A stretch of DNA of 64,000 nt from assembly GCA_030390025.1 (NCBI GenBank), contig CM059431.1:96102001-96166000 (forward strand). Direction: 5' to 3'. This document shows positions 1 to 64,000 of the stretch, in pieces. The notes beneath the pieces are model-generated. The model was given only the letters and a program-made list of their open reading frames with translations. It had not been told where the DNA came from and did not search any database. The DNA comes from Squalus acanthias (taxonomy: Eukaryota). The first letter of the stretch is position 1; each line of letters opens with the position of its first letter. Both the position numbers and the translations under genes were made by a program.

Positions 1-164
1 GAGACTGGGCTCCAGAGAGAAGGGAGCAGGAGACTGGGCTCCAGAGAGATGGGAGCAGGAGATTGGGCTCCAGAGAGAAGGGAGCAGGAGACTGGGTTCC
101 AGATAAAAGGGATTAGGAGACTGGGCTCCAGAGGGAAGGGAGCAGGAGACTGTGCTCCAGAGGG

Positions 165-2063
165 AAGAACATAAGAACATAAGAAATAGGAGCAGGAGTA
201 GGCCATTCGGTCCTTCGAGCCTGCTCCACCATTGAATGACATCTGCCTCTCTTCCGCCACTATGTTCGCGCCCGGGTGGCCCTGGAGATGGAGCACGCGG
301 TGTCCGCCGGCACGCTTGACGCCTTTCGAGACCGGTGGGTGCCACGGGGACTGGAGTGCATCGTCACCCCCGGCAAGGTAATTGTAATTTAATTTGATAA
401 GTTTTATTTAAAGTTTTGTTAATTTTCAGTTAATTTACAGTTAATTTGGTTCAATAAAAAAGAGGACCATTCAGTGACATCATGGCTGATCTTCTGCCTC
501 AACTCCATTCACCGGCCCTATCGCCAAATCCCTTGAAGCCCTTACTAGTCAGAAATCTATCGACTTCTGTTTTGAATATACCCAATGACTGAGCCTCCAC
601 AGCACTCTGGGGTAGAGAATTCCAAAGATTCACCACCCTCTGTGTGAAAAATGTCTTCTCATCTCAGTCCTGAATGGCCTGTCCTTTATCTTGAGGCTGT
701 GGCCCCTGGTTCTAGACTCCCCAGCCAAGGGAAACAATCTCCCAGCATCCATCCTATCAAGCCCTGTAATAATTTTGTATGCTTCAATGAGATCCCCTCT
801 CATTCTTCTGAATTCAAGAGAATACAGGCCTAGTTTACTCAATCTCTTCTCATATGACAGACCCGCCATCCCAGGAATCAATCTCGTGAACCTTCGTTGC
901 ACTCCCTCTATGGCAAGTATATCCTTCCTTAGGTAAGGAGACCAAATTTGTACACAGTACTCCAGGTGTGGTTTCACCAAGGCCCTATATAATTGGAGTA
1001 AGACTTCTTTACTCCTGTACTCAAATCCTCTTGTAATGAAGGCCAGCATACCATTTGCCTTCCTAATGGCTTGCTGCACCTGCACATTCACTTTCAGTGA
1101 CTCATGTACAAGGACACCCAGGTCCCTTTGAGCATCTGCATTCCCCAATCTTTCGCTATTGAGGAAATACTCTGCCTTTCTGTTTTTTCTACCAAAGTGG
1201 ATAACTTCACATTTATCCACATTATATTCCATCTGCCATGTTCTCGCCCACTCACTGAGCCTGTTGCGATCCCCTTGAAGCCTCTTTACATCCTCTTCGC
1301 AACTGACACTGCCACCTAGCTTTGTATCATCAGCAAATTTGGAAATGTTACATTTAGTCCCCTCATCCAAATCATTGATATAGATTGTGTATAGCTGGGG
1401 CCCAAGCACCGATCCTTGCGGTACCCCACTAGTCACAGCCTGCCATCCTGAAAAAGACCCGTTTATCCCTACTCTTTGCTTTCTGTCTGTTAACCAATTC
1501 TCAATCCATGCTAGTATAATACCCACAATTCCATGTGCCTAATTTTGTTCACCAACCTCTTGTGTGGGACCTTATCGAAGGCCTTCTGAAAATCCAGATA
1601 CACCACATCTACCAGTTCCCCTTTGTCTACTCCAGTAGTTACATCCTCAAAGAACTCCAATAGGTTTGTCAAACAGGATTTCCCTTTCATAAATCCATGT
1701 TGACTCTGCCCAATCTTACTATTAGTTTCTAAGTGCCCAGTTATTGCATCCTTTATAATAGATTCCAGCATTTTCCCAACTACTGATGTGAGGCTAACAG
1801 GTCTGTAGTTCCCCGTTTTCTCTCTCCCTCCTTTCTTAAATAGCTGGGTTACATTTGCTATCCTCCAATCTGCAGGAACCGTTACAGAATCTATAGAAAT
1901 TTGGAAGATGAAAACCAATGCGTCCACTATTCCAATGGCCACCTCTTTCAAAACCCTAGGATGTAGGTCATCCGGTCCGTGGGATTTATCGACTTTTAGT
2001 CCCATAAATTTTGCTAGTACTGTTTTTTTACTAATAATTTCTTTAAGATCTCATTCTCGTCAG
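165..2063 (-). mobile_element. 5'-truncated CR1 LINE (RT region + 3' UTR), array copy A1, frameshifted
   Basis: ORFs 1511-2005 (NYRPVSLTSVVGK, YLDFQKAFDKV) and 630-1526 ([26 protein letters not shown]); (CTTATGTT)n tail near 165-185. Confidence 0.95.
244..465 (+). mobile_element. 3' end of an L1-clade (Tx1-like) non-LTR element nested in the CR1 3' UTR; repeated at ~3268, 5576, 8513 and 10763
   Basis: Frame reads LPLFRHYVRARVALEMEHAVSAGTLDAFRDRWVPRGLECIVTPGKVIVI*, then an AT-rich UTR and AATAAAAAA. Flanked by a 16-bp TSD ACCATTGAATGACATC (228-243) / ACCATTCAGTGACATC (466-481). Tx1 assignment is from recall of ORF2 C-termini. Confidence 0.7.
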
Positions 2064-2065
2064 TA

Positions 2066-3194
2066 GGGAGCAGGGGACTGGGTTCCAGAGACAAGGAAGG
2101 AGGAGACAGGGCTCCAGAGAGAAGGGAGCAGGAGACCGGGCTCCAGAGAGAAAGGAGCACGAGACTGGGTTCCAGAGAGAAGGGAGCAGGTGTCCATGCA
2201 CCAGAGAGAAGGGAGCAGGAGACTGGGCTCCAGAGAGAAGGGAGCAGGTGTCCATGCACCAGAGAGAAGGGAGCAGGAGACTGGGTTCCAGAGAGAAGGG
2301 AGCAGGAGAATGGGTTCCAGAGAGAAGGGAGCAGGAGACTGGGCTCCAGAGAAAAGGGAGCAGGTGTCCATGCACCAGAGAGAAGGGAGCAGGAGACTGG
2401 GCTCCAGAGAGAAGGGAGCAGGAGACTGGGCTCCAGAGAGAAGAAGGCAGGAGACTGGGCTCCAGAGAGAAGGGAGCAGGAGACTGGGCTCCAGAGAGAA
2501 GAAGGCAGGAGATTGGGCTCCAGAGAGAAGGGAGCAGGAGACTGGGCACCAGAGACAAGGGAGCAGGAGACTGGGCTCCAGAGAGAAGAAGGCAGGAGAC
2601 TAGGCTCCAGAGAGAAGGGAGCAGGAGACTGGGCTCCAGAGACAAGGGAGCAGGAGACTGGGCTCCAGAGAGAAGGGAGCAGGAGACTGTGCTCCAGAGA
2701 GAAGGCAGCAGGTGACTGGGCTCCAGATACAAGAAGGCAGGAGACTGGGCTCCAGAGAGAAGGGAGCAGGAGACTGAGCTCCAGAGAGAAGCCAGCAGGA
2801 GACTGGGCTCCAGAGAGAAGGGAGCAGGAGTCCGTGTACCAGAGAAAAGGGAGCAGGAGTCCGTGCACCAGAGAGAAGGGAGCAGGAGACTGGGCTCCAG
2901 AGAGAAGGGAGCAGGAGACTGGGCACCAGAGAGAAGGGAGCAGGAGACTGGGCACCAGAGAGGAGGGAGCAGGAGACTGGGCTCCAGAGAGAAGGGAGCA
3001 GGAGACCGTGCACCAGAGAGAAGGGAGCAGGAGACTGGGCACCAGAGAGAAGGGAGCAGGAGACTGGGCTCCAGAGAGAAGGGAGCAGGAGACTGGGCTC
3101 CAGAGAGAAGGGAGCAGGAGACTGGGCTCCAGAGAGAAGGGAGCAGGAGACTGGGCTCCAGAGGGAAGGGAGCAGGAGACTGTGATCCAGAGGG
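2066..3194 (+). repeat. 29-bp minisatellite, consensus GGAGCAGGAGACTGGGCTCCAGAGAGAAG (~39 copies); partial block also at 1-164
   Basis: Direct reading of tandem 29-mers with variant units (GTGTCCATGCACC, GAAGAAGGC, GACAAG). Confidence 0.97.
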
Positions 3195-5090
3195 AAGAAC
3201 ATAAGAACATAAGAAATAGGAGTAGGCCAATCGGTCCTTCGAGCCTGCTCCACCATTGAATGACATCTGCCTCTCTTCCGCCACTATGTTCGCGCCCGGG
3301 TGGCCCTGGAGATGGAGCACGAGATGTCCGCCGGCACGCTTGACGCCTTTCGAGACCGGTGGGTGCCGCGGGGACTGGAGTGCATCATCACCCCCGGCAA
3401 TCTAATTGTAATATAATTTGATAAGTTTTATTTAAAGTTTTGTTAATTTTCAGTTAATTTACAGTTAATTTGGTTCAATAAAAAAGAGGACCATTCAATG
3501 ACATCATGGCTGATCTTCTGCCTCAACTCCATTCACCGGCCCTATCGCCATATCCCTTGATGCCCTTACTAGTCAGAAATCTATCGACTTCTGTTTTGAA
3601 TATACCCAATGACTGAGCCTCCACAGCCCTCTGGGGTAGAGAATTCCAAAGATTCACCACCCTCTGTGTGAAAAATGTCTTCTCCTCTCAGTCCTGAATG
3701 GCCTACCCTTTATCTTGAGGCTGTGGCCTCTGGTTCTAGACTCCCCAGCCAAGGGAAACATTCTCCCAGCATCCATCCTATCAAGCCCTGTAATAATTTT
3801 GTATGCTTCAATGAGATCCCCTCTCATTCTTCTGAATTCAAGAGAATACAGGTCTAGTTTACTCAATCTCTTCTCATATGACAGACCCGCCATCCCAGGA
3901 ATGAATCTCGTGAACCTTCGTTGCACTCCCTCTATGGCAAGTATATCCTTCCTTAGGTAAGGAGACCAAAATTGTACACAGTACTCCAGGTGTGGTCTCA
4001 CCAAGGCCCTATATAATTGGAGTAAGACTTCTTTACTCCTGTACTCAAATCCTCTTGTAATGAAGGCCAGCATACCATTTACCTTCCTAATGGCTTGCTG
4101 CACCTGCACATTCACTTTCAGTGACTCATGTACAAGGACACCCAGGTCCCTTTGAGCATCTGCATTCCCCAATCTTTCGCTATTGAGGAAATACTCTGCC
4201 TTTCTGTTTTTTCTACCAAAGTGGATAACTTCACATTTATCCACATTATATTCCATCTGCCATGTTCTCGCCCACTCACTGAGCCTGTCGAGATCCCCTT
4301 GAAGCCTCTTCCCATCCTCTTCACAACTGACACTGCCATCTAGCTTTGTATCATCAGCAAATTTGGAAATGTTACATTTAGTCCCCTCATCCAAATCATT
4401 GATATAGATTGTGTATAGCTGGGGCCCAAGCACCGATCCTTGCGGTACCCCACTAGTCACAGCCTGCCATCCTGAAAAAGACCCGTTTATCCCTACTCTT
4501 TGCTTTCTGTCTGTTAACCAATTCTCAATCCATGCTAGTATATTACCCACAATTCCATGTGCCTAATTTTGTTCACCAACCTCTTGTGTGGGACCTTATC
4601 GAAGGCCTTCTGAAAATCCAGATACACCACATCTACCAGTTCCCCTTTGTCTACTCCACCAGTTACATCCTCAAAGAACTCCAATAGGTTTGTCAAACAG
4701 GATTTCCCTTTCATAAATCCATGTTGACTCTGCCCAATCTTACTATTAGTTTCTAAGTGCCCAGTTATTGCATCCTTTATAATAGATTCCAGCATTTTCC
4801 CAACTACTGATGTGAGGTTAACAGGTCTGTAGTTCCCCGTTTTCTCTCTCCCTCCTTTCTTAAATAGCGGGGTTACATTTGCTATCCTCCAATCTGCAGG
4901 AACCATTACAGAATCTATAGAAATTTGGAAGATGAAAACCAATGCGTCCACTATTCCAATGGCCACCTCTTTCAAAACCCTAGGATGTAGGTCATCCGGT
5001 CCGTGGGATTTATCGACTTTTAGTCCCATTAATTTTGCTAATACTGTTTTTTTACTAATAATAATTTCTTTAAGATCTCATTCTCGTCAG
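3195..5090 (-). mobile_element. CR1 fragment, array copy B1
   Basis: ORFs 3654-4550 and 4535-5029 with B-type variants (MGNILA, KLDG, KVNG). Confidence 0.95.
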
Positions 5091-5094
5091 AATG

Positions 5095-5496
5095 CAGCAG
5101 GGGACTGGGTTCCAGAGACAAGGAAGGAGGAGACAGGGCTCCAGAGAGAAGGGAGCAGGAGACTGGGTTCCAGAGACAAGGAAGGAGGAGACAGGGCTCC
5201 AGAGAGAAGGGAGCAGGAGACTGGGTTCCAGAGACAAGGGAGCAGGAGACTGGGCTCCAGAGAGAAGAAGGCAGGAGACTGGGCTCCAGAGAGAAGGGAG
5301 CAGGAGACTGGGCTCCAGAGAGAAGAAGGCAGGAGACTGGGCTCCAGAGAGAAGGGAGCAGGAGACTGGGCTCCAGAGAGAAGAAGGCAGGAGACTGGGC
5401 TCCAGAGAGAAGGGAGCAGGAGACTGGGTTCCAGATAAAAGGGATTAGGAGACTGGGCTCCAGAGGGAAGGGAGCAGGAGACTGTGCTCCAGAGGG
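5095..5496 (+). repeat. 29-bp minisatellite block (~14 copies)
   Basis: Same 29-mer, follows a B-type CR1 copy. Confidence 0.95.
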
Positions 5497-7395
5497 AAGA
5501 ACATAAGAACATAAGAAATAGGAGCAGGAGTAGGCCATTCGGTCCTTCGAGCCTGCTCCACCATTGAATGACATCTGCCTCTCTTCCGCCACTATGTTCG
5601 CGCCCGGGTGGCCCTGGAGATGGAGCACGCGGTGTCCGCCGGCACGCTTGACGCCTTTCGAGACCGGTGGGTGCCACGGGGACTGGAGTGCATCGTCACC
5701 CCCGGCAAGGTAATTGTAATTTAATTTGATAAGTTTTATTTAAAGTTTTGTTAATTTTCAGTTAATTTACAGTTAATTTGGTTCAATAAAAAAGAGGACC
5801 ATTCAGTGACATCATGGCTGATCTTCTGCCTCAACTCCATTCACCGGCCCTATCGCCATATCCCTTGAAGCCCTTACTAGTCAGAAATCTATCGACTTCT
5901 GTTTTGAATATACCCAATGACTGAGCCTCCACAGCCCTCTGGGGTAGAGAATTCCAAAGATTCACCACCCTCTGTGTGAAAAATGTCTTCTCCTCTCAGT
6001 CCTGAATGGCCTACCCTTTATCTTGAGGCTGTGGCCCCTGGTTCTAGACTCCCCAGCCAAGGGAAACAATCTCCCAGCATCCATCCTATCAAGCCCTGTA
6101 ATAATTTTGTATGCTTCAATGAGATCCCCTCTCATTCTTCTGAATTCAAGAGAATACAGGCCTAGTTTACTCAATCTCTTCTCATATGACAGACCCGCCA
6201 TCCCAGGAATCAATCTCGTGAACCTTCGTTGCACTCCCTCTATGGCAAGTATATCCTTCCTTAGGTAAGGAGACCAAATTTGTACACAGTACTCCAGGTG
6301 TGGTTTCACCAAGGCCCTATATAATTGAAGTAAGACTTCTTTACTCCTGTACTCAAATCCTCTTGTAATGAAGGCCAGCATACCACTCGCCTTCCTAATG
6401 GCTTGCTGCACCTGCACATTCACTTTCAGTGACTCATGTACAAGGACACCCAGGTCCCTTTGAGCATCTGCATTCCCCAATCTTTCGCTATTGAGGAAAT
6501 ACTCTGCCTTTCTGTTTTTTCTACCAAAGTGGATAACTTCACATTTATCCACATTATATTCCATCTGCCATGTTCTCGCCCACTCACTGAGCCTGTCGAG
6601 ATCCCCTTGAAACCTCTTCACATCCTCTTCGCAACTGACACTGCCACCTAGCTTTGTATCATCAGCAAATTTGGAAATGTTACATTTAGTCCCCTCATCC
6701 AAATCATTGATATAGATTGTGTATAGCTGGGGCCCAAGCACCGATCCTTGCGGTACCCCACTAGTCACAGCCTGCCATCCTGAAAAAGACCCGTTTATCC
6801 CTACTCTTTGCTTTCTGTCTGTTAACCAATTCTCAATCCATGCTAGTATAATACCCACAATTCCATGTGCCTAATTTTGTTCACCAACCTCTTGTGTGGG
6901 ACCTTATCGAAGGTCTTCTGAAAATCCAGATACACCACATCTACCAGTTCCCCTTTGTCTACTCCAGTAGTTACATCCTCAAAGAACTCCAATAGGTTTG
7001 TCAAACAGGATTTCCCTTTCATAAATCCATGTTGACTCTGCCCAATCTTACTATTAGTTTCTAAGTGCCCAGTTATTGCATCCTTTATAATAGATTCCAG
7101 CATTTTCCCAACTACTGATGTGAGGCTAACAGGTCTGTAGTTCCCCGTTTTCTCTCTCCCTCCTTTCTTAAATAGCTGGGTTACATTTGCTATCCTCCAA
7201 TCTGCAGGAACCGTAACAGAATCTATAGAAATTTGGAAGATGAAAACCAATGCGTCCACTATTCCAATGGCCACCTCTTTCAAAACCCTAGGATGTAGGT
7301 CATCCGGTCCGTGGGATTTATCGACTTTTAGTCCCATAAATTTTGCTAGTACTGTTTTTTTACTAATAATTTCTTTAAGATCTCATTCTCGTCAG
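5497..7395 (-). mobile_element. CR1 fragment, array copy A2
   Basis: ORFs 5962-6858 and 6843-7337. Confidence 0.95.
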
Positions 7396-7397
7396 TA

Positions 7398-8439
7398 GGG
7401 AGCAGGGGACTGGGTTCCAGAGACAAGGAAGGAGGAGACAGGGCTCCAGAGAGAAGGGAGCAGGAGACCGGGCTCCAGAGAGAAAGGAGCACGAGACTGG
7501 GTTCCAGAGAGAAGGGAGCAGGTGTCCATGCACCAGAGAGAAGGGAGCAGGAGACTGGGCTCCAGAGAGAAGGGAGCAGGTGTCCATGCACCAGAGAGAA
7601 GGGAGCAGGAGACTGGGTTCCAGAGAGAAGGGAGCAGGAGAATGGGTTCCAGAGAGAAGGGAGCAGGAGACTGGGCTCCAGAGAAAAGGGAGCAGGTGTC
7701 CATGCACCAGAGAGAAGGGAGCAGGAGACTGGGCTCCAGAGAGAAGGGAGCAGGAGACTGGGCTCCAGAGAGAAGAAGGCAGGAGACTGGGCTCCAGAGA
7801 GAAGGGAGCAGGAGACTGGGCTCCAGAGAGAAGAAGGCAGGAGATTGGGCTCCAGAGAGAAGGGAGCAGGAGACTGGGCACCAGAGACAAGGGAGCAGGA
7901 GACTGGGCTCCAGAGAGAAGAAGGCAGGAGACTAGGCTCCAGAGAGAAGGGAGCAGGAGACTGGGCTCCAGAGACAAGGGAGCAGGAGACTGGGCTCCAG
8001 AGAGAAGGGAGCAGGAGACTGTGCTCCAGAGAGAAGGCAGCAGGTGACTGGGCTCCAGATACAAGAAGGCAGGAGACTGGGCTCCAGAGAGAAGGGAGCA
8101 GGAGACTGAGCTCCAGAGAGAAGCCAGCAGGAGACTGGGCTCCAGAGAGAAGGGAGCAGGAGTCCGTGTACCAGAGAAAAGGGAGCAGGAGTCCGTGCAC
8201 CAGCGAGAAGGGAGCAGTAGACTGGGCTCCAGAGAGAAGGGAGCAGGAGACTGGGCTCCAGAGAGAAGGGAGCAGGAGACTGGGCACCAGAGAGAAGGGA
8301 GCAGGAGACTGGGCTCCAGAGAGAAGGGAGCAGGAGACTGGGCTCCAGAGAGAAGGGAGCAGGAGACTGGGCTCCAGAGAGAAGGGAGCAGGAGACTGGG
8401 CTCCAGAGGGAAGGGAGCAGGAGACTGTGATCCAGAGGG
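7398..8439 (+). repeat. 29-bp minisatellite block (~36 copies)
   Basis: Same variant order as 2066-3194 but 87 bp (3 units) shorter. Confidence 0.95.
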
Positions 8440-10335
8440 AAGAACATAAGAACATAAGAAATAGGAGTAGGCCAATCGGTCCTTCGAGCCTGCTCCACCA
8501 TTGAATGACATCTGCCTCTCTTCCGCCACTATGTTCGCGCCCGGGTGGCCCTGGAGATGGAGCACGAGATGTCCGCCGGCACGCTTGACGCCTTTCGAGA
8601 CCGGTGGGTGCCGCGGGGACTGGAGTGCATCATCACCCCCGGCAATCTAATTGTAATATAATTTGATAAGTTTTATTTAAAGTTTTGTTAATTTTCAGTT
8701 AATTTACAGTTAATTTGGTTCAATAAAAAAGAGGACCATTCAATGACATCATGGCTGATCTTCTGCCTCAACTCCATTCACCGGCCCTATCGCCATATCC
8801 CTTGATGCCCTTACTAGTCAGAAATCTATCGACTTCTGTTTTGAATATACCCAATGACTGAGCCTCCACAGCCCTCTGGGGTAGAGAATTCCAAAGATTC
8901 ACCACCCTCTGTGTGAAAAATGTCTTCTCCTCTCAGTCCTGAATGGCCTACCCTTTATCTTGAGGCTGTGGCCTCTGGTTCTAGACTCCCCAGCCAAGGG
9001 AAACATTCTCCCAGCATCCATCCTATCAAGCCCTGTAATAATTTTGTATGCTTCAATGAGATCCCCTCTCATTCTTCTGAATTCAAGAGAATACAGGTCT
9101 AGTTTACTCAATCTCTTCTCATATGACAGACCCGCCATCCCAGGAATGAATCTCGTGAACCTTCGTTGCACTCCCTCTATGGCAAGTATATCCTTCCTTA
9201 GGTAAGGAGACCAAAATTGTACACAGTACTCCAGGTGTGGTCTCACCAAGGCCCTATATAATTGGAGTAAGACTTCTTTACTCCTGTACTCAAATCCTCT
9301 TGTAATGAAGGCCAGCATACCATTTACCTTCCTAATGGCTTGCTGCACCTGCACATTCACTTTCAGTGACTCATGTACAAGGACACCCAGGTCCCTTTGA
9401 GCATCTGCATTCCCCAATCTTTCGCTATTGAGGAAATACTCTGCCTTTCTGTTTTTTCTACCAAAGTGGATAACTTCACATTTATCCACATTATATTCCA
9501 TCTGCCATGTTCTCGCCCACTCACTGAGCCTGTCGAGATCCCCTTGAAGCCTCTTCCCATCCTCTTCACAACTGACACTGCCATCTAGCTTTGTATCATC
9601 AGCAAATTTGGAAATGTTACATTTAGTCCCCTCATCCAAATCATTGATATAGATTGTGTATAGCTGGGGCCCAAGCACCGATCCTTGCGGTACCCCACTA
9701 GTCACAGCCTGCCATCCTGAAAAAGACCCGTTTATCCCTACTCTTTGCTTTCTGTCTGTTAACCAATTCTCAATCCATGCTAGTATATTACCCACAATTC
9801 CATGTGCCTAATTTTGTTCACCAACCTCTTGTGTGGGACCTTATCGAAGGCCTTCTGAAAATCCAGATACACCACATCTACCAGTTCCCCTTTGTCTACT
9901 CCACCAGTTACATCCTCAAAGAACTCCAATAGGTTTGTCAAACAGGATTTCCCTTTCATAAATCCATGTTGACTCTGCCCAATCTTACTATTAGTTTCTA
10001 AGTGCCCAGTTATTGCATCCTTTATAATAGATTCCAGCATTTTCCCAACTACTGATGTGAGGTTAACAGGTCTGTAGTTCCCCGTTTTCTCTCTCCCTCC
10101 TTTCTTAAATAGCGGGGTTACATTTGCTATCCTCCAATCTGCAGGAACCATTACAGAATCTATAGAAATTTGGAAGATGAAAACCAATGCGTCCACTATT
10201 CCAATGGCCACCTCTTTCAAAACCCTAGGATGTAGGTCATCCGGTCCGTGGGATTTATCGACTTTTAGTCCCATTAATTTTGCTAATACTGTTTTTTTAC
10301 TAATAATAATTTCTTTAAGATCTCATTCTCGTCAG
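8440..10335 (-). mobile_element. CR1 fragment, array copy B2
   Basis: ORFs 8899-9795 and 9780-10274 translate identically to B1. Confidence 0.95.
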
Positions 10336-10339
10336 AATG

Positions 10340-10683
10340 CAGCAGGGGACTGGGTTCCAGAGACAAGGAAGGAGGAGACAGGGCTCCAGAGAGAAGGGAG
10401 CAGGAGACTGGGTTCCAGAGACAAGGAAGGAGGAGACAGGGCTCCAGAGAGAAGGGAGCAGGAGACTGGGTTCCAGAGACAAGGGAGCAGGAGACTGGGC
10501 TCCAGAGAGAAGAAGGCAGGAGACTGGGCTCCAGAGAGAAGGGAGCAGGAGACTGGGCTCCAGAGAGAAGAAGGCAGGAGACTGGGCTCCAGAGAGAAGG
10601 GAGCAGGAGACTGGGTTCCAGATAAAAGGGATTAGGAGACTGGGCTCCAGAGGGAAGGGAGCAGGAGACTGTGCTCCAGAGGG
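10340..10683 (+). repeat. 29-bp minisatellite block (~12 copies)
   Basis: Same as 5095-5496 minus 2 units. Confidence 0.95.
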
Positions 10684-12582
10684 AAGAACATAAGAACATA
10701 AGAAATAGGAGCAGGAGTAGGCCATTCGGTCCTTCGAGCCTGCTCCACCATTGAATGACATCTGCCTCTCTTCCGCCACTATGTTCGCGCCCGGGTGGCC
10801 CTGGAGATGGAGCACGCGGTGTCCGCCGGCACGCTTGACGCCTTTCGAGACCGGTGGGTGCCACGGGGACTGGAGTGCATCGTCACCCCCGGCAAGGTAA
10901 TTGTAATTTAATTTGATAAGTTTTATTTAAAGTTTTGTTAATTTTCAGTTAATTTACAGTTAATTTGGTTCAATAAAAAAGAGGACCATTCAGTGACATC
11001 ATGGCTGATCTTCTGCCTCAACTCCATTCACCGGCCCTATCGCCATATCCCTTGAAGCCCTTACTAGTCAGAAATCTATCGACTTCTGTTTTGAATATAC
11101 CCAATGACTGAGCCTCCACAGCCCTCTGGGGTAGAGAATTCCAAAGATTCACCACCCTCTGTGTGAAAAATGTCTTCTCCTCTCAGTCCTGAATGGCCTA
11201 CCCTTTATCTTGAGGCTGTGGCCCCTGGTTCTAGACTCCCCAGCCAAGGGAAACAATCTCCCAGCATCCATCCTATCAAGCCCTGTAATAATTTTGTATG
11301 CTTCAATGAGATCCCCTCTCATTCTTCTGAATTCAAGAGAATACAGGCCTAGTTTACTCAATCTCTTCTCATATGACAGACCCGCCATCCCAGGAATCAA
11401 TCTCGTGAACCTTCGTTGCACTCCCTCTATGGCAAGTATATCCTTCCTTAGGTAAGGAGACCAAATTTGTACACAGTACTCCAGGTGTGGTTTCACCAAG
11501 GCCCTATATAATTGAAGTAAGACTTCTTTACTCCTGTACTCAAATCCTCTTGTAATGAAGGCCAGCATACCACTCGCCTTCCTAATGGCTTGCTGCACCT
11601 GCACATTCACTTTCAGTGACTCATGTACAAGGACACCCAGGTCCCTTTGAGCATCTGCATTCCCCAATCTTTCGCTATTGAGGAAATACTCTGCCTTTCT
11701 GTTTTTTCTACCAAAGTGGATAACTTCACATTTATCCACATTATATTCCATCTGCCATGTTCTCGCCCACTCACTGAGCCTGTCGAGATCCCCTTGAAAC
11801 CTCTTCACATCCTCTTCGCAACTGACACTGCCACCTAGCTTTGTATCATCAGCAAATTTGGAAATGTTACATTTAGTCCCCTCATCCAAATCATTGATAT
11901 AGATTGTGTATAGCTGGGGCCCAAGCACCGATCCTTGCGGTACCCCACTAGTCACAGCCTGCCATCCTGAAAAAGACCCGTTTATCCCTACTCTTTGCTT
12001 TCTGTCTGTTAACCAATTCTCAATCCATGCTAGTATAATACCCACAATTCCATGTGCCTAATTTTGTTCACCAACCTCTTGTGTGGGACCTTATCGAAGG
12101 TCTTCTGAAAATCCAGATACACCACATCTACCAGTTCCCCTTTGTCTACTCCAGTAGTTACATCCTCAAAGAACTCCAATAGGTTTGTCAAACAGGATTT
12201 CCCTTTCATAAATCCATGTTGACTCTGCCCAATCTTACTATTAGTTTCTAAGTGCCCAGTTATTGCATCCTTTATAATAGATTCCAGCATTTTCCCAACT
12301 ACTGATGTGAGGCTAACAGGTCTGTAGTTCCCCGTTTTCTCTCTCCCTCCTTTCTTAAATAGCTGGGTTACATTTGCTATCCTCCAATCTGCAGGAACCG
12401 TAACAGAATCTATAGAAATTTGGAAGATGAAAACCAATGCTTCCACTATTCCAATGGCCACCTCTTTCAAAACCCTAGGATGTAGGTCATCCGGTCCGTG
12501 GGATTTATCGACTTTTAGTCCCATAAATTTTGCTAGTACTGTTTTTTTACTAATAATTTCTTTAAGATCTCATTCTCGTCAG
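10684..12582 (-). mobile_element. CR1 fragment, array copy A3
   Basis: ORFs 11149-12045 and 12030-12524, nearly identical to A2. Confidence 0.95.
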
Positions 12583-12584
12583 TA

Positions 12585-13985
12585 GGGAGCAGGGGACTGG
12601 GTTCCAGAGACAAGGAAGGAGGAGACAGGGCTCCAGAGAGAAGGGAGCAGGAGACCGGGCTCCAGAGAGAAAGGAGCACGAGACTGGGTTCCAGAGAGAA
12701 GGGAGCAGGTGTCCATGCACCAGAGAGAAGGGAGCAGGAGACTGGGCTCCAGAGACAAGGGAGCAGGAGACCGGGCTCCAGAGAGAAGGGAGCAGGAGAC
12801 TGGGCTCCAGAGAGAAGGCAGCAGGTGACTGGGCTCCAGATACAAGAAGGCAGGAGACTGGGCTCCAGAGAGAAGGGAGCAGGAGACTGAGATCCAGAGA
12901 GAAGCCAGCAGGAGACTGGGCTCCAGAGAGAAGGGAGCAGGAGTCCGTGCACCAGAGAAAAGGGAGCAGGAGTCCGTGCACCAGAGAGAAGGGAGCAGGA
13001 GACTGGGCTCCAGAGAGAAGGGAGCAGGAGACTGAGCTCCAGAGAGAAGGGAGCAGGAGACTGGGCACCAGAGAGAAGGGAGCAGGAGACTGAGCTCCAG
13101 AGAGAAGGGAGCAGGAGACTGGGCTCCAGAGGGAAGGGAGCAGGAGACTGGGCTCCAGATAAAAGGGATTAGGAGACTGGGCTCCAGAGGGAAGGGAGCA
13201 GGAGACTGGGCTCCAGAGGGAATGGAGCAGGAGACTGGGCTCCAGAGACAAGAAGGCAGGAGACTGGGCACCAGAGAGAAGGGAGCAGGAGACTGGGCTC
13301 CAGAGAGAAGGGAGCAGGAGACTGGGCTCCAGAGACAAGAAGGCAGGAGACTGGGCTCCAGAGAGAAGGGAGCAGGAGACTGGGCTCCAGAGTGAAGGGA
13401 GCAGGAGACTGGGCTCCAGAGACAAGAAGGCAGGAGACTGGGCTCCAGAGAGAAGGGAGCAGGAGACTGGGCTCCAGAGAGAAGGGAGCAGGAGACTGGG
13501 CTCCAGAGAGAAGGGAGCAGGAGACTGGGCTCCAGAGACAAGGGAGCAGGAGACTGGGCTCCAGAGACAAGGGAGCAGGAGACTGGGCTCCAGAGACAAG
13601 GAAGCAGGAGACTGGGCTCCAGAGACAAGGGAGCAGGAGACTGGGCTCCAGAGAGAAGGAAGCAGGAGACTGGGCTCCAGAGAGAAGGGAGCAGGAGACT
13701 GGGCTCCAGAGAGAAGGAAGCAGGAGGCTGGGCTCCAGAGAGAAGGAAGCAGGAGACTGCGCGCCAGACACAAGGAAGCAGGACACTGGGCACCTGAGAG
13801 AAGGAATTAGGAGACTGGGCTCCAGAGGGAAGGGAGCAGGAGACTGGGCTCCAGAGGGAATGGAGCAGGAGACTGGGCTCCAGAGAGAAGGGAGCAGGAG
13901 ACTGGGCACCAGAGAGAAGGGAGCAGGAGACTGGGCTCCAGAGAGAAGGGAGCAGGAGACTGGGCTCCAGAGACAAGAAGCAAGA
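12585..13985 (+). repeat. Terminal 29-bp minisatellite block (~48 copies)
   Basis: Starts like the other post-A blocks, then the variant order diverges; the array ends here. Confidence 0.95.
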
Positions 13986-13994
13986 AGAGGGGAG

Positions 13995-14270
13995 AGGGGT
14001 CTGGGTCTAAAAGCCGACAAATCCCCTTGATCTGATGGCCTGCATCCTAGGGTTCTAAAAGAGGTGGCTGCAGAGATAGTAGTGATAATTGTGATTTTCC
14101 AAAATTCCATAGATTCAAAAACGGTCCCAGTGGATTGGAAGGTAGCAAATGTCACCCCGCTATTCAAGAAAGAAGGGAGAGAGAAAACAGTTAGCCTGAC
14201 ATCAGTCGTCGGGAAATTGCTGGAATCCATTATTAAGGAAGTGGTAACTGGGCACTTAGAAAATTATAAT
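13995..14270 (+). mobile_element. CR1 ORF2 fragment
   Basis: GLKADKSP*SDGLHPRVLKEVAAEI...VSLTSVVGKLLESII. Confidence 0.85.
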
Positions 14271-14307
14271 GGGCTGTATTTTCCGATCGGAGGCTTCCCG
14301 CGTTCCC

Positions 14308-16365
14308 GAAGGCCGATTTTAACAGGATAAGGCAGGATCTGGCCAAAATTGACTGGGATCAGCTGCTTGTAGGAAAATCCGCATCGGAGCAATGGGATTC
14401 TTTCAGAAGGGAGATTGAGATCATACAATGGCAGCATGTTCCCGTAAAGGTCAAGGGTGGTTCCAAAAACCCCAGGGAACCTTGGATGTCAGGGGATATA
14501 CGAGAATGGATCAGGAAAAAAAGGAGGGCTTTGGCAGATACAAAATGCAAAAGACGGAGGAAGCCCTAGAGGAGTACAAAAAGTGCAGGGGGATACTTAA
14601 AAAATAAATTAGGAGATCAAGGAGGGGCCATGAAATAACACTGGCGAGCAAAATAAAGGAAAATCCTAAGATGTTTTATAAGTATATTAAGGGTAAGAGG
14701 ATAACTAGGGAAAAAATAGGGCCCATTAGGGACAAAAGTGGCAATCAGTGTATGGAGCCGGAAGATGTAGGTGGGGTTCTAAATGAATTTTTTGCATCTG
14801 TTTTCACTATGGAGAAGGACGATGCAGACATAAAATTAGGGCAGGGGGACTGTGATATACTCGAACATTTTAACATCGAGAGGGAGGAGGTATTGGCGGT
14901 TTTAGCAGGTCTAAAAATGGATAAATCCCCAGGTCCGGACGGAATGTATCCCAGGCTGCTGTGTGAGGCAAAGGAGGAGATTGCGGGGGCTCTAACACAT
15001 ATATTCAGAACCTCTCTGGCCACAGGGGATGTGCCAGAGGACTGGAGAACCGCTAATGTAGTACCATTATTCAAGAAAGGGAGTAGGGAAAAACCGGGGA
15101 ACTACAGGCCAGTGAGCCTAACATCAGTGGTAGGAAAATTATTGGAAAAAATTCTGAGGACAAAATTAGTCTCCACTTGGAGAGGCAAGGATTAATCATG
15201 GTTAGCCAACATGGCTTTGTCAAGGGAAGATCATGTCTGACTAATTTGATTGAATTTTTTGAGGGGTTGACTAGGTGTGTGGATGAGGGTAACGCAGTGG
15301 ATGTGGTATACATGGATTTCAGTAAGGCCATCGATAAAGTTCCGCACAGGAGACTGGTCAAGAAGGTAAGAGCCCATGGAATCCAGGGTGCCTTGGCACA
15401 TTGGATACAAAACTGGCTCAGTGGCAGAAGGCAGAGGGTGATGGTCGAAGGTTGTTTTTGTGACTGGAAGCCTGTGGCCAGTGGGGTACCACAGGGATCG
15501 GTGCTGGGTCCCTTGCTGTTTGTGGTCTACATTAACGACTTGGATATGAATGTAAAAGGTATGATCAGTAAGTTCGCAGACGATACAAAAATTGGTAGGG
15601 TGGTAAATAGCGAGGAGGGTAGCCTCAGTCTGCAGGACGATATAGATGGGTTGGTCAGATGGGCGGAACAGTGGCAAATGGAATTTAATCCGTAAAAGTG
15701 TGAGGTGATGCACTTTGGAGGGACTAACAAGGCAAGGGAATACACAATGAATGGTAAGACCCTAGGCAAGACGGAGGGTCAGAGGGATCTTGGTGTGCAA
15801 CTACACAGATCCCTGAAGGCGGCGGAACAGGTGGATAAGGTGGTAAAAAAGGCATATGGGATACTTGCATTCATTAGCCGAGGCATAGAATATAAGAGCA
15901 AGGAGGTTATGATGGAGCTGTATAAAACACTGGTTAGGCCACATCTGGGATACTGTGTGCAGTTCTGGTCGCCACACTACAGGAAGGATGTGATCGCTTT
16001 GGAGAGGGTGCAGAGGAGATTCACCAGAATGTTACATGGGCTGGAGTGCTTCAGCTATGAAGAGAGACTGGGCAGATTGGGTTTGTTTTCCTTGGAGCAG
16101 AGGAGGCTGAGGGGGGACATGATTGAGGTGTACAAAATTATGTGTGGCATAGATAGGATGGATACTAAGGAGCTTTTTCCCTTAGTAGAGGGGTCTATAA
16201 CAAGGGGGCATAGATTCAAGGTAAAGGGCGGGAGGTTTAGAAGGGATTTGAGAAAGAACTTTTTCACCCAGAGGGTGGTTGGAATCTGGAACTCACTGCC
16301 TGAATGGGTTGTGGAGGCAGGAACCCTCACAACATTCAAGAAGCATTTGGATGAGCACTTGAAAT
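14308..16365 (+). mobile_element. CR1 ORF2 fragment (different subfamily), frameshifted
   Basis: ORFs 14671-15195, 15177-15695 ([12 protein letters not shown]) and 15705-16379. Confidence 0.92.
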
Positions 16366-17680
16366 GTAAACTCCAATGAGTAAAGTCCCAACCTGCTCAA
16401 CCTTTTTTCATAAGACAACCCCTTCATCTCAGGAATCAGCCTAGTAAACCTTCTCTGAACTGCCTCCAATGCAAGTCAACCCCCTCATCTCAGGTTGATT
16501 CCTGTGATGAGGGGGTTGACTTATGAAGAAATGTTGAGCAGGTTGGGCCTATACTCATTGGAATTTAGAAGAATGAGAGGTGATCTTATTGAAACATATA
16601 AGATACTGAGGGGGCTCGACAAGGTAGATGCAGAGAGGATGTTTCCCCTCGTGGGGAAATCTAGAACTCGGGGGCATAGTTCAGAATAAAGGGTCGCCCT
16701 TTTAGAACTGAGATGAGGAGGAATTTCTTCTCTCAGAGGGTCGTAAATCTGTGGAATTCTCTGCCCCAGAGAGCCGTGGAGGCTGGGTCATTAAATACAT
16801 TTAAGGTGGAGATAGACAGATTTTTGCAGGATAAGGGAGTGAAGGGTGATGGGGAGCGGGCAGGGAAGTGGCTTTGAGTCTAAGATCAGCCATGATCTTA
16901 TTGAATGGCGGAGCAGGCTCGAGGTGCCAAGTGGCCTATTCCTGCTCCTATTTCTTATGTTCTTATGTTCTTATCCCTCCTTAAATAAGGAGACTAAAAC
17001 TGCACACAGTACTCCAGATGTGGTCTCACCAGCACCCTGTACAGTTGTAGCAAGACTTCCCTACTTTAATACTCCATCCTCCTTGCAATAAGGGCCAACA
17101 TTCCATTTGCCTTCCATTTACTTGCTGTACCTGCATGCTAACCTTTTGTGTTTAAAGTACGAGGACCCCCAGATCCCTCTGTACCACAGCATTTTGTAGT
17201 CTCTCTCCATTTTAATAATAATTTGCTTTTTTATTCTTCCTACCAAAGTGGATAACCTCACATTTTCCCACATTATACTCCAGCTGCCAAATTTTTGCCC
17301 ACTCACTTAACCCATCTATATCCCTTTACAGACTCTTTGTATCCTCCTCACAACTTGCATTCCCACCTATCTTTGTATCGTCAGCAAATTTAGCTACAGT
17401 ACACTCGGTCCCTTCATCCAAGTCATTAATATAGATACAATAGCAAAATACTGTGGATGCTGGAAATCTAAAGTAACAACAGAAAATGCTGGAAACACTC
17501 AGCAGGTCAGGCAGCATTGAGGAGAGAAAAACAGAGTTAACATTTCGAGTTGGGGACCCTTCGTCAGAACTGTTCTGACGAAGGGTCCCCGACTCGAACC
17601 GTTGACTCTGTTTCTCTCTCCTCGATGCTGCCTGACCTGCTGAGTGTTTCCAGCATTTTCTGTTATCATTAATATAGATG
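16366..17680 (-). mobile_element. CR1 RT fragment interrupted by a plus-strand CR1 3' end (16495-16971) and a Penelope palindrome (17437-17665)
   Basis: YINDLDEGTECTVAKFADDTKIGG on the minus strand; the inner CR1 ends in (CTTATGTT)n at ~16971. Confidence 0.85.
17437..17665 (-). mobile_element. Penelope family-A terminal fold-back insertion with hammerhead motif
   Basis: Arms 17478-17570 / 17572-17664; 14-bp TSD TCATTAATATAGAT (17423-17436, 17666-17679); matches the 3' end of the Penelope at 40830-40970. Confidence 0.88.
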
Positions 17681-17849
17681 TCATGTTCAAAAATATTTTG
17701 AATTATTCGTGAAACATCTTTCTCTTTTGTTGGGCTGGATAAGATATTTAAGAATTACTAATAAAGGCAGCATGCTTATAGACCTCAGATGGACTTTCTC
17801 CATATTTATAAAATATATAATACATTTTTTAGATAGAGGGCATTTATCA

Positions 17850-18420
17850 CGCCATTTGGAAGAAATGGATTACTTCTGAGGTGCAGTCATTGTTGTTATG
17901 TAGGCAAACGTGGCAGCCACATTGCACACAGCAAGGTCTCACAGAGAATAGTGAGATGAGTAATTATTACATAGAATGTTTATACCTAGATCCCTTTGCT
18001 CCTCTACCCCATTTAGACTCTTATTTTCTAAGGAATATGTAGCTTCCTTGTTCTTCCTAGCAAAACGTCCCACCTCACACTTAGCTATATTGAAATTAAT
18101 TCGCCAATTACACGTCCATTCTGCAAGTTTATTAATGCCTTCTTCTAAGTCAATCTGTTTTTGGTTAAGGGAAGAATGTTGGCCAGGATATTGGAAGAAC
18201 TCCTTACCCTACTTGGAATAGTGCCATGGGATCATTAACATCCACGAGAACAAGCAGAAAAGGCCTTAGTTTAACTTCTCATCCAAAAGATGCCACCTTC
18301 GACAGTTTAGCACTCAGTCAGTACTGAACTGTAGTGGCAGCCTAGATTATGAGCTCAAATCCTGTAGTGGGACTCACAACATTCTCAGAGACAAAAGAGC
18401 GACTGATTGACTTAAATTGA
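17850..18420 (-). mobile_element. Degenerate Deu-domain SINE (SacSINE/AmnSINE-like) with an internal CR1 piece
   Basis: Reverse complement resembles 50140-50320 (GTGCTGCACTGTC...GATGA.A.GTTAAAC.AGGCC) and 61945-62185. Confidence 0.55.
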
Positions 18421-18469
18421 CACAATAGTGTAGTGCTTATGGCACTTGACTACCCCCCACCCCCACTGC

Positions 18470-18740
18470 AAGTTATAAAATTAAACTCCAGAAATCTGGT
18501 AATTTGTGGGCTAATGGGCAGATTCACGAATGGCGCAGAAAAAATGATCATGAAGCTGTTTGATTGTCATAAGAACTCAACTGGTTCACTCAATGCCGTC
18601 AGGGAAGGGAACCTGCCACCCCTACCTAGTCCAGTCCACACGTGACTCCAACCCCACACTATGTGGTTGTCTCTGAAGTGGCCTAGCAGGCCATTCAATT
18701 ACTAGAAGAAGGGTGTGGGCAATAAATATGTCTTAGCGTT
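18470..18740 (+). mobile_element. Old SINE fragment with a conserved central domain (Meta-domain-like)
   Basis: CTGGTTCACTCAATGCCGTCAGGGAAGGGAACCTGCCACCCCTACC...GTGACTCCA; tail GGGCAATAAAT also seen in the LINE tail near 19045-19110. Family name from recall. Confidence 0.45.
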
Positions 18741-18804
18741 GATGTGCAGGAATTTCATTTAATTTCACTCAGGTCATAAAATCATTACAGATAAACACAG
18801 AATC

Positions 18805-21800
18805 ATACAATCTTAGAATCATACAGCACAGAAGGAGGCTGTTCGGCCCATCATGCCTATGCCGGCTCTCTAAAAGAGCTACCATTTACATAGGACATAC
18901 AGCACAGAAACAGGCCATTTGACCCAACCAGTCCATGACAGGCGTTTATGCTCCACTTCAGCATCCTCCCATCTTTTCTCATCTATCAACGTAACCTTCT
19001 ATTCCCTTCTCCCTCATATGCTTCTCTAGCCTCCCCTTAAATTTTTTTTATTCGTTCCAGGTTATGGATGTCGCTGGCAAAGCCAGCATTTATTGCCCAT
19101 CCCTAATTGCTCTTGAGAAGGTGGTGGTGATCCGCCTTCTTGAACCGCTGCAGTCCGTGTGGTGAAGGTACTCCCACAGTGCTGTTAGGGAGGGAGTTCC
19201 AGGAGTTAAGTTTCTGGCCAATGGTGACCCCCAGGATGTTGATGGTAGGGGATTCGGCAATGGTAATGCCGTTGAATGTCAAGGGGCGGTGGTTCGATGC
19301 TGTCTTGTTGGAGATAGTCATTGCCTGGCGCTTGTATGGCGCGAATGTTATTTGCCACTTATATATATACTATTCGTTTCAACCACTCCCTCTGGTTTCA
19401 AGTTCCACATTCTCACCACTCTCTGGGTAAAGAGGTTTCTTCTGAATTCCGTATTTGATTTCTTGCTGACTATCTTATATTGATGGCCTCCAGTTTTGCT
19501 CTTCCCCACAAGTGGAAACTATTCTATCAAAACTTTTCATAATTTTAAAGACCTCTATTAGGTCACCTCTCAGCCTTCTCTGTTCAAGAGAAAGGAGACC
19601 CAGCCTGTTCATCCTTTCCTGATAGGTGTACCCTCGCATTTCTGGTACCATCCTTGTAAATCTTTTTTGCACCCTCTCCAGTGCCTCTATATCCTTTTTA
19701 TAATATGGCAACCAGAATTGTAGGCAGTACTCCAAGTGTGGTCTAGAATCATAGAATGGTTACAGCACAGGAGGAGGCCATGATTTTGAACACCTCTGTC
19801 AATACTCCTCTCAACCTTCTCTGCTCTAAGGAAAACAACCCCAGCTTCTCCAGTCTATCCACGTAACTGAAGTCCCTCATCCTGGAACCATTCTTGTAAA
19901 TCTTTTCTGCACCCTCTCTAAGGCCTTCATTGGACACAATACTCCAGTTAAGGTCGGACCAGTATTTTATGCAGGTTCACCATAACCTCCTTGCTTTTGT
20001 ACTCTATGCCTCTATTTACAAAGCCCAGGATCCCGTTTGCTTTTTAAACCACTTTTTCAACCTGCCCTGCCACCTGCAATGATTTGTGCACTTATACCCC
20101 CAGGTCTCTCTGTTCATGCACCTACTTTAGAATTGTACCCTTTAGTTTGCATTGTCTCTCCTCATTCTTCCCTACCAAAATGTATCACTTCGCACATTTC
20201 TGCGTTAAATTTCATCTGCCACGTGTCCGTCTATTCCATGCCTATTCCCTCTTGAAGTCTATCACTATCTTCCTCACTGTTCACTATACTTCCAAGTTTT
20301 GTCTCATCTGCAAATTTTAAAATTGTACATCCAAATCCAAGTCATTAATATATATCAAGAAAAGCAATGGTCCTAGTACTGACCCCTGGGGAGCACCACT
20401 GTGTACCTTCCTCCAGTCCGGAAAACAACCATTTACCACTACACTTTGTTTCCTGTTGCTTAGCCAATTTCATTTCCATGCTGCCCCTGTCCCTTTTATT
20501 CCATGGGCTTCAACTTTGCTGGCAAGCCTATTATGTGGCACTTTATCAAACGCCTTTTGGAAGTGCATGTACACCACATCAACCGCATTGCCATCATCAA
20601 CGCTCTCTGTTACCTCATCAAAAATCTCAATCTAGTTAGTAAAACACGATTTGCCTTTGACAAATCCATGCTGGCTTTCCTTAAATAATGCAAACATGTC
20701 CAAGTGGCTGTTAATTTTGTCCCGGATTATTGTTTCTAAAAGCTTCCCCACTACCGTGGTTAAGTTGACTGGCCTGTAGTCGCTGGGTTTATCCTTACAC
20801 CCTTTTTTGAACAAGGGTGTACCATTGGTAGTTCTCCAGTTCCCCCATATCTGAGGAGGATTGGAAGATTATGGGCAGTACCTCTGCAATTTCCACCTTT
20901 ACTTCCCTCAGCATCCTAGGATGCATCCCATCCGGTCCTGGTGACTTATCTACTTTAAGTACAGCCAGCCTTTCGAGTACCTCTTCTTTATCAATTTTTA
21001 TCCCATCTAGTATCTCAACTACCTCCACTTTCACTATGACTTTGGCAGCATCTTCTTCCTTGGTAAAGACAGATGCAAAGTACTCATTTAGTACCTCAGC
21101 CATGCCCTCTGCCTCCATGCGTAGGTCTCCTTTTTGGTCCCTCCTACTCTCTCTTTGCCCCTCTTATTTCCTTTTTACTTTCCCTCTGAACATTCTATAT
21201 TCAGCCTGATTCTCACTTGTATTCTCAACCTGACATCTGTCATACGCCCCCTTTTTCTGCTTCATCTTACTCTCTATCTCTTTCATCATCCAGGGAGCTC
21301 TGACTTTGGTTGCCTTACCTTTCCCCCTCGTGGGAATGTATGTCGACTGTACCCGAACCATCACCTCTTTAAAGGCAGCCCACTGTTCCATTACAGTTTT
21401 GCCTGGCAATCTTTGATTCCAATTTACCTGGGTCAGAACCATTCTCAACCCACTGAAATTGGCCTTCCTCCAATTAAATATTTTTACTCTAGATTGCTCC
21501 CTGTCCTTTTCCATAGGTAATCAAAACCTTATGATACTATGATCACTGATCCCTAAATGTTCCCCTACTGACAGTTGCTCCACTTGAACCATCTCATTCC
21601 CCAGAACCAGATCCAGTAATTCCTCCGTCCTCGTTGGGCCGGAAACGTACTGCTCAAAACAGTTCTCCTGAACACTCTTCAGAAATTCTTCCCCCTCTCT
21701 GCCCTTTACACTATTACTATCCCAGTCTTTATTAGGATAGTTGAAGTCCCCCATTATCACTACTCTACCAAGGTTCGATACAAGTTTAACATAACTTCCC

Positions 21801-22810
21801 TACTTTTCAATTCAATACTGCTAGAAATAAATCCTAGTGCTTGGTTTGCTTTTTTTATGGCCTTGTTGACCTGTGTAGCTACTTTTAGTGATTTGTGTAT
21901 TTGTACTCTGAGATCCCTTTGCTCTTCTACCCCATTTAGATTCGTATTTTCCAAGTAATATGTGACCTCCCTATTTTCTTATCAAAATGTAATACCTCAC
22001 ATTTATCTGTGTTGAATTTCATTTGCCAATTATATGCTCATTCTGCAAGTTTATTAATTAGTCCCACTTCCATGCTCTTTCCCTATAGCCATACAATTTT
22101 TTCTTTTTAAGTAGAAATCCAATTTCTCTTTTGAAAGTTACTATTGAATTTGCTTCCACCACCCTTTCAGGCAGTGCAATCCAGATCATAACAACTCGCT
22201 GAGTAAAAAAAGTTCTCCTCATTTCCCCCCTGGATTTTTTGCCAATAATTTTAAATTTGTGTCCTCTGGTTACCAATGCTCAAATTTTTATTTCATGCGC
22301 AATCCCTTTAACTGGCTGCGCAGCCCATTCAAATTTTCGTGCATGTGCGGTTTCTTCCATATAAAAGCCGAGGAGCGGCCTGCGCGGGACCTCCAGACCA
22401 TTGCATGGCCATGTGTCCACGCAGCTTAGTGGGAACATTGCTGGCTACCAACCCTCCTGCCAATTGAAACAGCTTCTCCCTAACTGCTCTATCAAACCCC
22501 TCATAATTTTGAACACCTCTATTAAACCTGGCCTTAACCTTCTCTGCTCTAAGTAGAACAATCCCAGCTTCTCTAGTCTCTCCAGATAACTGAATTCCCT
22601 CATCCTTGGTATCATTCTAGTGCATCTCCTCTGCACCCTCCAAGGCCTTGACATCCTTTCTAAAGTGTGGTGCCCAAAATTGGGCATAGTACTCCAGCTG
22701 AGGTCTAACCATTGATTCATAAAGGTTTAGCATTACTTCCTTGCTTTTAGACTCTATCTCTCAATTTATAAAGCGAAGGATCCCATATGCTTTTTTAACA
22801 GCTTTATGAA
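18805..22810 (-). mobile_element. Stack of nested, degenerate CR1 fragments (several 3' tails; RT and endonuclease pieces)
   Basis: ORFs 19475-19735, 20632-21760 (IMGDFNYP, DKSPGPDGMHPR) and 22445-22720; multiple ATCATAGA tails. Confidence 0.85.
22274..22440. mobile_element. hAT-type MITE (CAATGTTCCC family)
   Basis: CAATG...GGGAACATTG ends; 8-bp TSD CTGGTTAC/CTGGCTAC; body similar to 56702-56865. Confidence 0.7.
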
Positions 22811-22852
22811 CATTCTGAGAACAAATTTTAAATATTAAAATGAAATATTTGG

Positions 22853-22930
22853 AGTGAGCCTTGGCTCAGTGGTAGGATTCCCACTTCTGAGTCCGTAGGT
22901 TATAGGTTTGAGCCACACTCCAGACAGCCC
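22853..22930 (+). mobile_element. tRNA-derived SINE head (Pol III A/B boxes)
   Basis: TGGCTCAGTGG (A box) and GGTTTGAGCC (B-box-like); no cloverleaf. Confidence 0.5.
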
Positions 22931-23127
22931 TGGCAAACATAGACGAGGGTTCCGGTTTCTGAATACTGGGTTCAAGTCCAGGGGGGGACTCACCTCAGAT
23001 GGGAGTAGAGTGGCCATCCCCCACGCTTCTAGACAGTGCTCCTGGTAAGGGGTTGTGAGTCAGTCTAATAACCTGTCCATGCAAAAAGGGACTTAGTTAC
23101 AGAAAAAAAGCCAGAGCAGATCTGTTG

Positions 23128-24060
23128 GACGAATCATAGAATCATAGCATAGTACAGCACAGAAGGAGGACATTCAGCCCATCGAGTCTGTGCCGGCTCT
23201 TTCGAAGAGCATTCCAGTTAGTCCCTCCCCCCCTCGCTCTTTCTCCATATCTCTGCAATGTTTTCTCCTTCAAGTATTTATCCAATGCACGTTTGAAGAC
23301 TATTATTGACTCTGTATCCACTACCCTATCAGGCAGTGCATTCCAAATTCTAACCACTCACTGCGTAATTTTTTTTCCCTCATGTCGCGTCTGGTTCTTT
23401 TATCAATTAGCTTAAATCTGTGCCCTCTGGTTATCGACCCTTCAGCCATTGGAAACAGTTTCTCTTTATTTACTCTATCTAAACCCTTCATGATTTTAAA
23501 CAACTCTATCAAATCCCCTCTTAGCCTTCTCTGCTCCAAGGAGAATAATCCCAACTTCTCCAGTCTATCCACGTAACTGTATTCCCTCATCCCTGGAACC
23601 ATTCTAGTAAACCTCTTCTGTACCCTCTCCAAAGCCTTCACGTCCTTCCTAAAGTGTGGTGCCCAGAATTGGACACAATACTCCAGCTGGGGCCGAACTA
23701 GTCTTTATATAGGTTTAGCATAACTTACTGGCTTTTGCACTCTATGCCTCTATTTATAAAGCGGAGATGCCGGTGTTGGACTGGGGTGGACAAAATTGAG
23801 AGGTCGCACAACACCAGGTTATAGTCCAACAGTTTTATTTGAAATCACAAGCTTTTGGAGCTATCGATCGCCCCTTCCTGAGGAAGGGGCGATCGATAGC
23901 TCCGAAAGCTTGTGATTTCAAATAAAACTGTTGGGACTATAACCTGGTGTTGTGCGACCTCTCTATTTATAAAGCCCAGGATCCCATATGCATATTAACT
24001 GATTTGTTAGCCTGTCCAACCACCTTCAAAGATTTGTTCTCAAACACCCCCAGGTCTCTC
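23128..24060 (-). mobile_element. CR1 3' fragment containing a Penelope palindrome
   Basis: ORF 23321-23641 (LERVQKRFTRM, RRLRGDLIE); ATCATAGA tail. Confidence 0.88.
23763..23960. mobile_element. Penelope family-B terminal fold-back insertion with hammerhead core
   Basis: Palindrome centred on 23880; 15-bp TSD CTCTATTTATAAAGC (23748-23762, 23961-23975); CTGAGGA-A-GGGGC..GCTCC-GAAA-GCTT at 23878-23911. Confidence 0.85.
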
Positions 24061-24330
24061 TTCTTTAAAATCCTTTTAATATTTTAAACACCTCGATCTT
24101 CTTTATGCATGGGAATACAAGTCAAGTTTATGTAATCTGTCCTCCTAATTTAACCATTTTAGCTCCAGTATCATCTGTTGAATCTACGCTGCACCCCCTG
24201 CAAGGCCAATATATCCTTCCTGAGGTGCGGTGCTCAAAACTGAACACAGTACTCTAGGTGGGGTCTGACCAAGGCTCTGTCCAATTGAACTAGGTTGTCT
24301 CATGTGGCACTAGGCATGGAAGAGAAGAAG

Positions 24331-24865
24331 AAACATAGAAACATAGAAGATAGGAGCAGGAGTAGGCCATTCAGCCCCTCGAGCCTGCTCCGCCATTCAA
24401 TGAGATCATGGCTGATCATCCAAATTCAGTACCCTGTCCCTGCCTTCTCTCCATATCCCTTGATCCCTTTAGTTTTAAGAAATATATCTAACTCCTTCTT
24501 GAATATATTTAATGAATTGGCCTCTACTGCCTTCTGTGGTAGAGAATTCCACAGGTTCACCACTCTCTGGGTGAAGAAATTCCTCCTCATCTCAGTCCTA
24601 AATGGCTTACCCCTTATCCTTAGACTGTGACCCCTGGTTCTGGACTCCCCGACCATCGGGAACATCCTTCCTGCATCTAGTCTGTCTAGTCCTGTTAGAA
24701 TTTTATAAGTTTCAATGAGATCCCCTCTCATTCTTCTAAACTCCTGTGAGTATAAGCCCAATCGACCCAATCTCTCCTCATACGCCATTCCTGCCATCCC
24801 GGGTATCAGCCTGGTGAATCTTCGCTGCACTCCCTCCATGGCAAGAACATCCTTCCTCAGATAAG
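24331..24865 (-). mobile_element. CR1 3' fragment
   Basis: ORF 24426-24893; AAACATAG tail. Confidence 0.9.
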
Positions 24866-25644
24866 GCAATAAGTGTTTATTCAGACTTCTCAACTATTTA
24901 AATCTGAACATGAGCCACCTTATCCATTTTTTCCCATAAATAGCTGAACCATGCAAACTAGGAAGGTCCCTGATTTCCCAAGATGCATTGCCAGCGAGGA
25001 CAGCTCCCTGCTGGCAGCACCAGATCTACAGGGGGGCAGGTATGAAATTGGACAAAAAATATTCATGTGTGCTATGCAGCCAGCCCTGGGGTCAGTGCCC
25101 GTGGAACTCTATCCATCAAGAATCAATTTCTTCAGGGGAAAGGGATGAAACTGGCACCAAAATAACATATTAATATGATGAGTAGCATTATGTCACTAAA
25201 GTCAGAGACATAAAACATTTATCTGACTTGTTCAGTTGCATGGTCATATTCTTCAGCATTTTTTATTAGAAATGTTATGAAATATGCAACATAACTAAGG
25301 CAAGTGAAAGCAAGCATTGTGTATCACTGACTGACTTATCAACAGGACATTCAGATTGATTGAATTTAGCAAAAACTGGATACCCCTGGAGAGAAAGCCT
25401 GGCTGGTGTGTGAGGTGCGAGATGTTGGAGAGCCTTCCTAAACCATAAATGAACTCATCCAGGGTGCATTTACAAGTTTAGCATTGGTGTACAGGGAGTC
25501 TCATTCCATTTCACTTTAATATTAGATCACAAGATAATTATGGATGAGCAAGGCCATTCATTCCATTTTAGTTCATCTATCCAGAGAGGTCCTAATGTCC
25601 CCCCAGTGGAGTATCCAATTGTTTCTTAACTAATTCCAGGGTTA

Positions 25645-26055
25645 GGAACATAAAAATAGGCATAAGCCATTTCGCCCCTCGAGTCTGTTCCGCCATTCAA
25701 TGAGATCATGGCTGATCTGTGACCTAACTCCATATACCCGCCTTTTCCCCATATCCCTTAATACCTTTGGTTAACAAAAATCTAGCAATCAGATTTAAAA
25801 TTACCAATTGGCCTAGCATCAACTGCCGTTTGCAGAAGAGAGTTCCGAACTTCTACCACCCTTTGCGTGTAGAAGTGTTTCCTAACTTCACTCCTAAAAG
25901 GCCTGGCTCTAACTTTTAGGCTATGTCCCCCAGTCCTAGACTTCTCAACCAGCAGAAATAGTTTCTCTCTAGCTACCCTATCAGTTACCCTTAATATCGT
26001 GAAACTTCAATCAAATCACCCTTTAACCTTCTAAATTCCAGGGAATGCAACCCTC
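25645..26055 (-). mobile_element. CR1 3' fragment
   Basis: 3' UTR (CCATTCAATGAGATCATGGCTGATC) homologous to the other CR1 copies. Confidence 0.8.
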
Positions 26056-27335
26056 CTTTCCTTCTCCACTACTCTATCTATAATGTTGATATATAAATTT
26101 GATGTATCACTCTTCGGCCTGGCTCTTGATTTAGACTCCATTTCCACTTTAATTGTCTTGTTACAATTGTGGTGTAAATGGATCCTTGGTTATGCTGCCT
26201 CATTCCACTAGACTAGCAGGTAATCTGAAGACAGAGCCCTTTCTCCATCCCATTAGACTGGCAGATTGCTTAAACTAGTCTCATGAACAAGAAGTGTCAA
26301 ACACAGCAGTGGAGTCACCCTCTCCGACTGCCACTCTGTTACCAGGACCAGACAGAATCAATAAAACGGAAACAGGAGATTGCGTAAAGGACATAAAAAA
26401 ACAAGTGTGAAAAAGAACAATCAGGCTAATGAAGCCTGCTCCATCCAGTCAATGTGCAACCTCGTTTTTTGTTCAGTGTTCACCCACCCCCTAACCACAC
26501 AACCTCCTGGGAGAGGGGAAAAAAAGCTTTTGTTTGGTTTGGATCAGTGATGTTATTGCTGACAAATCATATGCTAATTAGTTTCAAAATATCTGCCTCC
26601 ATGAAGCAGAGGATTGCTTATAAAGCTGCAAAAGATTGATTTTGTATCTTAGATCATTGGTCACCTCATCACTGGCTCAGTTGGATCACACGCCTTGCTG
26701 AATTCCAAGCCATAGAAACCACACCAGGTCCAAGACCGTTATCTTTCCATCTCCACACTCCTCTCCATTTCAGTTTAATGGGTTCTACTCGTCTGGAGGC
26801 TGACATTTAACCCCTGAGTTGTGAAGTGCAAGCTTTAACTGCTGGACTAGAAGTCAACCTTTACTTAGAGAATAATGTATACCTTGGTGTGATTACAATA
26901 TCATATTCTAGTTAAGGGGCTTGAATGACAATCCTAAATTGTGACAATGAAGGATGTGTGGTTTTATAACCAGTTACATCCCTGATATTAGATTTCTACT
27001 TTTAAATCACTCATTGTATTACATGCTCTGATTCAAAGTGCAAAACTGTGCTCTGGTCAGTTTCTATGCTGAGAACTTCCATTAATGTTGATATCATCTG
27101 TCACTATGATTCAGGTCCTTAACCTGTGATGATATTCTCACTGGAGGGTTAATAAGGATTCCGTGTAATTGTAACTTTTATCGCCAGGTGATAGTGAATC
27201 GGGCGAGGTGTAAAATGGACTGCCGATTCGCTATCCCCCGTTTTTTGCCCTGCATAAAAGTTAATATTACCCCCAATGAGAGAAACATCCAGTACATACG
27301 ATGAAAGAATAAGTAAGAATGTCTATGTCAATACA

Positions 27336-27925
27336 AATGTGAAAAGTCGCACAACACCAGGTTATAGTCCAACAGCTTTATTTGAAATCACAAGCTTTTG
27401 GAGCGCTGCTCCTTCGTCAGGTGAAGTGAAGAGATGTATATAGGCACAGCATATATAGTCAGAGAACACTGCCAGATGATTACAGTTAATCTTTCTAACT
27501 GCCCTTTATCACACCTCGGCAGAGAGATAATCACGGCAATCAAAGGTGTGGATGGTATCCAAACAGGTCAGTCAGGAAAACATTACATCAAAGACAATGA
27601 GGTGGGGTCACAAGGGGTCAAATGTGGCATTGTCTTTGATGTAATGTTTTCCTGACTGACCTGTTTGGACACCATCCACACCTTTGATTGCCGTGATTAT
27701 CTCTCTGCCGAGGTGTGATAAAGGGCAGTTAGAAAGATTAACTGTAATCATCTGGCAGTGTTCTCTGACTATATATGCTGTGCCTATATCCATCTCTTCA
27801 CTTCACCTGACAAAGGAGCAGCGCTCCGAAAGCTTGTGATTTCAAATAAAGCTGTTGGACTATAACCTGGTGTTGTGCGACTTCTCACATTTGTCCACCC
27901 CAGTCCAACACCGGCATCTCCACGT
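27336..27925 (+). mobile_element. Penelope family-B insertion with ~265-bp inverted arms, each carrying a hammerhead motif
   Basis: Arms ~27333-27599 / 27628-27893 with a ~28-bp spacer; 12-bp TSD TATGTCAATACA (27324-27335, 27926-27937); mirror ORFs 27434+ and 27608-. Confidence 0.9.
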
Positions 27926-27939
27926 TATGTCAATACAGT

Positions 27940-28090
27940 ACAACAAAAGCAAAATACTGCAGATGCTGGAAATCTGAAATAAAAACAGAAAATGATGGAA
28001 ATACTCAGCAAATAAGGCAGCATCTGTGAAGAGAGAAACAGAGTTAATGTTTAATTATTAATGTTTCAGGTTGATGACCTTTCGTCAGAA
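27940..28090 (-). mobile_element. Penelope family-A 3' terminus with hammerhead motif
   Basis: Minus strand reads TTCTGACGAAAGGTCATCAACCTGAAACATTAA...CCAGCATCTGCAGTATTTTGCTTTTG. Confidence 0.82.
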
Positions 28091-28597
28091 TTCCTGTTGT
28101 CACGATTTTGGGTCATACTTTTCTGTCACCATTCCCTGTTCAATTTTGCTATGTGAACTGATATAATGTACTAGCAGGCTCTGGCCACACAGAGGCTCGA
28201 TGGAGCAAGTTCCTGTAGTCTGTCTCCCAACTCCATTGCCACCTTGTAGATAAAACTTATCAACTGACTGTGGGCAACACAACCAATAATTTACGAGTTA
28301 TCTGAGATATTAAAACCCTTTTCAGAATGCTGTAAGACAAAGTCTCTCAGGAATCTGAACCTAAAACCTTAACCTTGCCCAAATTAAGCAAGTTGATGTT
28401 ACTGTTAAGTACGTGAATTCTAGATCTTTTGATATGAAATTAAGAAGCAAGGGAGATCAAATGGTCCCACTCTTCTCTGCAACGGTACCTTTGTGGATCA
28501 TTTATTGTTAACCCTTGTTGCTTAATCATACATCCTCAATGGATTAATAGGATGTCCAAAGTGAAGCTGGAAATAAGGTCACCTGCCAACTCGTCGT

Positions 28598-28875
28598 CTC
28601 AGCTCCTCTGATGGCTTAGTGTCTACATTAGGTCAGAAGGCCTGCAATTCAATGCTCAATCTGTGCTGAGTAAACTGATCCTACTCAGGGTAAGAGTTAG
28701 GGTGCTACAACTGACAGCGTTTCTGGGCTAGGGAAGAGCACACTCGGCTAAGATTTCCATCCTGGGTTGCTATCCAGTGACCCTTTCAAGATGGTAGAAT
28801 ATCTTACTAATTTCCTAGCTTCACACATGAAGAATGGCCACTCTTGGGAGAGGGGGTACCATTGGGTTTCCATAG
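28598..28875 (+). mobile_element. LF-SINE-like element
   Basis: CTGTGCTGAGTAAACTGATC...GGGTGCTACAA...CTGGGCTAGGGA...GCTATCCAGTGACCC...CACACATGAAGAATGGCCAC resembles the recalled LF-SINE consensus. Confidence 0.55.
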
Positions 28876-29088
28876 AGCTGTAGGACAAATTCTACAATTT
28901 AACGCTTTTGGTGCAGAACTTTGGAACTGGAACGCACAACATGCATTCAGACATGGAGGTCATTGTACCAAATGCACGGCCCACATGGTTTATCCATTCA
29001 TTTTAATGGATGAAAAATCATGCAATCACAAATCAGGTGCACTGGCCTCTGTGCCAAATGCCCAATATGCCTCCCATCACACGAAGCC

Positions 29089-29221
29089 CAATGTTCCCTC
29101 TAATTTTTTTGGCGCCATTCAAAATACCGCATATGCGTGGTTTTTACATTCAAAAGCTGGCAAGCTGGCTGCACAGGATCCCTGGAGCGCTGCACAGCAG
29201 CACAGCTTAAAGTGAACATTG
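29089..29221. mobile_element. hAT-type MITE (CAATGTTCCC family)
   Basis: CAATGTTCCC...GTGAACATTG; imperfect 8-bp TSD ACGAAGCC/GTGAAGCC. Confidence 0.65.
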
Positions 29222-29469
29222 GTGAAGCCTTGTACCAAATTGTAAAATTCATGCCCATACACCAGTAAGAGCCAGCACCTCCTTCAGGAGGATAGAGGAA
29301 AAAGAGAAAAATTTGTCAAGAACAAAGAAAAACATTAGAAAGCAACTGGCTGTCCCTGTAGGTGTGAAGGGATAATAACTCATCCTTGTACTGCAGTGTT
29401 GCACCCTTTCATGGGTGATATTTTCCTGCATATTCAGATTGACACAACTTTAAATTTGCTATTAAACTA

Positions 29470-32155
29470 CTTAAGGAGAGATAAACTAGGAGATTATAGT
29501 CTAACATCTGTTGTGGGGAAGTTACTAAAATCTGTTATTAGGGACAGAGTGACTGAACACTTGGACAAACATAAACTGATCAGAGAGAGCCAGCATGGAT
29601 TTGTTAAGGGTAATTCATGTCTAAGAAACCTAGTTGAATTTTTTGAGGAGTTAACTAACATGGTAGATAAGGGAGTGTCTATGGATATTATTTATATTGA
29701 CTTGCAGAAGGCATTCAATAAGGTTTCACATAAGAGACTGTTAACAAAAATGAGAGCGCATGGAATTGGAGGCAACCTATTGTCATGGGTAAGGAATTGG
29801 TTATGAAGTAGGAGACAGTGATAAGGGATCATGGGTATGTACTCAAATTGGCAGGATGTGATAGTGCTGTCCCCCAGGGATCTGTACTCGGGTCTCAGCT
29901 TTTCACTATTTTTTTAAACGACTTAGATGAAGTAATAGAAAGCCGTACATCCAAGTTAGTAAGTAGTGTAGATGAGAGCATAAAGTTGCAAAGGGACATT
30001 GATAGATTAATTGAGTGGGTAAAATTATGGAATGTGATGTGGGGAAGTGAGAGGTCATCTACTTTGGACCTAAGAAGGATAGATCAGAGTATTTTCTAAA
30101 TGGTGAGGAGCTAGGAACTGTTGAGGAGCAGAGAAATTTAAGGGTCCAAGTACAGAAATCACTAAAACTAGTGGACATTTAAGAAAAATAATTAAAAAGG
30201 CTAAGGAATGTTGACCTTCATCTCAAGGGGCAGGAATATAAAGGCGTGGAAGTTATGTTACAGTTGTATAAAGCTCTGTCAACCGTGAGGGATTATGGAG
30301 TGACCTCCTCAAATTCGGCTGCCCTCAAAAGTTTATCACCATCCTCCGCCTGTGTCAAAACGACATGCAAGCCGTGATCCTGACCAACGGTTCCACCACA
30401 GACCCAATTCACGTACGAACCGGGGTCAAGCAAGGCTGTGTCATCGCACCAACGCTCTTCTCGATCTTCCTTCCTGCAATGTTTCATCTCACCCTCAGTA
30501 AGCTCCCCACTGGAGTGGAGCTAATTTTAAGAACAAATGGGAAACTGTTCAACCTCCGTCGCCTCCAGTCCAGATCCAAGGTCGTCCCATCCTCTGTTGT
30601 TGAATTACAGTATGCAGACGACGCTTGCGTCTGCGCTCACTCGGAGGTCGAACTCCAAACCATCATCAACACCTTCACCGAAGCGTACGAGAGCATGGGC
30701 CTTACACTAAACATCCGTAAGACAAAGGTCCTCTACCAATCTGCCCCCGCCACACAGTACTGTCCCCCGATTATCAAAATCCACGACAAGGCCTTGGACA
30801 ACGTGGACCACATTCCATACCTCGAGAGCCTACTGTCAACAAGGGCAGACGTCGATGACGAAGTCCAACACCGCATTCAGTGTGCCAGTGCAGCCTTCGG
30901 TCGCCTGAGGAAGAGAGTGTTTGAAGACCAGGACCTCAAACCCGGCACTAAGCTCATGGTCTACAGAGCAGCAGTGATACCCGCCCTGCTGTATGCCTCA
31001 GAGACATGGACCATGTACAGCAGGCACCTCAAAGCACTGGAGAGGTACCACCAATGCTGCCTCCGCAAGATCCTGCAAATCCATTGGCAGGATAGGCGCA
31101 CCAACGTCAGTGTTCTCGCTCAGGCCAACATCCCCAGCATTGAAGCTTTGACCACACTCGATCAGCTCCGATGGACGGGTCACATTGTCCGCATGCCCGT
31201 TACGAGACTCCCAAAACAAGCGCTCTACTCGGAGCTCCAGCACTGCAAGAGAGCCCCAGGTGGGCAGAGGAAACGCTTCAAGGACACCCTCAAAGCCTCC
31301 TTGAAAAAGTGTAACATCCCCACCGACACCTGGGAATCCCTGGCCCAAGACCGCACAAAGTGGAGGAGAAGCACCCGGGAAGGCGCCGAACACCTCGAGT
31401 CTCTTCGCCGGGAGCAAGCGGAAGCCAAGCGCAGGCAGCGCAAGGAGCGCGCGTCAACCCAAGCACCCCACCCACCCGCCCCTTCAACCACCGTCTGCCC
31501 CACCTGTGACAGAGACTGTAGGTCCCGCATTGGACTCATCAGTCACCTGAGAACTCATTTTTAATGTGGAAGCAAGTCATCCTCGGTTCCGAGGGACTGC
31601 CTAAGAAGAAGATTAGACCCCTCTGGTTAGACCCCATTTAGAATACTGCAATCAGTTCTGGGAACATATCGGCACGTATCAGGAACATATCAGGAAGGAT
31701 ACATTGGCCTTGGAGGGGGTGCAGCCCAGATTCACCACAATGATACAATGGGGCTAAATAGGTTTAATTATGAGGGCAGAGTGCATAGATTAGGCTTATA
31801 TTTCCTCAAGTATAGAAGATTAAGGGATGATCTAATTGACGTGTTTACGATGATTAAAGGAATTAATAGAGTAGATAGATAGAAACTATTTCCTCTGGTG
31901 GGGGAGTCCAGAACAAGGGGGCAGAACCTTAAAATTAGAGCTAGTGGAAATCTGGAACTTGCTCCCCCTAAAAGCTGTTGAGGCTATGTGAATTGAAAAA
32001 TGCAAAACTAACTTTGATCGTTTCTTGTTAGGCAACGGTGTTAAGGGATATGGAACCAAAGCGGGTAAATAGAGTTAAGATACAGATCAGCCATGATCTA
32101 ATTGAATGGCGGAATATGCTTGGGCTGAATGGCCTACTCCTGTTCCTATGTTCCT
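29470..32155 (+). mobile_element. Degenerate CR1 RT-to-3' fragment interrupted by an RTE element
   Basis: ORFs 29396-29806 and 29818-30099; resumes after ~31620; CCTATGTT tail at ~32150. Confidence 0.85.
30279..31612 (+). mobile_element. 5'-truncated RTE-clade LINE (RT + C-terminal C2H2-like motif)
   Basis: ORF 30365-31564: GVKQGCVIAPTLF, LQYADD, CPTCDRDCRSRIGLISHLRTH; (AAG)n tail. Confidence 0.92.
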
Positions 32156-32387
32156 TCAGTGAAATATCCCATTAAGAGCAGGCTGGAGTAGGACTGCAAT
32201 CAATGGTGACAGAGCTGGTTAGATCTGGGCCAGGGAAAGTGTTTAGAATGGAATTCCAGCTCAATTCATTTAAATCCTGCAAACTGAGCGATGCAACTCC
32301 ATTTCTTCTCACACACATGTCATTCCACAGAAAATACCCATTAACTTCTTTGAAGGCTTTTGCTTTGTGGTACGGGGAGAAGACTTC

Positions 32388-34166
32388 AGCCAGAATTTTC
32401 TCAAGGGAGGTGGGTTGGGGGGCAGGTGGGCCTTCGAGGCAGGCGGGAAACCTGGGAGGCCCTGCCGACTTTAACGGCAGGGCCTGATTTGAACGTGAGG
32501 CCTCGGATTCCCGCCCATAGCCTGCCAGATTGAGAGGCTGGCTGGCTGCGGGCGGGTTGGCCTCAGATGCGAGTGGTTGGTCTGGGGGAGGGCTCGCGTG
32601 GTCCGGGGGGTCAGGGGTCAGCATGGTCGGGGATCAGTGGGGGAGTCGGGAGTCAGCATGGTCGGGATGATCAGGGATCGGTGGGCGTGGTCGGGGGTTG
32701 GCATGGTCAGGGATTGTGGGGAGGATCGGGGATTGGGGGTGGGGGGGTCAGCCGGGGATCGGCGCGGGGGGGTTTGGGGATCGGCATGGGCTCAGTCGGG
32801 GATCGCGGCAGGGGTGGGGGGTGAGTCAGCTGAGAATCAGGGATTGGAGTCGGCCATGGATCGGGGGTCGGGGATCGCGGGGGGGGTGTCGACAGGGGAT
32901 CAGTGGGGTGGAAGAGTGGACTGGGGCCGGCCACCAGAGAATTGTGGCTGTCCCCGGTCTTCATCAGGCCTCTGATCTCCACCATGAGGCCCCCCGACCC
33001 CACTGATGATGCGATCGGAGGCCCGGAAGGGGGGCGTCAGGAAGGGACCCTGGATCCAGGAGGTAGGTATAGAGTCACTTACCTCCTGGATGCAGCAGTC
33101 CCCACCTCAGTTTAACTGCCGGATTTCACGAACAAACCCGTAACATCACTCGTCTCCATCCTTGCCTCAGCTCAAACCACACTGTTCGCCACCTTGGTGT
33201 CATATTTGACCCTGAAATGAGCTTCCGACCACATATCTGCAGCATAACTAAGAACGCCTATTTCCACCTCCATAACATCACCCGTCTCCACCCTTGCCTC
33301 AGCTCATCCGATGCTGAAACCCTCACCCATGCCTTTGTTACCTCTAGACTTGACTATTCCAACGCACTCCTGGCTGGCCTCCCACATTCCACCCTACGTA
33401 AACTTGAGGTCATCCAAAACTCGGCTGCCTGTGTCCTAACTCGCACCAGGTCCCGTTCACCCATCACCCCTGTGCTTGCTGACCTACACTGGCTCCTGGT
33501 TAAGCAACGCCTCGATTTCAAAATTCTCATCCTTGTTTTCAAATCCCTCCATGGCCTCGCCCCTCCCTTCTCTGTAATCTCCTCCAGCCCCACAATCCCC
33601 GGAGTTATCTGCGCTCCTCTAATTCTGCCCTCTTGCGCATCCCTGATTATAATCGCTCAACCATCGGTGGCCGTGCCTTCTGTTGCCTCGGCCCTAAGCT
33701 CTGGTATTCCCTACCTAAACCTCTCCGCCTATCGACCTCTCTTTCTTCCTTTAATACGCGCCTTAAAACCAACCTCTTTGACCAAGTTTTTGGTCACCTG
33801 CCCTAATTTCTCCTTATGTGGCTCGGTGTCAATTTTTTTTGTCTTATAATACTCCTGTGAAGCGCCTTGGGACATTTTACTACGTTAAAAGCGCTATATA
33901 AATCCAAGTTGTTGTTGTTGAATTGTGTGAAACCTGTCCACAGGCAGTTAAATTCAAAATGGAGGTGAAAAAAGTGGTTGCCAGCCTCATTACTATATTT
34001 AAATTAATGTAGCGCCCCCTGGGAGCAGGTCGGTCGCCTGTCTTACCTCCGTCAAAACCAGAAGTGGGCGGGTTAGAGGCGGGATCAGGTCGGGAATCCC
34101 AGTCTTAACAAATTAACTGCCCCCACGCTCCAAACCCACCCTTTTTTTTAGGGGAAAATTATGGTC
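32388..34166. mobile_element. Non-autonomous TIR element (Harbinger-like) with a G-rich GGGATC-type interior and a nested L2
   Basis: Imperfect TIRs AGCCAGAATTTTC...GGTGGGTTGGGGGGCAG vs GACCATAATTTTC...GGTGGGTTTGG; 3-bp TSD TTC on both sides. Confidence 0.55.
33140..33920 (+). mobile_element. L2-clade LINE 3' fragment
   Basis: ORF 33217-33849 (HAFVTSRLDYSNALLAGLP, PITPVLADLHWL); tail GCGCTATATAAAT..(GTT)n. Confidence 0.88.
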
Positions 34167-36079
34167 TTCAGTTCAATTTTATCCACTTAAAGATCCAACT
34201 CTATGATTGTCCTGTGACCAGGTCAATCCACAGGTTGAATAATTACAACAAATAATCATCGGAATGGATTATAAACACAACTTTAAGAAAATCAGAAAAT
34301 GGGATAATGCAATTAAAATGATATTATTCTCAAAATGAAGTTTAAGCTAAGTTCTCTTCTCATCTGCAAGTGATTAAAAGAAAGAACTTGCATTTATCTC
34401 ATTCCTTTCGCATCCTCAGGATGTCCCAAAGTGGTTCAAGGCCAATTAATTATTTTGAACTGCAGTCACAGTTGTTACCTAAGCTAACTAGAGTACATCT
34501 AATTAATAAACTAGTAAAATATGTTCATGCAGTCAAATCATTCAGTCACAAATCAAAATTGTTGCGACAGTATACAAACTGATACAAGCTCCACACTGAT
34601 GATCATTTATGTGGCACATTCAACTTCACACCGATACTGAACTTGTGCACAAAAATCAGTGGGCTCACCGTGACCTAAGGCACTGACCCTGTCAAATTAT
34701 GTGGGGCCGGGTGGAAGTTACTCAGTGACACCTGCTCCACTTGGGGTGCATCTTGGGCACCTGCTTGCCAACCCAAGGAGGCTGGAAATTCCAGTGTAGT
34801 ATGCAATCACTGGACAGGTACCAGACTTCCTGGAAAGAAGTCTGCTGTGCCCCATCGACCACATTCATAAGGGGGCTGAAAAATACTCAACATTTTAAAC
34901 ATATTCCACGGTCTAGGGCTTGACCCAGGCCTGGACTCCCATGTCAGCCCATTTCTGCCAGACAGCAGGCCAGTATACCTGCTCTCACTTGCTGTACCAG
35001 ATTATTACTGCTCCAACAGGCCAGGGAATAGGAAACTCCCGGCCTGGAGTTCCCTTTCCTGGCCACGCTCCCTCTGATGCGGGTTACCATGTTTGAAGCA
35101 GGTGGAGGATGTGCCACAAATTAGACCCTGCAGAAAATGCCTATGAAGACTAGGCCCCAGTGTATCCAGATCCCGGCCTAATTTCTGGTCCTTCTGCTGT
35201 AGTTCCACCAGATTGCTGCTGCAGATTATTGGTCCTGTGGAGTGAAAATAGAGGCTTGAACTCACTCCAAATCAAATCAGAGTGAGACACTCTCCTTTGA
35301 ATTTTACTGACACTCCATTTGTAGCTGCAAAATACACCTGTATGACAATAGGTTAAAAACATCAGCGGATAAACAGAGCACAGCTCATTACATCACCAGT
35401 AATGTAATGGTCCCTTAATTTTGCTGCTCATCGCTTATTGACCCTGATGAGATTTGAAACAAACAGATCAGAAAAAATTTCTGCCCCTCTCCCCCAAGCA
35501 CTGTTATGCACATAATGCATTTTAATTTTAGTCTAATTCCCTACTAAGTTCATGGGGACAATTTCATACCGCCTGCAGATTGACCATTTAAGATTCAAAT
35601 GTCAAAACTGCAGCGCTTGTGCCTTACATTTTAATGAGGCGGGTGTGCTCACCAAGGACGCTGCCGATTAGTGAGGTCTTTACTGGCTCAGTGGTTAAAT
35701 TGGCTGCACGGGTAGCTGGAAATGCAGTCACAGCAGACAGGGGATGGCTTAAAGGGCTTTTTCAGCAACTAATGGCCTCAGTTGATTTGCCCTCTGAAAA
35801 AATTGACCATGATGTTGTCCGGCCACTTGCCATCTGTAAGGAGGGCAAACTTTCTTCAGTTGCAGTCATCACACATTCAACCCCACGGACTGGTAATCAC
35901 ATCTGATCTATTTCAGTTTAAACAAGTGGCAAAGATGGCTGGAAAAGCATGTAGAAGAATGAAGGTCCTCAGGAAAATGCAAGCCTAATTATCAGGGTTA
36001 ATAACATTAGCTCTGGCTTTCAAGAAGCTGACGCTTTAACGATGATCTTATATGTGATCATTATTAAGTATCTTTCATA

Positions 36080-36410
36080 TAGAGAGAAACTATTTCCGCT
36101 GGTTGTGGAGTCTAAAACTAGGGAACATAGCCTAAAAGTTAGAGCTAGGCCTTTCAGGAGTAAAGTTAGGAAATTCTCTACATGCAAAGGTTACTAGAAG
36201 TTTGGAACACTCTTCCGCAAATGGCAGTTGATGCGAGGTCAATTGTTAGTTTCAAATTTGAGACTGATAGATTTTTGTTAACCAAAGGTATTAAGGGATA
36301 TGGGGAAAAGGCAGGTATATGGAGTTAGGTCACAGATCAGCCTTGATCTCATTGAATGGTGGAACAGGCTTGAGGGGCTGAATGGCTTACTCCTGTTCCT
36401 ATATTGCTAT
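36080..36410 (+). mobile_element. CR1 3' fragment
   Basis: CR1 3' UTR (GATCAGCCTTGATCTCATTGAATGG...CTCCTGTTCCTAT). Confidence 0.8.
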
Positions 36411-37581
36411 ATTTACACAATAAAGCCTCCATCTGCCAAGTGAAGGAATATTGCAGCATTGTTTATCAGGCTGTCCAGTAACATCATCTCTTCCTTCACA
36501 ACTCAATACATCCATACAGACTAAATATCCTGGTGGGGAATCCATGCTAAGCAATTCTAAAGAGATTTGGGTAGATTGTCAGATTATAACTGGAGCAACA
36601 CTCTCAAGAGTTGCTAGCAGGTAAAGTGGATCTCCCCACCAGGAATACAAGCATTGTTGCAGCTGTATCTCAACATACGAGGGCCAATATTCTGAGTCTG
36701 CGCTGGCAGTAGGAAGCCCCACCCACTGTTATGCATACTGGAAAATTGCTGCTGTGCTGCCTAAGATATTCTGTCCAGTCCCTAATGCCAGTGAAGGTGC
36801 AAACTCGGAAGCTCAGCCCTGCTACATCAACGCAACAAGTGAGGCAGAGCTGGATTCTCGACTGCATGTTGGAGGGAACATGGACCTGTTCCAAATCCTG
36901 GGTATGGGGTCTGTCATATTTGGAGATTTATTATCTTTTTTTTCTACATACAAAGGATTTGGGCATGTAATTATGAGTTGTATTTTCTATTGTCTGTACC
37001 CTAACAACAGTGGGCATGAGATACCCCTGCATGTTTCTAGGGTCCAGTGTTAGGGGCAGCAGAAGGGAACATTAAAAATGAAAAATGGCCCCTATTTTGA
37101 TGAAATTTTCAGAAGGAGTATTACATCTTTAGCCAACAAAGAAGCCACCGACTGCGCTACACTGTCGGAGTTTCCGAGTCCTGCAGCAGCCAATTTCTGC
37201 TCCCCCTCCAGGAAGACTCCCCAGCAGAGGTTGGGAAATTTGCTCTAAGAGCTTCAGTCCTTCAGTAGTGGTCCTGCATCAAAAACTTTGGTCCTTCACT
37301 GAGGCACCTCGGTCCCACACTTAGGGCCCGATATTTACTTGGAGACGCGTTGGGAGTAGTGGGGGATCCGATATCTCGTTGGAAGCCCGAAAGGAAGTTC
37401 AGCGCATCTTTCTGTGGCTTTTTAACGCAGCCAACTCATTATCATTTTTTACTGTCCAATCCGCAGCAGCGGGCGTGATGTGGATCTGCATGACACAATT
37501 TCAACTCCAGTTTTCAAAGTGCCAATTCGAAGATGGAATCTGGAGGACTTGGGAGCTGAAAAGAGAGCAGCAACTTCAACA

Positions 37582-39297
37582 ATGGATTTGAGATGGTCAA
37601 AGGCTGTGCCCCGGTTCAATGATGCCTCGCTTGATGTGCTGCTGGGGGCAGTGAGGAGTCAGAGAGAGATACTATTCACCAGCAATGGGAGGAAGAGAAC
37701 CAGCTGCTGACACCAGGAAGGCATCACTGGAGGTAACACAAGAGGTCAGCAGCAGAAGTGTAGTGCCACGCTCCTGGATTCAACGCTTTAATGACCTAAG
37801 CAGGTCAGGAAAGGTGAGTACAGTTGCATATTAACCTACATACTGCTGTGCACATCACCCCAACCCCCTCACTCTGCCTTCTCAAGCCTACTCCATCACA
37901 TCATTCCTCACACCTTGCATACTCACCCATCCTTCTTTTTCTATGCACTTCCTCACATCCCCATCCATCCATCCACCACTCCCACTCACCCTCATCCTTA
38001 TGCAATTTCATGCCTCTCCCTCATAGTCACCCTCATTAAATGCACTCCATCGGGTGAACACATGCCATTACACTCACTCATAGATCTGTTCTTTCCATTG
38101 TTGCAGCAGAAGAGAGCACAGAACATAAAGGAGACGTAGAGAACTGGAGGTGGTCCTCCACACATCTCGCAACTTACAAGCGCAGAGGAAACGGTGCTGG
38201 AAATGAGGAAAGTTTCAGCATTCCTTGCCGTGGAAGATGGGGAGCTCCCAGGTACCTGTTGATACAATATTCGCGACCCTCGTCATACGGCACTCAGTCA
38301 TGTTGACTTGATTTAAACAGCGAGTGAACTATGATCATCTTTCATAATGATAACTTGCAACATATTCTTACCTTGCCAAGACTATTTCATGTCTTTTATC
38401 TCCGACAGAGTCATCACGTATGCAGCAGAGGTCGGTGGAGGTCACCAACAGCGATTCCTCAAAGGAGCTGAGTCCTTCTGAGGGTGCACCGCCACAGGAC
38501 TCATGCATATCATAAACCATCTCAGATACTCACACTTCAGTGGGACCACATAGGCAGATAGTTGGGTTTCACCTGGTGACTCACACTTCACAAGTGAGTA
38601 AGAGCATATGGTGGTTACAGGGACTGCAGTGGAGAGTCCACGTCAGTGGGCGCAGCACACTCCCAGCTCTGCTCAACTGGACATAGCTGCTGTACCCCGG
38701 GGGCCATCAATGAAAAGGAGGATCATTGAGCAGCAGCAGACAATGTGCGATGCACTGACAGGTCTTCCAAGCACACTGACCACAATTGCAGAGAGAATAG
38801 AGGAGTCCACCTCAAGCATGAGTTGGTTGCTGTCGCAGTGCATTGCAATGATATGTTCTTGCATGGATAGAATGGCTAGCTCCATGGAATTTCAAACGCA
38901 GCTATCAACTGAATCCATGCATGCCTTGAATATGGCTGTGCAGACTCTGGACGCCAACATGCCTGCCACCTTATATAGGATAACAGATCCCTTAGCCTTG
39001 GCCTTACAATGCCGCACTGATCTGCACCAAAGTGCTCACCACCACGGTTGTAGCACTGAAATGCTGCTGGGCCATGAGAGGGATGATGGCGAAAGGGGAC
39101 ATGGAAGTGGGAACTGTACTCAAAGCACTTCCACTTCTTACCTGTTGCCCCCACCCCAGTCTGTAGCCCACATGCTGCCTCATCTCCCTATGGCCGAGTT
39201 TGCCCTTGCACAGGTGCAGGTGGAGCAGTCTTTGGCTGGCTTCAAAACCCAGAGGACGTCAACCAAGAGCATCTCAGCAGTCAGAGCAGGGATCTGA
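37582..39297 (+). pseudogene. Harbinger Myb/SANT-like DNA-binding protein pseudogene, ~3 exons
   Basis: PRFNDASLDVLLGAV...RSWIQRFNDLSRSGK | GTGAGT donor 37814; TTGCAG acceptor 38106; QKRAQNIKET*RTGGGPP; has a frameshift and stops; ORF 38608-39297 is the putative last exon. Confidence 0.72.
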
Positions 39298-40829
39298 GTA
39301 GCCTGCCTCTATCTCTGCTCAAGCCACAGGGGTTGCATCACATAGGAGTAGTAGGGAAAGAAAGAATAAAGCTTTGTAGTTGCAAAAAGGTGTATGAGAA
39401 AATGTTGTGTCGCATAAATATAATTTTGCACCACTTTCCATTCTTGGGCGCTGGGTGGCAAGTTGCCTTTTAACTTGTTTGATGATGAATGGGAAGACAT
39501 GAATTCATGGGGACCAATGTGGGGGATGTTCAAGGGCTCATTCTGACTGTCGTCATTGCAAAGTTGACATAATTGTCAGCCCTGGCCAACAAGCCATCAG
39601 TCGCCTGTCTTATGCATTTGTGGATCGCCGACTGGGAGATCCTGGATATGTCTTTGGCAGAGCCCTAGAGGGATTCGATGGCAAAAAAGTTGAGGGGGTG
39701 GTGGCCACCAGGTCCAGCAGGGAGCAGGTCTTTTTCTAGGAGGCTGCAGATGTCATAGAATCATTGAATCATAGAAAGTTACAGCACGGAAGGAGGCCAT
39801 TTCGGCCCATCGTGTCTGCGCCGGCCAACAAAGAGCTATCCAGCCTAATCCCACTTCCCAGCTCTTGGTCCATAGCCCTGCAGGTTATAGCATCCCAAGT
39901 GCACATCCAAGTACTTTTTAAATGTGGTTAGGGTTCCTGCCTCTACCACCCTTTCAGGCAGTGAGTTCCAGACCCCCACAACCCTCTGGGTGAAGAAATT
40001 TCCCCTCAAATCCCCTCTAAACCTTCCCCCAATTACTTTAAATTTGTGCCCCCTGGTTTTTGACCCCTCTGCTAAGGGAAATAGGTCCTTTCTATCCACT
40101 TTATCTATGCCCCTCATAATTTTATACACATCAATAAGGTCTCCCCTCAGCCTCCTCTGTTCCAAGGAAAACAGACCCAGCCGATCCAGTCTTTCCTCAT
40201 AGCTAAGATTCTCTACTCCCGGCAACATCCTTGTAAATCTCCTCTGTACCCTCTCTAGTGCAATCACATCTTTCCTGTAATGTGGTGACCAGAACTGCAC
40301 GCAGTACTCTAGCTGAGGCCTAACTAGTGTTTTATACAGTTGAAGCATAACCCCCCTGCTCTTGTATTCTATGCCACGGCTAATAAAGGCAAGCATTCCG
40401 TATGCCTTCTTAACCGCCTTATCTACTTGGCCTGCTACCTTCAGGGATCTGTGGACATGCACTCCAAGGTCCCTTTGTTCCTCTATGCTACTCAGTGTCC
40501 TACCATTTAATGTGTATTCCCTTTCCTTGTTAGCCCTCCCCAAATGCATTACCTCACACTTCTCCGGATTGAAATCCATTTGCCACTGTTCTGCCCACCT
40601 GACCAATTTATTGATATCTTCCTGCAGTCTACAGCTTTCTTCTACAGTATCAACCACACAGCCGATTTTAGTATCATCTGCAAACTTCTTAATCATACCC
40701 CCTATATTCAAGTCAAGATCATTGATATATACCACAAAAAGCAAGGGACCTAGTACTGAGCCCTGTGGAACCCCTCTGGACACAGCCTTCCAGTCACAAA
40801 AACACCCATCAACCACTACCCTCTGCTTC

Positions 40830-42171
40830 GACGATAGCAAAATACTGCAGATGCTGGAAATCCGAAATAACAACTGAAAACGCTGGAAAAACTCAGCAAT
40901 CCAGACAACATCCGTGGAGCGGGAAAGAGAGTTAACGTTTCAGGTCGATGACCTTTCGTCAGAACTGGAAAGAGCCGGAAATCCAATAGATTTAAGGCCA
41001 GGATAAAGCTGGGAAAATGGGGAGGGGATAAAGGAACAAAAGGGGAGATAAAGAGACATTAAGAGATATGCAAGGCAAGAGGTGGTGTTAATGTGACAGG
41101 TTAAGGCTGAAAGAAGTGTGAAATCCACTGGCAGAATAAAGGACAGCTGCCAGCTTCTAGGAGGAAAAAAAAAGTTGGGGGGGGCCAAATAAAAGGGTGG
41201 ATGAAAAAATAAAATATAAATGTGATTGGAGCTGAGGTTATGATCTAAAATTGTTGAACTCGATATTGAGTCCAGAGGGCTGTAGCGTGCCTAAACGAAA
41301 GATGAGGTGCTGTTCCTCGAGCTTACGCTGCGCTTCCGTGGAACAGTGTAATAGGCCGAGGACGGTGAGGTCAGAGTGGGAGTGAAGCGGTGAATTAAAG
41401 TGACAGGCGACCGGGAGCTCGGGGTCCCCCTTACGGACTGAACGGCAGTGTTCCGCAAAGCGGTCACCCAATCTGCGTTTGGTCTCCCCAATGTAGAGGA
41501 GACCACATCGTGAGCAGCGAATACAGTATACTAAATTGCAGGAAGTACAAGTAAATCGCTGTTTCACCTGGAAGGGGTGTTTGGGGCCCTGGACAGTGGG
41601 AAGAGGGGAGGTATAAGGGCATGTGTTGCATCTCCTGCGCGTGCACGGGAAGGTGCCGGGCGAAGGGGAAGGGGTGCTGGGGGTGGAAGAGGAGTGGACT
41701 AGAGTGTCGCGGAGGGAGCGGTCCCTGCGGAATGCTGAAAGGGGAGGTGAGGGGAAGATGCGTTTGGTGGTGGGATCACGCTGGAGGTGGCGGAAATGGC
41801 GGAGGATGATCCATTGAGTGTGGAGGCTGGTGGGGTGAAAGGTGAGGACAAGGGGAACCCTATCGTGGTTCCGGGAGGGAGGGGCAGGGGTGAGGGCAGA
41901 AGTGCGGGAGATAGAACGGACACGGTCGAGGGCCGTGTCGACCACGGTAGAGGGGAATCCTCGGTTGAGGAAAAAGGAAGACATGTCGGAAGCACTGGTA
42001 TGGAAGGTGGCATCATCAGAGCAGATGCGGCGGAGATGGAGAAACTGGGAGAATGGAATAGAGTCCTTACAGGAGGCGGGGTGGGAGGAAGTGTAGTCCA
42101 GGTAGCTGTGGAAGTCAGTGGGCTTGTAGTGAATGTTAGTCAATTACCTATCCCCAGAGATGGAGATGGAG
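40830..42171 (-). mobile_element. 5'-truncated Penelope-like element: RT C-terminus + GIY-YIG endonuclease + 3' hammerhead
   Basis: ORF 41238-42143: YKPTD.HSYLDYTSSHP, CTRRRCNTC, NLVYCIRCSRCGLLYIGETKRRLGDRFAEH, LGTLQPSGLN; 13-bp TSD TACCCTCTGCTTC (40817-40829, 42172-42184). Confidence 0.93.
40929..40967 (-). ncRNA. Minimal type-I hammerhead ribozyme (Penelope pLTR)
   Basis: AGTT-CTGACGA-A-AGGTC-ATC-GACCT-GAAA-CGTT-AACT: helix I AGUU/AACU, helix II AGGUC/GACCU, palindromic AACGUU in place of helix III, predicted GUU cleavage triplet. Confidence 0.8.
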
Positions 42172-44028
42172 TACCCTCTGCTTCCTGTCTCCGAGCCAGT
42201 TTTGAAGCCAACTTGATACTTTGCCCTGGATCCCATGGGCTTTTAACTTCGTGACCAGTCTGCCATGTGGAACCTTATCAAAAGCCTTGCTAAAGACCTA
42301 TACACTACATCAAACGCACTACCCTCATCTACCCTCTTTGTTACCTCCTCAAAAAATTCAATCAAGTTTGTCAGACACAACCTTCCCTTTACAAATCCGT
42401 GCTGACTATCCTTGATTAATCCGTGTCTTTCTAAATGAAGATTTATCCTGTCCTTCAGAATTCTTTCCAATAATTTTCCCACTACCGAGTTTAGGCTGAC
42501 TGGCCTGTAATTACTCGGTCTATCCTTTTCTCCCTTTTTAAACAAGGGTACCACATTAGCAGTCCTCCAGTCCTCCGGCACCACACCTGAAGCCAGAGAG
42601 GATTGTAAAATGATGGTCAGGGCCTCTGCTATTTCCTCTTTTGCTTTGCTTAACAGCCTGGGATACATTTCATCCAGGCCTGGGGATTTATCTACTTTTA
42701 AAGCTGCTAAATCCCTTAATACTTCCTCTCTCACTATGTTTATTTCATCTCATATTTCACACTCCTCCCCCCTGATAGCAATGTCTGCTTCGCCCCTCTC
42801 CTTTGTGAAAACAGATGCAAAGTATTCATTAAGAACCCTACCAATGTCTGCCACCACCTGACGAGACAACCTGAGCCTCCTGAGACATTGCTGTTCAGAC
42901 ATGTCAAGGAAATTCAGCCTCTGTCTGTAGACCCTGTGTCACAGTTAGTGCCTCCTGCGAGCTGCTCCCCTCTCTGCTGCTCCCCTCGCTACAGCCCCCC
43001 TCACTGGATTGGGCGCAACCAGCCTTGCCTGATCCCGTTAAACTCAGAAGTCGGTTTTAACCCCCCATCCGCACCCAAACCTACGCGTTCCTCCAGATTA
43101 AAATTCCCCTCTTAATGTCTCAATAATAGAACCTGCTCTCAGGGCTTCAGTCCTTCACTACTGGCCCTGCACCAATAACTTTGGTCCTTCACTGAGGCGC
43201 CTCGGTCCCGCACTTAATGTTTTAATAATAAAACAGAATCTTTGATAGTTAAGTGCAGTAAATTAGAGCTATAGCCTGGAGAAAGGATTGCGAATGAGCT
43301 GTAGTAGGGACCTTAAGTGCAGCGATACGCCCTTCAGCATATAAGTTAAATGTCTGAAGTGATAGGGTTCAGGTCCAAAGTGACTGAAATCAACTGAGCG
43401 ACAAGCCATGTTCCTTATATCATTGGATTCATGGAAGGCCCACACCAACTATTGTTTGTGCTCTGTGTTTTTATCCTTGCAGCACGAGATGAATCCTATT
43501 TGGGAACAACTCTGGCTCTGTCTCTCCACCCTCATTATTGTCTCTGTCCCTCCACCTTCGGGTTGCCAACTCTGTTTGGAGGCATTATGTTCTGACCACG
43601 TGACATCTGATTATGTGACATGTGATCACATGACTTCTACAAATGATATTGCAATTACATTATAAAAGGTTGGGTTTGGGTCCCCTGTAGTTGAGTATCT
43701 TTGCTCGTGGTTTTGCACCAGAAGCTGTTGTGCGAGAAGTTCCAAGAACCAAGAGGCCAACTAAGAGCAGGCGAAGAGAGGAAACCAAGGGCGGGGAAGA
43801 TGAGGAACCGAGAGCGGGGAAGAGGAGAGACTGAAGAGGGAAAACTGAGGGCGGGGAAGAAGGGAAACCAAATTGTGGGGAGCAATTTGCAGAGGGGAAA
43901 CCAGAGCTGGGAAGAACTTAGATTCCACCAGTAACTAATGGTAACTCATACAAATTGCACTGATAGCTCATAGTAATATTGGTAACAATCCCCATATAAC
44001 CAACAGTAACACAATAACTCACTGATAT

Positions 44029-47000
44029 TCTTCTTAGGCAGTCCCTCGGAACCGAGGATGACTTGCTTCCACATTAAAAATTAGTTCTCAGGTGACTGAT
44101 GAGTCCAATGCGGGACCCACAGTCTCTGTCACATGTGGGGCAGACGGTGGTTGAAGGGGCGGGTGGGTGGGGTGCTTGGGTTGATGTGCGCTCCTTGCGC
44201 TTGGCTTCTGCTTGCTCCTGGCGAAGAGACTCGAGGTGTTCGGCGCCTTCCCGGATGCTTCTCCTTCACTTTGTGCAGTCTTGGGCCAGGGATTCCCAGG
44301 TGTCAGTGGGGATGTTGCACTTTTTCAAGGAGGCTTTGAGGGTGTCCTTGAAGCATTTCCTCTGCCCACCTGGGGCTCTCTTGCCGTGCCGGAGCTCCGA
44401 GTAGAGCGCTTGTTTTGGGAGTCTCGTATCAGGCATGCGGACGATGTGACCCGTCCATCGGAGCTGATCGAGCGTGGTCAAAGCTTGGATGCTGGGGATG
44501 TTGGCCTGAGCGAGAACACTGACGTTGGTGCGCCTATCCTGCCAATGAATTTGCAGTATCTTGCGGAGGCAGCGTTGGTGGTACCTCTCCAGTGCTTTGA
44601 AGTGCCTGCTGTACATGGTCCATGTCTCTGAGGCATACAGCAGGGCGGGTATCACTGCTGCTCTGTAGACCATGAGCTTCGTGCCGGGTTTGAGGTCCTG
44701 GTCTTCAAACACTCTCTTCCTCAGGCGACCGAAGGCTGCACTAGCATACTGAAGGCGGTGTTGGACTTCGTCATCGACGTCTGCCCTTGTTGACAGTAGG
44801 CTCCCGAGGTATGGAAAGTGGTCCACGTTGTCCAAGGCCTTGTCGTGGATTTTGATAATCGGGGGGCAGTACTGTGTGGCGGGGGCAGGTTGGTAGAGGA
44901 CCTTTGTCTTACGGACGTTTAGTGTAAGGCCCATGCTCTCGTATGCTTCGGTGAAGGTGTTGACGATGGTTTGGAGTTCGGCCTCAGAGTGTGCACAGAT
45001 GCAAGCATTGTCTGCATACTGTAATTCGATGACAGAGGATGGGACGACCTTGGATCTGGACTGGAGGCGACAGAGGTTGAACAGTTTCCCGTTTGTTCTG
45101 TAAATTAGCTCCACTCCAGCGAGGAGCTTACTGAGGGTGAGATGGAGCATTGCAGCAAGGAAGATCGAGAAGAACGTTGGTTGAAGAGCCTTGCTTGACC
45201 CCGGTTCGTACATAAATTGGGTCTGTGGTGGATCCGTTGGTCAGGATCACGGCTTGCATGTCGTCGTGAAGCAGGCGGAGGATGGTGACAAACTTTTGAG
45301 GGCAGCCGAATTTGAGGAGGACACCCCATAAACCCTCACGGTTGACAGTGTCGAAGGCCTTTGTGAGATCAAAGAAGGCCATATACAGCGGTTGGTGCTG
45401 TTCCCTGCATTTCTCTTGTAATTGACGTGCGGTGAAGATCATGTCCATTGTGCCCCTTAGTGGGCGGAATCCGCATTGCGACTCTGGAAGGGGCTCTTCG
45501 GCCACTGGGAGAAGGCGATTGAGGAGGATTCTTGCAATGACTTTCCCTGTGGCAGACAGCAGGGAAACTCCTCTGTAATTACCACAATCGGACTTGTCAC
45601 CTTTCTTGAAGATGGTCACAATTACGGTGTCTTTGAGATTCCCTGGCATGCTCTCCTCCTTCCAGATAAGAGAAATGAGTTCATGAATTCGCGCCAGTAG
45701 TGCTTCTCCGCCATGCTTTAGTGCCTCGGCGGGGATTCCATCTGCTCCTGAGGCCTTGTTGTTCTTCAGTTGTCGGATGGCCTTTTCAACCTCATGCCGG
45801 GCTGGGGTTGTGCTGAGATGGTGGCGGGTAGCATGCTGCGGGATGGAGTTGAGGACACTCGCGTCGAACACAGAGTCTCGGTTAAGGATATCTTCGAAGT
45901 GCTCCTTCCAGCGGGCACTGACTGCCTCTCTGTCCTTGATGAGTACCTCTCCGTTCTTGGTAGGGCCTTGGATGCTTGGGCCGTAGATGGTCTTGACTGC
46001 GCTAAAGAATCCACGCACGTCGTGGTTGTCGGCTAGCCGCTGGATCTCCTGCGCTTTCTCCACCCACCATCTGTTCTTTAGGTCGCGAGTTTGTTGTTGG
46101 ACCTCGGCCTTCAGGCGTCTGTAGAGCTGCTTTCTTGCTCTTGAGTTCTGTTGCTGTTTCCAGATCAGGAATGCCTTACGCTTGCGGCTTATTAGCTCCT
46201 GGATCTCCTGGTCATTCTCGTTGAACCAGTCTTGGTGTTTCCTGGTTGAGTGACCGAGCGTCTCTTCACAGGTGCTGATTATGGAGGCCTTGAGTGCAGA
46301 CCAGGTGCTGTGGGCACTCTGTGACTCTGCATCACTGGGAGTCGTCAGGTTGTTTGTGAGACGCAGGCTGAATATGGCCTTCTTAGCGGGGTCTTTGAGT
46401 GCTCCAGCGTTGATTTTCCTCCGGCATTGTTTCTGTTGCCGCCACTGTTTTGGGGCTACATTGATGGAGATGACAGAGCGGATTAGGCGGTGGTCGGTCC
46501 AGCAGTCGTCAGCTCCTGTCATGGCACGGGTGATGTGGACGTCCTTGCAGTCCCTCACTCGGACGATGACGTAGTCCCGCAGATGCCAGTGCTTGGAGAG
46601 AGGGTGCTGCCATGAAGCCTTATACTTGTCTCTCTGACGGAACAAGGTGTTGGTTATAACAAGGCCATGTTCTAAGCATTTCGATAGGAGGAGGGTACCA
46701 TTGGAGTTGGCTTTCCCTACCCCCTCTCTGCCGATCACACCTCCCCACAGGTCTGTGTCCTTTCCAACTCTGGCGTTAAAGTCACCAAGGAGGATCAGCT
46801 TGTCGCCCGTTGGGACTCGGGACAGGGATTGTTCGAGGCTGGAGTAGAATTCCTCTTTGGTCTCGTCTGTGGCTTCCAGTGTTGGGGCGTATGCACTGAT
46901 GACCGTAGCGCACTGGTTCCAGGCTAGGGTGAGCCATAGAGTCAAGAGGCGCTTGTTTATACCGCTAGGAGAGTCTCTGAGATGCCCAACTAGTTCATTT

Positions 47001-47260
47001 TTTATGGCGAAGCCTACCCCATGGAGGCTGCGTTCTTCTTCAGGTTTGCCTTTCCAGAAGAAGGTGTAGCCACCACCTTGCTCCTTGAGCTGACCTTCCC
47101 CTGCCCGCCGGGTCTCACTTAGGGCGGCGATGTCAATGTCGAAACGTCTGAGCTCCCGGGCAACGATAGCAGTCTGTCACTGTTGGGGTTGTCCATGAGG
47201 GTCCTGACGTTCCAGGTCCCGAACTTCATTTTAAAGGGTGAAAGATACCTCTGTGTGAAT
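44029..47260 (-). mobile_element. Near full-length RTE-clade LINE (APE endonuclease + RT), frameshifted
   Basis: MKFGTWNVRTL, ISAYAPT, LLGDFNARVG, WTDHRL, NYRGVSLLS, FFDLTKAFDTV; ORFs 45128-46945 and 44266-45213; same family as 30279-31612. Confidence 0.93.
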
Positions 47261-47276
47261 TCTTTGTCTATATATA

Positions 47277-47641
47277 CAGGAAACTCTTTATTAACCGGCA
47301 CCCAAATATCCGGAAATCTCTCTTAACCAGCAAAATTCTTGAGTAGGTAACCGGGGTTTTCCTTCATCTCTCGTTTAAAATTAACTTAAAAAAAAAACCC
47401 CGAGGCATTTGCCTTGTATCAGAGCGTGTAGATTGGGAGGGGAATGTGCAGCCCGGGTAGGCAGCGGACACGACAGATGGTCAGCTGGCGGTCCCCAGGG
47501 AGACGGAGCTCCGAATGCAGGCACATGTCAATGTGTATGGGGCTCTCGTACGTTGGGAGATATAACTCTCCATTATCCAGACTTTTTGATTAACCGGCAC
47601 CATGCCGGTCCCATCGGTGCCGGTTAATAAAGAGTTTCCTG
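47277..47641. mobile_element. Tc1/mariner (pogo/Tigger-like) MITE
   Basis: Perfect 26-bp TIR CAGGAAACTCTTTATTAACCGGCACC; TA on both sides; internal extra TTAACCGGCAC motif. Confidence 0.88.
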
Positions 47642-50139
47642 TAACTGGTAGATATAGGTGCAATGTCCCCATATCCTACTTGTAACTAACAGTAATTCTA
47701 TAATCCTTTGATATTCACCCTGAAACCATTGCCAGAAATCCCCTGCACTGCACAAGCTGCAGTCAGGCTCCTCAGTTGATGCCACATTTAATAGGCCAAT
47801 TTTACCAAAACCCACTTTTAATAGGCCCGATCTCTCTCCCTATCTCCTTGGTCTCTGGTTCTGTATGAAGGTGATAACTTTGAACTGGGAACCTCAGTCA
47901 GAGCCGAACTTTAGTTGCACGTCACAAGTTAAATCTGAACCAAACCGAGAGATTACACAAAAGGAAAAGTGAGAATCCTTGGTTTTGTTCCCTAGTTCCC
48001 CATTCGCCCACCAGTGGAAACAACCTTTCACTATTTACCTACAGTAAGGTCCCCAGGTTTTGCTTACCCCTTTACTGTGAGAAATGCTGGTCCCCAAGTA
48101 TCCACGCCCACCATTCTCATTCCCTACCCACCCCACATGAAACCCAATCTCTTGAACACCATTCCCCAGTCCACTTCTCTCACCCAATCTCACATCTACT
48201 AATCCTCTATCCCAAGTTTCCCAAGCTCCCCAAGCTTCCATTCCTAGTCTCCCTCTCTTCCCCCCAGCCTCTATTCCTCAAACTCCCTCTCTCCCCCCCC
48301 AAACCCACTCTCGAGACTCAATTGCTGAGAGCACTCTGATTTCCAAGCCCTGCCATATAAGGTGTATTTCCTTTCCCTATTTGTACTTCCAAAATATATT
48401 TACTTCACATTTTTCTACATAGTTGGCAGATGCTGTTCAATCTGCCGAACTATGTAAGCCAGCCTCAGGGAATTCAGGTAAGTTTACTTTCGGGTTGTAG
48501 CTAGATGTGAGAAACTGCACATCAAAAACCAATGGCACCAGCATGTGTCTCACGCCATAGATATAGAAACAGAAAGACAAAAAGGAAGTGAGTGAGAGAA
48601 TAAGAGGTGGGGATACAGGGAGAGGGAGAGAGGCAATGGGGTAGCAAAGACTGATAGGCAGGGGTGCACAACTGATATTTTATGCTTCTACGCTCCCTGG
48701 GTCACAACTTTCTGCCCATTAAAATAAATGGGCGTAAAATCACAGGGTGAGGAGCGCACAATGGAAACTCATGGTCTACAAGTCTGCTGTCGAAATAAGG
48801 GAGCCAGATTTAACAGTGCAAATGCTGTGAGCTCACAGACATAAGTTTCCTGGTATTCCAAGCTCAAACAGCACCAGTGTGAATGTGGCTAAGGAGAGAC
48901 TAAAAGAGAGAGAGACTGAGTAGAGTGTTGCACACAAAGAGCATAAGAAAGCAAAGTGACAAATGTTCTTCAGTAGTGGTGTATCAGAGTTATGAACCAG
49001 GCTTGAACTAAGTGAAACCCTGAAATATGTTAGTAAACTTTTAACATTTTGTAAAGAGCAGAATGGAACAAATTAGTTGTTTTTTGCATTTATCTCCATG
49101 TTTTAAAAAGGACCAGACAGTTTTAAACCAAACCTGGATCAACTCAAAGCAGGGGAATCTCTCTTTGTTTTGGTTAATCAGTGCCAGCTTGTTTTTGGTT
49201 CACAATAAATGATTTATTTCATACTTAAATCACAGAAACGTGAACCGGTCCAAATATAGTCAATGGCAAAAAAGGGGAAATACTGGAAAAAATTATTCAG
49301 TTCCACAGGTCTATCTCGTTCATTATTTTAATAAAAACCCTTCAACACATAACAATCTCCATCAAGAGTAAAGGTAACAATCAGTCTCTCACATTAAACA
49401 GTCCCCTCTATTTGAATAGCTTTCCAAAGAAGTTTTCTATACAGACAGAAAACAAGCAGATTAAACTGGAAACAAAAAAAAAGAACTGTGGGCAACATTA
49501 TTAATTTGGATTTTTTTAACCTCTGATCCCTTAAAGTATAGTAACTGATATTTAACAGAACAAAGTAAACAATGGATAGGTCCCATAAAGGGTTAATCGT
49601 TAAAAGTAACCAATTTAAAATAATTGTAACAGCATTGTTTAGGTGTTGATGTAGGTGAGGTTTTCCACAGGGAATGAGCCAAGAAACCTAAGCTTTCTAA
49701 TCACCTACCTATCTTCTCAGCACTGGGTTGGAATTCACCATGGGATACTAGTGTGAAACGTGTAAGACATTCCTCTGCTCTTTTAATCGAGAGGTTAACG
49801 CTTTCAAGATAAGGTGCCCTATTAAAATAACAGACAAAGGAATTTCATACAAACATGTTAACAGTTGTATTACCAATATCCTACAGAGTAGTCTTTATCC
49901 TCATGTCCCTTAATCCCTTTTCTCTTTCCAAATGCAGTTCCTCATCTCTTGAGTTCACTTGCTACCTTCTTCAGTGGCTTTCTCTAGTAACTTATTCCAC
50001 AAGTCCAATGCCCTTGGGGGTAAATTTTCTGAGACCGAATGCAATTGGTGGGATCTCACAAGCAGCCAGCACAGAATGGAAAACCACAGATGTGCTGCAC
50101 CTGATTTCGGTCCATTGCTTTCCAAATTTTAAATGTCGA

Positions 50140-50320
50140 CTTGGCTCTTGCCTCTGAGTGCAAAGGTTGTGGGATCAAGCCCCACTCCAGAACTTGAGCA
50201 GATTATCTACACTGACATTTGAATACACTGAGAGAGTGCTGCACTGTCAAGGATGTTGTCTTTTCGATGAAATATTAAACTGAGGCCCATCAGTCTGTTC
50301 AGGTGAGCATAAAAGACGGA
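50140..50320 (+). mobile_element. Deu-domain SINE 5' fragment
   Basis: tRNA-like head (GGGATCAAGCCCC) then GTGCTGCACTGTC...GATGAAATATTAAACTGAGGCCC. Confidence 0.55.
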
Positions 50321-50632
50321 GTTTGGTGAATTGCAAACGTAAGGATTTTAAAATGGGAATTTGGTGAGAGTGGGAATTTGGTGAAAGTGGAAATTAAGAG
50401 GAAGGAGGTGCTAAGTAATTTAAACCAAGGGGCAACAGTAAATAAATAAATATATAAATAAATGATCAAAGTCATTAATTAGATTTAAGGGGATACAATT
50501 AAAATTAACTAAGTAGAGGATACCAACAAGGGATCTGAATTGCATTAAATAAAAATCTGGTATACATAAATAATAAATAGGAGTTAAGGGGATACTAAAC
50601 TAAAATATATATATAAAACATAAGAGACATTT

Positions 50633-50656
50633 ATATATATATATATATATATATAT
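50633..50656. repeat. (TA)n microsatellite
   Basis: About 12 TA units. Confidence 0.9.
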
Positions 50657-50689
50657 CTGTCTAGCATAAGTAGATAGACTTTTAAGTAA

Positions 50690-51580
50690 AATGATGGGAC
50701 AGCTGAGCCCATTGCCTGCAATTCCTGTGCCACGTGGGAACTCCGGGATACTTCATGTGTCCTGGATAACCACATGTGCAGGAAGTGCCTCCAGCTGCTC
50801 GAACTCAAGCTCTGGGTTTCTGAGCTTGAAGAGCAGCTGGAATCACTGCAGGGCATACAGGAGGCTGAGAATTTCCTGGATTGTGCATTCCAGGAGGTGG
50901 TCACCCTGGAGCCACAGAGAATTCAGGAGGATAGTAAGTGGGTGGCCATCCAGCAGGGTAGGGAGAGGCATTCAGTGCAGGAATCCTCCGGGAGTGTGGC
51001 ACTCTGAAACCGGTTTTCAGTACCAGTGAGGGTGACGACATCTCGGGGAGTACAGTCTAGAGAACATCCACAGCACCATGGGGCAAATGACTGCACAGGG
51101 GAGCAAAGCAAAGTGTAGAAATGCAGTTGTCATAGGAGATTCAATAGTCAAGGGGATAGGCAGGCATTTCTACAACTGACGACGTGAGTCTCGCACGGTG
51201 TGTACCCTCCCTGGTGTCAGGGTAAAGGCATCACTGAGAGAGTGAAGAACACTTTGAAAGGGGAAGGGGAACAGCCAGAAGTCGTGGTCCATGTGGGAAC
51301 CAATGACATAGGTAGGAAAAGGGTTGATGTCCTACATGCAGAGTTTCAGGAGCTAGAGGAAGTTAAAGGACAGAACCTCCACAGATAGTAATCTCTGAAT
51401 TACTCCTAGTAGGATAAAGCAGGATAACATGTGGCTGGAGAAATGGTGCAGGAGGGAGGGCTTCAGATTCCTGGGGCATTGGGATTAGTTCTGGGACAGG
51501 AAGGACCTGTTCAAGGTGGACAGGTTGCACCTTAACAGGGCTAAGAACAATGTTCTTGCAGGAAGATTAACTGGGGCTGT
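50690..51580 (+). mobile_element. CR1 ORF1 remnant (Zn-finger/coiled coil + SGNH esterase)
   Basis: CNSCATW..HMCRKCLQLLELKLWVSELEEQLESL; VVIGDSIV; VVVHVGTNDIG; DRLHLNR. Confidence 0.82.
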
Positions 51581-52058
51581 AACTATTTGCAACACCAAAG
51601 TTCTTATTGGTCCCCTTGGAGGTCAAGACCAGATTTCTGATTGGTTCCCTTGGAGGACAAGACACAGTTGCAGCAGTTTGTCTGGAATGTGTAATTAGAT
51701 CCTGCCTGCCTGAGTAATCAAGATCATTGCAATGTGTAATTTGATCCATTACACTACTACTTTCAAAGAACAGACAGGGCTCACCCTCCCGTGTTAGGAG
51801 CTCTCACACTACCGAGTTCAGATAGGAAGGGGTGAGGCCATGGAGGGATTTTAACATGAGGATGAAAATTTTAAAATCAAGGCGTTGGTGGACAATGTTC
51901 CCCCTAATACTTTTTTTAATGGGCTGCACAGGACCGCCAGACAGCTGCACAGGGGCGATGGGCGAATGGGACTTGCTGCGTGTTTAGGATGCATGCAGCA
52001 GAGTTTTAGATGAACTCAAGTTCATTGAGGGTGGAAGATGGGAGGCTGGCCAGGAGAA

Positions 52059-52631
52059 CGTTGGACATCCTGGAGAGATGTATGTTGGACATCATGGGGA
52101 GTTAAGGGTTAACAGTCGAACTTCTTTGTATCTTAAAGCAACAGTCTTTCCAAGCTATAAACAGGATGACTTTGAAATGCCGTAAAAATGCATGGCTTGT
52201 TTTCTAAGATGTAAAGTGCTTGTGCAAGGGAATAAGTGTAGGTATTAAAACATAGCTTTAGTTTTAGGGTAATAAAACAGGGGTAGCAAATCCATTTGAG
52301 GAAGTCTTGTTAAAGGGAAGTGGTTTTGAAGTAAACAATTGCAAACTGTTTTCAAAGGATTTGGGAAATAGATACGTCATACAGGCTTGTCTATGACAGT
52401 TTCCTTTGATGTAGTCAAAATATGGTGTATAAAGGAGCATGGTTTTCACCAGTTTGTCAGAGTGTTCTCGAAAGATACAGAAACTGAATATCCACTGTCT
52501 GTATGCAGTTAAGACTGATCACCTTTACTGTGCATCAATAAAGTTTGTTCCGTATACTCCACTATGAAGTCCCATGTTTACTTGAAACGTGTTGTTGTGA
52601 ACCAGAGGAAAAGGAGGTTGACTGTCTAACA
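52059..52631 (+). mobile_element. Candidate solo LTR inserted in a minus-strand L2 fragment (from ~51815)
   Basis: (T/C)GTTGGACA...TGTCTAACA termini, TATAAA at ~52428, AATAAA at ~52537; flanks GAGAA/CAGAA; L2-like sequence appears to resume after. Confidence 0.45.
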
Positions 52632-52802
52632 CAGAACATTGGACTATTTGAGTCCGGCAAATAACACATAAAAGTAATGTTATGCATGTTGTAGGACCAA
52701 CACAGAATATGCTCTCATTTTAAAAAAATCATTTATTTATTGCCCATCCCTAGTTGCCCTTGAGAGGGTGGTCGTGAGCTGCCTTCTTGAACAGCTGCGG
52801 TC

Positions 52803-53165
52803 TGGGGGTGGGGTGGTGGGAGGCGGGGGTGTGGTGTGGTGAGGTGGGGGGTGTGGTGGGGGGGGTGTGGTGGGGGGGTTATGGTGGGGGCGTGGGGTGG
52901 GGTTGTGGTAGGGGGGTGGGGTGGGGTGGTGGGGGGATGGGGGTGTGGTGTGTGGTGGTGTTGTGGTGGGGGGGTGGGGTGGGTTGGTGGGATGGGGGCT
53001 GGTGGGGTGGGGGGATGGGGCTGTGGTGTGGTGTGTGGTGGTGGGATGGGGGCTGGTGGGATGGGGTGATGGGGGTGTGGTGGTGTGGTGGGCGGTGTGT
53101 GGTGGGGGTGTGGGGTGTGGTGGGGGGGTGGGGTGGGATGGTGGGGGGCTGGTGGGGTGGGAGGG
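52803..53165 (+). repeat. G/T-rich low-complexity tract (GGTGGGG-like, G-quadruplex-prone)
   Basis: Nearly all G and T. Confidence 0.9.
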
Positions 53166-53349
53166 CTGTGGGGGAGAGGGAGAATGTGATGCAGGTGTAA
53201 AGGGTGGGGGTGGAAGAACGTGATCCAGGCCTAACAGAGGGCGGGAGAACGTGATCTATCTTCCCATCTGGATCACGTTCTTGCTCTCATCCCATCCCTC
53301 CTTTACACCTGGATCACATTCTTCCCCCCTCCCCGCTGTTGTCACCATA

Positions 53350-53960
53350 TTACCCCCCCAACAAGTTCTGTCCTTCTCTCCCCGAGTTTAGGACACCCAA
53401 CCACCCCGCCCCCGACAAGCTCCTGACCTTCTCCCATCTCTCTGAGCTCCTCTCTCTCTGAGCTCCTCTCACCCCCACAATCCTCTCTCTCCACCCAACG
53501 ATCCTCTCTCTCCCCCCTTTGATCCTCTCCCCCACTTCGATCCCCTCTCCCCCCACCTTTCGATCCCCTCTCTCCCCCCTCCAATCCTCTCTCTCCCACC
53601 TTCGATCCTCTCCCCCACTTCGATCCCCTCTCCCCCCCACCTTTCGGTCCCCTCTCTCCCCCACTTCGATCCCCTCTCTCCCCCACTTTTGATCCTCTTT
53701 CTCCACTCCCTCTCTATCCTCTTTATCCCCTGCCTCTCTCCCCTCCCTTTGATCCTCTCCCCCCCTCCCTTTGATCCTCTCTCTCCTCCCCCCCCCCCCT
53801 CCGATCCGGTCTCCCCTCCCTCTCCCCCCCCCCCGATCCTCTCTTTCCCACCCCTCTGCTTTTCTCTCTCCCCTCTGATCCTCTCTCCCCCCCCCCCCGA
53901 TCCTCTTCTTCCCCCCCTTCAATCCTCTCTCTCCCCCGCGTCCCCATCCGATCCCCTGAC
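53350..53960 (+). repeat. C/T-rich degenerate repeat (GATCCTCTCTCCCCC)n
   Basis: Repeated GATCC(T/C)CTC units. Confidence 0.85.
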
Positions 53961-55335
53961 CTTCTCCGCACGGAGCCAAGGAAAGTAGCCACGGCGCCAT
54001 CGAGTACTGCGCATGCGCGACCAGATCGCGTTCGCATGCGCAGTACCGAACGGGTGCGCATGCGCAGAGAGCCAAAAATGTGGTGCAAATAATCACTCCA
54101 ATTAACTAGTGCTATGGGGGAGGGTTTAAACTAATTTGGCAGGAGGAAGGGCACCAGGATAAAGCATTAGAGTGGAGATACAAAGCGCAGAGAGGACTGA
54201 GAGAGACAAACAGTATTGGAATAAAGAGCTCATAAATAGGAGAGATCAGACAAGGGGAAAATACAAGGCAGACTAAGATCGATTTGGAGTGCATGTGCGT
54301 GGTGAATAAGGTTGGTGAATTGCAGGCACAAGTAGCCACATTATGACATAGTGCCAATAACAGAGACCTGGCTCACACAAGGGGAGGAATGGTCACTTAA
54401 TATTTCTGGCTACAATGTATTGAGAAGGAAAATAATGGTGTAAAGGGCAAAGAGGGGAAAGAATTCCTGAAATCAAGGAAGGAAGCAGTGCTGGATCTAG
54501 TTCTGTGAAATGAAGTGGGGCAATTGGAGCATGATTCAGTGGGGAATTATTTGGGAAACAGTAATCACAATATCATTATGTTTAGAGTAGTTATGGAAAA
54601 GGCAAGGAAAAATCAAATGTGAAAATACGCTACTGGAGGAGAGCTAATTTCAGCGAGTTGAAAAAGGATCAGGCCCAGGTAGATTGGAATCAATGATTGG
54701 TAGGTAAAACAGTAAATGAGCAATGGGAGGCCTGCAAAGAAAAGATAGTTCGGGTACCGACTAGACACATTCCCATGAGGGGGAACAAAAAGCATCCAAA
54801 GCTCGAGCTCCCTGGATGACTAAAGATATAGAGATTTAAATAAAATAGAATAGGGGGGCTTATGATTAATGTCTCGTCCATAATTCAGTTGAGAACCAAG
54901 CTGAATACAAAAAGTACAGAGAACTGAAAAAGGAAATAAGAGGGCCAAAGAGAGTGTATCAGAATAGATTAGCAGGTAACATAAAAGGGAACCCAAAAGT
55001 CTTTTATAAACATAGAAATAGTGGAAGGGTTGGCCAATAAGGAACCAGAAAGGAGATCTTCTTGTGGAGGCAGAGGGCATGGCTGAGGCACTAAATGAGT
55101 ATGTTGCATTTGTCTTCATTAAAGAAGGGGATTCTGAAAATGTCACAGTAAAGGAGGTGGTAGTAGAGAAATTGGATGGGATAAAAATAGATAAAGAGGA
55201 GGTACTTAAATGGTTGGCAGTCCTCAGAGTAGAAATGTCACCCAGTCCAGATGAGATGCATCCTAGCTTGCTGAGGGAAGTAAGGGTTCACATTGGGGAG
55301 GCTCTGGTAACAACCTTCCAATCCTCCTTAGATAT

Positions 55336-55478
55336 ATGTGAGAAGTCGCACAACACCAGGTTGTAGTCCAACAGCTTTATTTGAAATCACAAGCTTTCGG
55401 AGCGCTGCTCCGTCAGTGAACCTGACGACTTCTCACATTTGTCCATCCCAGTCCAACACCGGCATCTCCACATCATGG
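55336..55478 (+). mobile_element. Penelope family-B fold-back insertion, internally deleted
   Basis: 12-bp TSD CTCCTTAGATAT (55324-55335, 55479-55490); turn CGTCAG-TGAAC-CTGACG at 55411-55427. Confidence 0.82.
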
Positions 55479-55832
55479 CTCCTTAGATATGGAAGTGATG
55501 CCAAAGGACTGGAGGATTGCAAATGTTACACCTATGTTCAAAAAAGGAGAGAGGAATGAATCCGGCAAGTACAGGCCTGACAGCCTGACGGCGTTTGTAC
55601 AGAAACTTTTAGAGACAAAATTAATTGGCACTTGGAAAAATATGAGTTAATCAAAGCCAGCACAGATTTGTTAAAGGAAAGTCGTGTTTGACTAGCTTGA
55701 TTGAGTTCTTTGATGAAGTAACGGAGAGAGTTGATGAGGGTCTTGCAGTTAATGTTGTATATATGGACTTTCAAAAGGTGTTTGAAAAGTACCACACAAT
55801 AGATTTGTTAGCAAAATTGAAGTCCATGGGAT

Positions 55833-56578
55833 TGTAAGAAATCGGGAATTGGAAGAAATTGTGAATTGTAAAAAGTAATGGTTTTATAAAAGAAATGGGT
55901 TTGCCTCGCTCAGCAGCCAGGATAAGCTGATGACACAGAAGAAACCAATCATGTCAGATAAGGAGTTGCACAAAGAGCTGAGGTCGTTTACAAGGGCATA
56001 ACGCAGAAATAGGCCTTCATGTAGGCATGACTGGGCATGGTAAGAGGATTGAGCAAGGAGCCTTGAGATGAACAGTCTATCCAAGAGAAGGTAACCAGAG
56101 TTCCAAACAAGCGATAAGCGGAGGGATGATCTCATGGGGACAGGCGGGTAGGTTTGCCGTAGGTACCTATTCCCCTGTAACTGGACAATTGAATGGGTAA
56201 CAAATAATTGACGCGAGGTATCCACCGGCCCCCCGAAATAAGGTATATAAACGAGCAGCCGAAAGGGAAAAACAGGCAGAGAGGGGAAGAGCTTCCCTGG
56301 AGTGGATTCATGCTCACTTTGGCTTAACACCTCCGCCAGCCTCGGGAAACGACCAAAGAGAAAGAGACCACTGCCACAGGCTGCAGGGATCCGAGACCAC
56401 TGTCCGTTCCGGGGCCGGTAAACGCTTCTCATCTGTTACGGGTCGTATGTGTACTATGTCTATCCTGATTGTGTGTTGTATTTGATTATATTTGAACTGC
56501 TGCTCCTTAATAAAATGACCTAAGACTCCCAAGACCCTTTTGGGTAATCTGTGTGTGACCTGTGATCCAAATCTTACA
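55833..56578 (+). mobile_element. Solo LTR (746 bp; Gypsy- or ERV-type)
   Basis: TGTAAGA...TCTTACA termini; 4-bp TSD GGAT; TATATAAA at ~56244 and AATAAA at ~56509; CR1 (CATGGGAT|TAAAGGG) resumes exactly. Confidence 0.85.
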
Positions 56579-56701
56579 GGATTAAAGGGGCAGTGGCTGT
56601 GTGGATACGAAGTTGGGATAGAAAGCAGATAGTGGTGAACAGTTGTTTTTCAGACTGTAGGGAAGTATGCAGTGGTGTCCCCCAGGGATCGGTGTTGGGA
56701 C

Positions 56702-56865
56702 CAATGTTCCCTGTAATTCTTTTTGGGCCACGTGGCCCCATTAACGGGCAGCGCGGCCCATTCAAAATTCCGCGCATGTGCGTTCTTTTCAATGTAAAAG
56801 CCGGCTCACCGGCTGCATGGGACTCCTGGAGCGCTGCGTGGTGGCGCAGCTTAAAGGGAACATTG
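56702..56865. mobile_element. hAT-type MITE
   Basis: TIR CAATGTTCCC/GGGAACATTG; perfect 8-bp TSD GTTGGGAC, inserted in the codons for the RT SVLGP motif. Confidence 0.88.
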
Positions 56866-57831
56866 GTTGGGACCACTGCTCTTTTTGATATATATTAATG
56901 AGCTGGACTTAGGTGTACAGGACATAATTTCAAAGTTTTCAGATGAGACAAAACATGGAAAAGTAGTAAACGGTGAGGAGGATATCAACTGCCTTCAGGC
57001 GGACATAGACAGTCTGGTGAAATGGGCAGACACATGGCAGATGAAATTTAATGCAGAGAAGTGTGAAATGATTCATTTTGGTAAGAAGAATAAGAAGAGG
57101 CATATGAACTACATGGTACAATTTTAAAGGGGGTGCAGGAACAGATAGACCTGGGGATGTACGTACACAAGTCTTTGAAGGTACAGGACAATTTCAGAAG
57201 GCTGTTAAAAAGGCATATGGGATACTTGGCTTTATAAATAGGGGCATAGGAGACAAAAGCAAGGTCATTCTGCTAAACTTTTATAAAACACTAGTTAGGC
57301 CCCAGCTGGAGTATTGTGGCCAAATCTAGGCACAACACTTTAGGAGGGATGTCAAGGCCTTAGAGAGGGTGCAGAGGAGATTTACTAGAATGGTACCAGG
57401 GATGCAAGACTTCAGTTATGTGGAGAGACTAGAGAAACTGGGGTTGTTCTCCTTTGAGCAGAGAAGGTTAAGGGGAGATTTGATAGGTGTTCAAAATCTT
57501 GAAGGATTTTGACAGAGTAAATAAGAAGAAACTGTTTCCAGTGGCAGAAGGGTCAGTAACCAGAAGAGTAATTGGCAAAAGAACCAGAGGAGAATGAGGA
57601 AAAAAATTACTGAGTGAGTTGTTATGATCTGGAGTGCACTGCCTGAAAGGGTGGTGGAAGCAGATTCAATAATAACTTTCAAAAGGGAATTGAATAAATA
57701 CCCTTTAAGATCTGAAGGGCTATGGGAAAAGAGCAGGGAGTGGGACTAATTGGATAGCTCTTTCAAAGACCCAGCACCAGCATGAGGGGTGGAATGGCTT
57801 CCTTCTGTGCTGTATCATTCTATGATAATAT

Positions 57832-58017
57832 GGTGTAGATTTTAAACTTCCCACCCAGGTTTAAAACTGACGTTGCACATCGGCTGTCTATTACATAACC
57901 CGTCCAATTTTCATTTCCATTTTAATCAATGGAAATGAATATGAATGCTTTCTATAATGGACAGCCAATCCACCATGCCAGTTTTAAGCCCAGGCATCAA
58001 GTTAAAAGTCTAGCCCC
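57832..58017. mobile_element. Degenerate palindromic MITE
   Basis: GGTGTAGATTTTAAACTT...AAGTTAAAAGTCTAGCCCC ends; central TTCATTTCCATT..AATGGAAATGAA hairpin. Confidence 0.6.
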
Positions 58018-58726
58018 ATTTTTCTCATCATTCCTATTGTGTTAATTAATGGTCTAAGTTTCATTCCCGGGGCCCTCCAGGTTTTTTTGTGCTGCCTCTT
58101 ACTCTGGAGGTGAATATAACATACAGGGTGTCGATGTGTTGTGCAGAATCTGTTAGGAGTGGAGGATGAGCTCTCATGGGTGCTGAGTCTACAAAATTAC
58201 ATTGGGAGCTCAAGGTGGTGCCTTATCTGGAGATATTCATCATGCTTTTGTTTTTACTAACCAGGGCATTACTTGGTCCTGGTGTAAATGTTAGCCTAAT
58301 GTACTGACCCCTTTTTCATGCCAGTCTCTGAATCCATTTGAAGCAAATTCTCCAAACCAGATAGAAAGCTAACAGACCCAAAGGGATCCTCAGGGAAGAG
58401 CAATCACAAAGGATTAGTGTAACAATTGACTGCTTCTGTTGGTCTTTTCCAAGGGTCCATGAAAGGATGATTGATAGGGATACCACGGTCTCCATTCCCA
58501 GCCATGGATTCTGCTGGGAGATGATGCACCAGCTTATAGTCCTCTGGACTTGCACGTACAATAGTGCCTGATGTTCACGAGTGCCCCCTTTTTTTGGGAA
58601 CTGAAATTGCTCAAATTTATCTGTTCAACTGCAAAAATATTTTTGGTGCTCATTTCAAAGACCTCAAGTGATTCTATTAGTTCTAGAAATAAATTACTGG
58701 TAACTAATGAGTAAATAAAATTAGAA

Positions 58727-61700
58727 ATGGCAGCACTGGCATTTTGTTGGGACTGCAGTATGTGGACGAGACTGTCCCAGATTATCGCATCTGCAGAAAA
58801 TATCTCTGCCTTGAGACACTCCGGCTCACAGTCATTGAGCTGGAGTGTGAGTAGGAGATACTCCGACACAAGGGGGAGGAATTTCTGGATAGTTTACTCC
58901 AAAGTACAATCACACCTCAGAGGGGGAACCTAGGGGAGGCAGTGAAGGAGGTCCCGCAGACACTGGTCCTATGAACAGGTACAAGGTGCATGCTACCTGT
59001 GAGAATAAAGATGAAGGCTGCAGGAAGAATGGACAGAATGCCTATCATGGTACCATTGAGCAGGAGGCAGTCCAAAAAGGCAAGGAGCAGAATAGAAAGG
59101 CTGTAGTCATAGGGGATTCAATAATTAGGGGAATTGATAGCATCCAGGAGGGTGTGTTGCCTATCTGGTACCAGGATAAACGATATCTTAGAGCAACTGG
59201 AGAGGAACATGGAAAGGGAGGAGGCAGTTGTCGTGGTCCATGTCGGGACCAATAACAGAGAAGAAGAGAGGAGGTCCTGCTAAGAGGTTATCAGGAGTTA
59301 AAAAGCAGGACCTTGAGGGTAATAATCTCAGGGTTACCTGATCTACGTGCAAATTGGCATAGAGACAAACAGATCAGGAAAGTAAATATGTGGCTGAAGG
59401 ATTGGTGGAGGAAAGAGGGATTCCATGGGACATTGGCACCAGTACTGGAACAGGAAGGAGTTATACTGCTGGTACGGGCTGCAACTGAACTGGTCTGGGA
59501 CCGAGGACCTAGCTGGAAGGATGAACAGGGCTGTAGAAAGGACTTTTAAAGCAAGAAAGAGGGGGAGGGCTCAGGTAGCAATAAAAAATAAAAGTGAAAT
59601 TAGCCTAAAGATGAGAAAAAGGGATGAGAGCAAAGTCCAGATGATAACTAGTGTTAAAGGTAATATAAATAGTTCAGGTTCAGAAAAAGAGGAAATAGTA
59701 ACAAATCAACTGATAAAAATAATGAAAAACAAGAAGTGTGATAAGTTAAAAAGTGAGAGAAAAACAGCATCAGGGCAAAGGGGCAGGGTATGATCTGTTG
59801 CCCAAATAAGATTTCTATACACAAATGCGCGTAGCATAATGAATTAAACAAGCGAATTAGAAGCACAAATCCAGTTTAAAGGGTATAACGTAGTGGTCAT
59901 CCCAGAACTGGCTATAAGCTGGGCATGATTGGGAGATAAATATTCCAGGTTATTAGGTCTTTAGAAAGGACAGGGAAATTGGAAAAGGAGGAGTAGCAAT
60001 ATTGGTAAATGGCACTATTATAGCATTAGAAAGAGTGTTTCCAGCATTTTCTGTTTTTATTTCACATTTCCAGCATCCGCAGTATTTTTCTTTCACTTTA
60101 AATTTGAGTAATGCTAGCTTTGAAGGGATGAGGCAGAAATTGACCTCAATAGACTGGGCATAACTGTTAATGACTAAAATTATAGATGAACAGTGAGAGG
60201 TGTTCAAAGAAGTACTTGGTACAATACAAAACCTGCACATACTCCAAAAGGGCAAGAGCTCTACTTGTGCAATTAAACAACCTTGGTCAACAAATGAGGT
60301 GAGAGATAATATAAAACTAAAAGAAAAGGCTTATACAAATGCAAAAAATAGTGGAGATCCCACAGACTGGGAGAGATATAAAGAACAGCAAAGGGATACA
60401 AAGAAAGTAGTAAGAGCTGCAAAAAGTGAATACGAGAAAAAACTTGCAAGGGTATCATGGACAACACTAAAGGTTTTACAAATATATTAAGAGAAAGAGA
60501 TTGGCTAAGAATAACGTGGGCCCCTTAAAGACAGACGCAAGTGATATTATAATTGAAAATAAGGAAATGGCAGACGTGTTAAATAGCTACACAGTAGAGG
60601 AAGAGTACCAGAAATACAAGGAAAAATAAAAATAAATCAAGGAGTAACTTACTAGATTTAATGCAAGTAAAAAAATGGTAATGGAGAAAATATTAAGACT
60701 GAAGATAGACAAATCTCCAGGACCTAATAGGTTCCACATAAGAGTATTGAAAGACATAGGTGAGGAAGTTGTAGATGCATAATTCATGATCTTCCAAAGC
60801 TCTAGATTCAGGAATTTTCCTCTTGGATTGGAAAACTGCCAATGTCACTCTGTTATTTAATAAGGGTGGGAAAGATAAACAAGGAAATTATAGACCTATT
60901 AGCCTAACATCTGCTGTGGGGAAATTACTAGAATTTGTTATTAGGGACAGTGATTGAACACTTGCACTGAGCTGATCAGAGAGAACCAGCATGGATTTGT
61001 AAAGGGTAAGTCATGTCTAACTAACCTAGTTGAATATTTTGAGATCATCAATCACGTTGCAAATAAGGGTATATCTATGGATGTTATCTATATGGACTTC
61101 CAGAAGGCATTTGATAAGGTTCCACACAAGAGACTGTTAGGAAAAATGGAAGTACATGGAATTGGATGCACCCTTTTGACATGGGTAGGGAATTGGTTAG
61201 GAGGTAGGAGACAGAGAATACAGATAATGGCTATGTACTCCAATTGGCAGCATGTGACTAATGGTGTTCCCCCAGGGATCTGTACTGGGGCCTCAGCTTT
61301 TCACTATATTTATAAATGACATAGATGAAAGAATAGAGAGTCTTATATCCAGGTTTGCTGATGACACCAAGTTAGGTGGCACAGTAAGTAGCGTAGATGG
61401 GAGCAGAAAGATGCAACGGGCATTGATAGATTGAATGGGCGGGTAAAAGTGTGACAGATGGAGATCAACATGGGGAAGTGTGAGGTCTTCCACCTTGGAC
61501 TTAAGAAAGACAGATCAGAGTATTTTCTAAATGGAGAGAAGCTAGGAACTGTGGAGGAGCAGAGAGATTTAGGGATTCATGTACAGAAATTACTTACAAC
61601 TAATGGACAGGTACAAAAAATAATTTGAAATGCAGATGGGATGTTAACCATCATCTCAAGGGGCTGGAATACAAAGGGGTGGAAGTTATACTGCAGCTGT

Positions 61701-62476
61701 ATAAGCCTCTGGTTAGACCGCATCCAGAGTAGTACATTCAGTTCTGGGCACCGCACCTCGTGAAGGATATACTGACCTTGGAGGGGGTGAAGTGCAGATT
61801 CACCAGACTGATACCAGGGCTAAAAGGGTAAATTATGAGGAAAGGTTCCATGGACTAGGCTTATATTCCCTTGTGTACAGAAGATTAATGGGTGATATAA
61901 TTGAGGTGTTTAAGATGATTAAATGATTTGATAGGGTAAAAGAAAGACAGACTTGCATTTATTTAGCGCTTTTCATTACCTCAGGACGTCCCAAAGTGCT
62001 TTACAGCCAATGAAGTACTTTTGAAGTATAGTCACTGTTGTAATGTAGGAAACACGGCAATCAATTTGTGCACAGCAATCTCCCACAAACAGCAATGTGA
62101 TAATGACCAGATAATCTGTTTCTTTAGTGATGTTGATTGAGGGAAGAATATTGGCCAGGACACCAGAGATAACTTCCCTGCTCTTGTAGATAGGGGGAAA
62201 CTTTTTCCTCTAGTGGCGGAGTCCAGAACAAGGGGGCATAAAATTTGAGCTTGATTGTTGATGGGAGATGTCAGGTAGCAATTCTTCACCCAAAGGATAG
62301 TGGAAATCTGGAACTCTCTCCCCCAAAAAGCTGTTGAGGTTGTTGTTAGGCAAGGGTATTAAGGGATATGGAACCAAGGTAGGTAAAAGAAGTTAAGATA
62401 CAGATCAGCCATGATCCACTTGAATGGCGGAACATCCTCAAGCGGCTGAATGGCCTACTCCTGTTCCTATGTTCCT
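58727..62476 (+). mobile_element. Near full-length but heavily mutated CR1 (ORF1 + ORF2 + tail), with a Penelope family-A tail at ~60032-60092 and a SINE 3' half at ~61940-62185
   Basis: CWDCSMW, VVIGDSIIRG, QHGFVKGKSCLTNL, MDFQKAFDKV; CCTATGTTCC tail. Confidence 0.85.
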
Positions 62477-62659
62477 AAAAAGATGTAGAAATTCAGATGT
62501 GCTGCAACTGTGGGAACATAGTATTGTTTCTTGCTATGAAAAATGCATAATATCAAGTGAGATACAAGAATTATGCTAAGTTATGGTTAGTACTAGAGAA
62601 GAAAGTAGTACCAGAGGCGGAAGTAGCACCATATTAGTAATGAGCAGACTAAGAAAAAC

Positions 62660-64000
62660 TCAAAAATGGGTTTAGAATGCATGTACGTAAATGCACAAAG
62701 TGTGGTGAATAAGGTTGGTGAGCTACAAGCACAATTAGCCATGTGGCAATATGATGTTGTGGCAATAACGGAAACATGACTTAAAAAAGGTGAGGACTGG
62801 GCACTTAATATTCAAGGGTACAAGGGATTCAGAAAAGATAGGGAAGGAAAAAAGGGAGGTGGGGTGGCAGTGCTGATTAAGGAAGACATTGTAGTGTTGG
62901 AAAGGGAGGATGTTCCAAGGACAGAATCCATTTGGTTAGAGTTCAGGAGCAAAAAGGGTATGATCATGCTATTGGGGGTATTCTACAGGCCTCCAAATAG
63001 TGAGAGGGAGGTAGAGGAGCAAATCTGCAGGGAAATTGGTGATATTGGCCCAATTAGGAAGGAGGCATTGCTGGATCTGGTGCTGGGGAATGAGGTGGGC
63101 CAGGTCGACCAAGTGTCTGTGGGAGAACACTTGGGTACAAGTAATCATCGTTTCATAAGATTTAGATTAGCAATGGAGAGGAGAAAGGAACAATCTAGAG
63201 TGGAACTTCTAAACTGGAATAGGGCTAACTTCAATGGGATGCGAAAGGATCTAGCCAGGGTAAAATGGAACCAAAAACTGACAGGAAAAACTGTAACAGA
63301 ACAATGGGAGATCTTTAAGGAGGAGATGTTCCAAGTATAGGCTAGGTACATTCCAACAAGAGGGAAGGGTAATGGAACCAAAACAAGGGCTCCTTGGATG
63401 ACGAGATAGAGATGACGATGAAACAAAAAAAGAGGGTGTATGATGCATGTCAGGTGAATTCTTCAAGGGAGAACCAGACCAAATACAATAAGTTGAGAGG
63501 GGAAGTGAAGATGAAAAGAAGATTGGCAAAGAGAGAATATGAGAGTAGAATGGTGGTTAACATAAAAGGGAAACCAAAAATCTTCTACCGGCATGTAAAT
63601 AGTGAGCAGGTAGTAAGAGGTGGGGTGGGGCCTATTTGGGACAAAGAAGGTGATATATGCTTAGAGGCGTAGGGCAAGGATAGAATACTCAATGAGTACT
63701 TTGTATCGGTGTTTACTAAGGAGGTGGATGCTGACAAAATATCAGTAGAAGTGGAAAAGGTAGAAGCAATGGAAGGGGTGAACATTGATAGACAGGATGT
63801 ACGAGAAAGGCTGGGTATGCTTAGAGTGGATAAGTCACCTGGTCCAGATGGCTTGCATCCCAGGTTGCTAAGGGAATTGGGGGAGGAGATAGCGGAAGGA
63901 CTTGCTATAATTTTCCAATCTTCGCTAGATGCGGGGAAGGTGCCTGAGGATTGGAAAGTGGCAAATGTGAAACCATTGTTCAAGAAAGGGTGTAAGGACA
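62660..64000 (+). mobile_element. CR1 ORF2 5' part (endonuclease and linker), runs off the window
   Basis: CMYVNAQSV, GVFYRPPNS, LLDLVLGNE, DKSPGPDGLHPRLL. Confidence 0.88.

What the first reader, a model, noticed from the sequence alone, without database searches (positions are those of the whole stretch)
17437..55478. Hammerhead-bearing Penelope mini-palindromes whose fold-back point sits at the ribozyme core
Seen: short TSD-flanked insertions of two unrelated terminal sequences (family A: 17437-17665; family B: 23763-23960, 55336-55478, 27336-27925), plus a family-A terminus at 27940-28090 with no TSD identified. In four of the five, the 5' truncation or fold-back lies within ~5 nt of the CUGANGA motif: centre 17571 (3 nt before CTGA), centre 23880 (inside CTGA), turn 55417-55421, end ~28090. 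Established: PLEs carry minimal hammerheads in their pLTRs and often insert with an inverted, truncated pLTR. Inference: the breakpoint is upstream of the cleavage site, so cleavage alone does not explain it. Either the PLE RT stalls or self-primes at ribozyme helix I, or these are ~150-230 bp non-autonomous hairpin retroelements (retrozyme/MITE-like) that propagate as units.
Basis: partly seen in the sequence, partly recalled or inferred. Interest (0 to 1): 0.72.

Follow-up and report, generated by a model that had tools for sequence, protein, structure and literature searches.

The report
Penelope leader copies joined head-to-head
These are short dead-end copies of the first ~130 bases of two Penelope-like retrotransposon families, single or joined head to head, and they nearly always end a few bases before the element's small hammerhead motif, most likely because the template RNA starts there.

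Summary
Four have target-site duplications, and four of the five break within about 5 nt of CUGA.

Both families carry the features of minimal hammerheads. Both sit downstream of GIY-YIG ORFs, so they are Penelope-like element (PLE) 3' regions.

Samples from the window's own 3.7-Gb genome show a real hot spot:
- Family A: 15 of 24 breakpoints inside the span examined fall in a 13-nt window (-8..+4 from CUGA).
- Family B: 17 of 28.

The junctions are nearly all different (23 forms among 25 in family B), so the hairpins arose independently and did not spread as units.

The same hammerhead is not a hot spot when it lies inside an element, ahead of the ORF (2 of 21 in family B, 2 of 24 in family A). 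That argues against a stall caused by the ribozyme itself.

In each family the hot spot coincides with an initiator-like A that lies exactly 30 nt after the start of the only nearby TATA-like box. My best reading, at about 0.5 confidence, is run-off at an RNA 5' end after internal initiation of reverse transcription, followed by head-to-head joining of two cDNAs. No RNA 5'-end data could be obtained.

This is known PLE architecture with a new positional detail. An earlier scan note on other DNA of this genome already reported these hammerheads.

The parts
17437..17665 (.). Family A head-to-head dimer. The left arm 17437-17570 is antisense and carries the ~40-nt tail. The right arm 17572-17665 is sense and lacks the tail. 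The fold lies 3-4 nt before CUGA. TSDs are 17423-17436 and 17666-17679.
23763..23962 (.). Family B head-to-head dimer. The left arm is antisense with tail and the right arm is sense without tail. The fold lies inside CUGA (centre 23880). TSDs are 23750-23762 and 23963-23975.
27336..27926 (.). Family B long palindrome with 267-nt arms and a 28-nt loop. The fold lies about 170 nt upstream of the hammerhead. The right arm carries the tail. TSDs are 27325-27335 and 27927-27937.
27938..28092 (-). Family A single leader copy that starts 2-4 nt before CUGA. It has a 13-nt internal insertion, and no TSD was found. The family-B palindrome is inserted directly beside its 3' end.
55336..55478 (.). Family B dimer. 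The inverted arm lacks the tail and reaches 4-5 nt before CUGA. The sense arm keeps only CCTGACGA and then skips to about +72 and the tail, with a CGA overlap. TSDs are 55324-55335 and 55479-55490.
40836..42240 (-). 5'-truncated PLE copy of a young family-A subfamily. It comprises the ORF end with a GIY-YIG domain (41238-42143), about 270 nt of pLTR, an intact minimal hammerhead motif (40962-40934) and the tail. It is inserted into a LINE reverse-transcriptase ORF.
60033..60093 (+). Family A fragment holding only the last ~60 nt, including the tail.

Best explanation
Positions are counted from the C of CUGA (0). The short units are cDNA copies of the 5' leader of PLE transcripts.

1. The pLTR (pseudo-LTR) carries a TATA-like box and an initiator. 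These would start RNA 4 nt (family A) or 7 nt (family B) before CUGA, so the hammerhead would be the first thing in the RNA.
2. The PLE enzyme starts reverse transcription inside the RNA, at two neighbouring sites about 85-100 and 122-136 nt downstream, next to the ORF start. This internal initiation was shown for an Anolis PLE by Frangieh et al. 2024.
3. Synthesis that starts at the 5'-proximal copy of these sites runs off the RNA end after about 130 nt.
4. The product is either integrated as a single ~135-bp unit, or two such cDNAs, primed from the two target strands, are joined 3' end to 3' end by a template jump or a few bases of overlap. The second route gives a head-to-head palindrome centred on the RNA 5' end.
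5. In these palindromes only one arm carries the ~40-nt tail.

Shown here: the anatomy, the hot spot, the asymmetry of the arms, the independence of the junctions, the motifs, and the lack of a hot spot at internal hammerheads.

Inferred: the RNA 5' end, the two-cDNA joining, and any activity of the hammerhead.
For: 1. Hot spot. In family A, 15 of the 24 copies that break inside -227..+36 have an arm end in -8..+4. The sample was 39 loci, chosen with a query that lies 3' of the hammerhead. In family B it is 17 of 28 (32 copies).
2. Single, non-inverted copies start at the same place: 7 in family A (L040, L041, L058, L059, L061, L063, L075), plus L004 and L005, and L037 in family B.
3. In each reference copy there is exactly one W-run (a run of 6 or more A/T) whose start lies 30 nt before the A of a YYANWYY match. 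That A is at -4 in family A and -7 in family B. The commonest inner ends of the inverted arms follow this difference: -2..-4 in 7 of 8 family-A hairpins, and -6/-7 in 11 family-B hairpins.
4. Arkhipova et al. 2013 describe a TATA box plus a TCACT initiator-like motif in rotifer Penelope pLTRs (passages read).
5. The hammerhead is not a hot spot when it is internal: 2 of 21 stop there in family B and 2 of 24 in family A2, against 17 of 31 and 15 of 35 at terminal hammerheads (Fisher p 0.001 and 0.007).
6. Perfect palindromes with 0-1 nt at the centre (window 17571, window 23880, L042, L051) fit an end-to-end jump between two cDNAs better than a single-strand snap-back.
7. The inverted arm lacks the tail in 25 of 25 family-B and 10 of 10 family-A hairpins. 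This fits two start sites and extension of both target strands, as reported in vitro (main text read).
8. Weak support: the depth ratio of a possible RNA run to a DNA run is 0.024-0.029 over +81..-5, and 0.012 and 0.0045 in the two bins upstream.
Against: - No RNA 5' end was seen. The only raw RNA reads offered came from another organism and none matched. The remaining runs were contigs, which cannot show starts.
- The promoter motifs were looked for after the hot spot was known. Their consensus forms and the -30 spacing are recalled knowledge, not a tool result.
- Among copies that hold the ORF 5' end, only 2 of 21 (family B) begin at the hot spot. Six ends or junctions cluster at -59..-73, including two simple ends at exactly -70 (L092, L108). 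That cluster could mark a different or additional RNA start. In rotifer Penelope the pLTR starts upstream of the TATA box.
- In family B most arms end at -6, not -7. Position -6 is also the edge of a CTTC..GAAG inverted microrepeat, so that detail fits the switching rival equally well.
- A cap-derived extra G is seen in only 2-3 junctions, which is too few to count.
- The samples are the 40 best-scoring hits of each search, not random copies.
Confidence: 0.5

Rival explanations
1. Early strand switching inside a dimeric PLE complex, with no RNA end involved. Two cDNAs (or one cDNA folding on itself) switch templates within the first ~130 nt. The switch is guided by the short inverted microrepeat that brackets the hammerhead core: CTTC..GAAG in family B and TTC..GAA in family A.
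For: Several family-B junctions are exactly what GAAG-3' priming on CTTC would give (L013, L034, L035; similar in L023 and L031). The arm ends track the 5' edge of the microrepeat, at -6 in family B and -2/-3 in family A. The effect is limited to the hammerhead next to the start of synthesis, as expected if switching happens only early.
Against: It does not explain the single, non-inverted copies that start at the same place (7 plus 2 in family A, 1 in family B). Helix II is a far stronger inverted repeat (5 GC-rich pairs), yet no inverted arm ends there (0 of 25). Centres of 0-1 nt (window 17571, L042, L051) need no microrepeat.
Confidence: 0.2
2. The PLE reverse transcriptase stalls at the folded, or protein-held, hammerhead or at helix I next to its start site. 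It then ends synthesis or primes on itself.
For: The hot spot abuts the core in two pLTRs of otherwise different sequence. Frangieh et al. 2024 report that the Anolis hammerhead cleaves only with the protein present, so the protein may hold this RNA region.
Against: By the hot spot, the enzyme has already copied helix I's 3' strand, helix II and the whole core, so no fold is left ahead of it. Internal copies of the same hammerhead are passed in 19 of 21 and 22 of 24 cases. The offset differs by 3 nt between the families although helix I occupies -1..-4 in both.
Confidence: 0.12
3. Self-priming on an antisense transcript, as proposed for rotifer Penelope by Arkhipova et al. 2013. The 3' end of an antisense RNA or of its copy folds back, giving head-to-head pLTRs with a palindromic junction.
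For: The head-to-head arrangement and palindromic junctions match their description (passages read). The TATA-like box of family B reads similarly on both strands.
Against: Nothing found here would define an antisense 3' end at -4 or -7. It does not account for the single copies. The tail on one arm needs sense-RNA sequence downstream of the first start site.
Confidence: 0.08
4. The hairpins are non-autonomous retroelements (retrozyme-like or MITE-like) that are transcribed and copied as whole units.
For: They are short and TSD-flanked, and two junction forms recur (L034 = L035; L023 = L031; window 17571 = L042).
Against: There are 23 junction forms among 25 family-B hairpins. The outer ends of the inverted arms vary over about 10-28 nt. 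The window 17571 copy and L042 share a junction but carry the tail on opposite arms. TSD lengths vary (9-15 bp), unlike transposase products. No tandem head-to-tail units were found in the 220 kb held. A unit that starts at the hot spot lacks the TATA-like box.
Confidence: 0.03

Closest known systems
Minimal hammerheads (min-HHRs) in the pLTRs of metazoan Penelope-like elements (Cervera & de la Pena 2014, PMC4209133; parts 1-2 of 4 read)
   Same: Both have CUGANGA and GAAA boxes, an extra unpaired base before helix II, a short helix I (4 bp here), no helix III but a 4-nt palindrome (ACGU or AGCU), and a location in the PLE terminal repeat. Most copies are scattered singles. That paper also notes pairs on opposite strands 100-700 bp apart.
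   Different: That paper does not say where truncated or inverted copies break relative to the motif. Here H17 is U. In family A the 10.1-11.1 pair is A-U or G-U rather than the usual G-C. Activity was not tested.
Canonical PLE insertion architecture: pLTRs, an adjacent inverted 5'-truncated copy, a 30-40-bp tail at one end only, and palindromes at the inverted junction (Craig et al. 2021, PMC8557442; Arkhipova et al. 2013, PMC3846280; passages read)
   Same: The head-to-head inverted pLTRs, the tail on one arm only, the palindromic junctions, the variable TSDs and the TATA plus initiator-like motifs in the pLTR are all seen here.
   Different: Here most insertions are nothing but the inverted pair or a single ~135-bp leader. 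The junction is pinned to a 13-nt window at the initiator and hammerhead edge, and only for the hammerhead next to the start of synthesis. The rotifer pLTR starts upstream of its TATA box.
Internal initiation of reverse transcription at two adjacent sites in the Anolis PLE PAc (Frangieh et al. 2024, PMC11167929; main text read)
   Same: There are two 3' ends about 40 nt apart that define the tail. They lie close to the ORF start and about 55-105 nt downstream of the predicted hammerhead cleavage site. Uncleaved RNA is the main template. Both target strands are extended in vitro, which would allow two cDNAs.
   Different: In PAc the sites lie 111-118 nt into the ORF. Here the outer site sits at the ATG in family B. 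Leader-only genomic copies and their 5' ends were not found discussed in the text I read. Supplement file 1 could not be searched.
Animal non-LTR retrozymes as non-autonomous PLE derivatives (Li, Clavereau & Pollet 2026 preprint, 10.64898/2026.07.22.740005; abstract and results part 1 read)
   Same: They are PLE-pLTR-derived, hammerhead-bearing, non-coding short repeats. Direct tandem arrays of deleted units (period 269-386 nt) do occur in this genome.
   Different: The units in the finding are single or inverted, not tandem. They have one cleavage site per strand, so they cannot release a unit-length or circular RNA.
L1 5' inversion by twin priming, and retroviral minus-strand strong-stop cDNA (both recalled; only a search listing was seen for L1)
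   Same: Like twin priming, two cDNAs are primed from the two target strands and joined with little or no overlap. Like strong-stop, synthesis runs off at the RNA 5' end shortly after initiation.
   Different: In L1 the inverted part comes from a different, more 5' stretch of the RNA, so no palindrome forms. Here both arms copy the same stretch because initiation is fixed by the element's own sites. No strand transfer has been shown.

Membership tests
Minimal hammerhead of PLEs (Cervera & de la Pena 2014) | CUGANGA and GAAA core boxes with a helix II of 4 or more pairs between them | tested here: met
   My descriptor hit the window at 23878(+) and 40962(-), and hit 31 family-B and 21 family-A copies in the loci (two of the A copies are a variant the script tallied as 'other'). 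The mean was 0.01 hits in 100 shuffles of the window. Three window copies carry core mutations: 27815 CTGACAA, 17575 GAAC, 28088 ACAT.
Minimal hammerhead of PLEs (Cervera & de la Pena 2014) | An unpaired base between positions 9 and 10.1; a palindromic 15.2-16.2 in place of helix III; H17 not G; a helix I of 4-5 bp | tested here: met
   Read. Family A is CUGACGA-A-(A/G)GGUC AUC GACCU-GAAACGUU. Family B is CUGACGA-A-GGAGC AGC GCUCC-GAAAGCUU. Helix I is 4 bp in both (-1..-4 with +29..+32). In family A the 10.1-11.1 pair is A-U or G-U, not G-C.
Minimal hammerhead of PLEs (Cervera & de la Pena 2014) | Match to the curated Rfam hammerhead models | tested here: not met
   No family reached gathering score in the window. 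There was no hammerhead hit at E<=10 in 16000-29000. This is expected for motifs without helix III, but it means membership rests on the published descriptor only.
Minimal hammerhead of PLEs (Cervera & de la Pena 2014) | Self-cleavage | not testable with these tools
   There is only a hint: 4 of 39 family-A copies begin at +22..+32, around the predicted cut between +28 and +29.
Penelope-like element (EN+) | A single ORF ending in a GIY-YIG endonuclease, followed by a pLTR | tested here: met
   PF01541 matches window 41238-42143(-) at 22.5 bits (cut-off 22.6, just under) and L015:1957-2307(-) at 23.1 bits. A genome search with the window's family-A ORF segment returned 131 scored matches, 97-98% identical apart from the window's own, with open frames up to 1004 aa. 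The RT domain of these ORFs was not scanned.
Penelope-like element (EN+) | Partial tandems, an inverted 5'-truncated copy, a tail at one end, variable TSDs | tested here: met
   Four full-length-frame copies have an upstream partial copy (L117-L120).
Non-LTR retrozyme | Head-to-tail tandem units, each with a hammerhead, able to release a unit-length (circular) RNA | tested here: not met
   The five window insertions are single or inverted. No tail-to-hammerhead tandem junction was found in the 220 kb held. Tandem deleted units exist elsewhere in the genome.
MITE / DNA transposon | Fixed-length TSD and conserved terminal inverted repeats | tested here: not met
   TSDs range from 9 to 15 bp. The two outer ends differ by the ~40-nt tail and vary by several nt.

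The most novel reading that the evidence does not exclude
The PLE leader, from RNA start to RT start site and with the hammerhead at its very 5' end, may behave like a retroviral R / strong-stop unit. The enzyme initiates internally, and the site is present near both ends of a transcript from a partial tandem. A large share of initiations would therefore run off the 5' end after ~130 nt. These run-off cDNAs would be integrated as singles or head-to-head pairs. On this reading, the many 'orphan' minimal hammerheads of animal genomes would largely be such run-off fossils. They would record, base by base, the in vivo RNA start, both RT start sites and the rare ribozyme-cut templates. Transfer of the run-off cDNA to the 3' copy of the leader would be how pLTRs are rebuilt.
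Probability: 0.3. Interest if true: 0.62.

Novelty: new member of a known kind. Interest (0 to 1): 0.4.

Why it matters
How Penelope-like elements integrate is still poorly understood, and so is what their conserved hammerheads are for. If the hot spot marks the RNA start, genomic copies alone give a base-level map of three things: the transcript start, both start sites of reverse transcription, and how the two target strands are joined. That map would tie the 2024 in vitro result (internal initiation, both strands extended) to millions of years of in vivo events. It would also explain why most minimal hammerheads in animal genomes are orphan singles or inverted pairs. Finally, it places the ribozyme at the extreme 5' end of the RNA, which narrows the possible roles of the ribozyme. 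If the hot spot is not an RNA start, it points instead to a specific early switching step in the PLE complex.

Tried and rejected
- **Rfam:** no hammerhead hit at gathering score or at E<=10 in 16-29 kb. Only chance microRNA-like hits to the hairpins appeared.
- **Random genome sample:** I used the best hits of targeted searches instead, so the samples are not random.
- **Near-consensus family-A 3' query:** found nothing because its words are too common in this genome. A diverged window copy worked.
- **RNA evidence:** of the four runs laid, the only raw RNA run is of another organism and gave 0 reads, and the raw DNA run gave 21 reads. The other two were contigs, which cannot show starts. No place where molecules begin was reported. 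The depth ratio is only a weak hint, and the 'RNA' label of run X13 is a guess.
- **PF01541 over the genome:** one match only, so it was no route to a third PLE family.
- **Earlier scan notes by sequence and by words:** nothing.
- **Supplements of Frangieh et al.:** no hits in the three files held as text. File 1 was not searched.
- **3' splice site (..ttttccAG|TT) as the cause of the family-A boundary:** rejected. Family B has no AG there, and short copies have unrelated flanks or a TSD directly upstream with no shared first exon.
- **Cap-derived extra G at the 5' junction:** only L005, the window 28090 copy and perhaps L014 show it, which is too few.
- **Pol III transcript idea:** a T5 run sits at the inner RT start site of family A, but family B has no T4 run, so I dropped it.
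- **Head-to-tail 'tail then hammerhead' junctions**, expected if run-off cDNAs jumped to a new RNA's start site: none in the 220 kb held.
- **Literature searches for a reported hot spot:** nothing in the listings or the passages I read. This is not proof that it is unpublished.

Full report
**Coordinates.** Positions are given relative to the C of CUGA, which is 0. In both families the predicted hammerhead cut lies between +28 and +29.

**What is in the window.**
- The three palindromes are real: 93-nt arms around 17571, 54- plus 35-nt arms around 23880, and 267-nt arms with a 28-nt loop at 27333-27894.
- The fourth insertion (55336-55478) is an inverted arm followed by 8 nt of the core region and then the last ~50 nt.
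- Four insertions have target-site duplications (TSDs) of 11-14 bp.
- BLAST within the window found two further family-A pieces, 40836-40965(-) and 60033-60093(+).

**Identity.**
- Upstream of the 40836-40965 copy lies an ORF with a GIY-YIG match (22.5 bits, cut-off 22.6).
- A long family-B copy from the genome has the same arrangement (23.1 bits).
- Searching the genome with the window's ORF segment gave 90,845 first-look candidates. The 131 scored were 97-98% identical, apart from the window's own, with open frames up to 1004 aa.
- Both termini are therefore 3' regions of Penelope-like elements (PLEs).
- Rfam finds no hammerhead.
- Both families nevertheless show the published features of PLE minimal hammerheads (Cervera & de la Pena 2014): CUGANGA, an unpaired base, a 5-bp helix II, GAAA, a 4-nt palindrome in place of helix III, U at position 17 and a 4-bp helix I.
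- A descriptor I wrote from these features hits the window twice, against 0.01 expected.
- An earlier scan note on other DNA of this genome (e1-7790369) had already called such motifs ordinary PLE hammerheads.

**Is the breakpoint position general?** The window's assembly (3.7 Gb) could be searched.

*Family A.* I used a query lying wholly 3' of the hammerhead, so that the choice of copies did not depend on how far they run 5' (1662 candidates, 40 scored). I fetched all 39 non-self hits.

| Outcome | Copies |
|---|---|
| Run on past -199 | 15 |
| End at -170 to -25 | 5 |
| Arm end in -8..+4 | 15 (7 single copies, 8 hairpins) |
| Start at +22..+32 | 4 |

*Family B.* I used a query of the last 90 nt (77 candidates, 40 scored; 30 loci, one being the window's own). 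With the 3 window copies this gives 32 copies.

| Outcome (further-reaching arm) | Copies |
|---|---|
| Ends in -8..+4 | 17 |
| Ends at -11..-18 | 5 |
| Ends at -43..-170 | 5 |
| Runs on | 4 |
| Stops short | 1 |

- Against a uniform spread over the spans examined, the binomial p is 2e-14 (family A) and 8e-14 (family B).
- These are best-scoring hits, not random copies.

**Independent events or amplified units?**
- Among 25 family-B hairpins I read 23 different junction forms.
- TSDs differ in sequence and in length (9-15 bp).
- The outer end of the inverted arm varies (+69..+97).
- The window's family-A junction (GAAC-T-GTTC) recurs in L042, but with the tail on the opposite arm.
- No head-to-tail units were found in the 220 kb held.
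- The hairpins therefore arise anew each time.

**Asymmetry.**
- In 25 of 25 family-B and 10 of 10 family-A hairpins, exactly one arm carries the ~40-nt tail.
- The tail-less arm is the one that usually reaches the hot spot. Its inner end is at -2..-4 in 7 of 8 family-A hairpins and at -6/-7 in 11 family-B hairpins. The tailed arm often begins later, at +1..+36.
- A tail at one end only is a known PLE trait (Craig et al. 2021).
- The tail equals the stretch between two RT start sites mapped in vitro (Frangieh et al. 2024).
- In family B the outer site sits at the ORF's ATG.

**Is the ribozyme the cause?** I sampled copies through the first 87 nt of the family-B ORF (39 loci) and through 76 nt of the ORF 5' region of the young family-A subfamily (38 loci). 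In these copies the hammerhead is internal.
- Family B: of the 21 copies that reach the hammerhead, 2 stop in -8..+4 and 19 pass.
- Family A2: of 24 that reach it, 2 stop and 22 pass.
- This compares with 17 of 31 and 15 of 35 at terminal hammerheads (Fisher p 0.001 and 0.007; pooled 9e-6).
- Caveats: some of these loci are neighbours in one array (four pairs in family A2), and L080 and L083 look like one structure seen twice.
- Helix II, the strongest hairpin, is never the end of an inverted arm.
- A stall set by the ribozyme fold is therefore unlikely.

**What else marks the spot?**
- In each reference copy the only W-run (a run of 6 or more A/T) that starts 30 nt before the A of a YYANWYY match points to -4 (family A) and -7 (family B).
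- The TATA/initiator consensus and spacing are recalled knowledge. A TATA box plus a TCACT initiator-like motif in a Penelope pLTR is described by Arkhipova et al. 2013.
- The 3-nt difference between the families is mirrored by the arm ends.
- This suggests that the RNA begins there, with the hammerhead as its first element.
- Reverse transcription that starts at the nearby internal sites would run off after ~130 nt.
- Single units would be such run-off cDNAs.
- Hairpins would be two run-off cDNAs, primed from the two target strands and joined 3' end to 3' end. Some are joined with 0-1 nt at the centre, others through a GAAG/CTTC overlap.

**Against this reading.**
- I have no RNA 5' ends. One search gave contigs only for this organism.
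- The depth ratio of a possible RNA run to a DNA run falls from 0.024-0.029 to 0.012 and 0.0045 upstream of the hot spot. Both the label and the measure are weak.
- Copies holding the ORF 5' end rarely begin at the hot spot. In family B they show a second cluster at -59..-73, with two simple ends at exactly -70, which I cannot explain.
- The -6 end in family B also fits the edge of the inverted microrepeat.
- I therefore put the run-off reading at about 0.5. The rivals are early switching in the complex at 0.2, a protein- or fold-dependent stall at 0.12, antisense self-priming at 0.08, and hairpin units at 0.03.

**Comparison with what is known.**
- Already described: inverted pLTRs, palindromic junctions, one-sided tails, minimal hammerheads, orphan motifs and opposite-strand pairs.
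- Self-priming has been proposed for the palindromes.
- What I did not find in four searches or in the texts I read is the statement that the junction and the 5' ends are pinned to the 5' edge of the hammerhead, only at the terminal copy.
- These are new families of a known kind, with a positional detail that makes a mechanistic question testable.

Noticed in passing
L015:1480-2320 and L029 (family B pLTR, about 230-330 nt upstream of its hammerhead): Directly after the ORF stop, the family-B pLTR holds a degenerate family-A-like segment. It has CCTGACGT.., a helix II kept by two double changes, and then ..ACAGATGCGGCC..TTTCCAGC. Family B looks like an A-type element that gained a second, new hammerhead-and-tail module downstream.
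   Followed up: partly
L022, L024, L086, L088, L091, L093, L096, L097, L099, L104, L106 (family B); 21 of the 38 loci L121-L158 (family A2): There are deleted non-coding derivatives in which the first ~90-230 nt of the ORF are joined to the pLTR. The join is at -43..-75 in family B. In family A2 it is at -42..-118, with nine at -101..-105. Some form direct tandem arrays with periods of 269-386 nt. These, not the hairpins, resemble animal non-LTR retrozymes.
   Followed up: partly
L092, L108 (simple ends at -70); L099, L100, L101, L115 (junctions at -59..-73): There is a second cluster of 5' ends and junctions about 60-70 nt upstream of the family-B hammerhead, upstream of the TATA-like box. 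It is unexplained. It might be a second RNA start, the canonical pLTR edge, or related to antisense transcription from the same A/T box.
   Followed up: no
L044, L045, L053, L067 (family A): Four of 39 copies begin at +22..+32, around the predicted hammerhead cut (+28/+29). In L067 and L045 the TSD leaves +29 possible. This is a possible trace of ribozyme-cut templates, but there are too few to judge. No family-B copy begins exactly at +29.
   Followed up: partly
window 39845-40939(-) and 42243-42749(-): These two ORF pieces are halves of one LINE reverse transcriptase (RVT_1 E 1e-13 and 1e-7), split by the 5'-truncated PLE copy at 40836-42240.
   Followed up: partly
window 27926-27938: The family-B palindrome is inserted directly against the 3' end of the family-A copy, with only its own TSD between them. 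This fits the reported tendency of PLEs to insert next to PLE ends.
   Followed up: no
window 16367-16567: Another inverted repeat (76-nt arms, 88%, 49 nt between) lies in a different repeat that matches neither family A nor family B.
   Followed up: no
window 44266-47176(-): Long ORFs (324 and 682 aa) belong to another non-LTR retrotransposon, with endonuclease-like and RT-like stretches by eye. They were not scanned.
   Followed up: no
genome-wide: The family-A ORF has 90,845 first-look candidates. The 131 scored are 97-98% identical to the window's ORF segment (apart from the window's own match), several with 1004-aa open frames. This is a very young and very abundant PLE family. I observed it only and singled out no copy.
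   Followed up: no
L015:1480-2320 (run X1): Summed word depth in a DNA run is about 5 times lower over the tail (+82..+110) than over +53..+81. It is also about 5 times lower over the hammerhead bin than over +53..+81. This suggests that tail-less ends, and copies cut 3' of the hammerhead, are common genome-wide. The measure is rough.
   Followed up: no
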